Shown here: one piece after another, positions 1-64,000 of the stretch
Layout of the letters: every line of letters starts with the position of its first letter
Position numbering within the stretch: the first letter of the stretch is position 1
Source: Thermoplasmata archaeon
GTDB taxonomy: Archaea > Thermoplasmatota > SW-10-69-26 > JACQPN01 > JAJPHT01
Direction of reading: 5' to 3'
Assembly: GCA_034667685.1 (NCBI GenBank)
Contig: JAXDQU010000008.1
Location: 24,212-88,211 of the forward strand
Length of the DNA: 64,000 nucleotides
Program-made: the position numbers and the translations under genes
The notes under the pieces: generated by a model
What the model saw: only the letters and a program-made list of their open reading frames with translations
Told to the model about the DNA's origin: nothing
Database searches by the model: none

Positions 1-78
1 CGCTGCAAGATCCATCCTGCAAATGGTCTTCTCGGCGCGCTCCATCGTGCGTCGGGCGCTCGCGCCCAGGAACATTCC

Positions 79-432
79 ATGCGAAGGACTCTCGTCGTCT
101 CCCTCTTCCTGCTTGCCGCCGCGTTCGTCGCGATCGTGCCTTCGGCGTCCGCGCTCGGATGCAGCACTGACCTTTCCGATGCCTCGTGCGCCGCAGGCTG
201 CGCCGACGCCGCCCCGACCTGTGGCCTCGTGCCCGCGTCCCCCGTGCAGATCCAGACCTGCTTCTCCCCGGCGAACGCGCTGTCGGCGCCGGTCCCCGGC
301 GGGGCGTGCGGCGGCGTGGGCGGCGGCGAGCCCGCGAGCATCATCTGGCTCGACTGCAATCACGTGGGCGGCGGCGTCTACTCGTGCTGGCTCTACACGG
401 ACTCGGGTGGCTGGACCCACTTCTGGATGTGA
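79..432 (+). CDS. small secreted cysteine-containing protein (hypothetical)
   Basis: ATG start; N-terminal signal peptide MRRTLVVSLFLLAAAFVAIVPSASA; mature part rich in Cys and Gly; protein-like composition. Confidence 0.5.
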   Translation: MRRTLVVSLFLLAAAFVAIVPSASALGCSTDLSDASCAAGCADAAPTCGLVPASPVQIQTCFSPANALSAPVPGGACGGVGGGEPASIIWLDCNHVGGGVYSCWLYTDSGGWTHFWM

Positions 433-450
433 GCCCGCCTTAGCATCGCA

Positions 451-2331
451 TCAGTCGCGCGCCCGCTCGTCGTCGAACCCGAGGCGCTTGCGCGCGGCCT
501 GCCAGCGCTCCTTGAACGTGCGCGGGGCGAGGAATCCGTCGGCGCGCTCTTCCTCCGCGAGGAGGCGGCGCTCGACGCCCACGAGGTCGGTGCGCGTGAG
601 GATGCCCACGAGCCTGCGGCGGTCCTTGGCGTCCACCACGGGGAGGTGGCCCACGTCGAGGTGCACCATCTCGGTGAGGGCCTCGTGGGCGCTCGCTTCG
701 CGCGTGACGATGCTCGGGTCGGGCGTCATGAACTCGCGGACGGGCTTGTCGAGGTCGTCGTCCTTGACCTTCCTGCGCATGTCCGTGCTCGTCATGATGC
801 CCACGAGCCTGCTCTCGGCGTCGACGACGGGATAGCCCTGGTGGCCGGTGGCGAAGCGCTTCTCGACGAGCGCGCGCACGGGCGCGTCCTCGCGCACGGT
901 CTCCACGGGCGCGGACATGATCTCGCCCACGGTGACGAGGTCGAGGATGTTGGCGCTCGCGTCGGCCTCCAGGCTGCGCTCGCCGGCGTGCCCGCCGCGG
1001 AAGTAGGCGGGGGAGCCGTAGGCCTTGGCGAGGGCGTCGGCGACGACGATCGCGATCATGAGCGGGATGACGATGCTGAAGCTGTGCGTCATCTCGTAGA
1101 GCATGACGAGCGCGGTGAGGCTCGCGCGCGTGACGGCGGCGTAGACGGCCGCCATGCCCACGAGCGCGTAGGCGCCCGCGGTGCCCGTCCAGGTGGGGAA
1201 GGCGATGTGGACGAGCGCGCCGAAGATCCCGCCCAGCGCGCTGCCCAGGAAGAAGCTCGGGCTGAAGGCGCCGCTGGAGCCCGACGAGCCGCGCGTGATG
1301 GCGTAGGCGACGAGCTTGGCGAGGACGACGCCCGCGAGGAGCGTGACGACGAAGTTGCCTTGCAGCACCTCCTCGACGGTCTCGTAGCCCACGCCGAAGA
1401 CCTGCGGCGCCAGGAAGCCCACGAGGCCGATGAGCAGGCCGCCCCAGACGTGCGCGAGCCACTCGGGGCCCGGCAGGCTGGCGAAGAGCACGTCGGAGGC
1501 CGCGAGCAGGCGTGATAGCAGGATGGCGAGCAGGCCGCAGAGGATGCCCAGCAGCACGTAGAGGAACAGCTCGCGGCCGCTGACCAGCTCGTAGGCGGGG
1601 ATGGGGAACGCGGGCTGGTCGCCCAGGAAGTGCGTCGCGACGAGCGTGCCCATCGCGCTCGCCACGGTGAGCGGGATGAAGGCGCGCGTGCTCCACTCCA
1701 GGAGGATGACCTCCATGGCGAAGATGACGCCGGCGATGGGCGTGTTGAACGTCGCGCCGATGGCCGCCCCGCCGCCAGCGGCGAGCAGGAGCTTGCGGTG
1801 CCGCGCGCTGGCGCCCACGGCCAGGCTCGCGACCATCGCCAGCGCGGCGCCAAGCTGCACCATCGCCCCTTCGCGCCCCGCGCTGCCGCCCGTGCCCACC
1901 GAGAGGATCGTGCCCGTCGCGTGCCCGACGACCTTGCGCGGAGAGACCTCGCCGCGCTGCATCGCGACGCTGCGCACCACCTCGCTGCTGCCGCGGATGC
2001 GGTGGTCCTGCGAAAGGAATCGGACGACGACGTACGCCAACAGCGCGCCCACGGCGGGCACGAAGACGATCCAGAGGCCCAGCGCGTTGTCCACCGGGCT
2101 GCGGAACGTCAGGTCGACCTCGTCGCGGAACGCCACGTTCGTCACGAAGGCGATCGCGAGGCGCACGCCCACCGCGATCAGGCCCGTGCACGCGCCGATC
2201 AGCGCCGCCAGGAGGCTCGTCTCGGCCAGGTCGCGCAGGTACGCGGTGCCCGTCAAGGGACCCCGCGTCGTGCGCGCCACGCCGGCCATCACGCGGGCAT
2301 TGCGGGGGGCCGGCATGAAGGGCGCTCCCAC
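451..2331 (-). CDS. ClC-family voltage-gated chloride channel with C-terminal CBS domain pair
   Basis: about 10 TM helices; GSGAFSPS / GxFxP-type ClC selectivity-filter motifs; C-terminal tandem CBS domains. Confidence 0.85.
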   Translation of the reverse strand: MGAPFMPAPRNARVMAGVARTTRGPLTGTAYLRDLAETSLLAALIGACTGLIAVGVRLAIAFVTNVAFRDEVDLTFRSPVDNALGLWIVFVPAVGALLAYVVVRFLSQDHRIRGSSEVVRSVAMQRGEVSPRKVVGHATGTILSVGTGGSAGREGAMVQLGAALAMVASLAVGASARHRKLLLAAGGGAAIGATFNTPIAGVIFAMEVILLEWSTRAFIPLTVASAMGTLVATHFLGDQPAFPIPAYELVSGRELFLYVLLGILCGLLAILLSRLLAASDVLFASLPGPEWLAHVWGGLLIGLVGFLAPQVFGVGYETVEEVLQGNFVVTLLAGVVLAKLVAYAITRGSSGSSGAFSPSFFLGSALGGIFGALVHIAFPTWTGTAGAYALVGMAAVYAAVTRASLTALVMLYEMTHSFSIVIPLMIAIVVADALAKAYGSPAYFRGGHAGERSLEADASANILDLVTVGEIMSAPVETVREDAPVRALVEKRFATGHQGYPVVDAESRLVGIMTSTDMRRKVKDDDLDKPVREFMTPDPSIVTREASAHEALTEMVHLDVGHLPVVDAKDRRRLVGILTRTDLVGVERRLLAEEERADGFLAPRTFKERWQAARKRLGFDDERARD

Positions 2332-2335
2332 GCGC

Positions 2336-2400
2336 CGGGGCTCGGGGCTCTGGACTCGGGGCTCCGGAGCCCCGAGTCCTGAGTCCAGAGCCCCGAGCCC
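2336..2400. repeat. intergenic palindromic repeat, family A copy 1 (REP/MITE-like)
   Basis: near-perfect inverted repeat GGGGCTCTGGACTCGGGGCTCCGG/CCGGAGCCCCGAGTCC..AGAGCCCC centred on CCGG; four other copies in the window. Confidence 0.8.
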
Positions 2401-2420
2401 AAGCGCCCGGCGATGCCTTC

Positions 2421-2927
2421 ATGATGCAATCCCCGTCTCGCCGCGCCATGCAGAGCCCCGGCCACAGCAGCGAGTTCGAGACGGTGGACCCCGCGCCCCT
2501 GGCGCCCGAGACCACCGTGCCGGAGCTGGAGGCGCGGCTCTTCGACACCAGGCTCAGCATGTTCCAGCGCTATCGCGCGCTCTTCTCGCTGCGGCACGTG
2601 GGGACCGAGGACGCGATCCGCGTGATCGCCCGGGCGATGTTCGAGGACGAGAGCGCGCTGGTGCGCCACGAGGCGGCCTACGTGCTCGGGCAGCTCCAGG
2701 GCGCGAAGGCGATCCCGTTCCTCGCGCGCCAGCTGGAGGAGGACCCCTCGCCGATGGTGCGCCACGAGGCGGCCGAGGCGCTGGGCAACATGTGGGACCA
2801 GACGGAGAAGGTCATCCCGATCCTGGAGAAGGCGCGCCAGCACGACCCGGCGCGCGAGGTGCGCGAGAGCTGCGAGGTGGCGCTCGACAACATCGCGTAC
2901 CTGAAGGACCCGACCCAGTTCGACTGA
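2421..2927 (+). CDS. HEAT-repeat protein, half-size deoxyhypusine hydroxylase (DOHH)-like
   Basis: two His-Glu iron-ligand motifs in HEAT repeats (VRHEAAYVLGQL, VRHEAAEALGNM); strong similarity to the N-terminal half of eukaryotic DOHH (RYRALFSLR..AI, AIPFL, EVRESCEVAL). Confidence 0.75.
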   Translation: MMQSPSRRAMQSPGHSSEFETVDPAPLAPETTVPELEARLFDTRLSMFQRYRALFSLRHVGTEDAIRVIARAMFEDESALVRHEAAYVLGQLQGAKAIPFLARQLEEDPSPMVRHEAAEALGNMWDQTEKVIPILEKARQHDPAREVRESCEVALDNIAYLKDPTQFD

Positions 2928-2975
2928 TACTCTCTAACGAGAAACGAAAAGCGGCGCGCGCCCGTCGAAGCGCGC

Positions 2976-3443
2976 ATGATGGGACGCCCCCTCCTCGTCA
3001 TGCTGGCGCTCGCCGCGCTCCCCCTCGCCACGGCCGCGCCGCCCGAGGTGTACGCCGGCGAGGGGCCGCTCCACGGCAAGGCGTACTTCGACCCGCAGCT
3101 CACGTACGACGTCGCCTACACAGAGCCGGGCTCGACGGGCTGCGTCGCCCCGGTCTACCTCCAGTGCATCGTGGAGGGGCAGGTCACCGACATCAAGTGG
3201 ATCCGCATCGACATCGAGGGCAAGGGGAGCGCGGACTTCTTCGCCGACGCCGGCGCCAACACGCCCACCCTCGCCTACGGCTCGTGCGCCTCCACGCTGA
3301 CCTACGCGATGTGCATCTTCCCGCTCCGGCACGAGACGTGGGGCAATCTCCGCATGGTCGTCGACTCCACCAACGGCCAGGCGGGCACCGTCATCTCCGT
3401 CTACGCGGAGTCGGGCGCGACGCTCTTCGGGCAGATGCTGTAG
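2976..3443 (+). CDS. secreted hypothetical protein
   Basis: signal peptide MMGRPLLVMLALAALPLATAAP; protein-like composition. Confidence 0.6.
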   Translation: MMGRPLLVMLALAALPLATAAPPEVYAGEGPLHGKAYFDPQLTYDVAYTEPGSTGCVAPVYLQCIVEGQVTDIKWIRIDIEGKGSADFFADAGANTPTLAYGSCASTLTYAMCIFPLRHETWGNLRMVVDSTNGQAGTVISVYAESGATLFGQML

Positions 3444-3604
3444 GGTCACGCGAGGGAGCCGCAGTCCGAGCAGACCAGGCCGCGGCATTGGCCCATCTCG
3501 CAATCGGCGGGCAGGATCGGCGCACGACAGCAGCGCGAAAGCATCGGACGAAGGAAGCTGCCGCGCCATCTTGGGCGCGAACGGGGGGCCCCGCCGAATC
3601 TACC

Positions 3605-4576
3605 TCAGAACCCGCGCGTCCGGGCCCAGCCGTTGAGCGCCAGGAGCGTGCGCTTGGCGTCGGTCTCCGGCAGGGGCGCGAGCGCGTCGGCGGCGGCCTT
3701 GGCGTGCTCGTCGCGCAGCGCCTCGGCGGCGGCGAGCGCCCCGCACGCGCGCATGGCGTCCACCGCGGCGCGGACCTGCGCGTCGGTCGCGTCGTGCCGG
3801 CCCAGCGCGGCGCGGATCGTCTCGCGCTGACGTCCGTCGGCGCGGGCCAGCGCCTCCAGCACGAGGATGGTGCGCTTGCCGGCGCGCACGTCGCTGCCCC
3901 ACGGCTTGCCCATCTTCTCGCTGGGCGCCGTGACGTCGAGCAGGTCGTCGGCGATCTGGAACGCCATGCCGAACGCCTCGCCGAAGCGGTCCAGCGATTC
4001 GATGTGGGGCCGGCTTGCCCGGCGGTGCGCGAGCGCACCGCCGTGGCAAGCCGCCGCAAACAAGATGGCAGTCTTGCCGCGGATCATGTCGAGGTACGCC
4101 GCGACGGTGACGTCGTTCTCCCTCTCGAACGCGACGTCCATCGCCTGCCCCTCGCAGAGCCGGCGGATCGCGGTGGAGAGCAGGCGGCTCGCCTCCTGGT
4201 GCGCGGCCGGGTCGGGGATGCGCGCGAGCACCTCGAAGGCGCGCGCGAAGAGCACGTCGCCCGCGAGGATCGCCGTCGCCTCGTCCCACTTCGTGTGCAC
4301 CGTCTGGCGGCCGCGTCGCGTCGCGTCGCGGTCCATGATATCATCGTGCACGAGGCTGAAGTTGTGCACCAGCTCGACGGCCAGCGCGACGGGGAGCGCG
4401 TCGTCCGCGCTGCCCCCCGCGGCCTCGCACGCCAGGAGCGCCATGATCGGGCGCAGGCGCTTGCCGCCGGCCTCGGGGTACCACATGGTCGCGTCGTGCA
4501 GCGCCTGCGGCCGGATGCCGTCGAAGCACGATGGCAGGGCCTGGTCCACGACCTTCCGATGGCTTTCCAGATTCAA
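3605..4576 (-). CDS. idsA: geranylgeranyl diphosphate synthase (polyprenyl synthetase)
   Basis: two aspartate-rich motifs LVHDDIMD and QIADDLLD; GGKRLRP motif. Confidence 0.85.
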   Translation of the reverse strand: MNLESHRKVVDQALPSCFDGIRPQALHDATMWYPEAGGKRLRPIMALLACEAAGGSADDALPVALAVELVHNFSLVHDDIMDRDATRRGRQTVHTKWDEATAILAGDVLFARAFEVLARIPDPAAHQEASRLLSTAIRRLCEGQAMDVAFERENDVTVAAYLDMIRGKTAILFAAACHGGALAHRRASRPHIESLDRFGEAFGMAFQIADDLLDVTAPSEKMGKPWGSDVRAGKRTILVLEALARADGRQRETIRAALGRHDATDAQVRAAVDAMRACGALAAAEALRDEHAKAAADALAPLPETDAKRTLLALNGWARTRGF

Positions 4577-5937
4577 GGCTTCCCACCGAGCTTGTGCTTC
4601 TGGCCGTTGCGCAGGATGTGCACGCTCTCGTTGAGGCGATAGCCTTCGCCGGTGGCAAGCTCCACGAACTCGCTCTGGAGGTCGATGCCGCCGTGGTTGG
4701 GGAAGAGGTGCGTGGGCTGCACGAGGCGCAGGAGCTCCTGGTGGTCGACCTTGCTCGCGTGGCCCGAGACGTGCGCGCCCTTGATGATCCGCGCGCCGCG
4801 CATCTTCAGCTTGGTCTCCAGCACGTAGCGGTTGGCGACGTTCTGCGGGTGCGGGATCGTGTTCGCGCTGAAGATGACCTCGTCGTTCTTCTCGACCTTG
4901 TAGTCGAACTCGCCCGAGGCCAGGCGCGGCAGGAAGCTGTCGGGCTCGCCCTGGTGGCCCGTGCCGATGAGCAGGAACTGGTCGCGGTCCTTGGCGACGC
5001 GCTTCAACGCCTGCGCCGTGGCGCGCGAGTGGCCCGCGATCTCCGTGGTGGCCGGAAGCTGGATGAGGCCCAGGTCGCGCGCGAGGCTCGTGTACTTGTC
5101 CATGCTGCGGCCCAGCAGGAGCGGCGTGCGGCCCAGCTCGTCGGCGAACTCGCAGATGCTCTGGAGGCGCGCGATGTGGCTGCTGAACGTGGTGACCACG
5201 ATGCCGGCGCCCTCGTTCTCGACGCCGAAGAGGAAGTCGGCGAGCATGTCGCGCGCCACCGTCTCGCTGGGCGTCTTGGTCTCCTTGCCCGCGTTGGTGC
5301 TCTCGATGACCATCGCCGCGACGCCCTCGTTGGCGAGGCTGCGGAAGCGCTTGTAATCGGGCTTCTTGCCGATCACGGGCGCGTTGTCGAGCTTGTAGTC
5401 GGCCGCGTAGACGATCGCGCCCGCGTCCGTGTGCAGCACGGGGATGGCGCTCTGGACGATGCTGTGCGTGACGTGCACCAGCTCCAGCCCGATCGACTTG
5501 GAGATGGGCAGACGCTCGCCGGTGGGAAGCTCCACGAGCTTGTTGGGGATGAGGCGGCGCTTCTTGCCGCCCTTCTCGAAGTGCGTCGTCTGGTTCTCGA
5601 TGAAGCGGATCGTGTAGGGCGTGCCGTAGATGGGCGCGTCGGGGAAGTGCCCCGCGAGCTTGGGCACGGCGCCCACGTGGTCGAGGTGCGCGTGGCCGAT
5701 GACGATGGCGACGACCTTGGCGCCGAGGTCCTTGAGCACCGAGTCGTCGGGGATGGCGCCCAGGCGCTGGAGGTCGACGGGGTGCATCTCATCGAACACG
5801 TTCTCCTCGTCGAGAAGGATCCGGTCGAGCCGGATGCCCATGTCGAGGATGACCGCTTCCCGTCCGATCCGGATGCAGGTCATGTTGCGCCCGAAGTCGC
5901 TGTATCCGCCCACGGGGCGGATCTCGATGTCTGCCAT
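4573..5937 (-). CDS. rnj: RNase J-type metallo-beta-lactamase ribonuclease
   Basis: HxHxDH motif (GHAHLDH); beta-CASP-like region; archaeal RNase J-like N-terminus MADIEIRPVGG. An upstream ATG at 5997 is possible but leaves no room for a promoter. Confidence 0.8.
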   Translation of the reverse strand: MADIEIRPVGGYSDFGRNMTCIRIGREAVILDMGIRLDRILLDEENVFDEMHPVDLQRLGAIPDDSVLKDLGAKVVAIVIGHAHLDHVGAVPKLAGHFPDAPIYGTPYTIRFIENQTTHFEKGGKKRRLIPNKLVELPTGERLPISKSIGLELVHVTHSIVQSAIPVLHTDAGAIVYAADYKLDNAPVIGKKPDYKRFRSLANEGVAAMVIESTNAGKETKTPSETVARDMLADFLFGVENEGAGIVVTTFSSHIARLQSICEFADELGRTPLLLGRSMDKYTSLARDLGLIQLPATTEIAGHSRATAQALKRVAKDRDQFLLIGTGHQGEPDSFLPRLASGEFDYKVEKNDEVIFSANTIPHPQNVANRYVLETKLKMRGARIIKGAHVSGHASKVDHQELLRLVQPTHLFPNHGGIDLQSEFVELATGEGYRLNESVHILRNGQKHKLGGKP

Positions 5938-5999
5938 GCTGGTCGCGGCAAGCCGGCCCTCGCGTTTGAGCGTGTCGGACAAAGCGGAGGCATTCATGT

Positions 6000-6791
6000 A
6001 TGGTGGCGCCAGATGCGGGCCCCGTGGCGTTCATCGTCCGGCTCGCCGTCCAAGGCGTCCTGGCCCTTGTGACGGGCCTGCTCTACGCCTACGTCGCGCG
6101 CCTGGTGTTGAGCCGCTCCGTCTCGCCCGAGGCGCAGCGCGCGAACCACGCCTTCGCATTCTGGTGGGCCGCCTTCGGGGCGGTCGAGTTCCTCGCGGGC
6201 GCCTACAACATCCCCTCCGCGTTCGGCTACCGCGACCTGGCGATGGTCACCACCGTCATCAACGTCCTGCTCTTCCTCATCGCCGCCGCCATCGGCGGGC
6301 TCGTCTACTACCTCGTGTACCTCTACACGGGCAATCCCCGCTGGTTCTGGCCCATCGTCACGTTCTACCTCGCGCTCGGCCTCGCCATGCTCTACCTGAT
6401 CGCGTGGCTCGATCCCATCGGCTACGACGAGAGCTCCTCCACGCTCCAGCTCACGTACCGGAACCAGCTGGGCGCCACGCCCTCCATCGCCCTGGGCCTC
6501 GTGCTGGCGCTTCCGGTCGTCCTCGCCGCGCTGGGCTACGGCTCGCTCTACTTCCGCGCGCGCGACCCGCCCCAGCGCTTCCGCGTCGGCCTCGTCGCGG
6601 GCTCCTTCCTGGGGTGGTTCGGCTGGTCGAGCGTGAGCACGGTCCTCCAGCTCCAGCAGCGCTTCCCCGACTCGGTGGGGCTCGCCACCCTCAACGCGGT
6701 CATCGCCATCGCCGCGCCGCTGCTCGTCATCCTGGCCTTCCGTCCCCCGCGCTGGATCCGCGCGCGCTGGAACGGGGGCATGGCGGCCTAG
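6000..6791 (+). CDS. integral membrane protein (hypothetical, about 7 TM)
   Basis: multiple hydrophobic helices; protein-like composition; divergent from rnj. Confidence 0.6.
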   Translation: MVAPDAGPVAFIVRLAVQGVLALVTGLLYAYVARLVLSRSVSPEAQRANHAFAFWWAAFGAVEFLAGAYNIPSAFGYRDLAMVTTVINVLLFLIAAAIGGLVYYLVYLYTGNPRWFWPIVTFYLALGLAMLYLIAWLDPIGYDESSSTLQLTYRNQLGATPSIALGLVLALPVVLAALGYGSLYFRARDPPQRFRVGLVAGSFLGWFGWSSVSTVLQLQQRFPDSVGLATLNAVIAIAAPLLVILAFRPPRWIRARWNGGMAA

Positions 6792-7408
6792 CGCGGCGCG
6801 AAGCGCAGGAGCACGCCACTCCCGAGCGGCGTGGATTCGACGAGCTTCATGCGCAGCACATGCGCTGCGTCGACGGCGCCGGGCCCCTCCACGAGGCTGG
6901 GCGCGCCGCCGCCCACGACCAGGGGCGCCACGAAGATCGACAGCTCGTCGACGAGGCTCGCGCGCAGGAACGCGCCGATGATGGTGGCGCCCCCTTCGAC
7001 CATGACGCTCTGCACGCCGCGCGCCGCCAACTCGCGCAGCGCCAGGCGCAGGTCGACGCGCCCCTCGCCGGCCTCGACGCACTCCGCGTTGGGCATGCGG
7101 CGCTGGTTCCCCTTCGCCACGAAGACGAGGGTCCGCGCCTGGCCGTTGAGCACGCGCGCGTTGGGCGGCGTCTGCCCCTTGCTGTCGAGCACGACGCGCA
7201 TCGGCTGCTTCGCGGCGCCGGGCGCTTTCGTCAGCAGGCTCGGGTCGTCGGCGAGCACGGTGCCGATGCCCACGAGGATGGCGTCGCTGCGCGCCCGGAG
7301 GTCGTGCACGCGGCGCAGGTCCGCCTCGTCGGAGATCGCGAGCGGATTGCCGCCGCGCAGGGCGATCTTGCCGTCCGCGCTCATGGCCGCGTTCACGACG
7401 ACGCGCAT
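6788..7408 (-). CDS. riboflavin-pathway pyrimidine reductase (RibD C-terminal domain / ArfC-like)
   Basis: MRVVVNAAMSADGKIA start; GxGTV and VEGG motifs typical of the RibD reductase domain. Confidence 0.75.
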   Translation of the reverse strand: MRVVVNAAMSADGKIALRGGNPLAISDEADLRRVHDLRARSDAILVGIGTVLADDPSLLTKAPGAAKQPMRVVLDSKGQTPPNARVLNGQARTLVFVAKGNQRRMPNAECVEAGEGRVDLRLALRELAARGVQSVMVEGGATIIGAFLRASLVDELSIFVAPLVVGGGAPSLVEGPGAVDAAHVLRMKLVESTPLGSGVLLRFAPR

Positions 7409-7478
7409 ACGACCTCAGACCCCGGTGGCGGTATATGGAGGAAGCGGAAAAATCAGGCCGTGACCGGCCCGGTCCCTG

Positions 7479-7574
7479 CGCTTCGCATCGCCGCCAACAC
7501 GCGAGCACGCCATCACGCCAGCCCGACCGCGCTCGTGTGTTGGCGTGTCCGCGTGTTGGCGGCGATGCGAAGCG
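7479..7574. repeat. intergenic palindromic repeat, family B copy 1
   Basis: about 40-bp arms CGCTTCGCATCGCCGCCAACACGCGAGCACGCCA with a near-perfect reverse complement; related copy at 51772-51852. Confidence 0.7.
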
Positions 7575-7584
7575 ACGGCCAGCG

Positions 7585-8853
7585 TCATGGACGCCCCAGC
7601 ATCGCGCGCAGCGAGCCGGTGAGTTCGGGCCGCGCGAAACGATAGCCCGCGGCGAGGAGCTTCGTGGGCCTGGCGCGGCAGCTCGCCAGGAGCAGCTCGT
7701 CCGCCATCTCGCCCAGGCCCAGGCGCAGGGCGAAGGCGGGCTCCGGCAGGATCGCGGGCCGGCGCAGCGCGCGGGCCAGCGCGCGCGTGAAGTCCGCGTT
7801 GCGCACGGGGTGGGGCGCGACGACGAGGACGGGGCCCTCCAGCGCGGGCTCGCGCAGCGCGAAGGCGAGCGCGCCCACCACGTCCTCCAGGTCGACCCAG
7901 CTCCACCACGCGCGGCCCGACGCGATGCGCCCGCCCGCGCCCAGGCGGAAGGGCAGGAGGAGCTGCTTGAGCGCGCCGCCGCGCGGTGATAGCACGATGC
8001 CGAAGCGCGCCTGGACGACGCGCACGCCCATCCCCTCGGCGCGGCCGGCCTCGCGCTCCCACGCCTCGACGACGTCGGCCAGGAAGCCCGCGCCGCGCGG
8101 CGAGGTCTCATCGACCTCGGCTTCGCCCCGGTCGCCGTAGAAGCCGATGGCCGAGGCCGTGACGAGCGCGCGGACGCCGCTCCCCGCGAGGGCGTCGACG
8201 AGCGCGCGCGTGGGCTCGACGCGCGAGGCCAGGATCTCGCGCTTGCGCGCCTTCGTCCAGCGCTTCGAGATGCTCTCGCCCGCCAGGTGCACCACCGCGT
8301 CGAGCCCCGCGAGGTCCGACGCGCCCACGCGCCGCGGCAGCCGCACGACGCGGTGGCCCTGCCCGAGCAGGTGCGCGCGGAGCGCCGCGCCGATCATGCC
8401 GTGCGAGCCGGTGATGCCGATCGCCTGGGGCGCCACGCGCACGCCGGCCTCGCGCGCCGTCTTCTCGTGGCGCCAGCGGAACATGCGGTCGAGCCGGCGC
8501 CGGACGAGCGAGGGCGGGAGGAGCGACGACCACGCGATGCGGTCCTCCAGCCAGGTGCCGCCCGCGCCGTCGCTTCGGAACGTGTGCTCGTGGCGCCAGC
8601 GCCGGAACGGGCCGCGCGCCTGCTCGTCCACGAAGCCGTCGGGAATCGGCTCGTGCCGCGCGACCCACCGGAATCGGAGCGGGCCCGCGTGGACGCGGAA
8701 CGCCGCCTCGCCCGCGAGGCCCGCCGCCTCCCGCTCCACGTCCACGCGCTCCCAGGGCGGCGTCAGGCGCTCCAGCGCGCCGGGGCGCTCGTGCCACGCG
8801 CGGACGGCCTCGGGCGACGCGTCGAGGCGCGAGCGCAGGGTGAAGACGGGCAT
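7585..8853 (-). CDS. SRPBCC (START/polyketide-cyclase-like) domain fused to YfcH-type NAD-dependent epimerase (DUF1731)
   Basis: N-terminal SRPBCC fold, then Rossmann GITGSHGMIG and a C-terminal DUF1731-like region. Confidence 0.75.
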   Translation of the reverse strand: MPVFTLRSRLDASPEAVRAWHERPGALERLTPPWERVDVEREAAGLAGEAAFRVHAGPLRFRWVARHEPIPDGFVDEQARGPFRRWRHEHTFRSDGAGGTWLEDRIAWSSLLPPSLVRRRLDRMFRWRHEKTAREAGVRVAPQAIGITGSHGMIGAALRAHLLGQGHRVVRLPRRVGASDLAGLDAVVHLAGESISKRWTKARKREILASRVEPTRALVDALAGSGVRALVTASAIGFYGDRGEAEVDETSPRGAGFLADVVEAWEREAGRAEGMGVRVVQARFGIVLSPRGGALKQLLLPFRLGAGGRIASGRAWWSWVDLEDVVGALAFALREPALEGPVLVVAPHPVRNADFTRALARALRRPAILPEPAFALRLGLGEMADELLLASCRARPTKLLAAGYRFARPELTGSLRAMLGRP

Positions 8854-9002
8854 GCGGCCGGATATGCTGGGGGCAGAAAGAATCAGCCGCCTCGGAGCGT
8901 TCGGCGCGCATGCGGCTCGTCAAGGTCGTCGCGTCGTGGAACCCCGGCGAGGGGGGCCATTGGCCCGTCAGCCTCACGTGGCACCTCGACCCTTGGGGGC
9001 GC

Positions 9003-9746
9003 GTGCGGCGCCTCGCCCTGGCCCTTGCCCTCGCTTTCCTTGCCGGCTGCGCCTCGGCGCCCGCGCCCGCCGCGAGGACGTGCGCGCCCGCCTCCACCGA
9101 GCGCGGCGGCGGGCAGGGCGTCTGCGCGATCACCACCGACGGCTGGATCCTCCAGGGCGCCGCGTGGAACCCCGACAACCCGAGCGCGCCCAGCGTGATG
9201 CTCGTCCACGGCCTCAACGAGGACCGGCACAGCTACGACGCGCTCGCCCACGCGCTCGCCGCGAAAGGATATCGCGTGCTCGCGTTCGACTCGCGCGGCA
9301 TGGGGCTCTCGACGAATCTCACCGACGGCTCCACGCGCACGCTGGCCTCCTTCAACCAGCAGGACGTCCTGGCGATGCCGCACGACATGGCGACGATGGG
9401 CGCCTCGTTCCAACCCACCGCCATCGTGGGCGCGAGCGTCGGCGCCAACGAGGCCATCGCATACGCCGCGCTCTCGCCGGGCGTCCGCACCGTCGTCCTC
9501 CTCTCGGCGGGCGAGAGCTACCAGGGCCTCGACGCGACCGCGCCCGCCGCGAAGTACGGCGGCTCCATCCTGTTCGTCGCCTCGCAGGGCGACACGTACG
9601 CCGCCGGCAGCGCGCAGGACCTCGCCTCGCGGCACCACGGCGAGCACCAGGTGGACGTCGTGGGCGGCAGCGCGCACGGGACGAACCTTCTCGCCGACCC
9701 CACGATCCAGGGCGCCGTGGTGGCGTGGCTGGGCCAGCACCGGTGA
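9003..9746 (+). CDS. alpha/beta-hydrolase lipoprotein
   Basis: GTG start gives lipoprotein signal VRRLALALALAFLAGC; GxSxG-like GASVG nucleophile elbow; alternative upstream ATG at 8910. Confidence 0.65.
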   Translation: MRRLALALALAFLAGCASAPAPAARTCAPASTERGGGQGVCAITTDGWILQGAAWNPDNPSAPSVMLVHGLNEDRHSYDALAHALAAKGYRVLAFDSRGMGLSTNLTDGSTRTLASFNQQDVLAMPHDMATMGASFQPTAIVGASVGANEAIAYAALSPGVRTVVLLSAGESYQGLDATAPAAKYGGSILFVASQGDTYAAGSAQDLASRHHGEHQVDVVGGSAHGTNLLADPTIQGAVVAWLGQHR

Positions 9747-9756
9747 TATCACGAAG

Positions 9757-9827
9757 GCTCGGGGCTCTGGACTCAGGACTCCGGGCTCCGGAGCCCTGAG
9801 CCTGGAGTCCAGAGCCCCGAGCCCTCG
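9757..9827. repeat. intergenic palindromic repeat, family A copy 2
   Basis: GGCTCGGGGCTCTGGACTCAGGACTCCGGGCTCCGGAGCCCTGAGCCTGGAGTCCAGAGCCCCGAGCCC. Confidence 0.8.
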
Positions 9828-9835
9828 ATAGGTTC

Positions 9836-11200
9836 ATGGCGGCGCCCCACTTCGGCAGCAGCATGGCGCGCGACGACGAGGAGGCGACCTTCGACGACCT
9901 GCCGCTCTCCGAGCGCGCGCGGGAGGCGGTGCACCGGCTGGGCTGGCGCGCGCCCACGCCGATCCAACGACTCGCCGTGCCGCAGCTCGCGATGGGGCGC
10001 GACGTCATCGGGCGCGCGCAGACCGGCAGCGGCAAGACCGCCGCGTTCGGCCTCGTGCTCACCGACCAGGTGAAGGCGCCCGGCGTCCAGGCGCTCGTGC
10101 TGGCGCCCACGCGCGAGCTGGTCGTGCAGATCGCGCGCGACCTCAACGCGCTCGCGGAAGGCGCGCCGTTCCGCGCGGTGCCCGTCTACGGCGGCGTGCC
10201 CTACGACGAGCAGATCGCCGCGCTCGCCGACCCGGCGACGACGTGCATCGTCGCGACGACCGGACGGCTCCTCGACCTCCTCGCGCGCCGCCAGGTCCTC
10301 CTCGACCAGGTGCGCTTCGTCGTGCTCGACGAGGCCGACCGCATGCTGGACCTCGGCTTCCTCCCCGAAGTCGAGCGCGTCCTCAAACTCATCCCCGGCG
10401 GGCGGCAGACCGCGCTGTTCACGGCGACGATGCCCAGGAAGGTCGCGCTCCTCGCGCACCAGTACATGGCCCACCCGCGCGAGGTCGAGGTCGGCCCCCA
10501 AACGCCGCTCACCGCGGAGCACTACCGCGTGGACGTCGCGAGCACGCACCGCCACGCCGCGCTCGCCGCGCTCCTCGCCAAGGAGAAGCCCGCCCGCTGC
10601 CTCGTCTTCGTCCGCACGCGCGAAGGCGCCGCCAAGCTCGCGCGCGAGCTGGTCGAACAAGGCGTCCTCGCCACGCCGCTCCACGGCGACCTCACGCAGC
10701 CCCAGCGCGAGCGCGTCGTCGCGTCGCTGCGCGAGGGCCGCACCGCGCTCGTCGTCGCCACCGACGTCGCCGCGCGCGGCCTCGACTTCCCCGCCATCTC
10801 GCACGTCGTCAACTTCGAGGTGCCCGAGGAGGCCGACCAGTACGTCCACCGCGCCGGCAGGACCGCGCGCGCCGGCCGCGAAGGGCGCGTCTTCACGCTC
10901 GTCACCGAGAACGACGGGCGCGCCCTCGAAGCCGTCCAGCGCGCCGCCAAGGTCGCGCTCCAGCCCTACGCGCTATCATTCTTGAGCGCGCAGGGCGACG
11001 TCGTGGACACCGCGACGACGCCGCTGACGCCCCCCAAGATGGAGATGCCCGGCGGCAACGCCCGCGGCGCGCGCCGCCGCGCCAAGCCCACGCCGCCCAA
11101 CCCGCTCAGCAAGCTCGTCGAGGAGCCCGAGCCGGAGCCCGAAGCGAAGGGACCGGAGAACGACCTTCCCCCCTCGCGGCGCGAGCGACGACGGACGTGA
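9836..11200 (+). CDS. DEAD-box ATP-dependent RNA helicase
   Basis: Q-motif, Walker A AQTGSGKT, DEAD box VLDEADRM, SAT-like and HRAGRTAR motifs; basic C-terminal tail. Confidence 0.9.
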   Translation: MAAPHFGSSMARDDEEATFDDLPLSERAREAVHRLGWRAPTPIQRLAVPQLAMGRDVIGRAQTGSGKTAAFGLVLTDQVKAPGVQALVLAPTRELVVQIARDLNALAEGAPFRAVPVYGGVPYDEQIAALADPATTCIVATTGRLLDLLARRQVLLDQVRFVVLDEADRMLDLGFLPEVERVLKLIPGGRQTALFTATMPRKVALLAHQYMAHPREVEVGPQTPLTAEHYRVDVASTHRHAALAALLAKEKPARCLVFVRTREGAAKLARELVEQGVLATPLHGDLTQPQRERVVASLREGRTALVVATDVAARGLDFPAISHVVNFEVPEEADQYVHRAGRTARAGREGRVFTLVTENDGRALEAVQRAAKVALQPYALSFLSAQGDVVDTATTPLTPPKMEMPGGNARGARRRAKPTPPNPLSKLVEEPEPEPEAKGPENDLPPSRRERRRT

Positions 11201-11349
11201 AACGTTCGCGTGAAACGTGGGACAGGATCGACGGCTGCTGCAGGATTCCCTACCGGCCCTCGTGCGGTTGCCTGTGGTAACTGTTCTTGTCACGAGTTTG
11301 CTCCGCAATCCATTTCCTCCAATGGTTGTTAGGTCGGGTCCGTTCACCC

Positions 11350-12486
11350 ATGACACGACGTAGTCTGCCATTCGCCCTTGCCCTCGTGGCGTTCCTCTCG
11401 GCAGCAGACCTTTGCCCCATCGCGGTTGCTGAGGATATCTGTGCCGATGTGTTCCACGGCCCCTGCCCCCGCGTCGCGATCCCCGTCGTCATCCCTGTTG
11501 GTATCCCCGTTGGCATCCCCATTGTTACCCTTGACTATGGAAGCCCGGGTACCTGGTGTGGCGCAGCCGAGGAAACCTATCCGGCCGGAGCCGTTTCGGG
11601 CCCTGCTTACGAATCCGACTGGTACTCGCACACGGCTGTCGTCGCTACGACCTATGCCCTGAGCGCGAGTGGCCACGGGGGCTTCACTGTCTACAGCGAC
11701 GATTGCGGGAGCTGGCTTTGCTCGGGGTCTGATTCGTCACCGTGTACGGTCGAGGGCACCGGCAAGTTCTACATCAATGTCTTTGCATCCAACGCCTACA
11801 CGCTCGCGTTCGCCCCATCTGCGCCCGTAGGGTGCCTGCAGGCCGCGGATGTGACCACGCTTAACGCCTGCGGCGTCGGTCCAGCTTGCCCTTCAGGTCT
11901 AACAAGTCCTCCCGGGCCAGGCCAAGTTGGAGTCGTTTGCGGGCTTCCCGTGCCGCGTCCCGGAACGCCCGCCGGCGTGGCTTCGTGCGCGACGTACAAC
12001 GCGAACTTCAATTCCCCCTATCCGGGGCAAAACCAGGGGGTCGTGATCGAGTTCGATCCGCCTGGACCGGAGGGAGACGTGGCCTTCTGCGCGGGCACCC
12101 TCACGGGCGCGCCTTGTGCGCCCGGTCAACCTGGCGTCATGCTCAACAACGATCCCATCTGTGCGCCCGGGTGCTCCCAAGGGGTAAGCCCCCAGACGGT
12201 GAGCGCTTGCGGTTTCGGACCCTTCTGCCCATCGGGTGTTACAAGCCCGGCCGGGCCGGGACAAGCCCTTGTGATCTGTGGGCAAGGTGTCTCGGCGTGT
12301 AGCCTGACCGGGGCGGGTCCCGGCGCAGGTTGGGGCGTGGGCGCCAACGACGCCTGCATTGGCCTCCCGTGGGCAGCCCAAGGAGCGGCCTCACCTTGTC
12401 CGGCGACCGCGACGCTCAACTTGCGCATCTACTGGGGGACGACGCCCGCGTTCGCGCCGGGCAGCTACTTCGACGTCTGCTTCTGA
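11350..12486 (+). CDS. secreted cysteine-rich repeat protein (hypothetical)
   Basis: signal peptide MTRRSLPFALALVAFLSA; repeated ACGxGPxCPSGxTSPxGPGQ modules; 30+ Cys. Confidence 0.6.
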   Translation: MTRRSLPFALALVAFLSAADLCPIAVAEDICADVFHGPCPRVAIPVVIPVGIPVGIPIVTLDYGSPGTWCGAAEETYPAGAVSGPAYESDWYSHTAVVATTYALSASGHGGFTVYSDDCGSWLCSGSDSSPCTVEGTGKFYINVFASNAYTLAFAPSAPVGCLQAADVTTLNACGVGPACPSGLTSPPGPGQVGVVCGLPVPRPGTPAGVASCATYNANFNSPYPGQNQGVVIEFDPPGPEGDVAFCAGTLTGAPCAPGQPGVMLNNDPICAPGCSQGVSPQTVSACGFGPFCPSGVTSPAGPGQALVICGQGVSACSLTGAGPGAGWGVGANDACIGLPWAAQGAASPCPATATLNLRIYWGTTPAFAPGSYFDVCF

Positions 12487-12509
12487 CGCGGGCGCGGCGC
12501 CGGGCCCGT

Positions 12510-14207
12510 TCAGCTCGGACAAAACCCAAGCCCGTCGTCGTAGCAGTCGACGTCGCGCAATTGATAGCTGTCGCCCGGCGCGGCGCCCAGGGGGTTGCCG
12601 TCGGTGTAGCGCGGCATGTCGTCGTGGCCGCCGAGGTCCTTCCACCAGAGGGCGGGGTCGCAGGTCCAGCCGTGGTCGTTGGGCGCGCCGGCGCCGACGC
12701 TGCCTTCGCAGGCTTCCGCGCCGTAGGTGCCCGCGCCGTTGGGAAGCTGGTAGCCGGGCATGTCGATGGCGGCGTAGAAGCTGAACCACGTGGAGCCGGT
12801 GAGCGTGAGGTCGCGCCGGAGGAGCGGCGGGTTGACGACGGGCGCGTGGAGGCTCGTCCAGATGGGGCCGCCGTACTGGTTGCGCAGGTAGGGCGTGCCG
12901 AAGTCGCTGGGGAAGCGGCCGCTCTCCAGGATCGGGTCGACGCTCGGGTCGAGGCCGCGGTAGCCCTCGTCGAACTGGAAGACGACGTCGTTGGTCGCGC
13001 GGTCGCCGCCGCCGAAGCCGACCTGGCCCTCGACGTCGCGGCCCACGTAGAAGCTGGAGGCGGGGCTCGCGGTGCTCGCGTCGCAGTCGCCGTGGGGGCC
13101 GTCGAGCGCGTACTCCGCCGCGTCCCAGTACGATCCGCGCGCGTCGTGGACCTGCGGCGAGGGCTCGGGGGCCCAGACGAGCTGGCCCTGCGCGTTGCCC
13201 GGCGCGGGGCGCCAGTCGCCGTTGCCATCGAAGACCTCGGTGGGTCCCACGACCGGTGTCGGCTGCGGGCCGGAGAGCTCGCCGCCGCTGGGGTCCTGGA
13301 GGGTGGTCGACTCGATGGCGCCGCCGGTGGGGTCGCCCACGCCCAACGCGGTCGGGCGCGAGCAGTCCCAGAGCGTGGCGGCGGGGTCGCCCGAGCCCTC
13401 CTGCGCGAGGCCGGCCTGGCCGCTGACGGGGTCGCCGAAGGCCGTGACGAGGAAGGCAGCGTCCAGCGTGGGGCCCGCTTCGGGCGCGAGGGCGTCGAGC
13501 GTGGCGCGGGCGTCGCCGCCGTCCTCGCAGTCGACGACGCGCAGCAGGCCGCCCACGCTCGAGGTCGCGCCGCGCGGGAGCGGAGCGGCGGGGCAGTTGG
13601 CGGGGGGCGCGTCGGCGGGCGCGCCGAAGTCGCCCCAGATGCGCACGCCCTGCGCGTAGAGCGCGACCGGGTCGCCGTAGTAGGCGTGGTCGCCCGGCGT
13701 GGGCGCCAGCGTCGCGCCCAACGAGGACTGCGCGGGGCACGTCGCGGCGTCGTACTGGTACTCGCACGGGTCGACGCTGCCGATCATGAGCAGCTCGGTG
13801 GCCCACTGGCCGTCGTTGTGCGGGCCGCCGATGGGGCACGCGACGTGGTCCGTCACGAGCTGCGCGGGGTAGTCCATGAGCGCGCCCTCGGCGGTGCCCA
13901 CGTAGCCGTCGCCGTTGCAGTCGACCCACGCGCCCAGCAGCGCGTTGAACGAGTCCGGGCCGGGCGCCACGAGGCGCGTGCCCAGCGTCGCGCTGTTGGG
14001 GTTGACGACCGTGCCGTCGAGCGAGGGGAACGCGTCGAAGTAAAGGCGCATCGTCGCGCCCGCGGGCGGCGCGGTCTGCCACATCGGGCCGGTGCGGTCC
14101 TGCGGCGTGCTCGGCTCGGCGCTGCCCGGGCCCCCGCCCCAGCCGAATGCGGCTGGCGAGAGGGACGCGAGCGCGAGGAGCAGGACGGCGACGCGGGAGG
14201 CGCGCAT
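12510..14207 (-). CDS. secreted hypothetical protein
   Basis: signal peptide MRASRVAVLLLALASLSPAAFG; Gly/Asp/Pro-rich extracellular-type composition. Confidence 0.6.
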   Translation of the reverse strand: MRASRVAVLLLALASLSPAAFGWGGGPGSAEPSTPQDRTGPMWQTAPPAGATMRLYFDAFPSLDGTVVNPNSATLGTRLVAPGPDSFNALLGAWVDCNGDGYVGTAEGALMDYPAQLVTDHVACPIGGPHNDGQWATELLMIGSVDPCEYQYDAATCPAQSSLGATLAPTPGDHAYYGDPVALYAQGVRIWGDFGAPADAPPANCPAAPLPRGATSSVGGLLRVVDCEDGGDARATLDALAPEAGPTLDAAFLVTAFGDPVSGQAGLAQEGSGDPAATLWDCSRPTALGVGDPTGGAIESTTLQDPSGGELSGPQPTPVVGPTEVFDGNGDWRPAPGNAQGQLVWAPEPSPQVHDARGSYWDAAEYALDGPHGDCDASTASPASSFYVGRDVEGQVGFGGGDRATNDVVFQFDEGYRGLDPSVDPILESGRFPSDFGTPYLRNQYGGPIWTSLHAPVVNPPLLRRDLTLTGSTWFSFYAAIDMPGYQLPNGAGTYGAEACEGSVGAGAPNDHGWTCDPALWWKDLGGHDDMPRYTDGNPLGAAPGDSYQLRDVDCYDDGLGFCPS

Positions 14208-14371
14208 GGTCTCGGCCGCGCGAGCCGACTGGGGGACTTGAGCTTGCTGGTGAAGATGGCTCCGCGAGCGCCGCGGATGCGCGGAGTTGCGGAACGGGCC
14301 TCGTTGCCGCCGGCTCGGTTCGGCAGAGCCTTCTAGCGAAGCCGACTCAACACGAATCGGATGGATGCACC

Positions 14372-14641
14372 ATGATGACGGCACGTTTCGAGAAGCGCGA
14401 TTTCAAGAGGATCTTCCTCTACCTGGACATCCTCGTCATGGGGATCTTCGCCGTGAGCCTCGTGGTGCTCGTGCGCGACGCCTACGTGGCCGGGTTCTAC
14501 GAGCAGCGCGTCGACACCCTCTACAGCCTGAACTTCTGGGCGATGCTCCGCGACGCGGTCTTCGTCGTGGGCAGCCTCGCGTGGATGTTCTTCCGCTACT
14601 TCCGCACGCAGGTCGCCGCGTTCCAGGACCCCTGGAGCTGA
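14372..14641 (+). CDS. small membrane protein (hypothetical)
   Basis: ATG start; two predicted TM helices (ILVMGIFAVSLVVLV; AVFVVGSLAWMFF). Confidence 0.5.
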   Translation: MMTARFEKRDFKRIFLYLDILVMGIFAVSLVVLVRDAYVAGFYEQRVDTLYSLNFWAMLRDAVFVVGSLAWMFFRYFRTQVAAFQDPWS

Positions 14642-14809
14642 GCCCGCCCTTTTCTGGCGCCGCCACGTCGACCTACGGTGGACGGCGCCCAGGTCCTTCT
14701 CTTCGCCCGCTGGGCCACGCTCGGCTCCGCGCGTGCCCGGGCTCGGGGGAAAGGCGCGTCTGAAAAGAAGGAAGACGGGGGGCGGCGGGCGCCGCGCCCC
14801 GCGGGAAGC

Positions 14810-15274
14810 TCATCCCGAGATCGAGGGCAGGGCGTACATGACGTAGGCGCTGAGGTCCTTCGCGTTCAGGCCGAGCGACCCGTTGAGCCAGTCGCCGCAC
14901 GTGAACAGCACGCTCTGGGAGCTGCCGTCGTGGTACGGCTTGACCCAGCCCTGGTCGTCGGTGGGGTCGCCGTTGCCGAGCGTGCACTTCACGCCGCAGT
15001 TGTCCCTGCTCCCGGACACCTCGTCGACCGAGAACGAGGTCTGCTTGCCGTTCCAGTCGAAGCTTCCGATGACGTGGTCGTCGCACGCGTTGCCGCCGCA
15101 GCCATCCACCCAGTCGCCCTTCGCGCTCTTGGGATCGTCGGTGGACGAGAACCACACCTGGCCCGTCCCCGGGCCGAACGACTCGCTGTGGCACGAGCTG
15201 CCGGCAGCGGCGGTGGGAAACGGCAGGAGGCTGAGCAGCGCGAAGGCCGCCATCACGATTCGCATCTTCATCAT
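14810..15274 (-). CDS. secreted cysteine-containing hypothetical protein
   Basis: signal peptide MMKMRIVMAAFALLSLLPFPTAAAG; Cys/Gly/Asp-rich mature region. Confidence 0.55.
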   Translation of the reverse strand: MMKMRIVMAAFALLSLLPFPTAAAGSSCHSESFGPGTGQVWFSSTDDPKSAKGDWVDGCGGNACDDHVIGSFDWNGKQTSFSVDEVSGSRDNCGVKCTLGNGDPTDDQGWVKPYHDGSSQSVLFTCGDWLNGSLGLNAKDLSAYVMYALPSISG

Positions 15275-15506
15275 GGGTCTCACGTCGCCGCGCGAGGCGG
15301 CAACCCGTCCACGCCCCCGGCGCCGATACGTCGTGGCTCCCCGCGCGAGGATGGGAAGACCCGTGCGTCCGCGTGACGGGTCCACGTGAGCCTTGCGGCG
15401 CGGCGAGGAACGCCGCCCGCCCCTGGCCCCCTGGCCCGAAGCCATGAAATAGGGGGTCCACGTTGTTCGCGTCGCCCCCGGGCACGCCCGGAGGTCGGCG
15501 CAAGCC

Positions 15507-15579
15507 GGGCGCTTAGATCAGCTGGTAGATCGCGTCCTTCGCAAGGACGAGGCCGGGGGTTCAAATCCCCCAGCGTCCA
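15507..15579 (+). tRNA. tRNA-Ala (anticodon CGC)
   Basis: cloverleaf GGGCGCT..AGCGTCCA with G3:U70 identity pair; anticodon loop TTCGCAA; T-loop GGGGGTTCAAATCCCCC; CCA not encoded; oligo-T after the 3' end. Confidence 0.85.
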
Positions 15580-15660
15580 CTTTTCGAGACGCCGTCACCC
15601 CCGCGGGTGAGGCGAGCATCTTCATGGCGCGAGGCGCATGCCCGGCGCGAGGCTTCCCCC

Positions 15661-15948
15661 ATGCGCAGCATCCTTCTCGTCGCGGCCGCCCTCGCCGTGA
15701 CGCTCGTCGCCCTGCCCGGCCACGCCGGCACGGCCCCCTGCTACACGACCTCCGAGCCGACCCAGGCGTTCGCGGTCAACGGCCAGCTCTACTATGCCGT
15801 CGTCGACCAGCACGGCGCGCCCGACCTCTACGTTTACCAGGAGACGAACGGGATCGACGGCCTCCAGCGCCACGACGACCGCGTGGACGACCTGGGCAGC
15901 TGCCGCGACGGCACGCCCGGCGACACGTGGGCCTTCTCCCTCGTCTGA
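15661..15948 (+). CDS. small secreted hypothetical protein
   Basis: signal peptide MRSILLVAAALAVTLVALPGHAG; lies between the two tRNAs. Confidence 0.5.
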   Translation: MRSILLVAAALAVTLVALPGHAGTAPCYTTSEPTQAFAVNGQLYYAVVDQHGAPDLYVYQETNGIDGLQRHDDRVDDLGSCRDGTPGDTWAFSLV

Positions 15949-15989
15949 GGAAAGGATCATAGCCGGGAGCATGGCTCCCCGCGCGCCAC

Positions 15990-16063
15990 GGGCGCGTAGG
16001 CTAGCTTGGATAGACTTCGGGCCTCCGGAGCCTGAGACTTGGGTTCGAATCCCAACGCGTCCG
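15990..16063 (+). tRNA. tRNA, probably Arg (anticodon CCG)
   Basis: acceptor GGGCGCG/CGCGTCC with G3:U70; anticodon stem CGGGC/GCCTG with loop CTCCGGA; T-arm TTGGG TTCGAAT CCCAA; D-arm slightly irregular. Confidence 0.6.
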
Positions 16064-16294
16064 CTTCTCGCTTCGCTCGAAGCGTCCACGTCGTCTCGGC
16101 ACCGAGACGGCTCGCTTCGCTCGCCTCGTGCGACGACGTGCCTGCAGGCACTCCGTCGCACGCTCGGCGCCGATCCCAACGCGTCCGCTCACCCTTCTTC
16201 TCGTCTCGGCCGATGCCTTTCCCCGCGGCCGGGACAACCGAAGCTTGATATTCGAACATGGGGACACGAACACAGTTTCTGGAGGCTCGGAGAC

Positions 16295-17461
16295 TTGAGG
16301 TTCCCCATCGTCGCGACGCTCGTGGCGCTCAGCAGCGTCGCGGGCCTGGCTGCCGCGGCCGCGCCGCTCTCCTTTGACGTGACGCACGCGCTTCCCGCGC
16401 TGCCGGCGCTGCCCACGGCGCCTGCCGCGCCCGACCTGGCCGGGACCGTCGCGCCGCGCGTCGAAGCGCCGCTCCCCGCCGCCGGCCTCGCCATGGCCGC
16501 GCGTCCCGTGGCGCCCGAGGCGCCCAGCGCGCCCGTGCTTCCGGCCTCGGCCGACGTCCCGGTGCTCCTCCTTCCCGACGGCTTCGCGTTCCTGGCGCCC
16601 GGCGCGCCCGCGACCGCGGCCGGCGTCCGCCTCGGCGCCGCCGCGCTGCCCGCGGCGCCCCGCGCGAGCGCCCCCGACGCGCCCCTTGCGCCGTCCCTGC
16701 TATCAAACGCCGAGGCGCAGCGCCTTCCGCCGCGCGAGGCCGCGCCCGTGGCCGCCGCCGCGCCCGTCCCGGACGCGCAGACCGCCTCCTCCCACGTCTT
16801 CGTCGCCTCGCCCGGCACGGCGCGCGTCGCGCAGGCCGCCGCCGCGGGCGCCCTCGTCGCGCTCGCGGGCGTGGGCGCCCTCGCGCTCTACCACCGCATC
16901 CGGCCGCACGCCGCGCTGGAGAACGACACGCGCAAGCAGATCTTCGACGCCGTGTGCGGCAACCCCGGGCTGGGCGTGCACGCGATCGCGTCGCGCGCCG
17001 GCGTCTCGTACAGCACGACCACCTACCACCTGGAGCGCCTCGTGGCCGCGGGCATGATCGTGATGACGCCGGATGGCAACAAGCTCTGTTACTACAAGAA
17101 CGGCGGCGCGTTCACCGAGGCCGAGCGCAGGATCCTCCCGCTCGTGAAGAACGACGAGGCCGCGAAGCTCCTCGAGGCGATCCTCGACTCGCCCGGCACG
17201 TACCGCGCCGCGCTGGCCGAGCGCCTCGGCGTCACCGCCACCACGATCAACTGGCACCTGCGCCGCCTGCGCGAAGCCGGCCTCATCGACGAGGTCCGCC
17301 AGGGGCGCAACGCCTACCTCCACGTGCGCCTCGGCACGGTGCGCGAGAGCTTCCTCTCGCTGGCGGGCAAGGTCGACGCGACCGACGGCGCCGTGGCCGA
17401 GAGGCTGCGCCGCTTCGCCGCGTTCGACCTCCGTCCGTCGGGCCTCAGCTCGGGCGCGTGA
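16295..17461 (+). CDS. membrane-anchored tandem winged-helix (wHTH) DNA-binding protein
   Basis: TTG start; N-terminal hydrophobic/Ala-Pro-rich low-complexity region; TM segment GALVALAGVGALALY; two ArsR/TrmB-like wHTH modules (IFDAVCGNPGLGVHAIASRAGVSYSTTTYHLERL and LLEAILDSPGTYRAALAERLGVTATTINWHLRRL). Confidence 0.6.
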   Translation: MRFPIVATLVALSSVAGLAAAAAPLSFDVTHALPALPALPTAPAAPDLAGTVAPRVEAPLPAAGLAMAARPVAPEAPSAPVLPASADVPVLLLPDGFAFLAPGAPATAAGVRLGAAALPAAPRASAPDAPLAPSLLSNAEAQRLPPREAAPVAAAAPVPDAQTASSHVFVASPGTARVAQAAAAGALVALAGVGALALYHRIRPHAALENDTRKQIFDAVCGNPGLGVHAIASRAGVSYSTTTYHLERLVAAGMIVMTPDGNKLCYYKNGGAFTEAERRILPLVKNDEAAKLLEAILDSPGTYRAALAERLGVTATTINWHLRRLREAGLIDEVRQGRNAYLHVRLGTVRESFLSLAGKVDATDGAVAERLRRFAAFDLRPSGLSSGA

Positions 17462-17498
17462 AGCTCAGCGCAGCCACGCTGCCGCGCCATGCGTGGCC

Positions 17499-17834
17499 TC
17501 ACTTCCTTTTGCGATCGTCTTCGAGCATCGCTTCGAGCCGGTCGAGCATGCGCTCCCATTGGAGGCGCGTGGACTTGAGCCACCCCTCCGCGTCGTCGAA
17601 GGCGCGCGCTTCGAGCTTGCACTTGTGGACGCGCCCCTCGCGCCAGCGCCGCACCATGCCGGCCGCCTCCAGGACCGCGATGTGCTTCGAGACGGCCGGG
17701 AGCCCCATGTCGTGGGGCGCGGCCAGGTCGCCCACCGTCGCCTCCCCGCGCGCGAGGCGCTCGAGGATGGCCCGGCGCGTGGGGTCGGACAGAGCATGGA
17801 AGCGCACGTCGAGCGCGGCGGGCCTCGCCGCCAT
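17499..17834 (-). CDS. ArsR/SmtB-family transcriptional regulator
   Basis: HALSDPTRRAILERL and VGDLAAPHDMGLPAVSKHIAVLEAAGMV HTH signature. Confidence 0.8.
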   Translation of the reverse strand: MAARPAALDVRFHALSDPTRRAILERLARGEATVGDLAAPHDMGLPAVSKHIAVLEAAGMVRRWREGRVHKCKLEARAFDDAEGWLKSTRLQWERMLDRLEAMLEDDRKRK

Positions 17835-17835
17835 C

Positions 17836-18300
17836 TCACCCCTCCAGCGCGGCGGGCAGCCGCGCGAGGCAGCCCTCCCAGCCTTCGGCGTGCTGCTTCG
17901 TCGAGTCGGGGCCCGCGAAAAGCTCGTGGGTGAGGAGCATCTCGCAGCCGCCGCGGATCGGCGTGAGCTCGATGCGCACGATCGTCTCCTCCGGCGAGCC
18001 TTCCCATCGCCACGTGAACACCAGGAGGTCGGGCCGACGGAGCTGCGTGTACGTGCCGTGGAGCCGGTTGGGCGGCCCGGTGGGCGGCACCATGTCCACG
18101 CGGTAGCGGCCGCCCTCGCGCGCGTCGAGCTCGTGCACGACGGTGCGCCAGTCGTCCATCGGCGCGAACCAGCGCGCGAGGCGGGCGGGATCGGTGAACG
18201 CGTCGAAGACCTTCTCGGGCGGAACGGGCAGGCGGCGTTGCAGGAGCAGCGCCTCGGAGGGAGACTTCACCATCTGGTGAAGTAGCGCGCCATGCTTCAC
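17836..18300 (-). CDS. SRPBCC superfamily protein (AHSA1/Aha1-like)
   Basis: AHSA1-type START fold; typical ArsR+SRPBCC gene pair. Confidence 0.7.
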   Translation of the reverse strand: MKHGALLHQMVKSPSEALLLQRRLPVPPEKVFDAFTDPARLARWFAPMDDWRTVVHELDAREGGRYRVDMVPPTGPPNRLHGTYTQLRRPDLLVFTWRWEGSPEETIVRIELTPIRGGCEMLLTHELFAGPDSTKQHAEGWEGCLARLPAALEG

Positions 18301-18361
18301 CTTTTGGGAAAGTCTCGGCGGGGAGCAAACCTATTTCTCCGAGCCCCAGCCTGTGGGCGCC

Positions 18362-18730
18362 ATCCACCCCGCCTGGACGCGGGGCGAAAGGCACCGGCTA
18401 GGCTGGGGGGCCAGGCCTCCCCTGTCACCTGACACGGCCTTCATGCAGGAGCTGACACCCCGGGGCGGCGGCCCCAGGGCGGCCGGGAGCCCGGAACCGA
18501 CAATGAGACTTCGTCCCTCGTGGTCCGGGGCGCAAAGCACGCGCAAGCGGAAGCTTGCCGGGCGTGCCTTGCCACGGGAACCGGGTCAGGCGCGGAAGCG
18601 AGCAGCCTCACCGTGGACCAAGGACGTTCGTGGGGTCGCGGGGTCGAGAGAGTTCCGGGGTCACTCCCGTCCGTCGCTGACCGTCCACCCGGGAGGTCGA
18701 TGCCCGTCAAAACGCGTCCAAGCGGGGGGT
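18362..18730 (+). ncRNA. signal recognition particle RNA (7S/SRP RNA), boundaries approximate
   Basis: helix-8 motif GGUCAGGCGCGGAAGCGAGCAGCC at 18584-18607 matches the universal SRP RNA motif GGUCAGGUCCGGAAGGAAGCAGCC with compensatory changes and a GGAA tetraloop; 5' CCCCGCCUGGACGCG pairs with 3' CGCGUCCAAGCGGGG as terminal helix; followed by a hairpin CTGGGGGCTTTGCCCCCAG. Confidence 0.6.
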
Positions 18731-18755
18731 CTGGGGGCTTTGCCCCCAGCCCAGA

Positions 18756-19265
18756 TCACCCGCACAGGTAGTCCACGAATTTTGATAGCGGGAGGCCCTC
18801 GTTCCAGCGCAGGACGTAGTTGCCTTTCTCGGTCTTGCCGACCTTCGGGAGGCGGTCGTAGAGGACGGCGATGCGCGGGGGGAGGTTCTCGGTGGGGAGC
18901 GTGTGGACGCGCCACGAGTCGCCGCGGACGCCCTTCCGCCGGAACGCGTAGAGCGGGATGACGCTGGCGCGGCTGCATTCGGCGCGCATGGCCTCGGCCT
19001 GCTCCTGGTTGCGCTTGCTGCCGTCGGCGAAGTGGATGACGTCGGCGCTGGCGCTCTTGACCTCGATGGGGAAGCTGACGTCGCCGCGGAGCGCGACGAG
19101 GTCGACGCCCAGCGAGCCCGCGCCGCGCACCACGAGGAAGGGGCGGTGGCGCGCCTTGAGGTAGGCTGCCTGCTCGTCGGGCGAGCACGTCTTGATCGAC
19201 CGGCGGATCGCCTCCTCGTCGCCCGAGAGGATCCCTTTCAGCTCGCGCTCGTAGGTGCTGCTCAT
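18756..19265 (-). CDS. hjc: Holliday junction resolvase Hjc-like PD-(D/E)xK nuclease
   Basis: YERELKGIL ... VVRGAGSLGVDLVAL ... FPIEVKS catalytic core typical of archaeal Hjc, with an internal insertion and a C-terminal extension. Confidence 0.55.
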   Translation of the reverse strand: MSSTYERELKGILSGDEEAIRRSIKTCSPDEQAAYLKARHRPFLVVRGAGSLGVDLVALRGDVSFPIEVKSASADVIHFADGSKRNQEQAEAMRAECSRASVIPLYAFRRKGVRGDSWRVHTLPTENLPPRIAVLYDRLPKVGKTEKGNYVLRWNEGLPLSKFVDYLCG

Positions 19266-19372
19266 CCCGTTGCCTGGCAGCGGGGAGCCTCTGCATGGCC
19301 TTTGAGGAGGGGGGAGCGAAACTGCGGCGGAAGCCTATTTGCACGCTCGCGGGGCATGCTCGCGGGAGCCCG

Positions 19373-20152
19373 ATGCAAGCCAAGGACGTCATGACGCGCA
19401 CGCCCATCACGATCGACAAGGACCAGCGGCTCGACCACGTGCTCGAGACCATGCGCAAGAGCCGCGTGAGCAAGCTCGTCGTCGTCGAGAAGGGCGCGGT
19501 CGTCGGCCTCCTGGTGGACGGCGACATCGCCGACGAGCTGGGCGCCATCAAGAACCGCGGCGTCCCGGCGAGCCACCTCCACGTGAGCAGCGCGATGCGG
19601 CGCCGCTTCGAGGTCGTCGCGCCCGACACGGGCTTGGAGCAGGTGCGCGAGCTGCTCCTCGACGGCAACGCCGGCCTCGTCCCCGTCGTCCACGACCAGA
19701 CCTGCGTGGGCGTCGTCACGTGCAGCGACATGCTCGCGCGCGTCGACTCGACGAAGACGATCGAGGAGATCATGACCAAGGCGCTGCACGTCGTCGCGCC
19801 CAGCGACCGCGTCATCCATGCCCGGCGCATGATGGTCGACCACCGCGTCGAGCGCCTCCCCGTCCTCGATGGGGGCAAGCTCGTCGGGATCGTCGGCGAG
19901 ATGGACGTCGCGCTGGGCCTCGCGCGCTTCAAGGACACCGTCGCCGACAAGCACCAGCCCGCCGCCCTCCAGCGCTTCCTCGTCGAGGACGTCATGACGC
20001 GCACCCTCACCACCGGCCGGCCCGAGATGACGCTCACCGAGGCCGCGCGCCTCATGAAGCAGAACGACGTGGGCTGCCTCCCCGTCCTGCGCGGCGAGCG
20101 CTGCGCCGGCATCGTCACGCGCGGGGACCTGATCCGCTTCGCGAAGCCGTGA
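19373..20152 (+). CDS. CBS-domain protein (four CBS motifs)
   Basis: repeated CBS signatures (DVMTRTPITI..., SKLVVVEKGAVVGLLVDGDI, VERLPVLDGGKLVGIVGEMDV, VGCLPVLRGERCAGIVTRGDL). Confidence 0.8.
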   Translation: MQAKDVMTRTPITIDKDQRLDHVLETMRKSRVSKLVVVEKGAVVGLLVDGDIADELGAIKNRGVPASHLHVSSAMRRRFEVVAPDTGLEQVRELLLDGNAGLVPVVHDQTCVGVVTCSDMLARVDSTKTIEEIMTKALHVVAPSDRVIHARRMMVDHRVERLPVLDGGKLVGIVGEMDVALGLARFKDTVADKHQPAALQRFLVEDVMTRTLTTGRPEMTLTEAARLMKQNDVGCLPVLRGERCAGIVTRGDLIRFAKP

Positions 20153-20158
20153 ATCGTC

Positions 20159-20551
20159 ATGGCCCGCCGCGACGCGCTCCTCGTCGCCGCCCTGGCCGCC
20201 CTCGTCACGGCGGCGGGCGTCTTCTCGTGGATCATGCGCAACGGGTGCGCGGACTGCGGCAACGACGACTTCCGGCCGCCCTCGATCGAGCTGCGCGTCG
20301 TCAACCTGACCGCGCAGGCCGAGACGCTGGAGGTGACGTTCGTCTCCCGCGTCGCCCACTTCGACGACCTCCAGCTCCAGGTCGACGGCGCGAACGTCAC
20401 GTGGCACGCCGAGCGCCCGCCGGGCACGCCCCTCGGGGGGCGCACGCCGCCTCTGGCGCGCGACCTCGTGGTCGTCGCCGCCTCGCAAGGCACGCTGCGC
20501 ATCGTGGGCGTGGACTGCCGGTGCGTCGTCGCGACCTACGCATTGGGGTAG
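20159..20551 (+). CDS. membrane-anchored hypothetical protein
   Basis: N-terminal TM/signal anchor MARRDALLVAALAALVTAAGVFSWIM; 7-nt gap after the CBS gene, probably same operon. Confidence 0.45.
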   Translation: MARRDALLVAALAALVTAAGVFSWIMRNGCADCGNDDFRPPSIELRVVNLTAQAETLEVTFVSRVAHFDDLQLQVDGANVTWHAERPPGTPLGGRTPPLARDLVVVAASQGTLRIVGVDCRCVVATYALG

Positions 20552-20581
20552 CCTGATAAGCCGGCGGGGGGCTCGCGCCTC

Positions 20582-21040
20582 GTGGCCGAGCCGCCGGCGC
20601 CGCGCAAGCGCGTCAAGGACGAGGAGGTCGTGGCGCTCCTCGTGAAGGTCATCCTGGAGGAGGGCACCGTCTCCTCCCAGTCGCGGCTCGCGGAGCTGGT
20701 CAACCGGCAGCTCAAGCGCCGCGGCGCCACCGTCACCCCCGCGCGGGCGCGCGTGCTCGCCGTGCGCAGCGGCCTGGTGGGCATCCACGTCCGCACGCGC
20801 GCGGGCGGCCCGACCCCCGACCTCGCGCGCTGCCCGGTGTGCGGCTCGAAGCTGCGCCGCACCGCGAACCGCACCCTCACCGGGAGCACGGCCCAGACGG
20901 GTTACAAGTGCACGCGCTGCCCCTGGTGGACCGGCCGCGAGCTTCGCGTCCCGCACCACTACGTCTTCCAGGCCAAGGTGGCGCGGCTCGAAGGTGGAAA
21001 CCCGGGCCAGCTCTCCTTCCTCCCGACGCGAAGGAGCTAG
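20582..21040 (+). CDS. hypothetical protein with C4 zinc-ribbon
   Basis: GTG start; CPVCGS ... CTRCPW zinc-ribbon; basic N-terminal region. Confidence 0.45.
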   Translation: MAEPPAPRKRVKDEEVVALLVKVILEEGTVSSQSRLAELVNRQLKRRGATVTPARARVLAVRSGLVGIHVRTRAGGPTPDLARCPVCGSKLRRTANRTLTGSTAQTGYKCTRCPWWTGRELRVPHHYVFQAKVARLEGGNPGQLSFLPTRRS

Positions 21041-21079
21041 CCTTCCGGGGGGCAAGTTCTCCTCCCAAGGTCGTTCGCC

Positions 21080-21153
21080 GGCGCTCCTTTCCCAACACCG
21101 CGAATCCCCGAATCCGCGGACGACCCGGATCCCGGTGTCAGGAAGGGAGCGCC
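21080..21153. repeat. intergenic palindromic repeat, family D copy 1
   Basis: arms GGCGCTCCTTTCCCAACACCG / CGGTGTCAGGAAGGGAGCGCC; related copy at 34861-34928. Confidence 0.65.
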
Positions 21154-21230
21154 ACGAAGACGCCCATCGGGGCAGGAGCTCGCCCTCGCCCCCGGAAGGC
21201 TCATCACGGGTCGCTCCGGTGGCGGTCACG

Positions 21231-21860
21231 ATGGCCAGGCCCAAGGATCCCGAAGAACGCCGACGAATCGTCCAAGCCGCGGAGCGCCGCGAGCGCACGC
21301 AGCGCTACTCGCGCATCGCGATCATCGCGGTCGTCGCGATCGTCGTGATCGCGGGCGTGGCGTACGGCATCAGCAAGATCCCCAAGCCCCCCGGCCAGGT
21401 CCACTGGCACGCCACCTACGACATCTACGTCAACGGCGAGCGCGCGAACATCGCGCCGGCCACGGCCATCAGCCTCTTCTACGAGGGGGGCGACAACTTC
21501 CTCCCCGCGCACCTCCACCAGGGCTGCCCGACCATCATCCACAACGAAGGCACCGAGGGCAAGGGCTCCCTCCAGACGCTCTTCAACAACGGCTGGGTCA
21601 AGCAGGGCGGCAAGCTCTCCAACGATGAGATGGTGATCCCGCCGGGCGCCTCGATCTCGGGCGACTTCAAGACGGACGCCACGCACTCGCTGCGCCTGTT
21701 CATCAGCCACAACAACGGCACCTGGGAGGGTCCGGTGGACGTGGGCACCCCGCTCCAGGACCACATGCGCTACCTGCTCGTGTACGGCAACGAGACCGCC
21801 GACCAGGTCGCGGCGTACGAGAACGTGACGCCCCTCTTCGACCAGAAGATGGTCTGCTGA
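21231..21860 (+). CDS. membrane-anchored hypothetical protein
   Basis: ATG start; basic N-terminus then TM anchor IAIIAVVAIVVIAGVAYGI; large extracytoplasmic domain. Confidence 0.6.
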   Translation: MARPKDPEERRRIVQAAERRERTQRYSRIAIIAVVAIVVIAGVAYGISKIPKPPGQVHWHATYDIYVNGERANIAPATAISLFYEGGDNFLPAHLHQGCPTIIHNEGTEGKGSLQTLFNNGWVKQGGKLSNDEMVIPPGASISGDFKTDATHSLRLFISHNNGTWEGPVDVGTPLQDHMRYLLVYGNETADQVAAYENVTPLFDQKMVC

Positions 21861-21957
21861 GCTCACCCCGCCCGCGCCACGCCGGTCCGTCAGAAACGAC
21901 GGATGGGATGGGATGCACGCGACGGACTCGTGCGGCGCGGGCGAGGATGAGAGGGAA

Positions 21958-22254
21958 CTAACCGGCGAAGGCCTGCTCGCGCTCCGCCTTCGCCACGCTG
22001 ATCTCCAGCATGGCCTGGTTGACGTCGGCCTCGAACTCGCGCCGCGCGAGGGCCAGGACCGCGTTGCGGAACGCCTCGGTCATCGCGTAGCGGGGGCAGA
22101 GGAACTCGCCGGCCGCGGGCTCCATGAGGAGCGCGCAGCCCGAGTCCTTGCGGTGGGCGCAGTTGTCGCAGCTTGCGAGCAGGATTGCCATTGCCAGTCT
22201 CTCCCGGTGGGCGAACCCATCGGCTGCGGGCGCGTTCCACGCGTCCAGCCTCAC
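21958..22254 (-). CDS. small cysteine-containing hypothetical protein
   Basis: fits the 540-bp gap between flanking genes; four Cys (CDNC ... C ... C) suggest metal binding; start may be the internal Met (MAILLASCDNC). Confidence 0.35.
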   Translation of the reverse strand: MRLDAWNAPAADGFAHRERLAMAILLASCDNCAHRKDSGCALLMEPAAGEFLCPRYAMTEAFRNAVLALARREFEADVNQAMLEISVAKAEREQAFAG

Positions 22255-22400
22255 CGCATGGGTCGGGAACCTGCCATAACCCTTCGCATCTCGATCCCGG
22301 CATCAATCCCCTCGTTCCGCCGGGGCCTCGTTGCCGGCCTTCCTGGGGGCGCGGCCGGGCGGCCGGAAGCGCTTATGCCGGAGGCGCGTGTGGCCCAAGC

Positions 22401-23666
22401 ATGGACCGCCTCGCCCTGCTGGCACGCCTCGCCCGACCGGGCGAAGCGGCGGTCCACCTCGCGGCGCAGGACCTCGTCGCCGCGCTGCCGGCCGCCTCGC
22501 TCGCCGTGCGCGAGGGCGTGGCGTGGCGGCGCGAGGCGGGCGGCGCGTGGCGCGCGACGGACGAACCCGCGTGGGAGGCGATGCGCGCGTTCCTGCGCGG
22601 GCCGGGCTGGCGCGTCGCGCTCCTCGGCTATGACGCAGGCCGTCTCGTCGAGCGCCTTCCTTCCCTCGCGCGGGACGACACGCGCCTCCCGCAGGTCCTG
22701 CTCCATCGCTTCGAGGCGGCATACGTCGCGGGCGACCTGCGGGCGGTGGACGACGCGGCCGGGCTGCGCCTGGCCGAGCGCGCGAAGGCCGATCCGCCCC
22801 CGCGCGCCGCGGGCCGCGCCGGGCCCCTCGCGCCCAGCCTGCCCCGCGCCCGCTTCGAGCGGATGGTGCACGAGGCGAAGGCGCACGTGCGCGCGGGCGA
22901 CGTCTTCCAGGTCAACCTGAGCCATCGCCTCGAAGGGGATTGCGATGCCGACCCGGTGGCGCTCTACGCGCGGCTCGCGCGTGCGAACCCCGCGCCGCAC
23001 GCCGCGTTTCTCCAGAGCGGGCCGCTGCCCGAGGACGCGGAAGGGTTCGTGGTGCTCAGCGCTTCGCCCGAGCGGCTCGTCCGGGTCGCGGATGGCCGGA
23101 TCGAGGCGCGCCCCATCGCCGGCACGCGGCCGCGCGGCGCCGATCCGGAAGAAGACGCTGCGTTGGTCGAGGAGCTGCGCCGCGATGGGAAGGAGCAGGC
23201 GGAGCACGCGATGATGGTGGATCTGGCTCGCAACGATTTGGGCCGGGTCGCCGCGTTCGGCAGCGTGTGCGTGCCGCGCCTCGCCGACGTCGAAACGTAC
23301 CGCAGCGTCCACCACCTGGTGAGCACGGTCGAGGCGCGCCTGCGGCCGGGCGCCGACGCGGTGGACGTGGTGCGCGCGCTCTTCCCGGGCGCCACGATCA
23401 CCGGTGCGCCCAAGGTCCGCGCGATGGAGGTCATCGAGGCGCTGGAGCCGGTGCGCCGCGGCGTCTACACGGGCTCGCTGGGCGCCCTCACGTCCGAGGG
23501 CGAGCTCGACCTGAACATCCTCATCCGCACGTTCCTCCTGCGCCGCGGCCGCCTGCACCTGCAGGTGGGGGCCGGCATCGTGGAGGAAAGCGATCCGGCG
23601 CGCGAGTGGGACGAGACGCTCGCAAAGGCCAAGGGGATGCTGCTGGCGCTGGAGGACGTCGCGTGA
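22401..23666 (+). CDS. pabB: aminodeoxychorismate synthase component I / chorismate-binding enzyme (PabB/TrpE family)
   Basis: chorismate-binding-domain motifs (FQVNLSHR, PGATITGAPKVRAMEVIEALE, RGVYTGSLG, ILIRT). Confidence 0.85.
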   Translation: MDRLALLARLARPGEAAVHLAAQDLVAALPAASLAVREGVAWRREAGGAWRATDEPAWEAMRAFLRGPGWRVALLGYDAGRLVERLPSLARDDTRLPQVLLHRFEAAYVAGDLRAVDDAAGLRLAERAKADPPPRAAGRAGPLAPSLPRARFERMVHEAKAHVRAGDVFQVNLSHRLEGDCDADPVALYARLARANPAPHAAFLQSGPLPEDAEGFVVLSASPERLVRVADGRIEARPIAGTRPRGADPEEDAALVEELRRDGKEQAEHAMMVDLARNDLGRVAAFGSVCVPRLADVETYRSVHHLVSTVEARLRPGADAVDVVRALFPGATITGAPKVRAMEVIEALEPVRRGVYTGSLGALTSEGELDLNILIRTFLLRRGRLHLQVGAGIVEESDPAREWDETLAKAKGMLLALEDVA

Positions 23667-24526
23667 GCTTCGACGTCGTCCACCTGAACGGCCGGCTTCT
23701 CCCGAGGTCGGAGGCGAAGGTCGGCGTCGACGACCGCGGCTTCCTCCTGGGCGACGGCCTCTTCGAGACGATGCGCGCCTACCAGGGTAGACCGGCGTTC
23801 CTCGGCGAGCACCTCGCGCGGCTGCGCCACGGCGCCGCGGCGATGCGTCTCGCCTTGCCCGACGACCTCGCGGCGCGCGTGGCGGCCACGCTCGCGGCGA
23901 ACGGCATGCCCGACTGCGCGGTGCGCGTCACGGTCACGCGCGGCCCGGGCGGGCGGGGCGCCTCGCCGCGCGGCGCGGGGCCGCCCACCGTGCTCGTCGC
24001 GCTCTCTCCCATCCCTTACGCGGAGGAGCTTTACTCGTGCGGGCTGGCCGCCGTGACCGCGCCGGCGCCGCCCTCCCTGGGGCTGAAGGCCACGAGCTAC
24101 GCGGCCCACGTGCTCGCGCGGATCGCGGCCGACGACGCGGGCGCCGACGAGGCCATCCTGGTCGACGGGACGGGCGCGCTGCTGGAAGCGACGCAGGCGA
24201 ACGTCTTCCTCGTGCGCGGCGACGAGCTGCTCACGCCGCCCGCCGTTGGCGTCCTGCCCGGCGTGACGCGCGCGACGTTGCTGCGGATCGCGCCCGAGGC
24301 CGGCCTCACGCCGCGCGAGGCGCGCCTCACCCCGGCCGACGCGCGGGGGGCCGACGAGGCGCTGCTCTGCGCGAGCGTGCTGGAGGTCGCGCCCGTGGCG
24401 AGCCTCGATGGCGCGCCGCTGCGCCGGGGCGACGTCGCGGACCGCTTGCGCCGGCTCTACCGGCTCCACGCGACGCGCAGCGGGGAAACCTCACCAAGCG
24501 AAGGGCTCAAGCACCACGTCGGCTGA
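23663..24526 (+). CDS. pabC: aminodeoxychorismate lyase / class IV aminotransferase
   Basis: GTG start overlaps the pabB stop (GTGA); fold-type IV PLP enzyme motifs (DDRGFLLGDGLFET, ILVDGTGALLEATQANVF). Confidence 0.8.
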   Translation: MSFDVVHLNGRLLPRSEAKVGVDDRGFLLGDGLFETMRAYQGRPAFLGEHLARLRHGAAAMRLALPDDLAARVAATLAANGMPDCAVRVTVTRGPGGRGASPRGAGPPTVLVALSPIPYAEELYSCGLAAVTAPAPPSLGLKATSYAAHVLARIAADDAGADEAILVDGTGALLEATQANVFLVRGDELLTPPAVGVLPGVTRATLLRIAPEAGLTPREARLTPADARGADEALLCASVLEVAPVASLDGAPLRRGDVADRLRRLYRLHATRSGETSPSEGLKHHVG

Positions 24527-24722
24527 GTGCCCGGCGGGGCCTCGGCCCCAAAACGGTGGGATTGCATTTGCAGAACAACGTCTCTCAGCTCATGCTGGAA
24601 CGCAGGATGACGATTCCGGTCGACGCGCCGCTCAAGCTGGTCGAGGACATCGAGGCCTACAGCGCCCTCGTCGAGATGCAGGCGCGCATGACGGGCCCGG
24701 CGTCATGGTACCAACGTCTCGC

Positions 24723-27700
24723 TTAGGCCAGAATGACCGGCGAGTACGACGTCTCGGCCCCGGCGACCTCGGTGTCGGCTCCGTAGCTGCCGGGGAGCGT
24801 CGCGCTCGCCTCCACGTAGTGCGTGCCGGGCAGGTCGCCCGTGGGCAGGTCCTGCGGGAGGGGCGCCACCGCCACGCCGTCGCCCCGCGTCGTCGCGCTC
24901 ACGGTGTGGAGCACGATGCGCGAGAGGCCCGGCGCGGGCGCCCAGGTCACGTTGACCGTGACGCCGTGGAACGTCAGCGGGCCGAACGGGTCGTCGCGCA
25001 GCGAGACGATCGCCGTCGCCACGCCCGAGGAGGCGACGCTCGCGATGACGCCCACGTTCAGGTGGTCGTCCACGAGCATCGTGGCGTTGGCGTAGGCGAC
25101 GAGCCCCGCCTGGTCGGTGACGCGCACCGTGACGACGATCGGGCCCACCGCGCTCGCGCGCCACGAGACGTTCATGCCCGTGGCCTGCGCCTGGAAGCCG
25201 TCGGCCGGGTCGAAGTCCCATGCATACTGGAGCTTCGCGTCGCTTCCGTCGGCGTCGTGGCTTCCATACGCGGATAGCAGGACGGGCACGCCGGCCTCCG
25301 CGGCGGCGGGGACCGCGATCGCGGCGGAGGGGGGCGCGTTGGCGCCGAGCGTGACGTTGAGCGCCGCGTCCGCGGTGAGGTTGCCGTCGCTGACGACGAC
25401 GTCGAGCGCGTAGGCGCCGGCCTGCGCGGCGCTCGTGGCCCAGACCAACGTCGCCCCCTGGAAGGCGAGGCCCGCGGGCGCGCCCGGGACGCTGAAGCGG
25501 AGCGCGTCCTTGTCCGGGTCGCTCGCGTGGAGCGCGACGCGCACCGTGTCGCCCGCGACCGCGCTGACGTCGGGGATCGGCTGGAGGATGGGCGCGCGGT
25601 CGGCGTCGGCGACGACGAGCCGGCCCACGGCGCTCGCGCTGAGCGTGCCGTCGTTGGCGAGGAACGTCACGTTGTATGCGCCGGCCTGGAGGTAGCCGGG
25701 CACCCAGCGGAGCACCTGGTGCGCGGCGTCGAACGTCGCGCCGGCGGGGAGGCCGCGCGCGCTGAACGAGACGGGGTCCGCGTCGGGGTCGGTGGCGGAG
25801 ACCTGGATCTGGAGCGGCTGCCCCTCGATGCCGTAGGCGGTGGGGATCGAGGCGAAGACGGGCGCGCGGTCGACGTTGACCACGTGGAGCGTGATCGTGC
25901 TCTCGGTCAGGTTCTGGGCGTCGCTCGCCTGGAGCGTGATATCATAGTCGCCGGCCTGCGTGAAGTCGGGCGTCCACGCGAGGCGCGCGGTGCCGTTGCC
26001 GAAGTCGACGAACGAGGCGCCCACGGGAAGCACGGTGGAGAAGAGCGAGACGGGATCGCCGTCGACGTCGCTCCCGCGCACGAGGAACGAGAGCGGCTGC
26101 CCCTCCCGGCCCGAGAGGTTGCCCTCGATCGCCATGCCGGGCGGCGCGTTGCTGTGGCCCACCGTGATCGTGATCGCCTGCGAGTCCGTGCGCCAGCCGT
26201 CGGTGACGGAGACGTCGATCGGGCCGTACGTCCCCTCCTGCGCGAAGCCGGGGCGCCAGCGGAACGCGCCGGTCGCGTTGTCGAACGTCGCGCCCGCGGG
26301 CAGCGGCGCCATGGCGAACGTCACGTTGTCCTGGTCGGGGTCGCTCGCGCCCACGCGGAAGGCGAGGTCGTGGTCCTCCGCGACGACCTGGTCCGCGAGC
26401 GGCAGGAGCACGGGCGCGGCGTCGAGCACCGGCACGTCGCGCGTGAGCGTCGAGGTCCAGCCGTCCGCGTCCGTGACCGCGAGCGTCGCCTGGTACGCGC
26501 CGGGCGCCGCGAAGACGTGGCTCGCCGTCGCGCCGGTCGCGCTCCCGCCGTCGCTGAACGACCAGCTCCACGCGGCGAGGTCGCGGCCGTTGCCCTGCGA
26601 GGCGTCCGCGAACGCGATCGGCCGGCCCCACGTCGAGTTCGCGATGGTGAACGAAGGCGTGGGCGGGCAGACCTCGCGCGTCGGGATGCTGTCGAGGTAG
26701 CAGCGCGCGTCCACGCCGTTGCCGCTCCCCGCGTCGGCGATCGAGGCGAGGATGGCGGCGCGCGAGTAGACGCCCCAGTCGTTGTGGCGCGCGTCGAGCG
26801 CCAAGCCGTGCACGCCGGGCCCGAGCGCGAGCGTGGTCGCGCCGCGCAGGTGGTTGTGGCCGAACGTGGCGTTGGTGATATCATCGAGGGTCACGGCGGT
26901 GGTCGTGCCGCTGCCCACGACGTAGTCGTTCCAGAGGGTGGGCGAGCCGCCGCGCACGGCGATGGGAAGCGTGGCGGTGAAGACGTCGGCCGTGGACGAG
27001 GCGGGACCGGTGAGCGTCATGTCGAGGCCGCGCTCGAACCCGGTGAGGCCGTTGTTGGAGAGCGCGAAGCCCTGGCCCACGAGCAGGATGCCCAGGGGCG
27101 CCTTCGCGCTGAAGGAGGAGGACTGGAGCACGTTGCCCGAGACGTTGGCGCCGTCCGCCACGACGCGCACCGCGATCGCGTCGAGGGGAGCGGTGCTGCT
27201 GTTGGCGGGGACCGTGACGAGGTTGCCGTGGATCCACGCGTCGGGCGCGGCGACGTCGATCGCGCGCAGCGGCGTGGTGGCGGCGGCAAGGTTGATGCGG
27301 TTGCCTTCGAGCCGCACGTCCGCGCCGGTGATCTCGAAGCCGACGTCCGCGGCGCGGCGTCCGAGCGAGGCGGCCTGGGCGCCGAGGTTGCGCAGCGTGG
27401 CGCCCTGGACGACGTCGCGGTCGCCGGCGACCTGCACGAGGCTCGCGGTGACGTCGGCGCCGGTGGCGGTGAGGTTGGGGTTCTGCACGACGAGCCCGCG
27501 CAGCGTCGCGTCGGGCGCCAGGAGACGCACCGTGGCGAGGCGCGAGGCGGGGCCGTCGACGACGACGTCCTGCCGGTCCTGGCACGTCTCGCCGCCGGGC
27601 GCGGTGGCGCAGACCGTGACGCCGCTGGTGATATCAAAGCCCGCGTAGGTCCTCGGGGCGAGGAGGACCGTGGCACCGGCCGGGGCGCAGGCGAGCGCGT

Positions 27701-28361
27701 CGGCGACGGTGGCGTAGGCGCTCCCGCCGCAGGCGTCGGGCGAGACGCGGATCGCCGCGACCGCCACCGACAGGTCGTCCACGAGCACGGGGGCGCCCTG
27801 GGGCCACGCGCCGGGCGAGGCGACGAGCGTCTGGATGGCGAAGCTGACGAGGTGCGCGCCGGCCGGCATCGTCGCGGGGCCGCTCCCGTCGCATGCTTGC
27901 AGGGGCGCGGCGAGGTCCACGCTCCACGCGGCGTAGGTCGTCTGGCGGGCGAGCGCGTGCGGCGCGGTGGCGAGGCACGTCCCGTCGTCGAGCTGGAGCA
28001 CCTCCTGGAGCGAGATCGGCTGCGGGAGGGTGGGCACCTCGAATTGATAGCGCAGCGCGACGAGCGAGGCGACGACGGGCGGCGCGGCCGGGAACGCGAT
28101 CACCTCGCCCAGCGCGAGGGAGGGCTGCGGCGCGGCGCCCCCCTTGGCGAGGTCGACGGCCTGCGTGCCGCCGCGCGCGAGGGGGCTCGTCTGCGCGCCC
28201 GCGTAGGCCAGGACGAAGCCGTTGGCCTGCGAGGGGCTGCCTTCGAGGCCGGGATCGAGCAGCGCCTCCACGCTGGGCGGGGGCGTCGCGGCGCCGGAGG
28301 CCGGGGCGATCCAGGGTGCGCCCACGAGGACCAGGGCGACCAGGACGGTGATGGGCCTCAT
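24723..28361 (-). CDS. giant secreted surface protein with right-handed parallel beta-helix and PKD/cadherin-like Ig repeats
   Basis: signal peptide MRPITVLVALVLVGAPWIAPASGA; PbH1-type beta-helix repeats; PKD domain WSWSFSDGGSATGATASHVFAAPGAYQATLAVTDADGW; four cadherin-like/putative-Ig repeats. Confidence 0.8.
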   Translation of the reverse strand: MRPITVLVALVLVGAPWIAPASGAATPPPSVEALLDPGLEGSPSQANGFVLAYAGAQTSPLARGGTQAVDLAKGGAAPQPSLALGEVIAFPAAPPVVASLVALRYQFEVPTLPQPISLQEVLQLDDGTCLATAPHALARQTTYAAWSVDLAAPLQACDGSGPATMPAGAHLVSFAIQTLVASPGAWPQGAPVLVDDLSVAVAAIRVSPDACGGSAYATVADALACAPAGATVLLAPRTYAGFDITSGVTVCATAPGGETCQDRQDVVVDGPASRLATVRLLAPDATLRGLVVQNPNLTATGADVTASLVQVAGDRDVVQGATLRNLGAQAASLGRRAADVGFEITGADVRLEGNRINLAAATTPLRAIDVAAPDAWIHGNLVTVPANSSTAPLDAIAVRVVADGANVSGNVLQSSSFSAKAPLGILLVGQGFALSNNGLTGFERGLDMTLTGPASSTADVFTATLPIAVRGGSPTLWNDYVVGSGTTTAVTLDDITNATFGHNHLRGATTLALGPGVHGLALDARHNDWGVYSRAAILASIADAGSGNGVDARCYLDSIPTREVCPPTPSFTIANSTWGRPIAFADASQGNGRDLAAWSWSFSDGGSATGATASHVFAAPGAYQATLAVTDADGWTSTLTRDVPVLDAAPVLLPLADQVVAEDHDLAFRVGASDPDQDNVTFAMAPLPAGATFDNATGAFRWRPGFAQEGTYGPIDVSVTDGWRTDSQAITITVGHSNAPPGMAIEGNLSGREGQPLSFLVRGSDVDGDPVSLFSTVLPVGASFVDFGNGTARLAWTPDFTQAGDYDITLQASDAQNLTESTITLHVVNVDRAPVFASIPTAYGIEGQPLQIQVSATDPDADPVSFSARGLPAGATFDAAHQVLRWVPGYLQAGAYNVTFLANDGTLSASAVGRLVVADADRAPILQPIPDVSAVAGDTVRVALHASDPDKDALRFSVPGAPAGLAFQGATLVWATSAAQAGAYALDVVVSDGNLTADAALNVTLGANAPPSAAIAVPAAAEAGVPVLLSAYGSHDADGSDAKLQYAWDFDPADGFQAQATGMNVSWRASAVGPIVVTVRVTDQAGLVAYANATMLVDDHLNVGVIASVASSGVATAIVSLRDDPFGPLTFHGVTVNVTWAPAPGLSRIVLHTVSATTRGDGVAVAPLPQDLPTGDLPGTHYVEASATLPGSYGADTEVAGAETSYSPVILA

Positions 28362-28435
28362 GCCTGCCAGCCTCGCGGGTCGGAAGAGAGGAAGAAAGGG
28401 GGTGAGCCTTCGGTGTCACCCCCGGAGGTGACCGC

Positions 28436-31400
28436 CTACGGGCCCGGGAGCGCGGGGCCCACGAGCACGTACACGATCTCCGTGCTGCTGGCCAGGCCCG
28501 CCTCGTTCGTGGCCGTCGCCTGGAGCTTGTAGATGCCCGGCGTCAGGCCGGACGTGTCGAAGCCGTAGGCGAAGCCGTCGCTCGGGTCGGTGTCCTGGTG
28601 GACGACCACGCCGTCCACGAGGAAGTCGACCTCGGTGACGGGCGAGGCGTCGTCGCTGGCCGCGACGGTCATGGGCACCTGGGCGCCCGCGCTGAACGCG
28701 CCGCCGATGGGGCCGGCGAACTGCGGGTTCGTGAACGCCACGTCGGGCGCGCTGGTGTCCACCTGCACGGTGCGGGTCGTGGCGGACTCGACGTTGCCGG
28801 CGAGGTCCACGCTGGCGACCGTGATGGTGTGCGCGCCGTCGCCGCCGATCGTGCCGTTGACGGGCCCGGCCTTGCCGAACGTGACCGTCTTGCCGTCGAC
28901 CGTGACGATCGTGCTCAGGATGCCCGCGTTGTCGTCCGAGCGCGCGACGCTGTACGCGATGGGCGTCGCGGACCACGTGCCCGCGGAGTAGCCGCCCAGG
29001 TCGAGCGTCGAGGTGGGCGCGACGGTGTCCACGTCGGTCGTCGCCTGCGCGACGCTCGTGGCGCCATCGGCGTCCGTGACCTGGACCCAGACCGTGATCG
29101 GGCCGTCCGCCGCGGGCGTGACCGCGTAGAGCGCGCTGGCCGAGGGCGCGAAGGTCGCGCCGTCGGTGCTGAAGGCGTACGCGTTGGCCGGGAGCGCGGC
29201 GTCCGGGTCCACGCTCGCGGAGGCGTCGAAGACGACGCTCGCCGCGTTCGTGAAGGCGGGCGCCTTGAGCGCAGCCTGGGGCGCGACGTTCTGGACGGTG
29301 AACGAGTGGCTGACGCTCGCGGTCTCGCCGCCGTTGTCCATGATCGTCTCGGTCATCGTGTACGCGCCAAGCTGGAGCGGCTTGTAGCTCACCGAGGTCG
29401 CGTTGTTGCCCACGCTGCCGAAGCTCACCGTGGTGGCGTCGGGGAGCGCGAGGCTCCAGGAGCGCGTCTGGACGCTGCCGTCGTTGTCGTGCGACGCGTC
29501 GCTGAACGTGACCGTCGTGGTGCGCACGATGCCGCTGGCCGGGCTGGAGGAGAACGCCGCGAAGGGCACGACGTTGTCGAGGCCCAGCGCGAAGGACGTC
29601 GCGGACTCGACGAAGGTGCCGTGGTCGGCGACGACCTCGACGCCGTACGTGCCGGTGGTCGCCTTCAGGTTGTCAAGGTCGGCCTTGAGCAGCGTGAAGC
29701 TCGCCGAGCCGCCCTGCGCGGAGACCGTGGCCGAGCAGCGCGCGACGTTGCTCGCGCACGCCGAGACCGTGGGGTTCGCGGAGGAGACCAGGCGGAGCGC
29801 GACGGGCTCGACGACGCGGCTCGCGGAGGCGTAGGTCGCCAGGAGCGTCGGGTTGTTGTTCGTGCTCGCGGCGCACGTGCTGCCCGCGCTCGCGGCGGGG
29901 CACGTCAGCGCCACCGTCGCGGGGCTCGCCAGCGAGAGGCCGGAGGCCTTGCCGGAGAGCGCGAAGGGCGTGACCTGGTAGTCCATCGCGTCGGCGAGGC
30001 TGAAGGGCGCCATCGCGTTGCGCGCGGGGCTGTAGTAGCCGCTCACGGGGCCGCTCACGGCGTTGACCATGCTGTCGGTGGGCACGTAGCCGGGGCCGAG
30101 GTTGGCGTAGCCCCACGCGGAGACCGCGGGCGCGCGGGTCGTGACCTGGTCGGCGGGCGCCACGACGAGGACGTGGTCGCTGCCCGCGAGGGTGAAGGCC
30201 GTCTGCGTGGCGAAGCCGTTCGCGCCGCCGCTGCGCGGGGTGCTAGCGTCGGTCGCGTCGAGGACCTCGAAGAGCGTCTGGACGCCCGCGAGCGGGACGG
30301 AGCGCGCCGAGCCGCCCGTGTAGTCCGCGGCCGAGAGGTCGTAGACGTACGCGGTCTTGCCGGCCGCGAGCTGCGTGAGCCCCTGCACGAGGCCGTTCTG
30401 CTCCGTCGCGGCGAGCGCGTAGGGCTGGATGAAGAGCGAGTAGCCGTCGTCCAGGTCGTTCTTCGCGGAGACGCCGGGCACGAGGTCGAAGCCCGAGAGC
30501 GCGACGTTGTCGATCTGCAGGCGCTGCCCTTCGGGCATTGCGTAGTAGAAATTAAAGAAGAACTCGCGGATGGCCTGGCCGCCCAGGTCGGCGTTGTCGT
30601 AGGCGAGGCAGTAGTGGCGCCACGCCCAGTCGGTGGGCAGCGTGGCGACGGCCTGGTTCGCGGCCTGGACGGACGAGCCGCCGGCGGCCTTGAACACGTT
30701 CGCCGTGAAGGTGACGCTGCCCGCGGAGCTGAAGCCGGCGCGCGCGTCGAAGCAGACCTGGATGGGCGAGCCGACCGAGTTGCCGGTCCACGTCATGCCG
30801 TTGGGCGCGCCGATCTCCTGCACGAGGGCGAGGTGCTGGCCGTCGTCCGCGGCGTCGTAGACGAGCGACATGTAGCCGCCCGAGGTGCCGTTCGAGGTGG
30901 AGTAGTGGTGCGCGGAGGCGGGCGTGATGCCGGGCGGCGCGTCCGCGAGGTAGTCGCGCAGGTACCAGCCGGGGAAGGCGACCTTGACGCCCGGGGGATA
31001 GCTGCCGCCGGCCTGGGCGACGGACTCGGAGCCGTCGGAGTAGCCGAGCTCGAAGCCCGCGTCCACGAGGGGATTGCCGGGCTGGATGAGGCCCTCGGGC
31101 TGGCCGTCGAGGAGCATGAGGGGCGTGCCGGCCTGGTCGGCCTGGTCCGCCTGGGCGAAGCTGCCCTGGTCGATGAGCGAGTTGGCCGCGAGGCTGAAGT
31201 GGCCCGTGGGACAGGCGCCGCCGCCGGAGGCCAGCTCGCAGAGCGTGACGTAGACGTTGACGCCGTTGCCGGGCAGGTCGCCCATGAAGTTGATCGCGCC
31301 CGCGGGGACGCTGAAGGAGAAGCTGGAGACGGGCGTGGACGAGGAGCCGCCGTCCGCCCAGAGGCACATCGTGGAGCCGCTGCCCGCGCAGTGGCCCGTG

Positions 31401-31789
31401 GAGCCGCCGAAGGAGCTGTCGAGGCTCTCGAGGACGTAGCCCCAGCTCGTGACGGTCTTGGGAGCGCCGGTCGCGTCGAAGAGGCTCACGTCGAAGGTGT
31501 ACTCGTTCGCCGCCGGCGCCATGAGGGCGCTCTGGCCCTGGGCGACCGCGTTGCGCGGCACGATCTTGACGACGACGCCGTCGCCGGCCGAGGTCTCGTC
31601 CGACGCGTGGACGAGGGTGAAGGGAAGCGGACTGACGAGAAGCGCCAGGACGATGACGAGGATCGTCCACGTACGGTTGAGCTTGTGCTGCACAGGATGG
31701 CCTCCGGGCTGGCTCCAGGCCGCCCGAAACCGGGCTGCAACAAGGCCTTTTTCCCCAGACCCTGTCTGGATGCACCCGATCGGCTGCAC
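28436..31789 (-). CDS. giant secreted surface protein (Ig-like/PKD-like repeats)
   Basis: N-terminal signal/TM WTILVIVLALLVSPLPFTLVHASD; multiple Ig-like beta-sandwich repeats; exact start uncertain (possibly GTG near 31690). Confidence 0.7.
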   Translation of the reverse strand: MQPIGCIQTGSGEKGLVAARFRAAWSQPGGHPVQHKLNRTWTILVIVLALLVSPLPFTLVHASDETSAGDGVVVKIVPRNAVAQGQSALMAPAANEYTFDVSLFDATGAPKTVTSWGYVLESLDSSFGGSTGHCAGSGSTMCLWADGGSSSTPVSSFSFSVPAGAINFMGDLPGNGVNVYVTLCELASGGGACPTGHFSLAANSLIDQGSFAQADQADQAGTPLMLLDGQPEGLIQPGNPLVDAGFELGYSDGSESVAQAGGSYPPGVKVAFPGWYLRDYLADAPPGITPASAHHYSTSNGTSGGYMSLVYDAADDGQHLALVQEIGAPNGMTWTGNSVGSPIQVCFDARAGFSSAGSVTFTANVFKAAGGSSVQAANQAVATLPTDWAWRHYCLAYDNADLGGQAIREFFFNFYYAMPEGQRLQIDNVALSGFDLVPGVSAKNDLDDGYSLFIQPYALAATEQNGLVQGLTQLAAGKTAYVYDLSAADYTGGSARSVPLAGVQTLFEVLDATDASTPRSGGANGFATQTAFTLAGSDHVLVVAPADQVTTRAPAVSAWGYANLGPGYVPTDSMVNAVSGPVSGYYSPARNAMAPFSLADAMDYQVTPFALSGKASGLSLASPATVALTCPAASAGSTCAASTNNNPTLLATYASASRVVEPVALRLVSSANPTVSACASNVARCSATVSAQGGSASFTLLKADLDNLKATTGTYGVEVVADHGTFVESATSFALGLDNVVPFAAFSSSPASGIVRTTTVTFSDASHDNDGSVQTRSWSLALPDATTVSFGSVGNNATSVSYKPLQLGAYTMTETIMDNGGETASVSHSFTVQNVAPQAALKAPAFTNAASVVFDASASVDPDAALPANAYAFSTDGATFAPSASALYAVTPAADGPITVWVQVTDADGATSVAQATTDVDTVAPTSTLDLGGYSAGTWSATPIAYSVARSDDNAGILSTIVTVDGKTVTFGKAGPVNGTIGGDGAHTITVASVDLAGNVESATTRTVQVDTSAPDVAFTNPQFAGPIGGAFSAGAQVPMTVAASDDASPVTEVDFLVDGVVVHQDTDPSDGFAYGFDTSGLTPGIYKLQATATNEAGLASSTEIVYVLVGPALPGP

Positions 31790-31842
31790 GGCGGCGCCGG
31801 CGGACCGGAACGTTTTCCCACCCGGCCGACCGAGGCGCCCCC

Positions 31843-32130
31843 ATGCCCCCGGTGATCGACCCGCGCCATCTCGTGGGCCTCCTGGGGAGCGCCGGCAAGT
31901 CGCTCGCCCGCGTCCCGGAGGCCGAGCGCGTCGGCGAGCGGCTGCGCGACGCGCGCTCCCCCGCCGAGCTGGCCCGCCTCCTCGCGCCGCTCGACCTCGG
32001 GCTCGCCCCGCCGGCGCGCCGCGTCGTCGAGCAGGGGCTCGCGCAGGGTCCGCATTGGGAAGAGCGGCGCGCGGCCCTCCTCCACAGCTTCGATCTGGCG
32101 CACGCCGAGCGGTTCGAGAGCGGGGCGTAG
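31843..32130 (+). CDS. small hypothetical protein
   Basis: ATG ORF in the intergenic region upstream of the peptide cluster; moderately protein-like. Confidence 0.3.
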   Translation: MPPVIDPRHLVGLLGSAGKSLARVPEAERVGERLRDARSPAELARLLAPLDLGLAPPARRVVEQGLAQGPHWEERRAALLHSFDLAHAERFESGA

Positions 32131-32205
32131 CGTCGTCAAGCGCGAACGGGGAAAAACGGCGGGCGGGGTGGACGCCCGCGTGGAAAGGATCTCGGCGCGC
32201 TGCGC

Positions 32206-32462
32206 CTAGAGCAGGCAGGTCCAGACGCCGGTCGACAAGTAGACGGCGCAGAGGTGGTAGTTACAGGTGCCCTCGTAGCCGCAGTCGCCCGGGCCGTAGC
32301 CGGTGCACTCGACGCTGGCGGGACCGGTGCAGTAGCCGCCGACATGCTGGACGTCGATGCAGGTCGAGCCGTTGATGCAGACCACGCCAGCGGAGGCGCC
32401 GGGGAGGGCGACGAGGGCGAGTCCGGTCACGAGGCAAATGGCTGAAATCATCGCGAGCTTCA
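32206..32462 (-). CDS. small secreted cysteine-rich peptide A (10 Cys)
   Basis: signal peptide MKLAMISAICLVTGLALVALPGASAG; mature part of about 59 aa with 10 Cys (CINGSTCID ... CTGPASVECTGYGPGDCGYEGTCNYHLC). Confidence 0.55.
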
Positions 32463-32637
32463 TGGTATCACTGGGGGCCGCGAAGAGCATTGGGCTTAAG
32501 CCGATTGGCGCCCACTCAGAGTTGTTACTTAGGCCGCGCCACGGCAGGATCGGAGAGTAGGAGCGCGACGCTCGCTCGAAAAAGAAGCGCTCGAAGAAAA
32601 GGCGCGCCCCCGATTCAGGGCGCGTCGTGGGGGCGGA

Positions 32638-32844
32638 TCAAATGGGGTGGCAGACCGTGATGACGCGCTGGATCACTTCGCAGTCGATGTACGATTGGTA
32701 GTCGGCTGCGCAGGTGAGGATCCCGTTGTCGAGGACGCAGAGAGGGTCGATGCCGCCATCGATGCTGCTCGCGGACGCGGTAGGGGCGAGGGGGATAATC
32801 AGGGCGAGGGCGCAGGCGATGATCGCGAGGTGGAGGAACTTCAT
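32638..32844 (-). CDS. small secreted 4-Cys peptide B (paralog of peptide C)
   Basis: signal peptide MKFLHLAIIACALALIIPLAPTASA; mature SSIDGGIDPLCVLDNGILTCAADYQSYIDCEV...C; shares a GGIDPLCxLxNGxLxC motif with 32868-33119. Confidence 0.55.
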   Translation of the reverse strand: MKFLHLAIIACALALIIPLAPTASASSIDGGIDPLCVLDNGILTCAADYQSYIDCEVIQRVITVCHPI

Positions 32845-32867
32845 GGGGACACCAGCAGAGGTCGACG

Positions 32868-33119
32868 TCAGAGCGGGTTGTACTGGCAAAGGGCGATGGT
32901 AACGACGGAGTCGCGCAGGGCCTTGACGGTGCCGGGCTCGTACTGGCGGTAGGTGCACTGGACGTACATCTCGTACTCGTGCTCGCAGTAGAGGGCGCCG
33001 TTGCCCAGCGCGCAGAGGGGGTCGATGCCGCCGCTGCCCACGGCGCTGGCCGAGACAAGGGGAAGAAGAGCAAGGGTCGGGACGAGGAGCACGGCAGCGA
33101 GGACGAACGCGGTTCTCAT
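32868..33119 (-). CDS. small secreted 4-Cys peptide C (paralog of peptide B)
   Basis: signal peptide MRTAFVLAAVLLVPTLALLPLVSASA; mature VGSGGIDPLCALGNGALYCEHEYEMYVQCTY...C. Confidence 0.55.
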   Translation of the reverse strand: MRTAFVLAAVLLVPTLALLPLVSASAVGSGGIDPLCALGNGALYCEHEYEMYVQCTYRQYEPGTVKALRDSVVTIALCQYNPL

Positions 33120-33226
33120 GGTGTTTTCTCCGGGCCAGACGGCCCAGAGCGGCCCACCCGAGGACGGTAGAAAGGAGGTTCCGCCAACCCGTGGTGAGTA
33201 CGCCCGACCTGGCAGTTACGGTAACG

Positions 33227-34015
33227 TTACTTTCCGCCCACGCTGCGCAGATCTGCGCGGTCGTCGCCATCGAAGGCGTCGGGAATGGCGCCGTCGCGGA
33301 GGAAGTAGTCGCGCAGGCCCTGGCACGTGTCGATGGACCAGTACATGACGCTCCCCTTGTTGGGCGAGTGTCCCGGATGCGCGCCGTCCTCGTGGTTGCT
33401 CACCATCGAGATGCCGTTGTCCACGAGGCCCATCGCATGCCCGACCTCATGGAGCAGGGTGGACCGCTCGATCCGCCCGACGGCCTGGGTCGGCTGGTCC
33501 ACGGGCAGGGGGACGCTTCCGCCGGGAGTGTCGACGCACGAGCTTCCCCGGATCGTGTCGAGGAAGATCGTCACGGGGCCAAGCTGGGTGCCGCCGATGG
33601 TGACTCCCGCGATGTCGTTGCCTCCCCCGCTCTTCTCGTACGAGCCGCTCGGGTAGAGGACGTGGAGCAGCGCATGGGGCGCCTGGTGGGTGTGGCGACG
33701 GCTCGTCTGCTCGAGGCGGAGCAGCTCGTCGCTTGACCAGACCTTGTTGGGGGTGTCTGCCAGCGACTGGTTGACGTCGAGCTCCACATCCTGCTTCGAC
33801 GTGACATCGCGGAGCGTCGTGAGCAGATGGTCCAACGCCGCGGCGCCTGGGCTGTGGCCGGGAGCGTAGTCGACCTCCACGACGAGCTGCGGCCAATCGG
33901 GCCCGACGACCTGACGTGGGTAGGAGGGCGCCGCGCCCAAGGATGGGCCTTGCAGCATGCAGCCTGCGGAAGCGAGGGCCAGCAACAGCCCAAGGAGAAC
34001 GACGGCCCACCGCAT
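33227..34015 (-). CDS. secreted zinc metalloprotease lipoprotein (zincin, HExxHxxGxxD with Met-turn-like motif)
   Basis: lipobox LLLALASAGC; HEVGHAMGLVDNG zinc-binding motif; downstream SVMYW Met-turn-like. Confidence 0.75.
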   Translation of the reverse strand: MRWAVVLLGLLLALASAGCMLQGPSLGAAPSYPRQVVGPDWPQLVVEVDYAPGHSPGAAALDHLLTTLRDVTSKQDVELDVNQSLADTPNKVWSSDELLRLEQTSRRHTHQAPHALLHVLYPSGSYEKSGGGNDIAGVTIGGTQLGPVTIFLDTIRGSSCVDTPGGSVPLPVDQPTQAVGRIERSTLLHEVGHAMGLVDNGISMVSNHEDGAHPGHSPNKGSVMYWSIDTCQGLRDYFLRDGAIPDAFDGDDRADLRSVGGK

Positions 34016-34097
34016 GATCGGCGGCTTGCCCCGTCGATTCCTTGGACTTTGCCATTCCGGCGGGAAGACCCTCGATGCTTCCTGCGCGACAGGTCAG

Positions 34098-34421
34098 TCA
34101 CGCCTGCGTAGGTGGCGCGCTGGCGGATTGCTGCCTCGCCCGGTCCCACGCCTCGATCATCTCGAAGCCCTGGAGCCCCACCATGCCCATCGCGGAGGCG
34201 AGGCTCGCCACCCCGACGAACACGGCCCACGAGGTGCTCATGATGCCGACCGCGGCGAAGCGCACCTGCAGGATGGTGATGACGACGAGGAAGACGCAGA
34301 GCGCGGCGAGGCGCAGCCATTCGAGGATGTGCCGCCGCGCGAGCCCTTCGCGGCGGCCGACGCGGTAGACGCCATAGACCGCCCCGAGAAGGAGCGGGTA
34401 CGCGAGGAGCGCGCCGACCAT
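34098..34421 (-). CDS. small 3-TM membrane protein (paralog of 34448-34759)
   Basis: three hydrophobic helices; shared AYPLLLGA and VGVASL motifs with the neighbouring gene. Confidence 0.5.
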   Translation of the reverse strand: MVGALLAYPLLLGAVYGVYRVGRREGLARRHILEWLRLAALCVFLVVITILQVRFAAVGIMSTSWAVFVGVASLASAMGMVGLQGFEMIEAWDRARQQSASAPPTQA

Positions 34422-34447
34422 GCTCGTGGCTCTCCGTCAGGCCCTAT

Positions 34448-34759
34448 TCAAACCCTGCGCAGGAGGACCGGGGGCCAGTCGAACCGCGGCGCGTGGAGAT
34501 GGCGGGTCAGGCGCGCGTGCAGGTGCACCGTCGCCAAGGCGTACGCGCCCACGAGGCTCGCCACGCCCAGCACGAGCGCGGCCGTGAGCCCCGTCGCGAT
34601 CACCATGCCGACGAACGCCGCAGTCGCCGTGCCCAGGAGCAGCCCGGCCACGGCGAGACGGATGTCCTCGAAGAGGCCGTCCCGGCTGCGCCCGAGGAAC
34701 AGGATCCCGCAGAACGCGCCCAGGAGGATGGGGTAGGCCTCCAAGCCATCGAAAGCCAT
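34448..34759 (-). CDS. small 3-TM membrane protein (paralog of 34098-34421)
   Basis: AYPILLGA ... VLGVASLVGA; three TM helices. Confidence 0.5.
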   Translation of the reverse strand: MAFDGLEAYPILLGAFCGILFLGRSRDGLFEDIRLAVAGLLLGTATAAFVGMVIATGLTAALVLGVASLVGAYALATVHLHARLTRHLHAPRFDWPPVLLRRV

Positions 34760-34860
34760 GGTCTGGGTCTCTGCAACAGGGGGGATTTGAGGTTTCGGAG
34801 GGCCCCTTCAAGATGGGGCCGCGAGCACGCGCAAGCGCCCGGACCATGCGTGTCTTCGTG

Positions 34861-34928
34861 GCGCTCCCTTCCCGACACCGCGCATCCGAGCCATCCGCGG
34901 ATTCCGGGATTCTCGGTGTCGGGAACGG
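34861..34928. repeat. intergenic palindromic repeat, family D copy 2
   Basis: GGCGCTCCCTTCCCGACACCGCGCATCC ... GGATTCTCGGTGTCGGGAACGG; shares GCGCTCCyTTCCCrACACCG with 21080-21153. Confidence 0.65.
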
Positions 34929-34992
34929 ATCGGCTGGCCAACGACCGCGGGCCGGCGCGAGCCTTATCCGGGCTCGCGGTGTGCGCGGCCCC

Positions 34993-35757
34993 ATGCAGGC
35001 CATCGGGGCGGGCGACCTCGTCGCGCTCATGGACGAGGAGGGCACGCGCACGCTGGTCCGCGCGGAGGGGGCGCCGCAGAAGCTGCGCGGCGTGGGCATC
35101 CTGGCCGGCGAGCGCCTCGTGGGCCTCGCATGGGGCGCCGCGTTCGCGCACGGGAGCAAGACGTTCCGGCTGCTCCGCCCGGGTGTCGGCGACCTCACGA
35201 TGGGCCTGGCGCGCAAGGCGCAGATCGTGCTGCCCAAGGACGCGAGCCGCATCCTCTTCGAGTGCGACGTCCGGGCGGGCGCGCGGATCGTCGAGGCGGG
35301 CATCGGAAGCGGCGCGCTCACCACCGCGCTCGCCTGGGCCGTCGCGCCCACCGGCCGCGTGTTCACCTACGAGATCCGCCCCGACTTCATCCAATGGGCC
35401 CAGCGCAACCTGGACGAGAGCGGCCTCTCCGCCTTCGTCGAGATCAAGGAGGGTGATATCACCAAGGCCATCGCGGAGCGCGACGTCGACGCGGTGATCC
35501 TCGACCTTCCGAATCCCTGGGACGCGGTCCCCGTCGCCAAGGCCGCGCTGCGGGGCGACGGCCACCTCTGCGCCTACTCGCCCCTCGTCTCGCAGGTCGA
35601 GCAGACGCACGCCGCGCTCCGGCAGCACGGCTTCGTCGACGTCCGGACGCTGGAGATCATCGAGCGCCGCTGGACCGTGGGCGAGCGTGGGAGCCGGCCC
35701 GACCACGAGATGCTGGGGCATACTGCGTGGCTCACGTTCGCGCGGAACGCGGTCTGA
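34993..35757 (+). CDS. trmI: tRNA (adenine-N1)-methyltransferase TrmI (Gcd14 family)
   Basis: SAM-binding motif VEAGIGSGALT; TrmI/GCD14 N- and C-terminal signatures. Confidence 0.85.
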   Translation: MQAIGAGDLVALMDEEGTRTLVRAEGAPQKLRGVGILAGERLVGLAWGAAFAHGSKTFRLLRPGVGDLTMGLARKAQIVLPKDASRILFECDVRAGARIVEAGIGSGALTTALAWAVAPTGRVFTYEIRPDFIQWAQRNLDESGLSAFVEIKEGDITKAIAERDVDAVILDLPNPWDAVPVAKAALRGDGHLCAYSPLVSQVEQTHAALRQHGFVDVRTLEIIERRWTVGERGSRPDHEMLGHTAWLTFARNAV

Positions 35758-35765
35758 TGACGGGT

Positions 35766-35837
35766 CGCCTCCGGCGGGAAAGGGCGGAATCTCAGGATCT
35801 CGGAAATCTCCGCCTGATTCTGAGATTCGGAGATTCC
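35766..35837. repeat. intergenic imperfect palindrome, family E
   Basis: GGGAAAGGGCGGAATCTCAGGATCTCGGAAATCTCC / GGAGATTCCGTCCTTTCCC with internal GGAATCTC repeats. Confidence 0.55.
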
Positions 35838-35916
35838 GTCCTTTCCCACGCGGAGCGCGCCGGGGCCTCACCGCCCGTGCGCAAAACGTGATACGGCACC
35901 CCCATTTCGCGCGCAC

Positions 35917-37734
35917 GTGGCCGACTCGGCGCACAAGGACCGCCTCCGCGACTTCTCCACCGACAAGCGCACGCTGCTCCTGTGCGCGCTGGCCCTCGTG
36001 GTCGGCCTCGCCGCGACGCTGCTGGCCTTCGCCCTCTCGTGGCTGATCGGCACCGTCACCAACCTCGTCTTCTACCAGCGCTGGCGCCACGACCTCGTCT
36101 CGCCGGGCGACGCGCACCTCGGGCTCTGGATCCTCGTCATTCCCGTGCTGGGCGGCCTCGTCATTGGCCTCATGGCGCGCTACGGCAGCGAGAAGATCCG
36201 CGGCCATGGCATCCCGGAGGCGCTGGAGAGCATCCTCCTGCGCGGCAGCCGCGTCGAGCCGAAAGTAACAGTCCTCAAGCCCGCGAGCGCCGCGATCAGC
36301 ATCGGCACCGGCGGCCCCTTCGGCGCGGAAGGCCCCATCATCATGACGGGCGGCGCCTCCGGCTCGCTCTTCGCGCAGTTCCTCAAGCTCACCGCCGCCG
36401 AGCGCAAGACGCTCTTGGTCGCGGGCGCGGCGGCCGGCATGAGCGCGACGTTCGGCGCCCCCCTCGCCGCGACGCTCCTGGCCGTCGAGCTCCTTCTCTT
36501 CGAATGGAAGCCGCGCAGCCTCCTGCCCGTCGCGCTGGCCAGCGTCGAGGCGAGCCTGCTGCGCGTGCCGCTCCTGGGCCCGGGCCCGCTCTTCCCCGTC
36601 GCCGCGCACGCCGCCGTCCCCTGGCAAGGCGTCGTCCTCGCGCTGGGCCTGGGCGTCGCCGCCGGATTGCTATCAGCCCTCCTCACGAAGCTCGTCTACC
36701 TCTTCGAGGACCTCTTCCAGAGGCTTCCGATCCACTGGATGTGGTGGCCCGCGATCGGCGGCCTCGCCATCGGGATCGGCGGCCTCGTCGAGCCCAAGGC
36801 GCTCGGCGTGGGCTACGACGTCATCGGCGGAATGCTATCCGGAAGCCTCCTGGGCACGGCGATCCTCGCCCTTCTCGTGACGAAGGTGCTCATCTGGAGC
36901 TTCTCGCTGGGCAGCGGCACCTCGGGCGGCGTGCTCGCACCGCTCCTCATGATGGGCGCCGCGCTGGGCGCTCTCCTGGGCCCGCTCCTGCCGGTGGGCA
37001 CGCCGGCGATCTGGGCGCTCGTCGCGATGGCGGGCATCATGGGCGGCACGATGCGCGTCCCGTTCACGGGCGTCTTCTTCGCGCTGGAGCTGACGCACGA
37101 CTGGACGCTCGCCGTGCCGATCTTCGTCGCGTGCCTCGCCGCCTACGGCACGACCGTGCTCCTGGTGCGCCGCAGCATCCTCACCGAGAAGCTCGCGCGC
37201 CGCGGCCACCACGTCATGCGCGAGTACGTCGTCGACCCGCTCGACATGCTGCGCGCCCACGAGGTCATGACGCCGGACGTGCAGGCGCTCCCCGCGAGCA
37301 TGCCCGTCGCGGACGCGATCGACTTCTTCCGCGGCACCGAGAAGGAGCCCGGCCGCCGCCCGCGCGTCCACCAGGGCTACCCCGTCGTCGACGCCGAGGG
37401 ACGCCTCGTCTCCGTCGTGACGCGCCGCGACGCGCTCGAATGGGCGCTCCAGCCCGTGCGCGCGGGCGAGACGCTCGCCGACCGCGCGCCCCCGCGCCTC
37501 CACACCATCGCCTCCGGCGCGCCCGCCAGCGAGGCCGCCAGCGTCATGGCGCGCGCCGGCGTCGGCCGCCTCCCCGTCCTCGACGAGCAGGGCAAGCTCG
37601 TGGGCATCCTCACGCGCACCGACCTCCTCGAAGGCCGCCTGCGCCGCATCCTCGAAGAGACGGACCGCGAGCGCGTGCTCAGGACGGGTGTTTCCGTGCT
37701 GCGCGATCGTTACCTCAAGCCGCTCGTGGAGTAG
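35917..37734 (+). CDS. ClC-family chloride channel with C-terminal CBS pair (second paralog)
   Basis: GSGTSGGVLAPLL and GxFxP-type ClC motifs; 10+ TM; two CBS domains. Confidence 0.85.
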   Translation: MADSAHKDRLRDFSTDKRTLLLCALALVVGLAATLLAFALSWLIGTVTNLVFYQRWRHDLVSPGDAHLGLWILVIPVLGGLVIGLMARYGSEKIRGHGIPEALESILLRGSRVEPKVTVLKPASAAISIGTGGPFGAEGPIIMTGGASGSLFAQFLKLTAAERKTLLVAGAAAGMSATFGAPLAATLLAVELLLFEWKPRSLLPVALASVEASLLRVPLLGPGPLFPVAAHAAVPWQGVVLALGLGVAAGLLSALLTKLVYLFEDLFQRLPIHWMWWPAIGGLAIGIGGLVEPKALGVGYDVIGGMLSGSLLGTAILALLVTKVLIWSFSLGSGTSGGVLAPLLMMGAALGALLGPLLPVGTPAIWALVAMAGIMGGTMRVPFTGVFFALELTHDWTLAVPIFVACLAAYGTTVLLVRRSILTEKLARRGHHVMREYVVDPLDMLRAHEVMTPDVQALPASMPVADAIDFFRGTEKEPGRRPRVHQGYPVVDAEGRLVSVVTRRDALEWALQPVRAGETLADRAPPRLHTIASGAPASEAASVMARAGVGRLPVLDEQGKLVGILTRTDLLEGRLRRILEETDRERVLRTGVSVLRDRYLKPLVE

Positions 37735-37917
37735 GGTCCCTTCCGCTCCCGAGTCCTCTTCCACTTCGTCGGAGCCTGGAAGCGAAGAATGAGGGGGGCT
37801 ATCCCAGTCGAAGGCGAGGTTCAAGGCGTTCCAGGAGAAGACGACCATCCCTGTTGTAACTTCATCAAGCCAACGGTAAGTATCAGATGCTCAGGCGGTC
37901 ATCCACGATTGTTTCTC

Positions 37918-38343
37918 ATGTGGCGGGGCGAAAAGAAGCGAATTACACTGAAGGACGACCTCACGCGCTACCATTCTCACCTCAAGCCGGGCGTTCGCGG
38001 CTGGCTTCTGCCGAACGTGAGGGTCGGCGAGTGGGGCGGCTTCGATCATTTTGGGGCCGTGGAGTTTGATTGTTGCAGCGCTCGGCTCGACGTGGTCCTG
38101 AGGGGACTCGATATCGAAGGTGCCGAAGCAGATGCGGCCGCGCGAGAAGCCAAGTTCCGCGAAGAACTCAAGACCACGACCCGTGCCATCCTCACGGTCG
38201 GCCCGCGCGGTGGTTTCCGCTCCCTTAGCGTCGAATACTCCGGAGGCCATCTCGGAATTGGCTTCCGCGAGAAAGGCGAACGCACGCTCCAAATCCTCCA
38301 GGAACATGGAATCAAAGTCGAGCGCCGGGTCGAACCGAAGTAG
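37918..38343 (+). CDS. hypothetical protein in a lower-GC island
   Basis: ATG start; clearly lower GC than its surroundings; protein-like composition (MWRGEKKRITLKDDLTRYHSHLKPG...). Confidence 0.5.
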   Translation: MWRGEKKRITLKDDLTRYHSHLKPGVRGWLLPNVRVGEWGGFDHFGAVEFDCCSARLDVVLRGLDIEGAEADAAAREAKFREELKTTTRAILTVGPRGGFRSLSVEYSGGHLGIGFREKGERTLQILQEHGIKVERRVEPK

Positions 38344-38451
38344 GACGCAGAGCCAACCCCGTCTTTGTGTTCGGCCTGGACCGCGCTCGGAATCGGAAGA
38401 GGAATCGGAATCGGACAGAACCCTTTTGACCTGGACTCCGGTGGGGTCTTC

Positions 38452-39711
38452 ATGACCCCGGTGAAGCGTTTCCCCGCCGCGACCCGCCTGCGCCACATGG
38501 AGGCGCCCATCCGCGACGTCCTGGGCCCGGCGCGCGAGCTGGAGCGCCAGGGGCACAAGGTCCTCAAGCTCAACATCGGCGACCCGGACGCCTATGATTT
38601 CGTCCCGCCCGTTCCGCTCTCCGACGCGCTGCGCGACGCCGCGACCCTCGGACGCTACGCAGACAGCGAAGGGCAGCCGGACGTGCGCGTGGCCATCGCC
38701 AAGTACGAGAAGGAGATGCGCGGGCTGGACCTGAAGCCGGAAGATATCATCTTCACCGCGGGCGTCAGCGAGGCGCTATCGTTCCTCTTCGGCGCGCTCC
38801 TGGAGCCGGGCGACGAGATCCTCGTGCCGGGCCCCGCCTACCCGCAGTACCTGGGCGTCACGTCGTTCTACGGCGCGGTGCCCGTCGAGTACCCCAGCAC
38901 GCCGCAGAACGGCTGGCTCCCCCGGATCGAGGAGATCGCCGCGCGCGTCACGCCGCGCACCAAGGCCATCGCGGTCATCTCGCCCAACAACCCGACCGGG
39001 TGCGTCTACCCCAAGCCGCTGCTCGCGCAGATCGCCAAGCTCGCCCGCGAGCGCAACCTCGTGCTCATCTCGGACGACATCTACAGCGAGCTGGTCTTCG
39101 AAGGCGAGGTCGCCCCCTCGCTCGCCCAGGAGCCCGGCCCGTGCATCATCCTCAACGGCTTCAGCAAGAATTGGCTCGTGCCCGGCTGGCGCGCGGGCTA
39201 CGTCGCGTTCAAGGACGAGGACGGCTCGCTCGCTGATATCAAAGAAGGCGTGCTCAAGCAGGCGCGCTCCCGCCTCTCGGCGAGCTACCCCATCCAGATC
39301 GCGCTGGCCCACGCGCTCCAGGCGCACGCGGCCCACGTGCCCGACCTGCGCCGCCGCCTGCGCGAGCGCGCCGAGATCGTCGTGAAGCGCGTCGCCGAGA
39401 CGGACAACCTCGCGTTGGCCCGGCCGCAGGGCGCCTTCTACGCGCTCGTGGGCATCCGCGGCCTCTACCCCGAGCAGGTCATGGAGGGGGACGCCGCGCC
39501 GGCGAAGCCGTGGAAGCCGCACAACGACTTCCCTACCGACAAGGAGTGGGTCCTCGGGCTGCTGCGCGAGGAGAAGGTGCTCGTCGTGCACGGCAGCGGC
39601 TTCGGCCAGAGCGCCGCGGGCCACTTCCGCACCGTGATCCTGCCCCCGCCCGAGACGCTCCACGAGGCGTTCGACCGCATCATCCGCTTCGCGAACAAGC
39701 ACGCCAAGTAG
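38452..39711 (+). CDS. PLP-dependent aminotransferase class I/II (aspartate/alanine aminotransferase-like)
   Basis: PLP-lysine motif SFSKNWLVPGWRAGY; ISPNNPTG motif. Confidence 0.85.
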   Translation: MTPVKRFPAATRLRHMEAPIRDVLGPARELERQGHKVLKLNIGDPDAYDFVPPVPLSDALRDAATLGRYADSEGQPDVRVAIAKYEKEMRGLDLKPEDIIFTAGVSEALSFLFGALLEPGDEILVPGPAYPQYLGVTSFYGAVPVEYPSTPQNGWLPRIEEIAARVTPRTKAIAVISPNNPTGCVYPKPLLAQIAKLARERNLVLISDDIYSELVFEGEVAPSLAQEPGPCIILNGFSKNWLVPGWRAGYVAFKDEDGSLADIKEGVLKQARSRLSASYPIQIALAHALQAHAAHVPDLRRRLRERAEIVVKRVAETDNLALARPQGAFYALVGIRGLYPEQVMEGDAAPAKPWKPHNDFPTDKEWVLGLLREEKVLVVHGSGFGQSAAGHFRTVILPPPETLHEAFDRIIRFANKHAK

Positions 39712-39712
39712 G

Positions 39713-40417
39713 TCAGACGGCCCCGCCGCGCGCGGGCGCCTTGACGTGGAGCGCCGCGCGCAGCACGACCGCGGTCGCCTCGGCGACGAACGCCGAGAGC
39801 AGCGCCACGAGGTAGATGCCGTCGAGCAGGCCCGCGCCGCCCAGGATGATGCGCCCCGCGCCGCCCGAGTCCGCCAGCGAGCGCAGGTGCATGAGGTCCG
39901 CGCCGAAGACGACGCCCAGGCCGCCCCCCGCGAACGCCGCCGCGCCCGCCGCCTCGGCGCGCTTGTGCAGGAGCGCCGCGGACGCCACGCCGATCACGAG
40001 CGCCGGCACGCGGTACTGGAGCAGGATGCCGCGGTCGGGCACGACGCGGCTCGCGGCGAACGAGACGAGCACGCCCAGCCCCACGACCACGACGGCCTCC
40101 GCGCCCGGCAGCCGCCGCTCGACGAGGATCTTCGCCCCCACCGCGCAGGGCACCACGCAGCCGGCGAGGTTCGCGGCGAGGCTCACCTGCGGCGAGACCT
40201 GGCCCAGCGGCGCGTCCACGAGCACCAGCACGGGCGCCACGATGGCGACGAGCGCGGCTTCGAGCCTGGTCAGGCCCGCGCTGCGCAGCAGCCACGTGCC
40301 CGCGACGGCGAGCAGCAGGAGCGCCGCGCCCACGAGGGGCCATTCGCCCGGACCGGGCGGCCCCGCGTGGCCGGTGGCGAGGGCGGCGAGGCGCGCGGCC
40401 CACGTGAGGCCCGTCAT
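39713..40417 (-). CDS. integral membrane protein (hypothetical)
   Basis: multiple TM helices, Gly/Ala/Leu-rich; probable start at MTGLTWAAR (the ORF extends to 40510). Confidence 0.5.
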   Translation of the reverse strand: MTGLTWAARLAALATGHAGPPGPGEWPLVGAALLLLAVAGTWLLRSAGLTRLEAALVAIVAPVLVLVDAPLGQVSPQVSLAANLAGCVVPCAVGAKILVERRLPGAEAVVVVGLGVLVSFAASRVVPDRGILLQYRVPALVIGVASAALLHKRAEAAGAAAFAGGGLGVVFGADLMHLRSLADSGGAGRIILGGAGLLDGIYLVALLSAFVAEATAVVLRAALHVKAPARGGAV

Positions 40418-40635
40418 CGCCTGCGCGTGCCTCGGCGACGGGCTCTCGATTCTGGTACACGGGGCGCGGAAGCGGACACAAGCGTCGAAGCGTCCGCTGC
40501 GCTGCGGCAAGCGATTGGCCCTCAGCTTCGAAAAGAACGGTCATCTGGCCGAGCGAAATTTGATTGGGTGGGTGCTCGACCTCGCCGTGATAACTGAATC
40601 CTCAACGGGCCAAGCGGGCCATCGCGCCGCCTCGC

Positions 40636-41253
40636 TTATGATCCTTGCGGGCGGTCCGCGAGCCAGCGGCGCGCCACGTCCACGTCCCGCGGCGTCAGCT
40701 CGTGCCCCGCCTTCGCGTAGTGGACCTCCACCACCGCGCCGCCGTCGCGCAGGATGGCGGCCAGCGCCTCGGTGGCCTCCGGCTGCGAGTAGGGGTCGCG
40801 CTCGCCGGCGAGCAGGAGCACGCGCTTGCCCGCCACGCGCGGCGCGGCCGGGGGCCGGTAGGGCAGCATGGCGCGGATCAGGATCGCGCCCGCGAGGACG
40901 TCCGGCTCCTCGAAGAGCAGCGCGGCCCCGATGTTCGCGCCGTTGCTGAACCCGACGACCACGACGTCCTCTGGCGCAAAACGATAGCTCCCGACCGCCT
41001 CGCGCACGAACGCGGCCAGCTCCCGCGTGCGCCGCGCGAGGTCCGCGAGGTCGAGCCGGCCCGGGCCGTGGCGCGCGAAGAAGCGCGGCATGCCGTTCTC
41101 CAGCGCGTTGCCCCGCGGCGAGAGGACGTTCGCGCGCGGGTCGAGCATCGCCGCGAGCGGCACGAGGTCGTGCTCGTCGCCTCCGGTGCCGTGGAGCATC
41201 AGGAGCGTGCGCCGCGCGCCGGCGACGGGCTGCCAGACGTGCTCGTGGATCAT
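40636..41253 (-). CDS. phospholipase/carboxylesterase-family alpha/beta hydrolase
   Basis: LHGTGGDEHD, GFSNGA nucleophile elbow, C-terminal catalytic His; start overlaps the upstream gene by 4 nt. Confidence 0.75.
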   Translation of the reverse strand: MIHEHVWQPVAGARRTLLMLHGTGGDEHDLVPLAAMLDPRANVLSPRGNALENGMPRFFARHGPGRLDLADLARRTRELAAFVREAVGSYRFAPEDVVVVGFSNGANIGAALLFEEPDVLAGAILIRAMLPYRPPAAPRVAGKRVLLLAGERDPYSQPEATEALAAILRDGGAVVEVHYAKAGHELTPRDVDVARRWLADRPQGS

Positions 41254-42209
41254 CCGGCGCGCACCTGCGGCATGGGCAGGCTGATCGGCGGCAGGCGCTT
41301 CTCGATCGCGGCGCGCTGCGGCTCCAGCCACGGGGGGAGCACGAGCGACTCGCCGAGCTTGTCCATGTCCTCGTCGACGCCGAAGCCCGGCCCGTCGGTG
41401 GCGATCTCGAAGAGGACGCCGCCCGGCTCGCGGAAGTAGACCGAGTGGAACCAGAAGCGGTCGATGACCTGGGTGGTGTGGCCGCCGGCGCGGCGCACGG
41501 CGTTGGCGAGCGCGATCTGCTGCGCGTCGTCCCGCGCGCGCCACGCCACGTGATGGACCTTGCCCACGCCCCACTCGCCGCGCGGGAGCGAGGGCTTGCT
41601 GCAGACGTCGAGGTGGCCGCACCACGCGTCGCGCCCCGCGTAGCGCGTCCAGCCGCCCTCCTCCGCGACGCGCCGCATGCCCAACGCCTCCGCCGCGAGA
41701 CGCTCCGTGGGCTCGCTGGCCAGCTCCACCGCCCGCACCGCGTGCAGGCCGCGCAATTGGTGGCGCTCCGGCACCGCGCTGCGCCGCCACGGCGCGAAGA
41801 CGCGCTCCTGGGCCTGCGGCGTCTCCGCGATCGCGAGGCGCAGCCCGTGGAAGTCCTCGAACGTCAGCGTCGTCTCGTCGAAGCGCGTCTCCTCGGCCAC
41901 CGCCAGGCCCTCGCGCGCCAGGCGATCGCGCCACCACGCGAGGCTGCCCGGCATCGCCGCGAAGACGACCTCGTTGACGAGCCCCGTGCCCAGCCGGCCG
42001 GGCCCCATGTTGGGCCACGGGAAGAACGTCAGGTCGCTGCCCGGGTGCCCCTCCGCGTCGGCGTAGAAGAGGTGGTACGTGCCCGGGTCGTCCTGGTTCA
42101 CGCTGCGCTTCACCATGCGCAGGCCCAGCAGCCCCGCGTAGAAGTCCACGTTCTCCTGCGCGTCGCCCGCGATCGCCGTCACGTGGTGGATGCCGCCGAC
42201 CTGCTCCAT
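41250..42209 (-). CDS. two-domain VOC/glyoxalase-family ring-cleaving dioxygenase
   Basis: two tandem VOC modules (HHVTAIAGDAQENVDFY ...; VHHVAWRARDDAQ ...). Confidence 0.7.
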   Translation of the reverse strand: MEQVGGIHHVTAIAGDAQENVDFYAGLLGLRMVKRSVNQDDPGTYHLFYADAEGHPGSDLTFFPWPNMGPGRLGTGLVNEVVFAAMPGSLAWWRDRLAREGLAVAEETRFDETTLTFEDFHGLRLAIAETPQAQERVFAPWRRSAVPERHQLRGLHAVRAVELASEPTERLAAEALGMRRVAEEGGWTRYAGRDAWCGHLDVCSKPSLPRGEWGVGKVHHVAWRARDDAQQIALANAVRRAGGHTTQVIDRFWFHSVYFREPGGVLFEIATDGPGFGVDEDMDKLGESLVLPPWLEPQRAAIEKRLPPISLPMPQVRAG

Positions 42210-42247
42210 GGGCCGGCATATCGTCCCTTCCTGCTTGAGCGCTCTGG

Positions 42248-42349
42248 CCCGCCCGACGTCAACACGAAGCCACGAAGGCACGAAAACACGAAGCTCCCAG
42301 GCTCTTCGTGCCTTCGTGGCTTCGTGCCTTCGTGTTGACGTCGGGCGGA
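42248..42349. repeat. intergenic palindromic repeat, family C (CACGAAG heptad arms)
   Basis: CCGCCCGACGTCAACACGAAGCCACGAAGGCACGAA ... TTCGTGCCTTCGTGGCTTCGTGCCTTCGTGTTGACGTCGGGCGG; sits in a divergent promoter region. Confidence 0.7.
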
Positions 42350-42386
42350 GGCAAGCTCAAGACCAGATGCGCCGTCCCGCGGCACG

Positions 42387-44204
42387 ATGCCCCGCCCGCT
42401 CGTCGTCGCCGAAGGCATTCACAAGGCCATCGCGGGGCGCGCGATCCTCGACGGCGCGTCGTTCCAGGTCGAGGCGGGCGAGCGCGTGGCGCTGGTGGGA
42501 CCCAACGGGACGGGCAAGACGACGCTCCTCCAGATGGTCGCGGGCCGCAGCGCGCCCGACGAGGGGCAGCTCAGCCTCGCGCCGCGCACGCTCGTCGCCT
42601 ACTTCGAGCAGCACCCCAAGCTGGAGAAGGACGCCACGGGCCGCGACGTGCTGGCCGCCGGCGCGCAGGTCCCGCCCGAGATCGCGGCGGAGCTCGCGGC
42701 GCTGGAGGCGCGCATGGCCGACCCCGCGCTCTACGAGTCGGGCGAGAGCGACGCCGTCTTCGCGCGCTACGGCGAGCTCCAGCGCGAGGCCGCGCAGGCG
42801 AAGGCCGCCGCCGCGCCCGAGGCCGCGGAGGCGCTGGCCGAGTCGCTGGGCTTCGCGCCCGACGACCTCGCCAAGAAGGTCTCCGTGCTATCAGGCGGCG
42901 AGCGCACGCGGCTGCTCCTGGCGCGCACGCTGGCCGAGGCGCAGCCCGGCGGCCTGCTGATCCTCGACGAGCCCACGAACCACCTCGACGTCGAGACGGT
43001 CGAGTGGCTGGAGGAGTGGGCCGAGGGCCACCAGGGCACGATCCTCATGGTGAGCCACGACCGCGCGTTCCTCGACAACCTCGCCACGCGCGTGCTCTGG
43101 CTCCACGAGGGGCGGATCGCATCGTACCCGGGCAACTATTCGGACTTCGAGCGGGCGCGGGACGAGGACCAGCAGCGTCTCGCCCAGCAGCGCGAGCGGG
43201 AGGTCAAGGAGGAGGCGCGCCAGAAGGAGGTCATCCAGCAGTTCCGCCAGATGAAGCGCTTCAACGGCCAGATGGCGAGCCGGCTGACGCGCCTCGCGAA
43301 ATACCGCAGCGCCATCGAGCGCACGCCCGATCCGCTCATGCAGCGCGTGGCGATGGCTGTCGCGTTCCCCGAGGCGTTCAAGTCCTCCAAGGAGGTCGTG
43401 CGCGTGCGCGGCCTCGGGAAGAAGCTGGGCGATCGCGTGCTCTTCTACGGGCTCGATCTGGACCTCGCGAAGGGCGAGCGCATGGGGCTCATCGGCGCGA
43501 ACGGCGCGGGGAAGACGACGCTCCTGCGCATCCTCGTGGGCAAGGACCGCAAGGAGATCGGCACGGTCGAGGTCGCGCCGGGCGTGAAGGGCGCCTACTA
43601 CGCGCAGGGCCACGAGCAATTGGACGAGAAGCGCTCGCTGGTCGACGAGGTGCGCGGCGCGCGTCCCGGCCTCGCGGAGGAGGACGGGCGCGCCCTGCTG
43701 GGCCGGTTCGGCTTCCGCAGCCCGCAGGACCCGACCCGGAAGGTGCAATCGCTCTCGGGCGGCGAGCGCAGCCGCCTCGCGCTGCTCAAGACCATCCTCG
43801 CGCCCTCCAACCTGCTGATCCTCGACGAGCCCACCAACCACCTCGACCTGGACAGCGTGCAGGCGCTCGTGGGCGCGCTCAACGCCTACCAGGGCGCGCT
43901 GCTCGTGGTGAGCCACGACCGCTGGTTCCTCGACAGCGTGGTCGACAAGGTCGCGCTCCTGGCCCGCGGCCAGGCCAAGGTCTTCACGGGCGACCTCACG
44001 GCGGCCCGGACGCAGATGGCCATGGAAGCGTTCGCGGGCGACCGGACCACGCGCTACGTGGTGCGCAAGGGCTTCAAGGACTTCGACGCCGGCACGCGCC
44101 ACGCCGCGGGCAGCGCGCTGGAGCTCACCGAGGCCGAGGTGCAGGCCAAGCGCCTCTACCGCACGGCGATCGAGATGGGGTGGATGGAGGCCGACGCGGG
44201 CTAG
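42387..44204 (+). CDS. ABC-F family ATPase (tandem ABC domains; EttA/Uup-like)
   Basis: two Walker A (GPNGTGKTT, GANGAGKTT), two LSGGE signatures, inter-domain linker. Confidence 0.9.
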   Translation: MPRPLVVAEGIHKAIAGRAILDGASFQVEAGERVALVGPNGTGKTTLLQMVAGRSAPDEGQLSLAPRTLVAYFEQHPKLEKDATGRDVLAAGAQVPPEIAAELAALEARMADPALYESGESDAVFARYGELQREAAQAKAAAAPEAAEALAESLGFAPDDLAKKVSVLSGGERTRLLLARTLAEAQPGGLLILDEPTNHLDVETVEWLEEWAEGHQGTILMVSHDRAFLDNLATRVLWLHEGRIASYPGNYSDFERARDEDQQRLAQQREREVKEEARQKEVIQQFRQMKRFNGQMASRLTRLAKYRSAIERTPDPLMQRVAMAVAFPEAFKSSKEVVRVRGLGKKLGDRVLFYGLDLDLAKGERMGLIGANGAGKTTLLRILVGKDRKEIGTVEVAPGVKGAYYAQGHEQLDEKRSLVDEVRGARPGLAEEDGRALLGRFGFRSPQDPTRKVQSLSGGERSRLALLKTILAPSNLLILDEPTNHLDLDSVQALVGALNAYQGALLVVSHDRWFLDSVVDKVALLARGQAKVFTGDLTAARTQMAMEAFAGDRTTRYVVRKGFKDFDAGTRHAAGSALELTEAEVQAKRLYRTAIEMGWMEADAG

Positions 44205-44277
44205 GGCTGGCGCTGGCGCTGGGGCTGGGGTCCCCCAGCCCCAGCCCGGCGGAGCCGCGGGGCCGCTCCCACCACCC

Positions 44278-44285
44278 TTATAAAA
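44278..44285 (+). promoter_or_regulatory. putative TATA box for the histidine kinase gene
   Basis: TTATAAAA about 30 nt upstream of ATG 44314, in an otherwise 70% GC context; preceded by a GC hairpin GGCTGGGGTCCCCCAGCCCCAGCC after the upstream gene. Confidence 0.4.
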
Positions 44286-44313
44286 GGGGGGCAGCCGAGC
44301 CAGGGGGGAGCGC

Positions 44314-46134
44314 ATGCGGTTCCGCGCCCTCTGGAGCGCGCTCGCCGGGCGTCGCACGCCGGCGGGCGAGAGCGAGATGCACCAGCGCGAGGTCCGCCGC
44401 GCGCTCGACGCGCTCGTCCTGGAGAGCCTCGTCTCGCTGACGCTGGGCATCGGCGCGCTCTACCTCGCCTTCTCGCTGGCGGACGGCATCCTCCGCGTGC
44501 GCGAGCCGAGCCTGCTCTTCTCCGCGCTCGACGCGGCCGCGGGCGGCGTGCTGCTCACGGTCCACGTGCTGATCCGCCGGCACCGCTTCGCCGCGCGGCT
44601 GGGCCACCCGATCCTCGCGCTCGTCTCGGGCGTCGTCCTGGCCGACCTCGCGCTGACGATGCTGCTGATCCCGACGCCCGACCAGACGCTCTACCTGATC
44701 CTCTTCGCGATCGGCGTGGGCGGCCTCGCGCTCTCGACCACGTGGCTCGCGGGCATGCTGGGCGCGTGCATCGGCGTGTGGATCCCCTTCGTCGCGCTGC
44801 GCCCCAACGCGGGCTGGACGACGGCGAGCTTCGGCCTCGCGGCGGGGCTCGTGCTCGCCATGACGTTCCACCTCGTGCGGATGCGCACCTACGAGCGCAT
44901 GGAGTCGCTGCGCCTCCAGGAGTCGCGCCGCAAGGCCGAGCTGGAGATCCGCGAGGAGGCGCTGCAGGGCGCCGTGCAGGCCGCGCAGGAGAGCGAGGAA
45001 CGATATCGCCGCCTCGTCGAGAACGCGCCCGACGCCTTCCTCGTGCACAGCGGGGGCCGCGTCGTGTACGCCAACGCCGCCGCGGGGCGCCTCTTCGGCG
45101 CCAAGGCCGCAGACGAGCTGCTCGGCGCCGACCCCTTCTCGCTGATCCACCCCGACCACCTCGCCGACGTCATGGCGCGCAGCGCGCTCGTCGAGCACCA
45201 CGGCCAGACGACGCCGCGCATGGAGATCCGCATCCTGCGCCTCGACGGCAAGGCCGTGGACGTGGAGGTCACCAGCCAGCCGATGGTCTACGCCGGCCGC
45301 CCCGCCGACCAGGCGATCCTCCGCGACATCACCGATCGCATCCAGGTGGAGGCCGAGCGCGCGATCAACGCCAAGCGCGCCGCCGAGATCGAGCGCCTGC
45401 GCGAATTGGACCGCCTCAAGACGCAGTTCGTCAACACGCTCAGCCACGAGTTGCGCACGCCGCTCACGCCGCTCAAGGTGCAGCTCCACATCCTCAAGAA
45501 CGCGCCCCAGGAAGGGCCGGCCCGGCAGCGCGCGATGGACATGCTGGAGCGCAACCTCGCGCGCCTCTCCAGCCTCGTCGACGAGTTCCTGGAGGTCGCG
45601 CGCATCCAGAGCGGCGGCCTGAAGCTCAGCAAGGCGCGCGCGGACGCGGGCCCGATCCTCCACGAGTCGCTGGAAAGCTATCACGACGTCGCGCGCGCCA
45701 ACGGCGTCAAGCTGGAGGTGGCGCTGGACCCCGCGCTCTGGGCCGACCTCGATCCGAAGCGCATCTCGCAGGTCGTGTTCAACCTCGTGGGGAACGCCAT
45801 GAAGTTCACGCCCAAGGGCGGCACGATCCGCGTCGAGGCCAGGCGCAAGGCCGACGCGATCCAGGTGCGCGTCTCGGACACCGGCGTCGGGCTCTCGGCC
45901 GCCGACATCGCGAAGCTCTTCGAGCCCTTCAGCCAGGCGCACGACACGATGCAGAAGACCAACGCGGGGACGGGCCTGGGGCTCTTCATCTGCCGCGGCA
46001 TCGTGGAGTCGCACGGCGGGCGCATCGGCGTCGACTCCGACGGGCCGGGCAAGGGCTCCTGCTTCTGGTTCACGCTGCCCGCGGCGGATGGGCCCGAGGC
46101 CGACCCTCAAGCTCCGCATGCGGAGACGCGGTGA
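44314..46134 (+). CDS. membrane-bound PAS sensor histidine kinase
   Basis: N-terminal TM helices; PAS domain; HisKA H-box SHELRTPLTPL; HATPase_c N, G1, G2 boxes (GTGLGLFICRGIVESHGG). Confidence 0.85.
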   Translation: MRFRALWSALAGRRTPAGESEMHQREVRRALDALVLESLVSLTLGIGALYLAFSLADGILRVREPSLLFSALDAAAGGVLLTVHVLIRRHRFAARLGHPILALVSGVVLADLALTMLLIPTPDQTLYLILFAIGVGGLALSTTWLAGMLGACIGVWIPFVALRPNAGWTTASFGLAAGLVLAMTFHLVRMRTYERMESLRLQESRRKAELEIREEALQGAVQAAQESEERYRRLVENAPDAFLVHSGGRVVYANAAAGRLFGAKAADELLGADPFSLIHPDHLADVMARSALVEHHGQTTPRMEIRILRLDGKAVDVEVTSQPMVYAGRPADQAILRDITDRIQVEAERAINAKRAAEIERLRELDRLKTQFVNTLSHELRTPLTPLKVQLHILKNAPQEGPARQRAMDMLERNLARLSSLVDEFLEVARIQSGGLKLSKARADAGPILHESLESYHDVARANGVKLEVALDPALWADLDPKRISQVVFNLVGNAMKFTPKGGTIRVEARRKADAIQVRVSDTGVGLSAADIAKLFEPFSQAHDTMQKTNAGTGLGLFICRGIVESHGGRIGVDSDGPGKGSCFWFTLPAADGPEADPQAPHAETR

Positions 46135-46144
46135 GCGCGGAGGC

Positions 46145-47035
46145 TCACTTCCCCTTCACGTGGGCGTCGTGCTCGCGCTTGGTCTCCACGACGAAATGCG
46201 GGTCGGGGCTCGTGTCCTTCTTCGTGACCGTGAGATACACGATGCAGGCGACGATGGCGACGCCGAAGACGGCGCTCACCAGCTCGGGTCCCAGGTCGAG
46301 GCCGCCCACGCCCGGCGCGCCCGTGTCGTCGACGAGGTTCGGCCCGCCGAGGAAATCGCCCAGGTTCGCGCCGAAGGGGCGCGTGAAGACGTAGGCGATC
46401 CAGAACGCGAGGATCGGGTTGACGCGGAAGGCGAGGTGCGCGACGCCGGCGAGCAGGATGATCGCGCCGAAGATGACGCCCGAGAGGAGCAGCCCCGCGC
46501 GGAGGCTGCCGGTGCCCTGCTGGAGCGTCTCGAGGAGCCAGTCGCCCGCGGCGGTGCCCAGCGCGAAGGTGGCGAGCACGGCGCTCCAGTAGAACGCCTC
46601 GCGGCGGCGCGTCGTGATCGCGCGGATGCTCAGCGAGCGCTCGACGCCGTACCAGGCCGCGAAGACGACCGCGAGCGCAAGGGCGAACGCGAAGGTGAGC
46701 GTCGAGAGCGGCATCCCCATGTCGTCGTGGAGCTTGTCCGTGATGATCGTGCCCACGATGCTGATGAGCACGACGACGAGCCAGTAGACCCAGGGCACGT
46801 AGCGGCGATACCAGAACTGGACCGCGAGCGCGACGACGAGGATCGCGCCCATGACGAGGCCGGTGTTGGTCAGGCCGAGGCCGACGTCGTTGTTGAGCAG
46901 GTCGGAGACGGTCTCGCCCACCGTCGTGCAGAGGATCTTGATGATCCAGAAGAAGATCGTGATCTCGGGGACCTTGTTGAGCATGGCGCGCGCGGCCGCG
47001 CCGAGGGGAGTGGTCGCGCGGGCCGTGGCGGTCAT
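46145..47035 (-). CDS. integral membrane protein (hypothetical, about 7 TM)
   Basis: hydrophobic helices throughout; protein-like composition. Confidence 0.6.
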   Translation of the reverse strand: MTATARATTPLGAAARAMLNKVPEITIFFWIIKILCTTVGETVSDLLNNDVGLGLTNTGLVMGAILVVALAVQFWYRRYVPWVYWLVVVLISIVGTIITDKLHDDMGMPLSTLTFAFALALAVVFAAWYGVERSLSIRAITTRRREAFYWSAVLATFALGTAAGDWLLETLQQGTGSLRAGLLLSGVIFGAIILLAGVAHLAFRVNPILAFWIAYVFTRPFGANLGDFLGGPNLVDDTGAPGVGGLDLGPELVSAVFGVAIVACIVYLTVTKKDTSPDPHFVVETKREHDAHVKGK

Positions 47036-47094
47036 GCTGCCCCCCGCAGCGCCGCGGCGGCGCTATCGCCCTTTTGGGACAGGCTTGCGTTGGA

Positions 47095-47631
47095 TCATCC
47101 GCGCGGCCCGTCGCGGCCGATCGCGTCGAACCCCTCGACGAACGCGTCGACGACGCGGTCCACGAAGCTCGCGCGGTATTCGACGAGGAGGCGCGCGACG
47201 CGGTCCGCCTCCGCGAGGCGGTAGCGCGTCTCGCGGCCGGCGCGCTCGCGGGCGACCAGCCCGGCGTCCGCGAGCTTGCGCGCGTGATAGCTCAGCGTGC
47301 TTGATCGGAGGCCGGTGGCGAGCATCAGATCCTGGTGGCTCGCGGGACCCGACTCGAGGAGCGCGATCACGATGCAGCGAGGGATCGCCTGGCGGAGGAT
47401 CGTGAAGAGCCGCGCGTCGGCGGCCGCCACGTCCGCCGCGAAGTAGCGCTTGTTCTCCTGCGTCTCGACGCGCAGCAGCCCCGCGCGCTCCAGGTGGCCC
47501 AGGTGATACTCGAGCGCGCCCATGCTCATCGCCACGCCGCGCTGGATCTCGCGGAGGTAGGAGCCGGGATGCGCGCGGACGTACGCATAGAGGCGCCGGC
47601 GGGTCTCGAGCTCCAGCGCGCGCTCGTCCAC
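47095..47631 (-). CDS. winged-helix transcriptional regulator
   Basis: N-terminal wHTH (RRRLYAYVRAHPGSYLREIQRGVAMSMGALEYHLGHLERAGLL) and a second wHTH-like region. Confidence 0.65.
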   Translation of the reverse strand: MDERALELETRRRLYAYVRAHPGSYLREIQRGVAMSMGALEYHLGHLERAGLLRVETQENKRYFAADVAAADARLFTILRQAIPRCIVIALLESGPASHQDLMLATGLRSSTLSYHARKLADAGLVARERAGRETRYRLAEADRVARLLVEYRASFVDRVVDAFVEGFDAIGRDGPRG

Positions 47632-47644
47632 GCGCTCGTCCCTC

Positions 47645-47917
47645 CTACGCCTTCAGGAACGCGGCGAGGATCAGCAGGAGGAAGACGGCGTCGCCCGCCT
47701 CGCCCACGTAGTCGATGAGGGGCACCTCGCCCACGAGGAAATCGATGCTCAGGAGGAGCCCCTTGAGCGCATAGAAGCCGAAGGCGATCGTGAGGAGAAG
47801 CACGCGCTGGGTCCGCTGGCGGCGGTAGGCCATGAGCGCGATGACGAGCACGACGAGCGCGAGCGCGGTGAGCACGAGGCGCAGGGCGTCCTCGACGGCT
47901 TCGTTCGTCGCGGCCAT
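47645..47917 (-). CDS. small 2-TM membrane protein (hypothetical)
   Basis: two hydrophobic helices; 13-bp gap to the regulator. Confidence 0.5.
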   Translation of the reverse strand: MAATNEAVEDALRLVLTALALVVLVIALMAYRRQRTQRVLLLTIAFGFYALKGLLLSIDFLVGEVPLIDYVGEAGDAVFLLLILAAFLKA

Positions 47918-47935
47918 CCGTCGCCCTCGCGCGGC

Positions 47936-48157
47936 TCACGCGTGCGGCGCGTCGTCCTGCGTCTCGGCGTCGCCTGAGCACGGATCGGAAGCCGCGGGCG
48001 CGCTGCCGGAGCCATCGCCCGCCTCGGGCGCGTCGCACGCGTCGCCGAAGAGGCCGGTGACGGCGTCGATGGGGTGGAAGCCCATGGCGATGGACGTGCC
48101 CAGCGCGCCCAGGAGGAGGAACGCGCCGGCGAAGGCGAAGATCAGAGGCCGCTTCAT
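47936..48157 (-). CDS. small secreted/membrane hypothetical protein
   Basis: signal-like MKRPLIFAFAGAFLLLGALGTSIA; acidic Cys-containing tail. Confidence 0.35.
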   Translation of the reverse strand: MKRPLIFAFAGAFLLLGALGTSIAMGFHPIDAVTGLFGDACDAPEAGDGSGSAPAASDPCSGDAETQDDAPHA

Positions 48158-48217
48158 CGGGCCTCCATCGCCTCCAGGCTATTCACGCCTTTTGGGACGC
48201 GGCTGCGCGGGCGTCCG

Positions 48218-50770
48218 CTATCGTGCCCGGAACCACGCGACGAGGTCGGCCTTCGTCCGGCTCTGGAACTCGCCGCGCAGCTCCAGCGACTCCAGCGCGC
48301 GCGCGTAGGCCTGCTGCGCGACGGCGCCGAGGTTCGCGGCGTAGAACTGCACGAAGTCGTCCTTGAAGCGCGGCGGGATCTGGCCGCTGGCTTCCACGAG
48401 GTTGCCGGTCCACATGTCGCCCAGGCTCTCGCGCAGCGCGGGGAAGTGCGCCTTCAGATAGCTCCACGCGGGGAGGCGCGCCGCGCGCTCGGAGAACATC
48501 AGGCGCAGCAGCGGCCCGACGGCCTCGAGCGGCATCTGCCTCTGGTCAATGAGCGCAAGCACCTGGAGGAGCGCGGCGTCGCCCCGGAACGAGGCGAGGC
48601 TCGCGAGGTAGCGCTGCGTGTCGGCGGGCGGGGCGCCCTTCGCGCGGCGCTCCTCGTAGAGGCGCACGTGCTTGGCGAGCCGCGCGAGGTCGCCGAACTG
48701 CGCCGCGACGGTGACGGCCGTGCCGGCGAGGTTCGCGTCGACCTTCTGCGGGTCGTCGGCCTCGCGGTCCGCGTACGCGCTCGCCGCGGCGATGGCCTGC
48801 CGGTCGTGGGCGAGGCTCGACATGGCGCGCAGCGTGGCGGCGCGCGCGAGCGCGTCGTCGCGGGGCTCGCCGGCGCGCGGCTCCGCGCTGAGGCGCGTCA
48901 TGCGCGGGGCGAAGGCGGCGCCCACCCACGCGCGGAATCTTGCTAGCGCCTCGGCGTCGCCCGCGTCCTCCAGCAGCCCTTCGACGCTGGTCGCGTCGTC
49001 GACGACGCGGTCGAGCACGGTGGGGTTCGTGGCGTTGCGCATGACGGCGTCGAGGGTCGCGAGGTAGCGCGTGATGGGGTGCGTGGCGTTGCGCGCGAGC
49101 CCCCACTGGTCGTCGAGGAGCCCCATCTGCTCGGCGGGGGGAAGCTCGGCGACGTGCGCGAGGAGCGCGGCGTGCAGCGCGTCGTCGAGGTCCTGGCGGT
49201 AGAAGCCGATGCCCTCGACGTTCGCGGTCACGTACTGGAGCTCGCCCTGGACGCGCAGCGGGACCTCGCCGTTCTCCTGGGTCAGCAGGTGGCGCGACTC
49301 GTGCGCGCCGGCGGCGTCCTTCCAGCGCAGGACCAGCGGGACGCGCCAGAGCTGGGCCGAGGCCTTCGCGCGCGGGCTCGAGAGGAAGCGGCGTTGGCCC
49401 ACGCGCAGCGCGGCGCCGTGGCGCTCCACGCGCACGACGGGATGGCCGCCCTGCCCGACCCAGCTTTCCATGATCTCCGCGACGGGCTGGCCCGAGGCCG
49501 CGCCCAGGTGGCGCCAGAGGTCCGCGCCCTTGGCATTGGACTCGGCGAACTCGCGCATGTAGGCGCGTAGGCCCGCGCGGAAGGCGTCCTCGCCCAGGAA
49601 CGCCTCGATCATGCGCATGACGCTGCTGCCCTTCTGGTACGTGATGAGGTCGAAGAGCTCGGTGGCCTGCGCCGGCGTCTGGACGGGCGAGTAGATCGGG
49701 TGCGTGCTCTCCAGCGCGTCGGGGTGGAGCGCGGCCGCCTTGCCCAGGACGAAGTCCTCCCACACGCGATAGTCGGGCTCCAGGGCGGCGACGGTCTTGT
49801 GGGCCATCCACTCGGCGAAGCTCTCGTTGAGCCAGATGTCGTCCCACCAGGCCATCGTCACGAGGTCGCCGAACCACATGTGCGCCATCTCGTGCGCGAT
49901 GACGCGCGCCGCGGCCTTCTTCGCCTTGAACGACGCGGTCTGCGGATCGAGCAGCAGGTAGAGCTGGCGGAAGGTGACGAGGCCCGCGTTCTCCATGGCG
50001 CCGGCGCTGAAGCTGGGGAGCGCGATCTGGTCGTACTTGCCGAAGGGGTACGCGATGCCGAAGTAGTCCTCGAACCAGGGCAGGGCGCGCGCGGCGAACT
50101 GGTTGCTCCAGACGCCCAGGTGCTCCTTGCCCTTGATCGCCCACGCGCGCATCGGGACGTCGCGCGCCCGGATCTCGGGCGTGCTGCCGAAGCGGCCCAC
50201 GCAGAGCGCGACGAGGTAGCTCGACATGCGCCGCGTCGGCGCGAACGTCCAGCGCATGAGGCCCTGCCCCGCGTCCTCGACCTTCTGCTGCGGCCCGTTG
50301 GCGAGCACGACGTTGGGCGCGTCGGTCGTCACGACCCACTGGAACGTCGCCTTGTACGCGGGCTCGTCGAAGCACGGGAAGATGCCGCGCGCGTCCGTCT
50401 CCTCGCATTGCGTCGCGAGGCACTCCTCCGCGCCGTCCTTGGAGAGATAGAGCCCCTCCATGTTCTTGGAGACCTGGCCCGTGAACGCGATCTCCAGCGT
50501 GGCGGGGCCCGCCGGAAGCGGCCTGGCGAAGGCGAGCGTCAGCCTCTCGCGCGCCGGATCCAGCTCGGCCTTGGCCGGCTCGGCGCCGGCGCTCGCCTCT
50601 CGGATCGTCATGTCGCGCGCGTGCAGCTCCACCCTCGCGGTGGGCGATAGCACGTCGACGTCGATGCGGACGCGCCCCTCGAAGGTCGGCTTCTCGAGGT
50701 GCGCGGTCAGCTCGATGCGGTAGGCCCGCGGGCGCACATTCCCGGGCAACCGATACGGCAGGACGTCCAT
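48218..50770 (-). CDS. pepN: aminopeptidase N (M1 family zinc metallopeptidase)
   Basis: GAMEN exopeptidase motif and HEMAHMWFGDLVTMAWWDDIWLNESFAEW zinc-binding motif (HExxH-x18-E). Confidence 0.9.
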   Translation of the reverse strand: MDVLPYRLPGNVRPRAYRIELTAHLEKPTFEGRVRIDVDVLSPTARVELHARDMTIREASAGAEPAKAELDPARERLTLAFARPLPAGPATLEIAFTGQVSKNMEGLYLSKDGAEECLATQCEETDARGIFPCFDEPAYKATFQWVVTTDAPNVVLANGPQQKVEDAGQGLMRWTFAPTRRMSSYLVALCVGRFGSTPEIRARDVPMRAWAIKGKEHLGVWSNQFAARALPWFEDYFGIAYPFGKYDQIALPSFSAGAMENAGLVTFRQLYLLLDPQTASFKAKKAAARVIAHEMAHMWFGDLVTMAWWDDIWLNESFAEWMAHKTVAALEPDYRVWEDFVLGKAAALHPDALESTHPIYSPVQTPAQATELFDLITYQKGSSVMRMIEAFLGEDAFRAGLRAYMREFAESNAKGADLWRHLGAASGQPVAEIMESWVGQGGHPVVRVERHGAALRVGQRRFLSSPRAKASAQLWRVPLVLRWKDAAGAHESRHLLTQENGEVPLRVQGELQYVTANVEGIGFYRQDLDDALHAALLAHVAELPPAEQMGLLDDQWGLARNATHPITRYLATLDAVMRNATNPTVLDRVVDDATSVEGLLEDAGDAEALARFRAWVGAAFAPRMTRLSAEPRAGEPRDDALARAATLRAMSSLAHDRQAIAAASAYADREADDPQKVDANLAGTAVTVAAQFGDLARLAKHVRLYEERRAKGAPPADTQRYLASLASFRGDAALLQVLALIDQRQMPLEAVGPLLRLMFSERAARLPAWSYLKAHFPALRESLGDMWTGNLVEASGQIPPRFKDDFVQFYAANLGAVAQQAYARALESLELRGEFQSRTKADLVAWFRAR

Positions 50771-51082
50771 GCAAGCGAACGATGCCCACGGCCGGCTTCA
50801 AGGCGTCGGCACGAGAGGCGCCGCGGAGGACGAGCCGACAAGGCTCACCGTTTCGATATCGCAGGTCGGCAACACGGAGGTTGCCGATCGAATAGCGGGG
50901 GGTTGATTTGAACAACCGATCTACGGGTTATGAGCCCGTCGGGATTTCCTGGCTACCCCACCCCGCTAGAGTGGTGCGCTCCGGCGGATGCCGGGGCAGG
51001 AGCGGCCAATCGCCGTCCCCCGGATAAGGTTTCGGGTTCGCGGACCGCGAGCGTTGATGCCCACGGCGCAGGATGCGCGCGC

Positions 51083-51760
51083 GTGGCCGTGGCGGCGCCC
51101 GACCTGGCGAAGCTCCGCGAGGCGTTCGCGCGCACCGCCACGCCCGAGCCGACCCAGCGCGCCGCGCCCCACGGCGTGAGCGCCGTGCTGCTGGCGCTCT
51201 ACGACACCGCGGGCGAGCCCGAGCTGCTCTACACGCGCCGCACCGAGACGATGCGCAGCCACCCCGGCGAGATCAGCTTCCCCGGCGGGCGCGTCGAGGC
51301 GCAGGACGCTTCGCCGCTCCACGCCGCGCTGCGCGAGGCCGACGAGGAGGTGGGCATCCCGCCCGCGGACGTCGCCACGTGGGGGCACCTCACCGACTTC
51401 CTCACGCACCGCGACGTGCTCGTGTGCGCCTACGTGGGCGAGATCGCCGGCCCCGAGCAGGTCGATCCGGCGACGCGCAGGCTCGTCCGTCCCGGCCGCA
51501 GGCCGCCCACGACGCCGCGCAGCGCCGCCGAGGTCGCGCAGGTCTTCACCGTGCCGCTGCGCGAATTGCTATCGCCCGAGACGTACGAGGCGCGCACCGT
51601 GGAGGGCCTGGACCGGCGCGTCCACTACTGGCGCGTCGGCGGGCGCGTCGTGTGGGGCATCACGGGCGAGCTGACGGCGCGCTTCCTGGCGCGCACGTGC
51701 GGGTGGACGCCGCCCTCGGAGCCGCGCGTGATCCACGAGATCAGCGAGTTCCGGCCCTAG
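51083..51760 (+). CDS. NUDIX hydrolase (CoA pyrophosphatase-like)
   Basis: Nudix box GGRVEAQDASPLHAALREADEEVGI; start uncertain (GTG 51083 or ATG 50930). Confidence 0.7.
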   Translation: MAVAAPDLAKLREAFARTATPEPTQRAAPHGVSAVLLALYDTAGEPELLYTRRTETMRSHPGEISFPGGRVEAQDASPLHAALREADEEVGIPPADVATWGHLTDFLTHRDVLVCAYVGEIAGPEQVDPATRRLVRPGRRPPTTPRSAAEVAQVFTVPLRELLSPETYEARTVEGLDRRVHYWRVGGRVVWGITGELTARFLARTCGWTPPSEPRVIHEISEFRP

Positions 51761-51771
51761 CACTGCCTGAG

Positions 51772-51852
51772 GCGCTTCGCTTCCCGCCAACACGCGAACA
51801 CGCCAACACGCCGCGTGTTGGCGTGTTCGCGTGTTGGCGGGAAGCGAAGCGC
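51772..51852. repeat. intergenic palindromic repeat, family B copy 2
   Basis: GCGCTTCGCTTCCCGCCAACACGCGAACACGCCAACACGCC | GCGTGTTGGCGTGTTCGCGTGTTGGCGGGAAGCGAAGCGC, a perfect hairpin. Confidence 0.75.
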
Positions 51853-51883
51853 TGCAAGCGACAAGGAGGATAGGAAAGGCGCC

Positions 51884-53284
51884 CTACCGCCCGGCCATTT
51901 GATAGCTCACGCTCGCCACGCGCCGCGCCCGGCCGCGCCAGCGCAGGTACACATACAGCGGCAGGCCCGCGAGCACGATGAGCACGCCGACGACGGCCTG
52001 CGCGGGCGTGCGCCAGAACGCGTTGAGGATGAACGCGACGCTGCCCACCACGAAGACCGCGGGGACCCACGGGTAGAGCGGCACGCGGAAGGGGCGCGGC
52101 GCGTCGGGCCGCGTGCGCCGCAGCACGAACACCGCGCTCGTGGCGAGGGCGTAGAAGATGAACGAGTCGACGATGATGTAGGTGAGCAGCGTGTCGAAGA
52201 GGCGCCCGTTGCCCACCGGCGGCAGCAGCACGAGCGCGAGGCTGATGACGGTCTGGAGCGCGATGGCGCGGGCCGGCGTGCCCCAGCGCGTCACCTTGCC
52301 CATCGCCTCGGGGAAGAGGCCGTCGCGCCCCATGACGTAGGCGATGCGCGGCCCCGTGAGCACGATGTTGTTCACCGTGCCGACGATGGACAGGAGGATG
52401 GCGACGGTGACGAGCGCGCTGGCACCCGGGACGATCGCGTCGGCGGTGCGCCCCGCGGCGGCGTTGGTCTGCCCCACGTCGGCCGGTCCGATGGCGAGGA
52501 GGTAGACGAGGTTCGCGAGCACGTAGAGCGCCATCACGACGAGCGTGCCGAGCACGACGCTGCGCGGGACGTTCCGCTGCGGGTCACGCACCTCCTCGGC
52601 GACCTGCGTGCTGTTCTCCCAGCCGTCGTACGCGAAGAAGACCGGGATGAGCGCGAGCCCGAAGGCGCTGAAGAGGCCCACGCCGCTGGGCCCGGGCGGC
52701 GCCTGGCCGGTCGCGAGCGCGCCCAGCTTCGGCCCGAGCACGAGGAGCCCGCCCACGACGAGCAGCGTGAGGGCGCCGATCTTCACCGCCATCGCCGCGA
52801 CCGAGAGCCGGCCCGCGTGCCGCACGCCCAGCGTATTGATGAGCGCGACGCCCAGCACGATGGCGGCCGCGACGAGGATCTTGCCCAGCTCGGTGATCGG
52901 AAGGAAGAGCGCGATCGTCTCGCCGAAGCCCACCGCGAGCGCGCTGACGTTGGCCGCCTTGCCGATCGCGACGCCGCTCCACCCCGAGAGGAACGCGGGC
53001 AGCGGGCCGTAGGCCTCCTTGATGAAGTTATACGAGCCGCCCGAGCGCGGCAGCATCGCGCCCATCTCGGCGTAGGTCAGCGCGCCGCACAGGACGAACG
53101 CGCCGCCCAGCGTCCACGCCAGGAGCATCATGCCCGGCGTGGGGAGCTGCTGCGCCACGACGCGCGGGCCCAGGAAGATGCCCACGCCGATCATGCTGCC
53201 CACCACCACCGCGGCGGCCGACCAGAGGCCGAGGTCGCGGCGCAGGCCCGGGGGCATCGGCACCGCAGCCGGGCCTCGGCTCAT
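51884..53284 (-). CDS. APC-superfamily amino acid permease
   Basis: 12 TM; GSMIGVGIF consensus in TM1. Confidence 0.9.
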   Translation of the reverse strand: MSRGPAAVPMPPGLRRDLGLWSAAAVVVGSMIGVGIFLGPRVVAQQLPTPGMMLLAWTLGGAFVLCGALTYAEMGAMLPRSGGSYNFIKEAYGPLPAFLSGWSGVAIGKAANVSALAVGFGETIALFLPITELGKILVAAAIVLGVALINTLGVRHAGRLSVAAMAVKIGALTLLVVGGLLVLGPKLGALATGQAPPGPSGVGLFSAFGLALIPVFFAYDGWENSTQVAEEVRDPQRNVPRSVVLGTLVVMALYVLANLVYLLAIGPADVGQTNAAAGRTADAIVPGASALVTVAILLSIVGTVNNIVLTGPRIAYVMGRDGLFPEAMGKVTRWGTPARAIALQTVISLALVLLPPVGNGRLFDTLLTYIIVDSFIFYALATSAVFVLRRTRPDAPRPFRVPLYPWVPAVFVVGSVAFILNAFWRTPAQAVVGVLIVLAGLPLYVYLRWRGRARRVASVSYQMAGR

Positions 53285-53305
53285 GAACCTGCGCGATGCG
53301 GCGCT

Positions 53306-53371
53306 CTCGGGCTCTGGACTCGGGACTCAGGGCTCCGGAGCCCCGAGTCCAGAGTCCAGAGCCCCGAGCCC
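53306..53371. repeat. intergenic palindromic repeat, family A copy 3
   Basis: CTCGGGCTCTGGACTCGGGACTCAGGGCTCCGGAGCCCCGAGTCCAGAGTCCAGAGCCCCGAGCCC; overlaps and provides the 3' end and stop of the creatininase-family gene. Confidence 0.8.
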
Positions 53372-54058
53372 AAGCAACACGACGAGCCGCGCCTCGATGT
53401 GCGCGTTCGCCCGCTCGCCAAGCTCCCGCGACGCGAGCGTGGGGTCGCCCATGACGCCCTCGGGGAAGTGGCGCTCGGCGTGCGCTTCCACGAGGAATTC
53501 CGGGAAGCGGACCTGGTGCGGCTTGCCGCGCCCCTTCACGAGATCGGGCCGGATCGCGAGCATGCGGGAGGTCTCCAGCGCGCCGGCGTGGCCGTCCCAG
53601 CGCGGGACGCCGGGCGCCTCGAAGTCGGAGAGCAGCTCGTAGTCGGACAGGACGAAGATCCGCATCGTCGGATCGGATTCGAGGTGCTCCTCGGCAGCGA
53701 GCTTGAGCGCGCGCATGTGGGCGCCGCCGGCGTGGCCGCTGACGAACGCGACCGTGCGGAGGCCGTGGCGCTGGCAGTCGGCGAGGACGTCGCGGGCGAT
53801 GGCGCGCAGCGTGTCGAAGCGCAGGCTGAACGAGCCGGGGAAGTTGCGCGTGCTGCTGCAGTTGCCATAGGCGAGCAGCGGGGCCACGAGCGCGCCCGTC
53901 CGCGCCGCGACGCGCTCGCACGTGTGCGTGGCCTGGATGCTGTCCGTGTCGAGGGGCAGGTGCGGGCCGTGCTCCTCGACGATGCCCACGGGGACGAGGA
54001 GCGGGGGCTTGGGCGAGAGCGCGGCGAACGCGGGGCTGGTCAACTCTCCGAGGCGCAC
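53327..54058 (-). CDS. creatininase-family amidohydrolase (archaeal ArfB-like)
   Basis: PVGIVEEHGPHLPLDTD and GHAGALETS metal-binding motifs; GTG start assumed; the C-terminal about 14 aa are encoded by the family A repeat. Confidence 0.65.
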   Translation of the reverse strand: MRLGELTSPAFAALSPKPPLLVPVGIVEEHGPHLPLDTDSIQATHTCERVAARTGALVAPLLAYGNCSSTRNFPGSFSLRFDTLRAIARDVLADCQRHGLRTVAFVSGHAGGAHMRALKLAAEEHLESDPTMRIFVLSDYELLSDFEAPGVPRWDGHAGALETSRMLAIRPDLVKGRGKPHQVRFPEFLVEAHAERHFPEGVMGDPTLASRELGERANAHIEARLVVLLGLGALDSGLGAPEP

Positions 54059-54112
54059 GCGCGGGCAGGGCAAGGCGCGCGGATATTTGTGGCGCTTCGC
54101 GCATCGCGCCGC

Positions 54113-54703
54113 GTGGAGAAGCGGGACCTCGCCATCGTGCTCGCGGGCGCGCTGCTGGTGGCGGGCGCGACGGCGTACGCGGGCGCGCAAGGCCCCTCGA
54201 CGCACCGCTATCAGCTCACCTACGCGGCGACCTCCTTCGTGATCCCGCAGGGCACGGAGCAACGCACCCTCCCGGGGCCGGGCTATCGCTCCGGCTACTC
54301 GATCGCGACGAGCGACTGGAACGTGTCGAGCTACCACGCCGAGTTCAACGTCACGCCCGCGGGCGCGTTCGTGGCCGGCGCGAGCCTCCACGCGAAGCTC
54401 ACCACGCCCAACGGGACGACGATCGAGAAGGACGGCACGGTCGGGCCAGCCGGCGGCGTCATCCACGTCGCGTTCGACGTGCCCGTCGCGCCCCTGCCCG
54501 CGCCCCGCATCGTCGACGCCTCCTCGCAGAAGGACGCGCTCGCGATGCTGGAGCAGGGCGATCGCGTGAACGCCGGGAACTGGACCGTGGAGCTCGACTT
54601 CAGCCCGGGCACGCCCGAGGGCCCCGAGCCCGCCATCGGGTTCTACGAGGCGCTCGTCGTCTGGATCGGGGGCGCGGACGCGCTCGTGCCCGCGGCGAAA
54701 TGA
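54113..54703 (+). CDS. secreted/membrane-anchored hypothetical protein
   Basis: GTG start; signal anchor [20 protein letters not shown]; beta-rich extracellular-type sequence. Confidence 0.5.
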
Positions 54704-54731
54704 TAAGAACCCCCGCCACGCTCGCCGCCCC

Positions 54732-55223
54732 ATGGCCCCGCCCGCGCCGAAGGTCGGCATCATCATGGGCAGCAAGACCGACTGGGAGACGCTGCGCCTC
54801 GCCAGCGAGGTGCTCCAGGGGCTCGGCGTGCCGCACGAGACGAAGGTCGTCTCGGCGCACCGCACGCCGGACCTTCTCTTCGAGTACGCGGCCAGCGCGG
54901 AGGGGCGCGGCATCCAGGTCATCATCGCGGGCGCCGGCGGCGCGGCGCACCTGCCCGGGATGTGCGCGAGCAAGACGACGCTCCCCGTGCTGGGCGTGCC
55001 GGTGCAGAGCAAGGCGCTCAGCGGCCTCGACTCGCTTCTCTCCATCGTGCAGATGCCCAAGGGCGTCCCCGTGGGCACGCTCGCCATCGGCACCGCGGGC
55101 GCGTCCAACGCCGCGCTGCTGGCCGCGCAGATCCTCGCGCTCCACGACGAGAAGCTCCGCGAGAAGCTCAAGCTGATGCGCCAGCAGGAGCGCGACCGCG
55201 TCATGGGAGAGAAGCTCGATTGA
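54732..55223 (+). CDS. purE: N5-carboxyaminoimidazole ribonucleotide mutase
   Basis: [14 protein letters not shown] and [10 protein letters not shown] signatures. Confidence 0.9.
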
Positions 55224-56365
55224 GCCTCGCGCCCGGCGCCACGCTCGGCATCCTGGGCGGAGGCCAGCTCGGGCGCATGATCGCGTTCGAGGCGCACCGC
55301 ATGGGCTACCGCGTCGCCATCCTCGACCCCGACCCGGACGGACCCGGGGCGCAGGTGGCGGACGACGTCGTCCTGGGCAAGTGGACCGACGCGAAGGCGG
55401 CCCTGGAGCTGGCGCGCCGCGCGGACGTCGTCACCGTCGAGACGGAGCACATCCCCTTCGAGGTCCTCGACGAGGTCGAGAAGGCCGGCGGCAACCTGCT
55501 CCCGCGCGCCGCGGTCCTGCGCACGATCCAGAACCGCCTGCGCCAGAAGGAGTTCCTCGCGCGGCACGGCTTCCCGCAGCCCGCGTTCGCGCACGTCACC
55601 GACGAGGCCTCGCTGCGCGCCGCGATATCAAACGTGGGCGCGCCCGCCGTGCTCAAGTCGCTCACCGGCGGCTACGACGGCAAGGGGCAGAGCCGCGCGC
55701 TCCAGGCGAGCGAGGCCGACGAGGCGTGGGCGCGCATCGGGCGCCAGCCGTGCATCGTCGAGTCGTTCGTCCCCTTCCGCGCGGAGGTCAGCGTCGTGCT
55801 CGCGCGCGGGCTCGACGGCCGCGTCGCGTACTACCCGCTCGCCGAGAACGTCCACCGCCACGGCATCCTGCACACGACGCGCGCGCCCGCCCGCGTCGAC
55901 CCCGCCGTCGCGCGCGAGGCGCAGCGGCTCGCGAAGGACGTCGCCAACGCGCTCGACCACGTGGGCGTCATGGCCGTCGAGATGTTCCTGCTGCCCGACG
56001 ACTCGCTCCAGATCAACGAGATCGCGCCGCGCGTCCACAACTCGGGCCACTACACGTACGGCGCGTGCGCCACCTCGCAGTTCGAGCAGCACCTCCGCGC
56101 CATCTGCGGCCAGCCGCTGGGCGACACGACGCTCCTGCGCCCCGCCGCCATGCTCAACCTGCTGGGCGATGCCTGGGCGCGCCGCGAGCCCGACTGGACG
56201 CGCGTCTTCGCCACGCCCGGCGCCGCGCTGCACCTCTACGGCAAGGCCGAGGCGCGCCCCGGCCGCAAGATGGGGCACGTGACCGTGACGGCCGAGCACA
56301 CGGACGACGCGCTCGCCAAGTGCGAGGCCATCCACGCCGCGCTGATGACGGACGCGGAGCTTTAG
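55220..56365 (+). CDS. purK: N5-carboxyaminoimidazole ribonucleotide synthase
   Basis: TTG start overlaps the purE stop (TTGA); ATP-grasp motifs ([27 protein letters not shown]). Confidence 0.85.
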
Positions 56366-56465
56366 TTCCAGAGCCCCGAGTCCGGAGTCCTGAGCCCGGA
56401 GCCTAACCTCCCAAGTGGGGTGCGAGGGCTCTGGGCTCAAGACTCCGGACTCGGGGCTCTGGAAC
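56366..56465. repeat. intergenic palindromic repeat, family A copy 4 (extended variant)
   Basis: GTTCCAGAGCCCCGAGTCCGGAGTCCTGAGCCCGGAGCC ... GGCTCTGGGCTCAAGACTCCGGACTCGGGGCTCTGGAAC with a 23-nt central loop. Confidence 0.8.
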
Positions 56466-56502
56466 GACCGTTGGGCGCCCGCCCGCCCTTTCCACAATCC
56501 TC

Positions 56503-57096
56503 TTGGAGCCGGGCCTCGCATCGTGGGCCGTGGACAAGATCACGTTGGATCGCGCGGCGTTCAAGGCGCTCGCGTCCGACACGCGGCTGGACATCCTGAA
56601 GGCGCTCGACGCGCGCCAGAAGACCGTGACCGAGCTGGCGCGCGAGCTGGACCTCAACAAGGCCACCGTCTTCGAGCACCTGGAGAAGCTCGCCGAGGTG
56701 GGCCTGATCCAGAAGATCGAGGAGGACGTCGAGCGAAAGTGGGTCTACTGGCAGCTCTCGTGGAAGGGGCGCCGGCTCCTGCATCCGGAGGCGATCACGT
56801 TCTCGCTCCTGCTCTCGACCGCGCTGGGCACGCTGCTGACCGGCGCCGCGGCGCTCTGGATCTGGTGGAAGAGCGCCATCCTGCCCACGAGCGGCGCGGA
56901 GGGCGCCTCCCAGCCCACCGGGGCCGCCGCGCCGCGCGCGTTCGCCGCCCCCGCGCCCGAGCCCCCCGTCGCCGCGGCGCCCGCGCACGATCCGACCTAC
57001 CTGTGGGTCGCGGCGGCGCTGGGCGCGCTGCTCCTCGTCCTGATCCTCGGCGCGTGGTGGGTCAAGGCCCGCGCGCGCAAGCTCAGCGCGTCGTGA
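56503..57096 (+). CDS. membrane-tethered ArsR-type wHTH regulator
   Basis: N-terminal HTH (ALASDTRLDILKALDARQKTVTELARELDLNKATVFEHLEKLAEVGLI), then two to three TM helices and a Pro/Ala-rich spacer. Confidence 0.6.
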   Translation: MEPGLASWAVDKITLDRAAFKALASDTRLDILKALDARQKTVTELARELDLNKATVFEHLEKLAEVGLIQKIEEDVERKWVYWQLSWKGRRLLHPEAITFSLLLSTALGTLLTGAAALWIWWKSAILPTSGAEGASQPTGAAAPRAFAAPAPEPPVAAAPAHDPTYLWVAAALGALLLVLILGAWWVKARARKLSAS

Positions 57097-57682
57097 GGTC
57101 GCCCTGGTCCAGGATGATGACGCCCGTGCGCAGGGAGTCGACTTCCTCCTGGGTGAGCGCCCGACGCTCGACCTTCTCGGCGAGGATGGCGCTGTTGCCG
57201 AACGGGTCGTCGATGATGAGCGTGAAGGGGATCTCGCCCGCGAGCATCTTCTCGTAGCGCATGAGGTACTCCTGGAGCAGGGCGACCTTCTCCGGGTCCT
57301 CGCCGTGGAACTCCAGCGCGGTGAGCAGCACGTCCTTCGCGCGGTCCAGGACGCCCTCGACGTTGGAGACGTAGCTCTCGGAGAGCGGCGAGGGCTCGGC
57401 CGTGAACCCCATCTCCGGGATGCGGATCGTGCCCGAGTTGCTCCGGATCACGCGGATCGTGAGGTCCTCCTCCCCGTTCGCGTGCAGCGTCAGCCGCAGC
57501 GGGTCCTTCTGGCCGAGGATCATGAAGTCCGCGTGCCGGAAGCCGCACGCGCCGCAGCGCATCGTCGTCTCCAGCGCGTCGCCGAAGTACGGGACGTTGA
57601 CGGACGTGCTCAGCAGCGTCAGCTGGCCCACGACGCGGCACATCGGACAGGGCGTGTTGACCGGGACCGCGGATGCGCTCAC
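57083..57682 (-). CDS. ZPR1-type zinc-finger protein
   Basis: CPMC ... CGACGF C4 zinc finger, then a ZPR1-like beta-rich domain; GTG start assumed. Confidence 0.55.
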   Translation of the reverse strand: MSASAVPVNTPCPMCRVVGQLTLLSTSVNVPYFGDALETTMRCGACGFRHADFMILGQKDPLRLTLHANGEEDLTIRVIRSNSGTIRIPEMGFTAEPSPLSESYVSNVEGVLDRAKDVLLTALEFHGEDPEKVALLQEYLMRYEKMLAGEIPFTLIIDDPFGNSAILAEKVERRALTQEEVDSLRTGVIILDQGDLTTR

Positions 57683-57726
57683 GTGGCGCGCGAGCCCTCC
57701 TTTTCGCTTAATGGTTCTGTGGATCC

Positions 57727-57812
57727 GGCCTCGGGCTCGGGGCTCTGGACTCAGGACTCTGGGCTCCGGAGCCCTGAGTCCAGAGTCCTGAGTCCAGAGC
57801 CCCTCGGCGCGC
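57727..57812. repeat. intergenic palindromic repeat, family A copy 5
   Basis: GGCCTCGGGCTCGGGGCTCTGGACTCAGGACTCTGGGCTCCGGAGCCCTGAGTCCAGAGTCCTGAGTCCAGAGCCCC. Confidence 0.8.
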
Positions 57813-57875
57813 CATTTTGAAAACACGATGTTTAAGAGGCTCGTGCGAATGATACGGTTCGCAAGGGATGCACGC

Positions 57876-58421
57876 ATGGCCTTTCTCGACAAGCTGATCG
57901 GCGGCAACAACGCCAACGGGCGCCGCCCCGCGGAGGGCGGCAACGACCGCACGTACATCGATCTCTCCGATTTCGCCGCCGCCGAGAAGACCGGCGAGGG
58001 CGCCGCCAGCACGTGGGTCCGCTTCGCGGAGCTTCGCGCGCTCGACGACCTCAAGCAGTTCTCGTCGTACGTCTACGACGGCAACCTGCTCATCCTGGAC
58101 TTCAGCAAGGTGCAGGGCGACGAGATCCTCCTGCGCCGCCTGACCAACGAGCTCCGCAAGCTCGCGCAGGACACTGGCGGCGACATCGCGGGCCTGGGCG
58201 ACCACCACATCCTCCTGACGCCCACCGGCGTGAAGGTCGACCGCAAGCGCCTCACCGCGACGAAGGGCGACGACGCCGAGCCGCAGCACGTGCCGCGGAC
58301 GTCCGCCTCCCCGCCCGCCGCCCCGGCGCCGGCCCCCCTGGTCGCTCCCGCTCCGGCGACGGCCAACGCGCCCCCGGCCCGGACGAATGGCGGCACGGGC
58401 CGCCGCATGGCGAACAAGTGA
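57876..58421 (+). CDS. sepF: cell-division protein SepF (DUF552) with a Pro/Ala-rich C-terminal tail
   Basis: SepF core YIDLSDFAAAEKTGEGAASTWVRFAELRALDDLKQFSSYVYDGNLLILDFSKV ... ILLTPTGVKVD; alternative upstream ATG at 57828. Confidence 0.7.
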   Translation: MAFLDKLIGGNNANGRRPAEGGNDRTYIDLSDFAAAEKTGEGAASTWVRFAELRALDDLKQFSSYVYDGNLLILDFSKVQGDEILLRRLTNELRKLAQDTGGDIAGLGDHHILLTPTGVKVDRKRLTATKGDDAEPQHVPRTSASPPAAPAPAPLVAPAPATANAPPARTNGGTGRRMANK

Positions 58422-58475
58422 GTCGGGTTTTTTGCGGTGCCCGGCGCCCGCGGGGCGTCGGCGCCCTTCATAATC

Positions 58476-58508
58476 TTTATAAACTAACCCTGGCTTTGGC
58501 CTTATAAA
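58476..58508 (+). promoter_or_regulatory. archaeal TATA-box promoter for the tbp tandem
   Basis: AT-rich island in GC-rich DNA with two TATA boxes (TTTATAAA at 58476-58483; TTATAAA at 58502-58508, about 27 nt upstream of ATG 58532, consistent with a leaderless transcript). Confidence 0.5.
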
Positions 58509-58531
58509 GCGGCCTCGGCCGGGTGAACCTC

Positions 58532-59077
58532 ATGGCGAAGATCAAGATCGAGAACGTCGTCGCGTCGACCTCCATCGGCACGGAGTTGGACTTGCAGTCC
58601 ATCGCCCTGGCGCTGGACAACGCGGAGTACGAGCCCGAGCAGTTCCCCGGCCTCGTCTGCCGCCTGAAGGACCCGAAGACGGCAGCGCTGCTCTTCCGCA
58701 GCGGCAAGGTCGTCTGCACCGGCGCGAAGTCCATCGACGCGGTGGGCAAGGCCGTCGACATCGTCACGGCCAAGATCGAGGCCAGCGGCGTGAAGGTCGA
58801 CCGCAACCCCGAGATCACCGTCCAGAACATCGTCGCCTCGGCCGACCTGCACAGCGAGCTGAACCTCAACGCCATCGCCATCGGCCTTGGCCTCGAGAAG
58901 GTGGAGTACGAGCCCGAGCAGTTCCCCGGCCTCGTCTACCGCCTGGACGACCCCAAGGTGGTCGTCCTCCTGTTCGGCTCGGGCAAGCTCGTCTGCACCG
59001 GCGCCCGCAAGCCTGAAGACGCGGAGCGCGCCGTCGACAAGATCACCGAAGAGCTCCAGGCGCTCGGGCTGCTCTGA
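58532..59077 (+). CDS. tbp: TATA-box-binding protein (TBP), copy 1
   Basis: canonical archaeal TBP N-terminus [12 protein letters not shown]; two TBP direct repeats (QNIVASADL..., PGLVYRL...). Confidence 0.9.
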
Positions 59078-59080
59078 ACC

Positions 59081-59626
59081 TTGGCGACCATCAAGATCGA
59101 GAACGTCGTGGCCTCCCTCTCCCTGGGCGTCCAGCTGGACCTCCAGGCGATCGCGCTGGCGCTCGACAACGCGGAGTATTCGCCCGAGCAGTTCCCCGGC
59201 CTCGTCTGCCGCCTGAAGGACCCGAAGACCGCGGCGCTGCTCTTCCGCAGCGGCAAGGTCGTCTGCACCGGCGCCAAGAGCATCGAGGCCGTCGGCCGCG
59301 CGGTCGACATCGTCACCTCGCGCATCGAGGCCAGCGGCGTCAAGGTCGACCGCAACCCCGTCATCACGGTCCAGAACATCGTCGCGTCCGCGGACCTCCA
59401 TGCCGAGCTGAACCTCAACGCCATCGCCATCGGCCTTGGCCTGGAGAAGGTCGAGTACGAGCCCGAGCAGTTCCCGGGCCTCGTCTACCGCATGGACGAT
59501 CCCAAGGTCGTCGTGCTCCTCTTCGGCAGCGGCAAGCTCGTCTGCACCGGCGCCAAGCGGCCCGAGGACGCGGAGCGCGCCGTGGACAAGATCACCGAGG
59601 AGCTCAAGGCGCTCGGGCTGCTCTAA
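59081..59626 (+). CDS. tbp: TATA-box-binding protein (TBP), copy 2 (tandem paralog)
   Basis: TTG start 3 nt after the copy-1 stop; about 85-90% identical to copy 1. Confidence 0.85.
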   Translation: MATIKIENVVASLSLGVQLDLQAIALALDNAEYSPEQFPGLVCRLKDPKTAALLFRSGKVVCTGAKSIEAVGRAVDIVTSRIEASGVKVDRNPVITVQNIVASADLHAELNLNAIAIGLGLEKVEYEPEQFPGLVYRMDDPKVVVLLFGSGKLVCTGAKRPEDAERAVDKITEELKALGLL

Positions 59627-59731
59627 GGCCCGAACCCTTCAGGGCCTCGAAGGTCGACGCCTCGACCGCCCCGGTTTTCCTCTTTTTCCCCGATGCGAAA
59701 GCACCATCCTTCGGACGACCCAAGGGGTCGT

Positions 59732-60127
59732 ATGCCCGAGATGGATGCCAGCCGCATCGAGCGCGCTTTGATCGCCGCCGAGAACGAGGACCCCGAAGCG
59801 CTGCGCGCGGTGCTCGCGCCGGCGCCGACGTGGCACACGCCCGCGCACAACGTGCTGGGCGGCGACCACATGGGGCGCGAGCAGGTGATCCAGTACGTGA
59901 AGGAGTCGCGCGCCCTCACCGCGGGCAGCCTCCACGTCGAGCCGGTGGGCCACGCGCGGGTGAAGGGCGACCACGGCACGCTCCAGGTGCGCGCGCACGC
60001 CCGCCGCGCGGGGCTCGCGCTCGACATCGACGAGGAAATCACGTTCCGGATCGAGGGCGGGCTCGTGGCCGAGCTCTGGACGAAGCCCGCCGACGTGGGC
60101 GCGTACGACCGCTTCTGGGCGCCGTAG
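59732..60127 (+). CDS. SnoaL-like / NTF2-like domain protein (hypothetical)
   Basis: size and pattern consistent with an NTF2-like fold; weakly supported. Confidence 0.45.
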   Translation: MPEMDASRIERALIAAENEDPEALRAVLAPAPTWHTPAHNVLGGDHMGREQVIQYVKESRALTAGSLHVEPVGHARVKGDHGTLQVRAHARRAGLALDIDEEITFRIEGGLVAELWTKPADVGAYDRFWAP

Positions 60128-60157
60128 CTTGATGCGGCCGGGGGGCGCTGCGCCCGC

Positions 60158-61090
60158 GTGCCCGCCATCGAGGCCGTGAACCTGCGCAAGTCCTTCGGCG
60201 ACGTGAAGGCCGTCGAGGACGTCTCGCTCCGCGTCGAGGAGGGCGAGATCTTCGGCCTGCTGGGGCCCAACGGCGCGGGCAAGACGACGACGGTCCGCAT
60301 GCTCGCGACGCTCCTGCGCCCCGACGCGGGCGAGGTGCGCATCCTGGGCATGGACCCGCAGCGGCAGCGCGCGGAGGTCCGCCGCGCGATGGGCCTCGCG
60401 CTCCAGGAGACGGGGCTCGACGACCTCGCCACCGGGCGCGAGCTGCTCACGCTCCACGCCAGGCTCTACGGCTTGAAGCGCGACGAGGCGCGCGAGCGGG
60501 CGGAGGAGCTGCTCAGGCACTTCGGGCTGGAGGAGGCCGCCGACCGGCGCGTCGGGGAATATTCCGGGGGCATGCGGCGCAAGATCGACCTCGCGAGCGC
60601 GCTGGTCCACCGGCCGCGCGTCCTCTTCCTCGACGAGCCCACCGTGGGCCTCGATCCTTCGGCGCGCGCCCAGCTCTGGGGCGCGGTGCGCCGGCTCAAC
60701 CGCGAGGAGGGGACGACGATCCTGCTCACGACGCACTACATGGAGGAGGCGGAGCGCCTCGCCGGTCGGCTCGCGGTCATCGCGCGCGGTCGCGTCATCA
60801 TGGAGGGCGATGCGGCGAGCCTGAAGGCGCGCGTCGCGAAGCGCGTCGTCACGCTCGCGCTCGACGCCGAGGAGGACGACCTGCCGCGGATCGCGCGGGC
60901 GCTCGCCGGCGTGCGCGGGGTCAAGCGCGCCTTGTCCACGCCCGATGGCGTCGTGCTGCACCTGGACGAGACCGCGCCGCGGACCGAGGAGCTGCGCGAG
61001 ATCGCGGCGAAGGAGACGCGCGTGCTGGGCGCCACCGCGGCCGAGCCGACGCTCGACGACCTCTTCACGAGCATGGAGGGATCGGCGTGA
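60158..61090 (+). CDS. ABC transporter ATP-binding protein (ABC-2 / DrrA-like)
   Basis: Walker A GPNGAGKTT, signature YSGGMRRK, Walker B VLFLDEPT. Confidence 0.9.
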   Translation: MPAIEAVNLRKSFGDVKAVEDVSLRVEEGEIFGLLGPNGAGKTTTVRMLATLLRPDAGEVRILGMDPQRQRAEVRRAMGLALQETGLDDLATGRELLTLHARLYGLKRDEARERAEELLRHFGLEEAADRRVGEYSGGMRRKIDLASALVHRPRVLFLDEPTVGLDPSARAQLWGAVRRLNREEGTTILLTTHYMEEAERLAGRLAVIARGRVIMEGDAASLKARVAKRVVTLALDAEEDDLPRIARALAGVRGVKRALSTPDGVVLHLDETAPRTEELREIAAKETRVLGATAAEPTLDDLFTSMEGSA

Positions 61091-61857
61091 GCGGGCTCGC
61101 CACGGCGACCGGAGAGCTGTTCCGCAAGACGCTGCGCCAGTTCCCGCGCGTCCCGCCTGATATCATCCAGGCGATCCTGATCCCGCTCTTCCTCTTCGCG
61201 CTCTTCTCGCTCCAGATGGCGAGCGTCGCGCGCCTGCCCGGCTTCCCCACCGGCAGCTACGCCGCGTTCCTCCTGCCGCAGATCATCACGTTCACCGCGT
61301 TCACGAGCGCCAACGGCGCCGGCTACGCGCTCGTCCTGGAGGCGCGCTCGGGCTACCTCGACAAGCTGCGCGCCATGCCGATCCCGCGCGCGAGCATCGT
61401 GCTGGGCCGCCTGCTCGCGGTGGGCCTGCGCGCCGCGCTCCAGGCGCTCCTGATCCTCGCCATCGCGTTCCCCTTCGGCATCCGCGTGGGCGAGGGTCTT
61501 CTCGGGGTGGTGGGCATCCTCCTGCTCGCGGCGTTCCTCGCCATCTGCTGGGCGGGCCTCGTCTCGACGCTGGGCCTGCTCACGCGCAGCCCCGAGGCGG
61601 TGGAGGCCTCGACGGTCCTCTTCATCCCCCTCGTGTACCTGACCACCGGCGCCATGCCGCTCTCGCTGATGAGCCCCGGCATCCAGCGCGTCGTCGCCGC
61701 GAACCCCGTCACGTACATCGTCGAAGCGGTGCGCGCGATGAGCCTCGCCACGGGCGACGCGCTCGCGATCCTCGTGGGCTTCGGCGCCGCGATCCTCCTC
61801 GCGCTGGCGGGGGTCGGCGCCGCGACGTGGGCGATGGCGCGGCTCGACCGCGCGTAA
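61087..61857 (+). CDS. ABC-2 family transporter permease
   Basis: ATGA overlap with the ATPase gene; six TM helices. Confidence 0.8.
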   Translation: MSGLATATGELFRKTLRQFPRVPPDIIQAILIPLFLFALFSLQMASVARLPGFPTGSYAAFLLPQIITFTAFTSANGAGYALVLEARSGYLDKLRAMPIPRASIVLGRLLAVGLRAALQALLILAIAFPFGIRVGEGLLGVVGILLLAAFLAICWAGLVSTLGLLTRSPEAVEASTVLFIPLVYLTTGAMPLSLMSPGIQRVVAANPVTYIVEAVRAMSLATGDALAILVGFGAAILLALAGVGAATWAMARLDRA

Positions 61858-62032
61858 GGTCCCGGATACGCCAAGATGCCAAGCGCGCCAAGCACGGTCT
61901 TGGCGCCTCTTGGAGAGACTTGGCGTCTTGGCGTACCGAGGCGCCGCCGTTCCGCAGAACTGTGCATCGGCATCGCGTTGGCGGAGAGTCTCACCGCAAC
62001 GCTCACGTAGGCCTCTCCATCACGCGCGCGCG

Positions 62033-62971
62033 ATGAGGGCCGTCCTCGCGCTCGCGCTGATGCTCCTGCTCGCGGGCTGCCTGAAGGCGCCCGGCGCGCA
62101 GCCCGAGCCCGTGAAGACCGCCGCGCTCGAGCCCGCGCTCAACCAGACCGGCGCGCTCGTCGTCACGACGCTGTTCATGGACCGCTCGCCGCTCGCCGAC
62201 GTGAACGTCACGGTGGGGAACCGCACCGCGCTCTCGGACGGCAACGGCGAGGCGCGCTTCGACGGCGTGCCCGCGGGCGCCTACAACGTCACCGCGAGCA
62301 AGGCCGCGCACCGCACCGCCATCGCGCAGGCGAGCGTCACGCCGGGCAACGCCACGAAGATCGAGATGCTCCTCGAAGCCGACGCGGGTTCGCAGCACAG
62401 CCACGCGCGCGGCCTCTTCGCGCACCGCGACCTCTACACGTTCGCGGGCCACTTCGACTGCTCCGCGACGTACGTCATCATCACCGGCGACTGCGAGATC
62501 CTCCTCCAGAACGCCACCGAGCAGGCCGGCCTTCCCCCGCCGCCCAACGCGACCGCCGCGAGGAACATCATCGACTTCCCCCTCGACGCCACGTGGGCCG
62601 AGCTCGTCGTCGAGATGAACTGGACCTCGCCCACCGTGGCGCTGGAGCAAGGGATGACCTTGGGCCTGGAGCCCGCGCAGGCGCCCGCCGACGGCCACGC
62701 CGCCAAGTACGCGCAGGCCCAGGGCGGCTCGCCGCTGCGCATCGACCTCAAGCCCGGCGTCAAGGACCCCACCGCCACCGCGCAGGACATGCCCAACCCC
62801 AACGGCGGCGAGGTCATCCGCGCCCGCGCGTTCGTCGAAGGCCTCGCCCACCACCCCGGCGGCACGGACTTCCTCGGGGTCGGCGCTGCGCAGGACCAGG
62901 AGTTCACGCTCCTCGTCTCCATCTTCTACGGCGAGCCCGCCCCCTCGGGCTACACCGCGGTGGCGAAATGA
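62033..62971 (+). CDS. lipoprotein with carboxypeptidase-regulatory-like (CarbopepD_reg) beta-sandwich domain
   Basis: lipobox LLLAGC; VNVTVGNRTALSDGNGEARFDGVPAGAYNVTASKAAH resembles a CarbopepD_reg domain. Confidence 0.6.
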   Translation: MRAVLALALMLLLAGCLKAPGAQPEPVKTAALEPALNQTGALVVTTLFMDRSPLADVNVTVGNRTALSDGNGEARFDGVPAGAYNVTASKAAHRTAIAQASVTPGNATKIEMLLEADAGSQHSHARGLFAHRDLYTFAGHFDCSATYVIITGDCEILLQNATEQAGLPPPPNATAARNIIDFPLDATWAELVVEMNWTSPTVALEQGMTLGLEPAQAPADGHAAKYAQAQGGSPLRIDLKPGVKDPTATAQDMPNPNGGEVIRARAFVEGLAHHPGGTDFLGVGAAQDQEFTLLVSIFYGEPAPSGYTAVAK

Positions 62972-63660
62972 GCCTCGCGGGCATCGTCCCCCTCGTCGCC
63001 GGCGTCCTCGCCGCCGCCTTCGCCGCCATGGTCTGGGGGCAATTCTCCGCGCGCCGCCGCCCCTACCAGCTCGCCTGGGCCCTCGGCCTCACCGCGTACA
63101 GCGCCGCGTCCTTCATCGAGGCCTACGTGGGAAGCGCGCCCTGGAGCGTCGCGCTCTTCCGCGTCTACTTTCCGCTCGCCGCCGCCACCGTCGGCCTGCT
63201 CGGGCTGGGCAGCGTGCTCCTCGCGCGCGTGAACCTGGGGACCGCGCTCTACGCCGCGCTCACGGGCCTCGCGGTCCTCGTCGCGCTCATGGGCCCCTTC
63301 GCCCTTTCGCTATCACCCGACACGACGGTCAAGCTCGCCGACGGCACGGTCACCACGCTGCGCGACGCCGGCCCCGCATTGGGCGCCGCCCCCGTGCCGC
63401 TGCCCAACCCCGGCCGCGTCGCGTTCCTCCTGCTCAACGTCGTGGGCGGGCTCGCGCTCATCGGCGGCGCGCTCTGGAGCTGGTGGCGCACCCGCCGCCT
63501 TGGCGTCCTTCTCATCGGCGTGGGCGCCATCCTCCCCTTCACGGGCGGAAGCCTCAGCGACCTCCTGCACCTCGATGTGCGCGTCGCGCTCCAGGCCGTC
63601 GGCATCGTCGTGATGTTCGTGGGCTACCTCCAGGGACGCGAGACGCCCCGAGCAGCCTGA
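62968..63660 (+). CDS. integral membrane protein (hypothetical)
   Basis: ATGA overlap with the upstream lipoprotein gene; about 6 TM helices. Confidence 0.6.
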   Translation: MSLAGIVPLVAGVLAAAFAAMVWGQFSARRRPYQLAWALGLTAYSAASFIEAYVGSAPWSVALFRVYFPLAAATVGLLGLGSVLLARVNLGTALYAALTGLAVLVALMGPFALSLSPDTTVKLADGTVTTLRDAGPALGAAPVPLPNPGRVAFLLLNVVGGLALIGGALWSWWRTRRLGVLLIGVGAILPFTGGSLSDLLHLDVRVALQAVGIVVMFVGYLQGRETPRAA

Positions 63661-63693
63661 CGCCGGCGACAAGCCCAAGCGCGGTGGCGCTGC

Positions 63694-63972
63694 TTGCCCC
63701 TCGTGGAAGGCCAACTCGAAGCGCGTCTCCAGGAGCTCGTCCTCGCCTTCACGCGCGCGCAGGCGAGGCCCGCCGGCGTCGCGCCCCTGCTCCGCGGGCA
63801 GCCCTTCTCGTACGCGCGCGACGACGAGCCCGACCTCGCCGGGTACTCGTGGCGCCCCTCCGACGCGCATCCCGGGGCCGAGTGGCTCGTCGTCGATCCC
63901 CATGGGCGCGTCGTCGCGCGGCTCCTGGCGCCCGCGCGCGCCGGCGACGCGTGGACCTATCGCCTCGGGTGA
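63694..63972 (+). CDS. small hypothetical protein
   Basis: ORF after the membrane-protein gene; weakly supported. Confidence 0.3.
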   Translation: MPLVEGQLEARLQELVLAFTRAQARPAGVAPLLRGQPFSYARDDEPDLAGYSWRPSDAHPGAEWLVVDPHGRVVARLLAPARAGDAWTYRLG

Positions 63973-64000
63973 GCCGAGATTCCATCTTGGACCACAACGC

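What the first reader, a model, noticed from the sequence alone, without database searches (positions are those of the whole stretch)
2336..57812. Five-copy family of about 65-100 bp near-perfect palindromic intergenic repeats (family A, GGGGCTCTGGACTCGGGGCTCCGG core)
Copies lie at 2336-2400, 9757-9827, 53306-53371, 56366-56465 and 57727-57812, all intergenic. Each forms a long GC-rich hairpin centred on CCGG, with small copy-specific differences (a TGAGTCC duplication, an extended loop in copy 4). They occur between divergent, convergent and tandem genes, so they are not simply terminators. One copy supplies the last about 14 codons and the stop of the creatininase-family gene. In several frames the repeat translates to GSGLWTQDSGLRSPESRAPSP, which artificially extends spurious ORFs. 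This looks like a REP/MITE-like element family not described for archaea, as far as I know.
Basis: seen in the sequence. Interest (0 to 1): 0.6.

Follow-up and report, generated by a model that had tools for sequence, protein, structure and literature searches.

The report
Dispersed heptamer-built palindromes in an archaeon
An uncultured Thermoplasmata archaeon carries many copies of small hairpin-forming repeats between its genes, each built from two mirrored runs of a 7-base unit; they are recent insertions missing from close relatives, and they resemble little-studied bacterial repeats rather than anything wholly new.

Summary
Five copies lie at the stated places, and a sixth lies in the same genome just outside the window. 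Independent assemblies from a second sample reproduce copies 2 to 5 over their whole length.

Each copy is a pair of inverted tandem arrays of the heptamer GGRCTCN. The unit order is conserved: GGGCTCG, GGGCTCT, one to three GGACTCN units, then GGGCTCC at a CCGG centre. Copy 4 has the arrays back-to-back around a 22-nt spacer. The two arms differ by whole-unit insertions or deletions. Predicted RNA hairpins are very stable (-59 to -94 kcal/mol).

Orthologous sites in relatives are empty (A3, A5, and B1 of a second family) or hold unrelated hairpins (A1, A5). The copies are therefore recent gains. One replaced the C-terminus of a creatininase-family protein.

About 78 kb of this genome holds 14 such hairpins, in families with 6-, 7- or 8-nt units. 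I found no target-site duplication, no GTAG or CGTC tag and no transposase, so this is not a REP or MITE member in the strict sense.

The closest precedent is the convergent GGGAATC heptamer array pairs of Xanthomonas. Best reading: a non-autonomous dispersed palindrome family shaped by slippage. How it spreads is unknown.

The parts
2338..2400 (.). Family A copy 1. Left array is GGGCTCG-GGGCTCT-GGACTCG-GGGCTCC. The right array is the same plus one extra GGACTCA unit. It lies between the divergent CLC channel gene (451-2316, -) and HEAT-repeat gene (2448-2927, +).
9756..9824 (.). Family A copy 2. It starts 10 nt after the stop of an alpha/beta hydrolase gene (8910-9746, +) and ends 12 nt before the start of a DEAD-box helicase gene (9836-11200, +).
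53309..53371 (.). Family A copy 3. It supplies the last 14 codons and the stop of the creatininase-family gene (53327-54043, -). It ends 52 nt upstream of the amino-acid permease start as called by JGI (53257).
56366..56464 (.). Family A copy 4, the inside-out form. Reverse-complement array 56366-56403, 22-nt spacer 56404-56425, forward array 56426-56464. It begins directly after the PurK stop (56363-56365) and ends 39 nt before the ArsR-type regulator gene (56503-57096, +).
57727..57802 (.). Family A copy 5. It lies between the divergent ZPR1-like gene (57083-57643, -) and SepF gene (57876-58421, +). In effect it is an insertion of about 80 bp between two conserved promoter-like AT-rich boxes.
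7479..7574 (.). Same class, family B copy 1. Arms carry the 8-nt unit NAACACGC inside a non-periodic outer stem GCGCTTCGC. It lies between the epimerase and RibD_C genes, which are 5 bp apart in a relative.
51765..51859 (.). Same class, family B copy 2. Arms are 47 nt and 94% complementary. It lies between the convergent NUDIX and permease genes.
42249..42348 (.). Same class, family C copy 1 (8-nt unit CACGAAGN). Two further copies lie in the same genome outside the window (L256:3514-3597 and L257:8088-8154).
35761..35862 (.). Same class, family D (unit of about 8 nt, GGAATCTC), immediately after the stop of a GCD14-type tRNA methyltransferase gene.
44198..44247 (.). Same class but weaker: a hairpin of the 6-nt unit GGGCTG/CCCCAG overlapping the stop of an ABC-F gene. 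Its fold z-score is only -2.3.

Best explanation
Family A is a lineage-specific, non-coding, dispersed palindromic repeat of an uncultured Thermoplasmata archaeon.

Structure. Each copy consists of two inverted tandem arrays of four to six heptamers (GGRCTC plus one spacer base) with a conserved unit order.

Origin of copies. New copies arise when a pre-formed element is placed into intergenic DNA, so the family behaves as a non-autonomous mobile element. The enzyme is unknown. I infer a hairpin- or single-strand-specific transposase or recombinase acting in trans.

Later change. Once in place, the arrays change by replication slippage of whole units. Because the arms are periodic, the hairpin still pairs after such a slip, in a shifted register.

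Likely effects. The elements are probably selfish or neutral. When transcribed they would form very stable hairpins in untranslated and intercistronic RNA. By analogy with bacterial REPs, such hairpins could protect upstream mRNA or insulate neighbouring transcripts. The elements also remodel gene ends and spacers.

Shown here: multiple copies, conserved unit order, absence from orthologous sites, whole-unit indels, fold stability, intergenic location, and replacement of a protein C-terminus.

Inferred only: the mode of mobilisation, transcription of the elements, and any effect on RNA.
For: There are six copies in about 78 kb of one genome, all with the same unit order including the spacer bases G then T in the two outer units. 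No array of two or more units occurs anywhere else in the window.

Empty orthologous sites:
- A3 is absent from L246, a relative with 87% identical creatininase and the same creatininase-to-permease gene order.
- A5 is absent from L250 and L251 (spacer of 157-158 bp against 232 bp in the window). The flanking TTAATGG and TTTTGAAA boxes are conserved.
- B1 is absent from L253, where the two genes are 5 bp apart against 176 bp in the window.

The creatininase tail GLGALDSGLGAPEP is unique to this genome among the 19 sequences aligned.

Families B and C are also multi-copy and share non-periodic parts, which argues for copying rather than independent growth at each site.

The two arms of a copy differ by whole units, and centre-anchored pairing puts the mismatches at positions 8, 15, 22 and 29.

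Predicted folds are -59 to -94 kcal/mol with z-scores of -7 to -12.

Contigs from independent assemblies end at or inside these hairpins, as expected for multi-copy palindromes.
Against: No transposase, integrase or HUH-domain protein appears among the roughly 50 window proteins scanned against Pfam, nor in the precomputed Pfam annotations of the flanking loci. There is no target-site duplication and no conserved flanking tag. I could not count copies genome-wide.

Two sites (A1 and A5) carry unrelated hairpins in a relative. That could mean selection for a hairpin at those sites rather than parasitism.

One genome holds at least six different unit families with the same architecture. That is hard to reconcile with one sequence-specific transposase per family.
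Confidence: 0.55

Rival explanations
1. The hairpins are host-functional structured elements kept by selection for structure rather than sequence. Candidate roles are transcript 3'-end or intercistronic hairpins that stabilise mRNA, stop read-through or insulate neighbouring promoters.
For: Many start at or within a few bases of a stop codon: A4 at 0 nt, A2 at 10 nt, D at 3 nt, B2 at 4 nt, E overlapping the stop, and the sixth copy abutting the SNF2 stop. In the relative genome, the A1 and A5 sites hold different hairpins of similar size. The folds are extremely stable.
Against: Two other relatives have an empty A5 site, and one has an empty A3 site. No pair shows a compensatory change within the element. 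Mismatches follow unit slips instead. Two of the five copies lie between divergent genes, where no transcript ends. No U-tract follows any copy. One copy overwrote a protein's C-terminus.
Confidence: 0.2
2. Each copy grew independently in place. Polymerase slippage expanded a heptamer simple-sequence repeat, and fold-back or template switching mirrored it into a palindrome. No movement between sites is involved.
For: Heptamer repeats are the over-represented long simple-sequence-repeat class in many prokaryotes, which has been attributed to slippage (PMC4679880 and PMC4692102, citing Mrazek 2007). Whole-unit indels are seen between arms. Related genomes hold hairpins with 8-, 10- and 12-nt units at other sites.
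Against: The same unit order and the same spacer bases recur at six loci. Families B and C share non-periodic stem bases between copies. The window has no short or one-sided precursor arrays. Sites are either empty or full.
Confidence: 0.15
3. The arrays are DNA-level binding platforms. A protein would recognise the GGRCTC hexamer at 7-bp spacing, so that three units span two helical turns, for example a regulator or a chromatin protein.
For: The hexamer core is nearly invariant, with about 2% deviation across some 48 units, while the seventh base varies.
Against: Much of the spacer mismatch between arms looks like a register shift after unit indels: A1 and A5 fit this exactly, A2 and A3 less cleanly. 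Outside the arrays, GGACTC and GAGTCC are below the median for hexamers of the same composition. The neighbouring genes share no common function. Other families use unrelated units.
Confidence: 0.05

Closest known systems
Paired (convergent) GGGAATC heptamer arrays of Xanthomonas campestris and X. axonopodis (Rehm et al. 2015, PMC4692102)
   Same: Both are intergenic tandem arrays of a G-rich heptamer, typically about four units long. Most occur as two arrays on opposite strands close together, able to form a stem-loop. Array length varies between genomes. Function and origin are unknown, with slippage invoked.
   Different: This case is in an archaeon, with a different unit (GGRCTCN) and a fixed unit order. 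The arrays abut at a CCGG centre. Sites are not conserved in relatives, whereas 83% are conserved between the two Xanthomonas genomes (those may be closer relatives). G-quadruplex potential is doubtful because half the units are GGACTC. Several other unit families of 6 and 8 nt share the architecture in the same genome.
REP / BIME / REPIN elements of Proteobacteria, mobilised by RAYT transposases (PMC2817692, PMC3733652, PMC3116915)
   Same: Both are GC-rich extragenic palindromes present in many copies. They lie between genes in any orientation, often just downstream of ORFs. Head-to-head and tail-to-tail pairings occur. They are occasionally intragenic. They act as mRNA hairpins.
   Different: REPs are 20-40 bp with stems of 5-13 bp and a GT(A/G)G or CGTC head, and GTAG REPs are linked to a RAYT gene. 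Family A is 63-99 bp, has no such tag, has periodic arms, and no RAYT was seen in the DNA available.
Archaeal MITEs and PATEs (Sulfolobus MITEs, PMC3718332; Haloquadratum palindrome-associated transposable elements, PMC3119063)
   Same: Both are short non-autonomous repeats in archaeal intergenic DNA, with presence/absence differences between strains.
   Different: As I recall (not checked in those papers), these elements derive from identifiable IS elements (terminal inverted repeats plus target-site duplication, or IS200/IS605-type ends) and are usually longer than 100 bp with a non-repetitive interior. Family A has no interior, no duplication and no known parent.
Short tandemly repeated heptamers of cyanobacteria and TAACTGA repeats of Beggiatoaceae (PMC4679880)
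   Same: Both are intergenic heptamer direct repeats of two to six or more units. Their phylogenetic distribution is patchy, and relatives show shorter spacers without the repeats.
   Different: Those arrays are almost always one-sided (one indirect repeat among 170 sets) and are oriented relative to the downstream start codon. Family A copies are always paired and inverted.

Membership tests
REP / REPIN | Short imperfect palindrome of 20-40 bp (stem 5-13 bp) | tested here: not met
   Copies are 63-99 bp with arms of 28-39 nt. Definition taken from PMC3733652 and PMC2817692.
REP / REPIN | Conserved unpaired GT(A/G)G (or CGTC) tetranucleotide at one end | tested here: not met
   The bases next to the ten array ends are GCGCCG, GCGCTT, CACGAA, TATCGA, CTCTC, TTGCTT, GGCCTC, GCCGAG and so on. 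No GTAG or CGTC is present.
REP / REPIN | Extragenic and multi-copy | tested here: met
   There are six copies in about 78 kb, all between genes. One overlaps the last 14 codons of a gene. The genome-wide count is not available.
REP / REPIN | Cognate RAYT (IS200/IS605-type Y1 transposase) gene flanked by the repeats | tested here: inconclusive
   No transposase domain appears among about 50 window proteins scanned against Pfam, nor in the precomputed Pfam annotations of the flanking loci. The rest of the genome could not be searched.
MITE | Terminal inverted repeats | tested here: met
   This is met only trivially, because the whole element is one inverted repeat.
MITE | Target-site duplication flanking each copy | tested here: not met
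   No direct repeat is shared by the two flanks of any copy. At the A5 site, filled and empty alleles differ by the element without any duplicated bases.
MITE | A parent IS with matching ends in the same or a related genome | not testable with these tools
The specific central pattern found nothing in the metagenome collection.
Paired heptamer simple-sequence-repeat arrays (Xanthomonas type) | Intergenic tandem arrays of a 7-nt unit, about four or more units | tested here: met
   Each arm has four to six units of GGRCTCN.
Paired heptamer simple-sequence-repeat arrays (Xanthomonas type) | Two arrays close together on opposite strands (inverted pair) | tested here: met
   All six copies are inverted pairs: five convergent and one divergent.
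Paired heptamer simple-sequence-repeat arrays (Xanthomonas type) | G-tract in every unit, giving G-quadruplex potential | not tested
   GGGCTC units carry GGG but GGACTC units do not. No quadruplex prediction was run.
Paired heptamer simple-sequence-repeat arrays (Xanthomonas type) | The same site occupied in related species, with the type preserved | tested here: not met
   A3, A5 and B1 are absent at orthologous sites in relatives with 81-90% protein identity. These relatives may be more distant than the Xanthomonas pair.
Intrinsic terminator | GC-rich hairpin followed by a U-tract, downstream of a gene | tested here: not met
   No run of four or more T follows any copy on either strand. Two copies lie between divergent genes.

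The most novel reading that the evidence does not exclude
This Thermoplasmata lineage may carry a previously unrecognised class of archaeal mobile DNA, which I call periodic-arm palindromes. These are interior-less hairpin elements whose arms are arrays of a 6-12-nt unit. At least six unit families coexist in one genome. They would be spread by a structure-specific rather than sequence-specific enzyme, or generated by a unit-adding process, that is not yet identified. They turn over fast enough to differ completely between genomes whose proteins are about 80-90% identical.
Probability: 0.15. Interest if true: 0.75.

Novelty: new variant of a known kind. Interest (0 to 1): 0.45.

Why it matters
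If the reading holds, it extends REP-like small palindromic repeats, so far studied almost only in bacteria, to a soil Thermoplasmata lineage. It also shows a distinctive construction from short tandem units, which makes the hairpin tolerant of slippage.

The practical consequences are immediate. These elements break metagenome assemblies: four JGI contigs end at or inside them. They lengthen spurious ORFs and alter real gene ends. They may split operons.

They also offer a tractable case for asking how heptamer repeats arise and spread. That question has been open since heptamers were found to be the over-represented long simple-sequence repeat in prokaryotes.

Tried and rejected
1. Repeat-mediated inversion. 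The block from creatininase to PurK is inverted relative to the permease gene when compared with the relative L121, and the window breakpoints coincide with A3 and A4. However, L246 already has the window's gene order without A3. So the inversion does not depend on the repeats.

2. A free seventh base as evidence for hexamer-binding protein arrays. Centre-anchored pairing gives mismatches exactly every 7 nt. Unit decomposition shows that, in A1 and A5, this is a register shift caused by a one-unit difference between the arms. A2 and A3 fit less cleanly.

3. Known RNA families. Nothing reaches Rfam gathering thresholds at any copy. A relaxed search gives only sub-threshold, both-strand matches to eukaryotic miRNA precursors, which reflect a generic long hairpin.

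4. Genome-collection scan with GGRCTC x3. Hits were mostly bacterial: coding repeats in Streptomyces, and intergenic arrays in Acidobacteriota, Gemmatimonadota and Lysobacterales. No listed record title named an archaeon. The scan is uninformative about the family's range.

5. Metagenome scan with the specific central palindrome. It gave 0 hits. The viral collection also gave 0 hits.

6. Target-site duplications and conserved flanking tags. None were found.

7. Assembly artefact. Rejected, because separate assemblies from a second sample reproduce A2 to A5.


Full report
**Source organism.** The window is 72% G+C. It carries an archaeal SRP RNA at 18391-18703. Its proteins have best matches labelled Candidatus Thermoplasmatota or Thermoplasmata archaeon. 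The region is 100% identical over the 14.5 kb compared to JGI metagenome contig 3300044737 Ga0467038_0000241. Contigs from a second sample, 3300044807, also cover it.

**The observation.** The two-unit motif GGRCTCNGGRCTC occurs 32 times against 0.2 expected from shuffles. Every match is inside the five copies, so the window has no stray or one-sided arrays. Tandem Repeats Finder reports period-7 arrays on both arms of each copy, and the inverted-repeat search reports the palindromes. Predicted RNA folds are -59 to -94 kcal/mol with z-scores of -7 to -12. Copies A2, A3, A4 and A5 are reproduced in the second sample's assemblies: one mismatch over the 5.3 kb holding A3 and A4, and the same sequence at A2 and A5 in the stretches compared. 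They are therefore not assembly artefacts. Four JGI contigs nevertheless end at or inside such hairpins: two at A5, one in B2 and one in B1. This fits repeated palindromes that break assembly graphs.

**Anatomy.** Breaking each arm into units gives one architecture. Reading from the outside to the centre, it is GGGCTCG, GGGCTCT, one to three GGACTCN units, GGGCTCC, and then the CCGG centre.
- Four window copies have the two arrays pointing at each other with no loop.
- Copy 4 has the same arrays pointing away from each other, around a 22-nt spacer.
- The two arms of a copy differ by whole units. For example, A1 and A5 each have one extra GGACTCA unit in the right arm.
- When arms are paired from the centre, mismatches fall at positions 8, 15, 22 and 29. 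For A1 and A5 this is the register shift expected after a one-unit slip.

The periodic construction therefore lets the hairpin survive slippage. I saw no compensatory base changes inside the element.

**Gene context.** The gene map rests on third-position G+C, JGI gene calls and Pfam.
- A1 lies between the divergent CLC channel and HEAT-repeat genes.
- A2 lies between a hydrolase gene and a DEAD-box helicase gene, in tandem, starting 10 nt after the stop and ending 12 nt before the start.
- A3 lies at the 3' end of the creatininase-family gene and upstream of a permease gene, in tandem.
- A4 starts directly after the PurK stop and lies upstream of an ArsR-type regulator gene, in tandem.
- A5 lies between the divergent ZPR1-like and SepF genes.

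No family A copy in the window lies between convergent genes, and none is followed by a T-run. No transposase or integrase domain was found in the proteins scanned.

**More of the same class.** The window also holds hairpins with periodic arms built from other units:
- NAACACGC at 7479-7574 and 51765-51859.
- CACGAAGN at 42249-42348.
- GGAATCTC at 35761-35862.
- GGGCTG at 44198-44247.

Fetching about 14 kb of the same genome beyond both ends of the window added four more:
- A sixth family A copy abutting the stop of an SNF2 helicase gene (L257:9433-9495).
- Two more CACGAAG copies that align with the window copy.
- A 54-nt-arm hairpin of the unit ACCCGAGA.

That makes 14 such hairpins in about 78 kb, six of them family A. 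Extrapolating to a whole genome is inference only.

**Comparison with relatives.**
- A3 site. L246 has 87% identical creatininase and the same gene order. Its spacer is 53 bp with no repeat, and its protein ends in a normal C-terminus. The window protein's last 14 residues (GLGALDSGLGAPEP) are repeat-encoded and unique among the 19 sequences aligned.
- A5 site. L250 and L251 have 82-83% identical SepF. Their ZPR1-SepF spacers are 157-158 bp and align with the window on both sides of an extra segment of about 80 bp that is A5. L248 has 90% identical SepF. At the same point it carries a different insert of about 160 bp, with a hairpin of the 12-nt unit GTCACGTGACCG.
- B1 site. In L253 the epimerase and RibD_C genes are 5 bp apart, against 176 bp in the window.
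- A1 site. L253 holds an unrelated, non-periodic hairpin of similar size.

The relative genome has its own periodic hairpins, with 8-, 10- and 12-nt units, at other sites. The elements are thus gained and replaced quickly, and the families differ between genomes whose proteins are about 80-90% identical.

**Wider distribution.**
- The specific central palindrome was absent from the metagenome collection.
- A one-arm pattern was absent from the viral collection.
In the contigs inspected, nearly all hits were one-sided arrays of GGGCTCT and GGACTCT. Only one, L188, had an inverted pair of at least three units per arm, and that pair was inside-out.

**Interpretation.** Several results point to copying of a pre-formed element into new intergenic sites, followed by unit slippage:
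- The same unit order and spacer bases recur at six loci.
- Families B and C share non-periodic parts between copies.
- Orthologous sites are either full or empty.
- One copy overwrote a protein's C-terminus.

The mobilising activity is unknown. With no target-site duplication and a pure hairpin structure, a single-strand or hairpin-specific enzyme is the most natural guess, but that is inference. Selection for a hairpin function cannot be excluded, because the A1 and A5 sites hold other hairpins in a relative and many copies start at stop codons. Against it are the empty sites, the lack of covariation and the copies between divergent genes. Independent growth in place is unlikely given the shared unit order and the absence of precursor arrays.

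**Relation to known systems.** Family A fails the REP definition on size and on the GTAG/CGTC head. It fails the MITE definition on target-site duplication. Its closest precedent is the GGGAATC heptamer arrays of Xanthomonas. There, 70-75 pairs per genome are convergent arrays able to form stem-loops. Heptamers are also known to be the over-represented long simple-sequence repeat in prokaryotic intergenic DNA. MITE-like elements are already known in archaea. Two literature searches on REP-type and heptamer repeats in archaea turned up no description of this architecture in an archaeon. I therefore rate it a new variant of a known kind, of moderate interest.

Noticed in passing
window 7479-7574, 51765-51859, 42249-42348, 35761-35862, 44198-44247; L256:3514-3597, L256:6437-6555, L257:8088-8154: There are at least five further families of intergenic hairpins whose arms are tandem arrays of 6- or 8-nt units (NAACACGC, CACGAAGN, GGAATCTC, GGGCTG, ACCCGAGA). 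Families B and C are themselves multi-copy. In total there are 14 periodic-arm hairpins in about 78 kb.
   Followed up: partly
L121:10726-10794, L248:9790-9845, L253:11457-11543, L253:9591-9678: The related genome (GCA_021325135.1 / JGI 3300005529) has its own periodic hairpins with units of 10 nt (CGTGCACGCC), 12 nt (GTCACGTGACCG) and 8 nt (CGAACCNN, CCGAATCT). Several units in both genomes contain CACG or CGTG.
   Followed up: partly
window 53327-56365 compared with L121:7727-10723: The block creatininase - 204-aa protein - PurE - PurK is inverted relative to the permease gene when compared with a relative. Two arrangements exist among close relatives: creatininase next to permease, or creatininase next to NMD3.
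   Followed up: yes
window 57809-57830, 51828, 7541: Four JGI contigs from two samples end at or inside these hairpins (at A5, in B2 and in B1). The elements break short-read metagenome assemblies.
   Followed up: yes
L126-L245 (metagenome contigs, apparently mostly soil/rhizosphere), e.g. L158, L138, L171: One-sided tandem arrays of GGGCTCT and GGACTCT are common in metagenome contigs. They are often adjacent to arrays of other heptamers (AGACCCC, GGAACCC, CAGAACA and others). Records in the genome scan that carry this motif are mostly Acidobacteriota, Gemmatimonadota and Lysobacterales.
   Followed up: partly
window 58523-59077 and 59081-59626: Two tandem TATA-binding-protein genes lie just downstream of SepF. 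The relative's 10 kb downstream of SepF shows only one.
   Followed up: no
window 7409-7478: Next to B1, the spacer contains an AT-rich, promoter-like stretch (GGTATATGGAGGAAGCGGAAAAATCAGG) that is absent from the relative, where the two genes are 5 bp apart. The insertion may have split an operon.
   Followed up: no
window 16127-16162: A 36-bp palindrome (CGTGCGACGACGTGCCTGCAGGCACTCCGTCGCACG) lies about 60 nt downstream of tRNA-Arg (15990-16064). It is not periodic.
   Followed up: no
window 38387-38415: A one-sided TCGGAA x4.8 hexamer array lies at the very start of the aminotransferase ORF (38365-39711).
   Followed up: no
window 18756-19265: An Hjc Holliday-junction resolvase gene lies next to the SRP RNA gene. 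Hjc-type enzymes cut four-way junctions such as extruded cruciforms, but I found no link to the repeats.
   Followed up: no

What the first reader, a model, noticed from the sequence alone, without database searches (positions are those of the whole stretch)
2421..2927. Half-size deoxyhypusine hydroxylase (DOHH) homolog in an archaeon
The 168-aa protein aligns almost residue-for-residue with the N-terminal half of eukaryotic DOHH (RYRALFSLRHVG..AI; ALVRHEAAYVLGQLQ..AIPFL; MVRHEAAEALGNM; EVRESCEVAL). It carries two of the four His-Glu diiron ligand pairs. Eukaryotic DOHH is an internally duplicated eight-HEAT-repeat protein, so this looks like a single-half ancestral form that would need to dimerise to build the diiron site. 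It implies hypusine (not only deoxyhypusine) modification of aIF5A, or another hydroxylation, in this lineage.
Basis: partly seen in the sequence, partly recalled or inferred. Interest (0 to 1): 0.6.

Follow-up and report, generated by a model that had tools for sequence, protein, structure and literature searches.

The report
Half-size archaeal deoxyhypusine hydroxylase homolog
An archaeal gene encodes exactly one half of the enzyme that eukaryotes use to finish the hypusine modification of translation factor 5A, with every catalytic residue intact, which suggests that some archaea do have this supposedly missing enzyme as a two-subunit form resembling the ancestor of the eukaryotic one.

Summary
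ORF 2421..2927 (+) encodes a 168-aa, four-HEAT-repeat protein in an archaeal chromosome (archaeal SRP RNA, Hjc, TBP, aRNase J).

- **Homology:** its best solved relative is human DOHH (E=1.6e-53).
- **Catalytic residues:** H83-E84, G90 and H115-E116 match the human iron ligands and deoxyhypusine-binding residues. They are invariant in 115/115 half-size relatives.
- **Distribution:** those relatives come from uncultured Thermoplasmatota-type MAGs. A second, more distant half-size group (120/120 invariant) occurs in Thaumarchaeota, Aigarchaeota, Marsarchaeota and Thermoprotei, including cultured Ca. Nitrosocosmicus franklandus.
- **Phylogeny:** distance trees place the archaeal proteins outside both eukaryotic half-clades (bootstrap 88-94%). 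With the second group included, the eukaryotic N and C halves pair together (67%), which fits a pre-duplication form.
- **Structure:** a tandem copy threads onto human DOHH (TM 0.87-0.91), but that arrangement was guided by eukaryotic sequences.

Best reading: a homodimeric diiron hydroxylase acting on deoxyhypusinated aIF5A. This is homology inference only; there is no operon link and no biochemistry. The searchable literature says archaea have no DOHH homolog, so I rate it a new variant of a known enzyme and of high interest.

The parts
2421..2927 (+). Complete CDS (168 aa plus stop) of a half-size deoxyhypusine hydroxylase homolog. It forms one four-HEAT-repeat domain, with helices at about residues 33-40, 47-60, 63-75, 79-91, 97-107, 111-122, 125-141 and 145-162.
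   Evidence: ORF listing. GC3 0.98. Human DOHH 4d4z E=1.6e-53. Helix positions from AF2, with pLDDT 80-95 per half. dN/dS 0.2-0.3 against close orthologs.
2484..2498 (+). N-terminal tail motif V22-D23-P24-A25-P26. It is homologous to the conserved 'SVDPAP' inter-domain linker of eukaryotic DOHH.
   Evidence: The query aligns from residue 18 to human residues 148 onward. D23 and P24 are invariant in 32 diverse archaeal members. The matching D and P are invariant in 46 eukaryotic DOHHs. The motif is absent from the eukaryotic N half and from archaeal group B.
2667..2672 (+). First His-Glu motif, H83-E84. It is equivalent to human H56/H207 (iron ligand) and E57/E208 (deoxyhypusine binding).
   Evidence: Alignment to 4d4z. 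Invariant in 115/115 sequences. Residue roles from PMC9117371.
2688..2690 (+). G90 in the LGQ motif, equivalent to the human substrate-binding glycines. These are G63/G214 by the alignment; the review prints G65 and G214.
   Evidence: Invariant in 115/115 sequences.
2763..2768 (+). Second His-Glu motif, H115-E116 (within MVRHEAAEALG). It is equivalent to human H89-E90 and H240-E241, which are both iron ligands.
   Evidence: Invariant in 115/115 sequences. The H-to-H spacing is 32 residues, against 33 in human DOHH.

Best explanation
The gene encodes a single-domain (four HEAT repeats) deoxyhypusine hydroxylase.

Proposed mechanism. Two identical subunits pack face to face, as the N and C domains of eukaryotic DOHH do. 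Each subunit supplies His83, His115 and Glu116, so the dimer has the six ligands of an oxo/peroxo-bridged diiron centre. Each also supplies Glu84 and Gly90 to hold the deoxyhypusine side chain. The diiron centre activates O2 and hydroxylates C2 of the 4-aminobutyl group on the deoxyhypusine residue of aIF5A, converting it to hypusine.

Evolution. This homodimeric form represents the state before the tandem duplication and fusion that produced the eight-repeat eukaryotic enzyme. The N-terminal VDPAP tail of the archaeal protein corresponds to what became the eukaryotic inter-domain linker.

Shown: the homology, the native half-size architecture, residue conservation, purifying selection, and the phylogenetic position outside both eukaryotic halves. 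Inferred: dimerisation, iron binding, O2 dependence, aIF5A as the substrate, and the direction of evolution.
For: - **Specific homology.** Human DOHH E=1.6e-53, with both halves aligned. After the archaeal half-size family, the next-best hits in 5.8 billion proteins are eukaryotic DOHHs at 45-50% identity. The exhaustive representative search agrees.
- **Catalytic residues.** The equivalents of all six iron ligands and of the substrate-binding Glu and Gly are present. They are invariant in 115/115 group-A and 120/120 group-B sequences, although within-group identity falls to about 45%.
- **Selection.** dN/dS is 0.2-0.3 among close orthologs.
- **Native half-size.** Synteny is conserved (CLC channel, half-DOHH, GGPP synthase, aRNase J), with a divergent upstream gene and the same gene length in relatives. 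There is one copy per contig.
- **Structure.** Each half folds confidently without an alignment (pLDDT 80-95). A tandem copy modelled with a eukaryotic alignment gives pLDDT 94.6 and pTM 0.92. It superposes on human DOHH 4d4z at TM 0.87/0.91 and rmsd 2.2 A, while no other PDB fold exceeds TM 0.5.
- **Phylogeny.** Groups A, N and C are each monophyletic at 0.885/0.935/0.895. The AB|NC split has 0.67 support, against 0.17 and 0.01. The group-A consensus never deviates alone from the other three groups: 0 columns, against 10, 6 and 4 for B, N and C.
- **Distribution.** Named carriers include ammonia-oxidising Thaumarchaeota, Marsarchaeota (gene near a COX1 oxidase) and Caldarchaeum. From my own knowledge these lineages are largely aerobic, which fits an O2-dependent enzyme.
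Against: - There is no biochemical evidence.
- Neither the window nor any of about 20 inspected neighbourhoods places the gene beside dhs or aIF5A.
- The tandem model's domain arrangement comes from the eukaryotic alignment. Without that alignment the arrangement was not recovered (pTM 0.48, TM about 0.5). Dimer geometry is therefore not independently supported.
- Early amino-acid analyses reported mainly deoxyhypusine in Euryarchaeota, including Thermoplasmales (PMC5178350). However, no cultured Thermoplasma appeared among the named hits listed.
- According to that paper, hypusine occurs in Crenarchaea such as Thermoproteus and Pyrodictium. From my own knowledge these are strict anaerobes, so this O2-dependent enzyme cannot be the universal archaeal route.
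- The rooting rests on neighbour-joining with 67% bootstrap, and signature columns were nearly uninformative.
Confidence: 0.65

Rival explanations
1. It is a DOHH-derived iron oxygenase, homodimeric and diiron, that acts on something other than aIF5A. Candidates are a free or conjugated polyamine, or another aminobutylated or lysine-modified protein.
For: No genomic linkage to dhs or aIF5A in any neighbourhood. Neighbours vary: a VIT1 iron transporter in L005, and ThiS/Urm1 with Cgi121 and Sua5 in Caldarchaeum. Cultured Thermoplasmales were reported to carry mainly deoxyhypusine.
Against: The residues that bind the deoxyhypusine side chain in human DOHH (E57/E208 and G63/G214 equivalents) are invariant in all 235 archaeal sequences. 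Identity of 45-50% to a highly substrate-specific enzyme usually conserves function. According to PMC5178350, the substrate (deoxyhypusinated aIF5A) exists in all archaea.
Confidence: 0.15
2. The half-size gene is not ancestral. It descends from the C-terminal half, including the linker, of an already duplicated eukaryotic-type DOHH. It would have reached archaea by horizontal transfer and truncation or fission, and then spread among them.
For: The protein scores higher against C halves than N halves (138.7 versus 109.2 bits). Its N-terminal VDPAP tail matches the linker that precedes the C half. At N-versus-C diagnostic columns it is C-like at 4 and N-like at 2. The AC|BN split appears in 17% of bootstraps. 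Carriers are patchily distributed among archaea.
Against: The archaeal clade lies outside the C-half clade (C monophyly 0.895). The N and C halves pair together at 0.67 when group B is added. On the core, group A is closer to N (41%) than C is to N (39-40%). Diversity within the archaeal groups is as deep as within the eukaryotic halves. The more distant group B in TACK archaea is hard to derive from a eukaryotic C half.
Confidence: 0.2
3. It works as a monomer with a mononuclear iron site. His83, His115 and Glu116 would form a 2-His-1-carboxylate triad, and the chemistry would differ from diiron DOHH.
For: Each half carries exactly two His and one Glu ligand. That is formally the ligand set of mononuclear non-heme iron oxygenases (my own knowledge). 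The single-sequence tandem model did not find a confident inter-domain packing.
Against: In the solved DOHH structure the ligands sit on the concave face and are completed by the opposing domain. The tandem model matches that arrangement at TM about 0.9. No co-substrate-binding motif is evident. A diiron site sandwiched between two repeat layers is the family's defining feature (PMC9040561; PMC9117371).
Confidence: 0.07
4. It is a non-catalytic HEAT/PBS-lyase-type scaffold or adaptor protein that only resembles DOHH because of repeat composition.
For: Pfam assigns only generic repeat families: HEAT_2, HEAT_PBS and HEAT. NCBI annotates relatives as 'HEAT repeat domain-containing protein' or 'putative lyase'.
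Against: Pfam and NCBIfam returned no DOHH-specific family for this protein, so generic hits are what one would expect. There is a 160-bit gap between DOHH and any natural non-DOHH HEAT protein. Bilin-lyase equivalogs score far below their cut-offs. The metal and substrate residues are invariant across 235 sequences.
Confidence: 0.03

Closest known systems
Eukaryotic deoxyhypusine hydroxylase (DOHH; human PDB 4D4Z, yeast Lia1, Drosophila nero)
   Same: It has the same HEAT-repeat fold, and its four repeats align with either half at 41-50% identity. The His-Glu motifs are the same, with the same spacing (32 versus 33 residues). The substrate-binding Glu and Gly are the same. The VDPAP segment matches the inter-domain linker. 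A tandem copy superposes on 4D4Z at TM 0.87-0.91.
   Different: It is half the length: 168 aa and four repeats, against about 300 aa and eight. It has two HE motifs per chain, not four, so it must oligomerise to build a diiron site. It is encoded in archaea, where the literature says the enzyme is absent. It forms its own clade outside both eukaryotic halves.
Archaeal 'group B' half-size HE-HEAT proteins of TACK archaea (for example Ca. Nitrosocosmicus franklandus WP_232037969.1, Ca. Marsarchaeota G2 OSP_D, Ca. Caldarchaeum)
   Same: They have the same size (148-180 aa) and the same two RHE motifs and LGQ glycine, invariant in 120/120 sequences. They score about 95-100 bits against the group-A profile.
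   Different: Core identity is only about 40-45%. They lack the VDPAP tail and have 'FSAEIAL' in place of 'ESCEVAL'. Hot-spring members end in a conserved ...FSK.TGG. They are more distant from eukaryotic DOHH than the window's group (distances 1.37-1.39 versus 0.85-0.95).
PBS-lyase HEAT-like repeat proteins (CpcE/CpcF, NblB; E. coli YibA; M. thermautotrophicus MTH187) and the artificial alphaRep proteins
   Same: They share the same short HEAT-like repeat type (Pfam HEAT_PBS and HEAT_2).
   Different: The HMMER alignments to the artificial alphaRep chains put Arg or Tyr where the query has His-Glu. NCBIfam bilin-lyase equivalogs score 15-25 bits against cut-offs of 220-600. Natural members score about 20 bits or less, against 184 bits for DOHH.

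Membership tests
Deoxyhypusine hydroxylase (DOHH, EC 1.14.99.29) | Significant, specific sequence homology to characterised DOHH beyond generic HEAT similarity | tested here: met
   4d4z E=1.6e-53, against E=0.005 or worse for natural non-DOHH HEAT proteins. It is 45-50% identical to eukaryotic DOHHs.
Deoxyhypusine hydroxylase (DOHH, EC 1.14.99.29) | Eight HEAT repeats in one chain, arranged as two four-repeat domains joined by a linker | tested here: not met
   The protein is 168 aa with one four-repeat domain. A divergent gene lies upstream and there is no second half nearby. All 115 relatives are 140-195 aa.
Deoxyhypusine hydroxylase (DOHH, EC 1.14.99.29) | [quoted passage not shown] | tested here: inconclusive
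   There are two motifs per chain (H83-E84 and H115-E116), aligned exactly to either human pair and invariant in 115/115 sequences. The full set of four needs a dimer, which was not shown.
Deoxyhypusine hydroxylase (DOHH, EC 1.14.99.29) | Residues that bind the deoxyhypusine side chain (E57, E208 and the LGQ glycines) | tested here: met
   E84 and G90 are present and invariant.
Deoxyhypusine hydroxylase (DOHH, EC 1.14.99.29) | Clam-shell fold with the active site sandwiched between two repeat layers | tested here: inconclusive
   A tandem copy modelled with a eukaryotic alignment matches 4d4z at TM 0.87/0.91 and rmsd 2.2 A. Without that alignment the arrangement was not recovered (pTM 0.48).
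Deoxyhypusine hydroxylase (DOHH, EC 1.14.99.29) | Binds 2 Fe and catalyses O2-dependent hydroxylation of deoxyhypusine in e/aIF5A | not testable with these tools
   This needs protein chemistry, or mass spectrometry of aIF5A.
Deoxyhypusine hydroxylase (DOHH, EC 1.14.99.29) | Co-occurrence with deoxyhypusine synthase and IF5A in the same genome | not tested
   Neither gene is in the 64-kb window, and the rest of the genome is not available. According to PMC5178350, DHS occurs in all sequenced archaeal genomes.
Phycobilin lyase / NblB HEAT-like proteins (CpcE, CpcF, CpeY, NblB) | Score above the NCBIfam equivalog cut-off | tested here: not met
   Best score is NblB at 24.5 bits against a cut-off of 300. 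CpcF scores 19.6 against 220, and CpcE 15.5 against 330.
Pfam HEAT_2 / HEAT_PBS repeat superfamily | Repeat-level match above the gathering score | tested here: met
   HEAT_2 scores 75.5 bits (cut-off 27.7) and HEAT_PBS 47.2 bits (cut-off 20.9). This gives the fold class only and says nothing about function.

The most novel reading that the evidence does not exclude
Many aerobic archaea make true hypusine with a homodimeric, half-size diiron DOHH. The carriers would be soil and marine Thermoplasmatota, together with ammonia-oxidising Thaumarchaeota, Aigarchaeota and Marsarchaeota. This enzyme would be the direct pre-duplication ancestor type of eukaryotic DOHH. The eukaryotic gene would have arisen by tandem duplication and fusion of such an archaeal gene, with the VDPAP N-terminal tail becoming the inter-domain linker. 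If so, the statement that archaea have no DOHH is wrong, and archaea have at least two routes to hypusine: this O2-dependent one and an unknown anaerobic one in Crenarchaea.
Probability: 0.45. Interest if true: 0.85.

Novelty: new variant of a known kind. Interest (0 to 1): 0.74.

Why it matters
Hypusine on IF5A is essential in eukaryotes, and how archaea complete this modification is a long-standing open question. Papers from 2016 to 2018 state that no DOHH orthologue exists in any archaeal genome (PMC5178350, PMC6105217). Nothing I could find in the searchable literature up to 2026 contradicts that.

A conserved half-size DOHH in several archaeal phyla would matter in four ways:
- It gives a concrete candidate enzyme.
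- It makes the question directly testable in a cultured organism, because Ca. Nitrosocosmicus franklandus carries a group-B homolog.
- It offers a natural example of a diiron active site built across a homodimer interface that later became a fused pseudo-symmetric enzyme.
- It bears on where the eukaryotic hypusine pathway came from.

The half-size protein is also a minimal scaffold that could interest people who engineer HEAT-repeat metalloenzymes.

Tried and rejected
- **aIF5A and DHS in the window.** Pfam on candidate-sized ORFs and a six-frame search for the hypusine-loop motif found neither.
- **Conserved neighbourhood.** Synteny holds only among close relatives. More distant members have unrelated neighbours (VIT1, HxlR, COX1, ThiS/Cgi121/Sua5), and none has dhs or aIF5A.
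- **Second paralog (heterodimer idea).** tblastn found one copy per contig. Whole genomes could not be checked.
- **Homodimer proxy by AF2 on a tandem fusion without an alignment.** The halves fold, but their arrangement is unreliable (pTM 0.48, TM about 0.5 to 4d4z).
- **Tandem alignments.** A2 was misregistered and discarded. A3 was used.
- **Recent transfer and truncation of a eukaryotic C half.** Rejected, because the archaeal clade is not nested within the C halves. An ancient version of this idea is kept as a rival.
- **Signature-column test of the rooting.** Uninformative: one column for AB|NC and none for the alternatives.
- **Eukaryotic contamination.** Rejected on GC3 of 0.98, archaeal flanking genes, and synteny across four or more independent assemblies.
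- **Papers not held.** The DOHH cloning and mutagenesis papers PMC1324997 and PMC1868894 could not be read. Residue roles were taken from the review PMC9117371 instead.
- **Exact-sequence look-up of the window protein.** It is not on record.

Full report
**1. The observation**

The window is 71.7% G+C. ORF 2421..2927 (+) runs from ATG to TGA and encodes 168 aa. Its third-position GC is 0.98, like the other credible genes in the window. There are two His-Glu pairs, H83-E84 and H115-E116.

The window is archaeal. It holds an archaeal SRP RNA at 18391-18703, an Hjc resolvase, two TBP genes and an archaeal RNase J. The region is syntenic with MAG contigs labelled Thermoplasmatota. One contig mislabelled 'Proteobacteria' has the same gene order.

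**2. It is a specific DOHH homolog**

Pfam sees only generic repeat families (HEAT_2, HEAT_PBS, HEAT). NCBIfam finds nothing near a cut-off, and the bilin-lyase equivalogs are 10 to 40 times below theirs.

Against all PDB sequences the best match by far is human deoxyhypusine hydroxylase 4d4z (E=1.6e-53, 184 bits). The query aligns to both halves: residues 30-162 to human 9-138 (87 bits) and residues 18-157 to human 148-284 (98 bits). Natural non-DOHH HEAT proteins score 20 bits or less.

In a search of 5.8 billion proteins, the top hits are about 60 proteins of 154-192 aa at 60-90% identity. They are followed directly by eukaryotic DOHHs of about 290 aa at 45-50% identity. An exhaustive HMMER scan of 1.84 billion cluster representatives gives the same picture.

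**3. The catalytic inventory is complete for one half**

According to the review PMC9117371:
- H56, H89, E90, H207, H240 and E241 anchor the diiron centre of human DOHH.
- E57, E90, E208, E241 and two glycines bind the deoxyhypusine side chain.

By the alignment, the correspondences are:
- H83 to H56/H207
- E84 to E57/E208
- G90 to the LGQ glycines
- H115 to H89/H240
- E116 to E90/E241

After a second homolog search I had 115 half-size relatives whose pairwise core identity falls to 45%. All five positions are invariant in all 115. dN/dS among close orthologs is 0.2-0.3.

**4. The half size is native**

The upstream gene, a CLC channel with CBS domains, is divergent, and the spacer is 89 bp. 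The ortholog on a contig of at least 128 kb has the same arrangement and the same gene length. No second copy lies in the window or on any fetched contig.

**5. Relation to the two eukaryotic halves**

A profile of the archaeal proteins scores higher on C halves than on N halves (138.7 versus 109.2 bits; higher in 156 of 165). Part of this is because the archaeal N-terminal tail (VDPAP) matches the conserved 'SVDPAP' inter-domain linker.

On the repeat core alone, identities are A-C 45%, A-N 41% and N-C 39-40%. So the archaeal protein is closer to each half than the halves are to each other. At columns that distinguish N from C, it is C-like at 4 and N-like at 2.

I built neighbour-joining trees from 32 non-redundant archaeal sequences and 25 slowly evolving eukaryotic DOHHs split into halves. 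They give three clean groups with bootstrap 0.885 (archaeal), 0.935 (N) and 0.895 (C) (an earlier noisier run is). The archaeal proteins are therefore not a recent offshoot of a eukaryotic C half.

**6. A wider family**

A metagenome scan with the archaeal alignment recovered three kinds of locus:
- more group-A genes, including ones on a 52%-GC archaeal contig that carries PriS;
- eukaryotic full-length genes;
- a second, more distant half-size group, which I call group B.

Group B proteins are 148-180 aa. They have both RHE motifs and the LGQ glycine, but they lack the VDPAP tail and have FSAEIAL in place of ESCEVAL.

A homolog search with a group-B member shows that the group is widespread in TACK archaea. 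Named sources are Thermoprotei, Ca. Marsarchaeota, Nitrososphaerales, Nitrosopumilus, Ca. Nitrosocosmicus and Ca. Caldarchaeum. The cultured ammonia oxidiser Ca. Nitrosocosmicus franklandus is among them. The five catalytic positions are invariant in 120/120.

With group B added to the tree, the split (A+B | N+C) is in the best tree and has 67% bootstrap, against 17% for (A+C | B+N) and 1% for (A+N | B+C). Signature columns are nearly silent on this. They do show that the group-A consensus never deviates alone from the other three groups (0 columns, against 10, 6 and 4 for B, N and C).

The simplest reading is that N and C are products of a duplication that post-dates the split from the archaeal half-size forms. 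The window's group would then be the closest prokaryotic relative of eukaryotic DOHH. The support is moderate, and the method is distance-based only.

**7. Structure**

A tandem fusion folded without an alignment gives confident halves (pLDDT 80-95) but an unreliable arrangement (pTM 0.48; TM about 0.5 to 4d4z).

I then modelled a tandem in which copy 1 lacks its tail and the tail of copy 2 serves as the linker, using 46 eukaryotic DOHHs as the alignment. All four HE pairs fall on invariant columns. The model has pLDDT 94.6 and pTM 0.92 and matches 4d4z at TM 0.87/0.91 and rmsd 2.2 A. Every other PDB fold is below TM 0.5.

This shows that two copies are compatible with the DOHH clam-shell. It is not independent evidence for the dimer, because the arrangement is inherited from the alignment.

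**8. Mechanism proposed**

I propose a homodimer in which each chain gives His83, His115 and Glu116 to one iron of a bridged diiron site, and Glu84 and Gly90 to substrate binding. The diiron centre activates O2 and hydroxylates the deoxyhypusine residue of aIF5A.

- Shown: homology, architecture, residue conservation, purifying selection and phylogenetic position.
- Inferred: oligomeric state, metal content, substrate, and the polarity of evolution.

The named carriers include ammonia-oxidising Thaumarchaeota and Marsarchaeota, where the gene lies near a COX1 oxidase. From my own knowledge these lineages are largely aerobic, which fits an O2-dependent enzyme.

This enzyme cannot be the only archaeal route to hypusine. 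Hypusine was reported in Crenarchaea such as Thermoproteus and Pyrodictium (PMC5178350), which from my own knowledge are anaerobes. No DOHH-like protein was found in Sulfolobus (PMC6105217).

**9. Context gives no functional link**

Neither dhs nor aIF5A is in the window. Neighbourhoods of distant members differ and never include these genes. The function therefore rests on homology alone.

**10. Novelty**

[quoted passage not shown] Later reviews and targeted full-text searches produced no report of an archaeal or half-size DOHH.

Automated pipelines are split. NCBI calls these proteins 'HEAT repeat domain-containing protein' or 'putative lyase', while JGI's pipeline labels many of them 'deoxyhypusine monooxygenase'. 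So the similarity has been picked up by software, but as far as I could search it has not been described or interpreted.

I rate it a new variant of a known enzyme kind: single-domain, presumably homodimeric, and archaeal. The library does not hold most subscription-journal papers, so prior description elsewhere cannot be excluded.

**11. Verdict**

Interest is high because it contradicts a repeated statement in the field. It also makes a long-standing question testable with a cultured organism and a 168-aa protein.

Noticed in passing
window 2332-2406; also 9758-9821, about 53310-53370, about 56365-56462 and about 57730-57800: A family of GC-rich, near-perfect palindromic hairpin elements of about 60-100 nt, built from degenerate 7-mers (CTCGGGG, CTCTGGA, CTCAGGA ...). 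One copy fills the divergent spacer just upstream of the half-DOHH gene. The 28-nt core occurs 3 times against 0 expected, and the 10-mer CTCGGGGCTC 11 times against 0.72 expected. The 10-mer is absent from the orthologous loci of related MAGs (L007, L023, L002, L003). It looks like a lineage-specific REP/MITE-like element.
   Followed up: partly
L045, L052/L057/L079, L071, L087, L089 (about 8340-8500 in the long loci): Group-B half-size HE-HEAT proteins on these TACK-type metagenome contigs end in a conserved ...(E/R)FSK(K/L/I)(T/V)GG followed by the stop codon. This C-terminal di-glycine is reminiscent of ubiquitin-like modifiers. In Ca. Caldarchaeum the group-B gene lies divergently beside a ThiS/Urm1-like gene, Cgi121 and Sua5 (L097 5115-6504).
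   Followed up: no
L001 / L007 (JAJPHT010000023.1, GCA_021325135.1): This contig is labelled 'Proteobacteria bacterium Centralia_MAG_189'. It is syntenic with the archaeal window (CLC channel, half-DOHH at 90% identity, GGPP synthase, archaeal RNase J), so the MAG label or the binning is wrong.
   Followed up: partly
L005 7128-8465 and L006 255-1595 (GCA_016207515.1): In one divergent group-A member (P0107), the half-DOHH gene lies immediately downstream of, and on the same strand as, a VIT1-family iron/manganese transporter gene. This is a possible iron-supply link, but it was seen in this lineage only.
   Followed up: no
window 58523-59077 and 59081-59626: Two tandem, same-strand TATA-binding protein genes lie 3 bp apart. 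Both are full-length, each with two TBP repeats.
   Followed up: no
window 57083-58054 (-): An ORF with ZPR1 zinc-finger and ZPR1 jelly-roll domains. From my own knowledge this family is best known from eukaryotes. One copy of the palindromic element (about 57730-57800) lies inside the 5' part of this predicted ORF, so the true start may be further downstream.
   Followed up: no
window 2976-3443 (+): A 155-aa ORF directly downstream of the half-DOHH gene, with a hydrophobic, signal-peptide-like N-terminus and no Pfam hit. A 157-aa gene sits at the same position in the syntenic MAG (L007 10901-11374). Its function is unknown.
   Followed up: no
window 451-2331 (-) and 35917-37734 (+): Two paralogous CLC chloride-channel genes with C-terminal CBS pairs lie in the same 64-kb window. 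One is the divergent neighbour of the half-DOHH gene.
   Followed up: no
L032-L035 (for example L032 7977-8444): Group-A-like half-size DOHH genes (VDPAP tail and ESCEVAL present, 49-50% identity) lie on contigs of about 52% GC. On L032 the flanking genes include PriS primase, MetRS and a P-type ATPase. The family therefore extends beyond the high-GC lineage of the window. The organism was not identified.
   Followed up: partly
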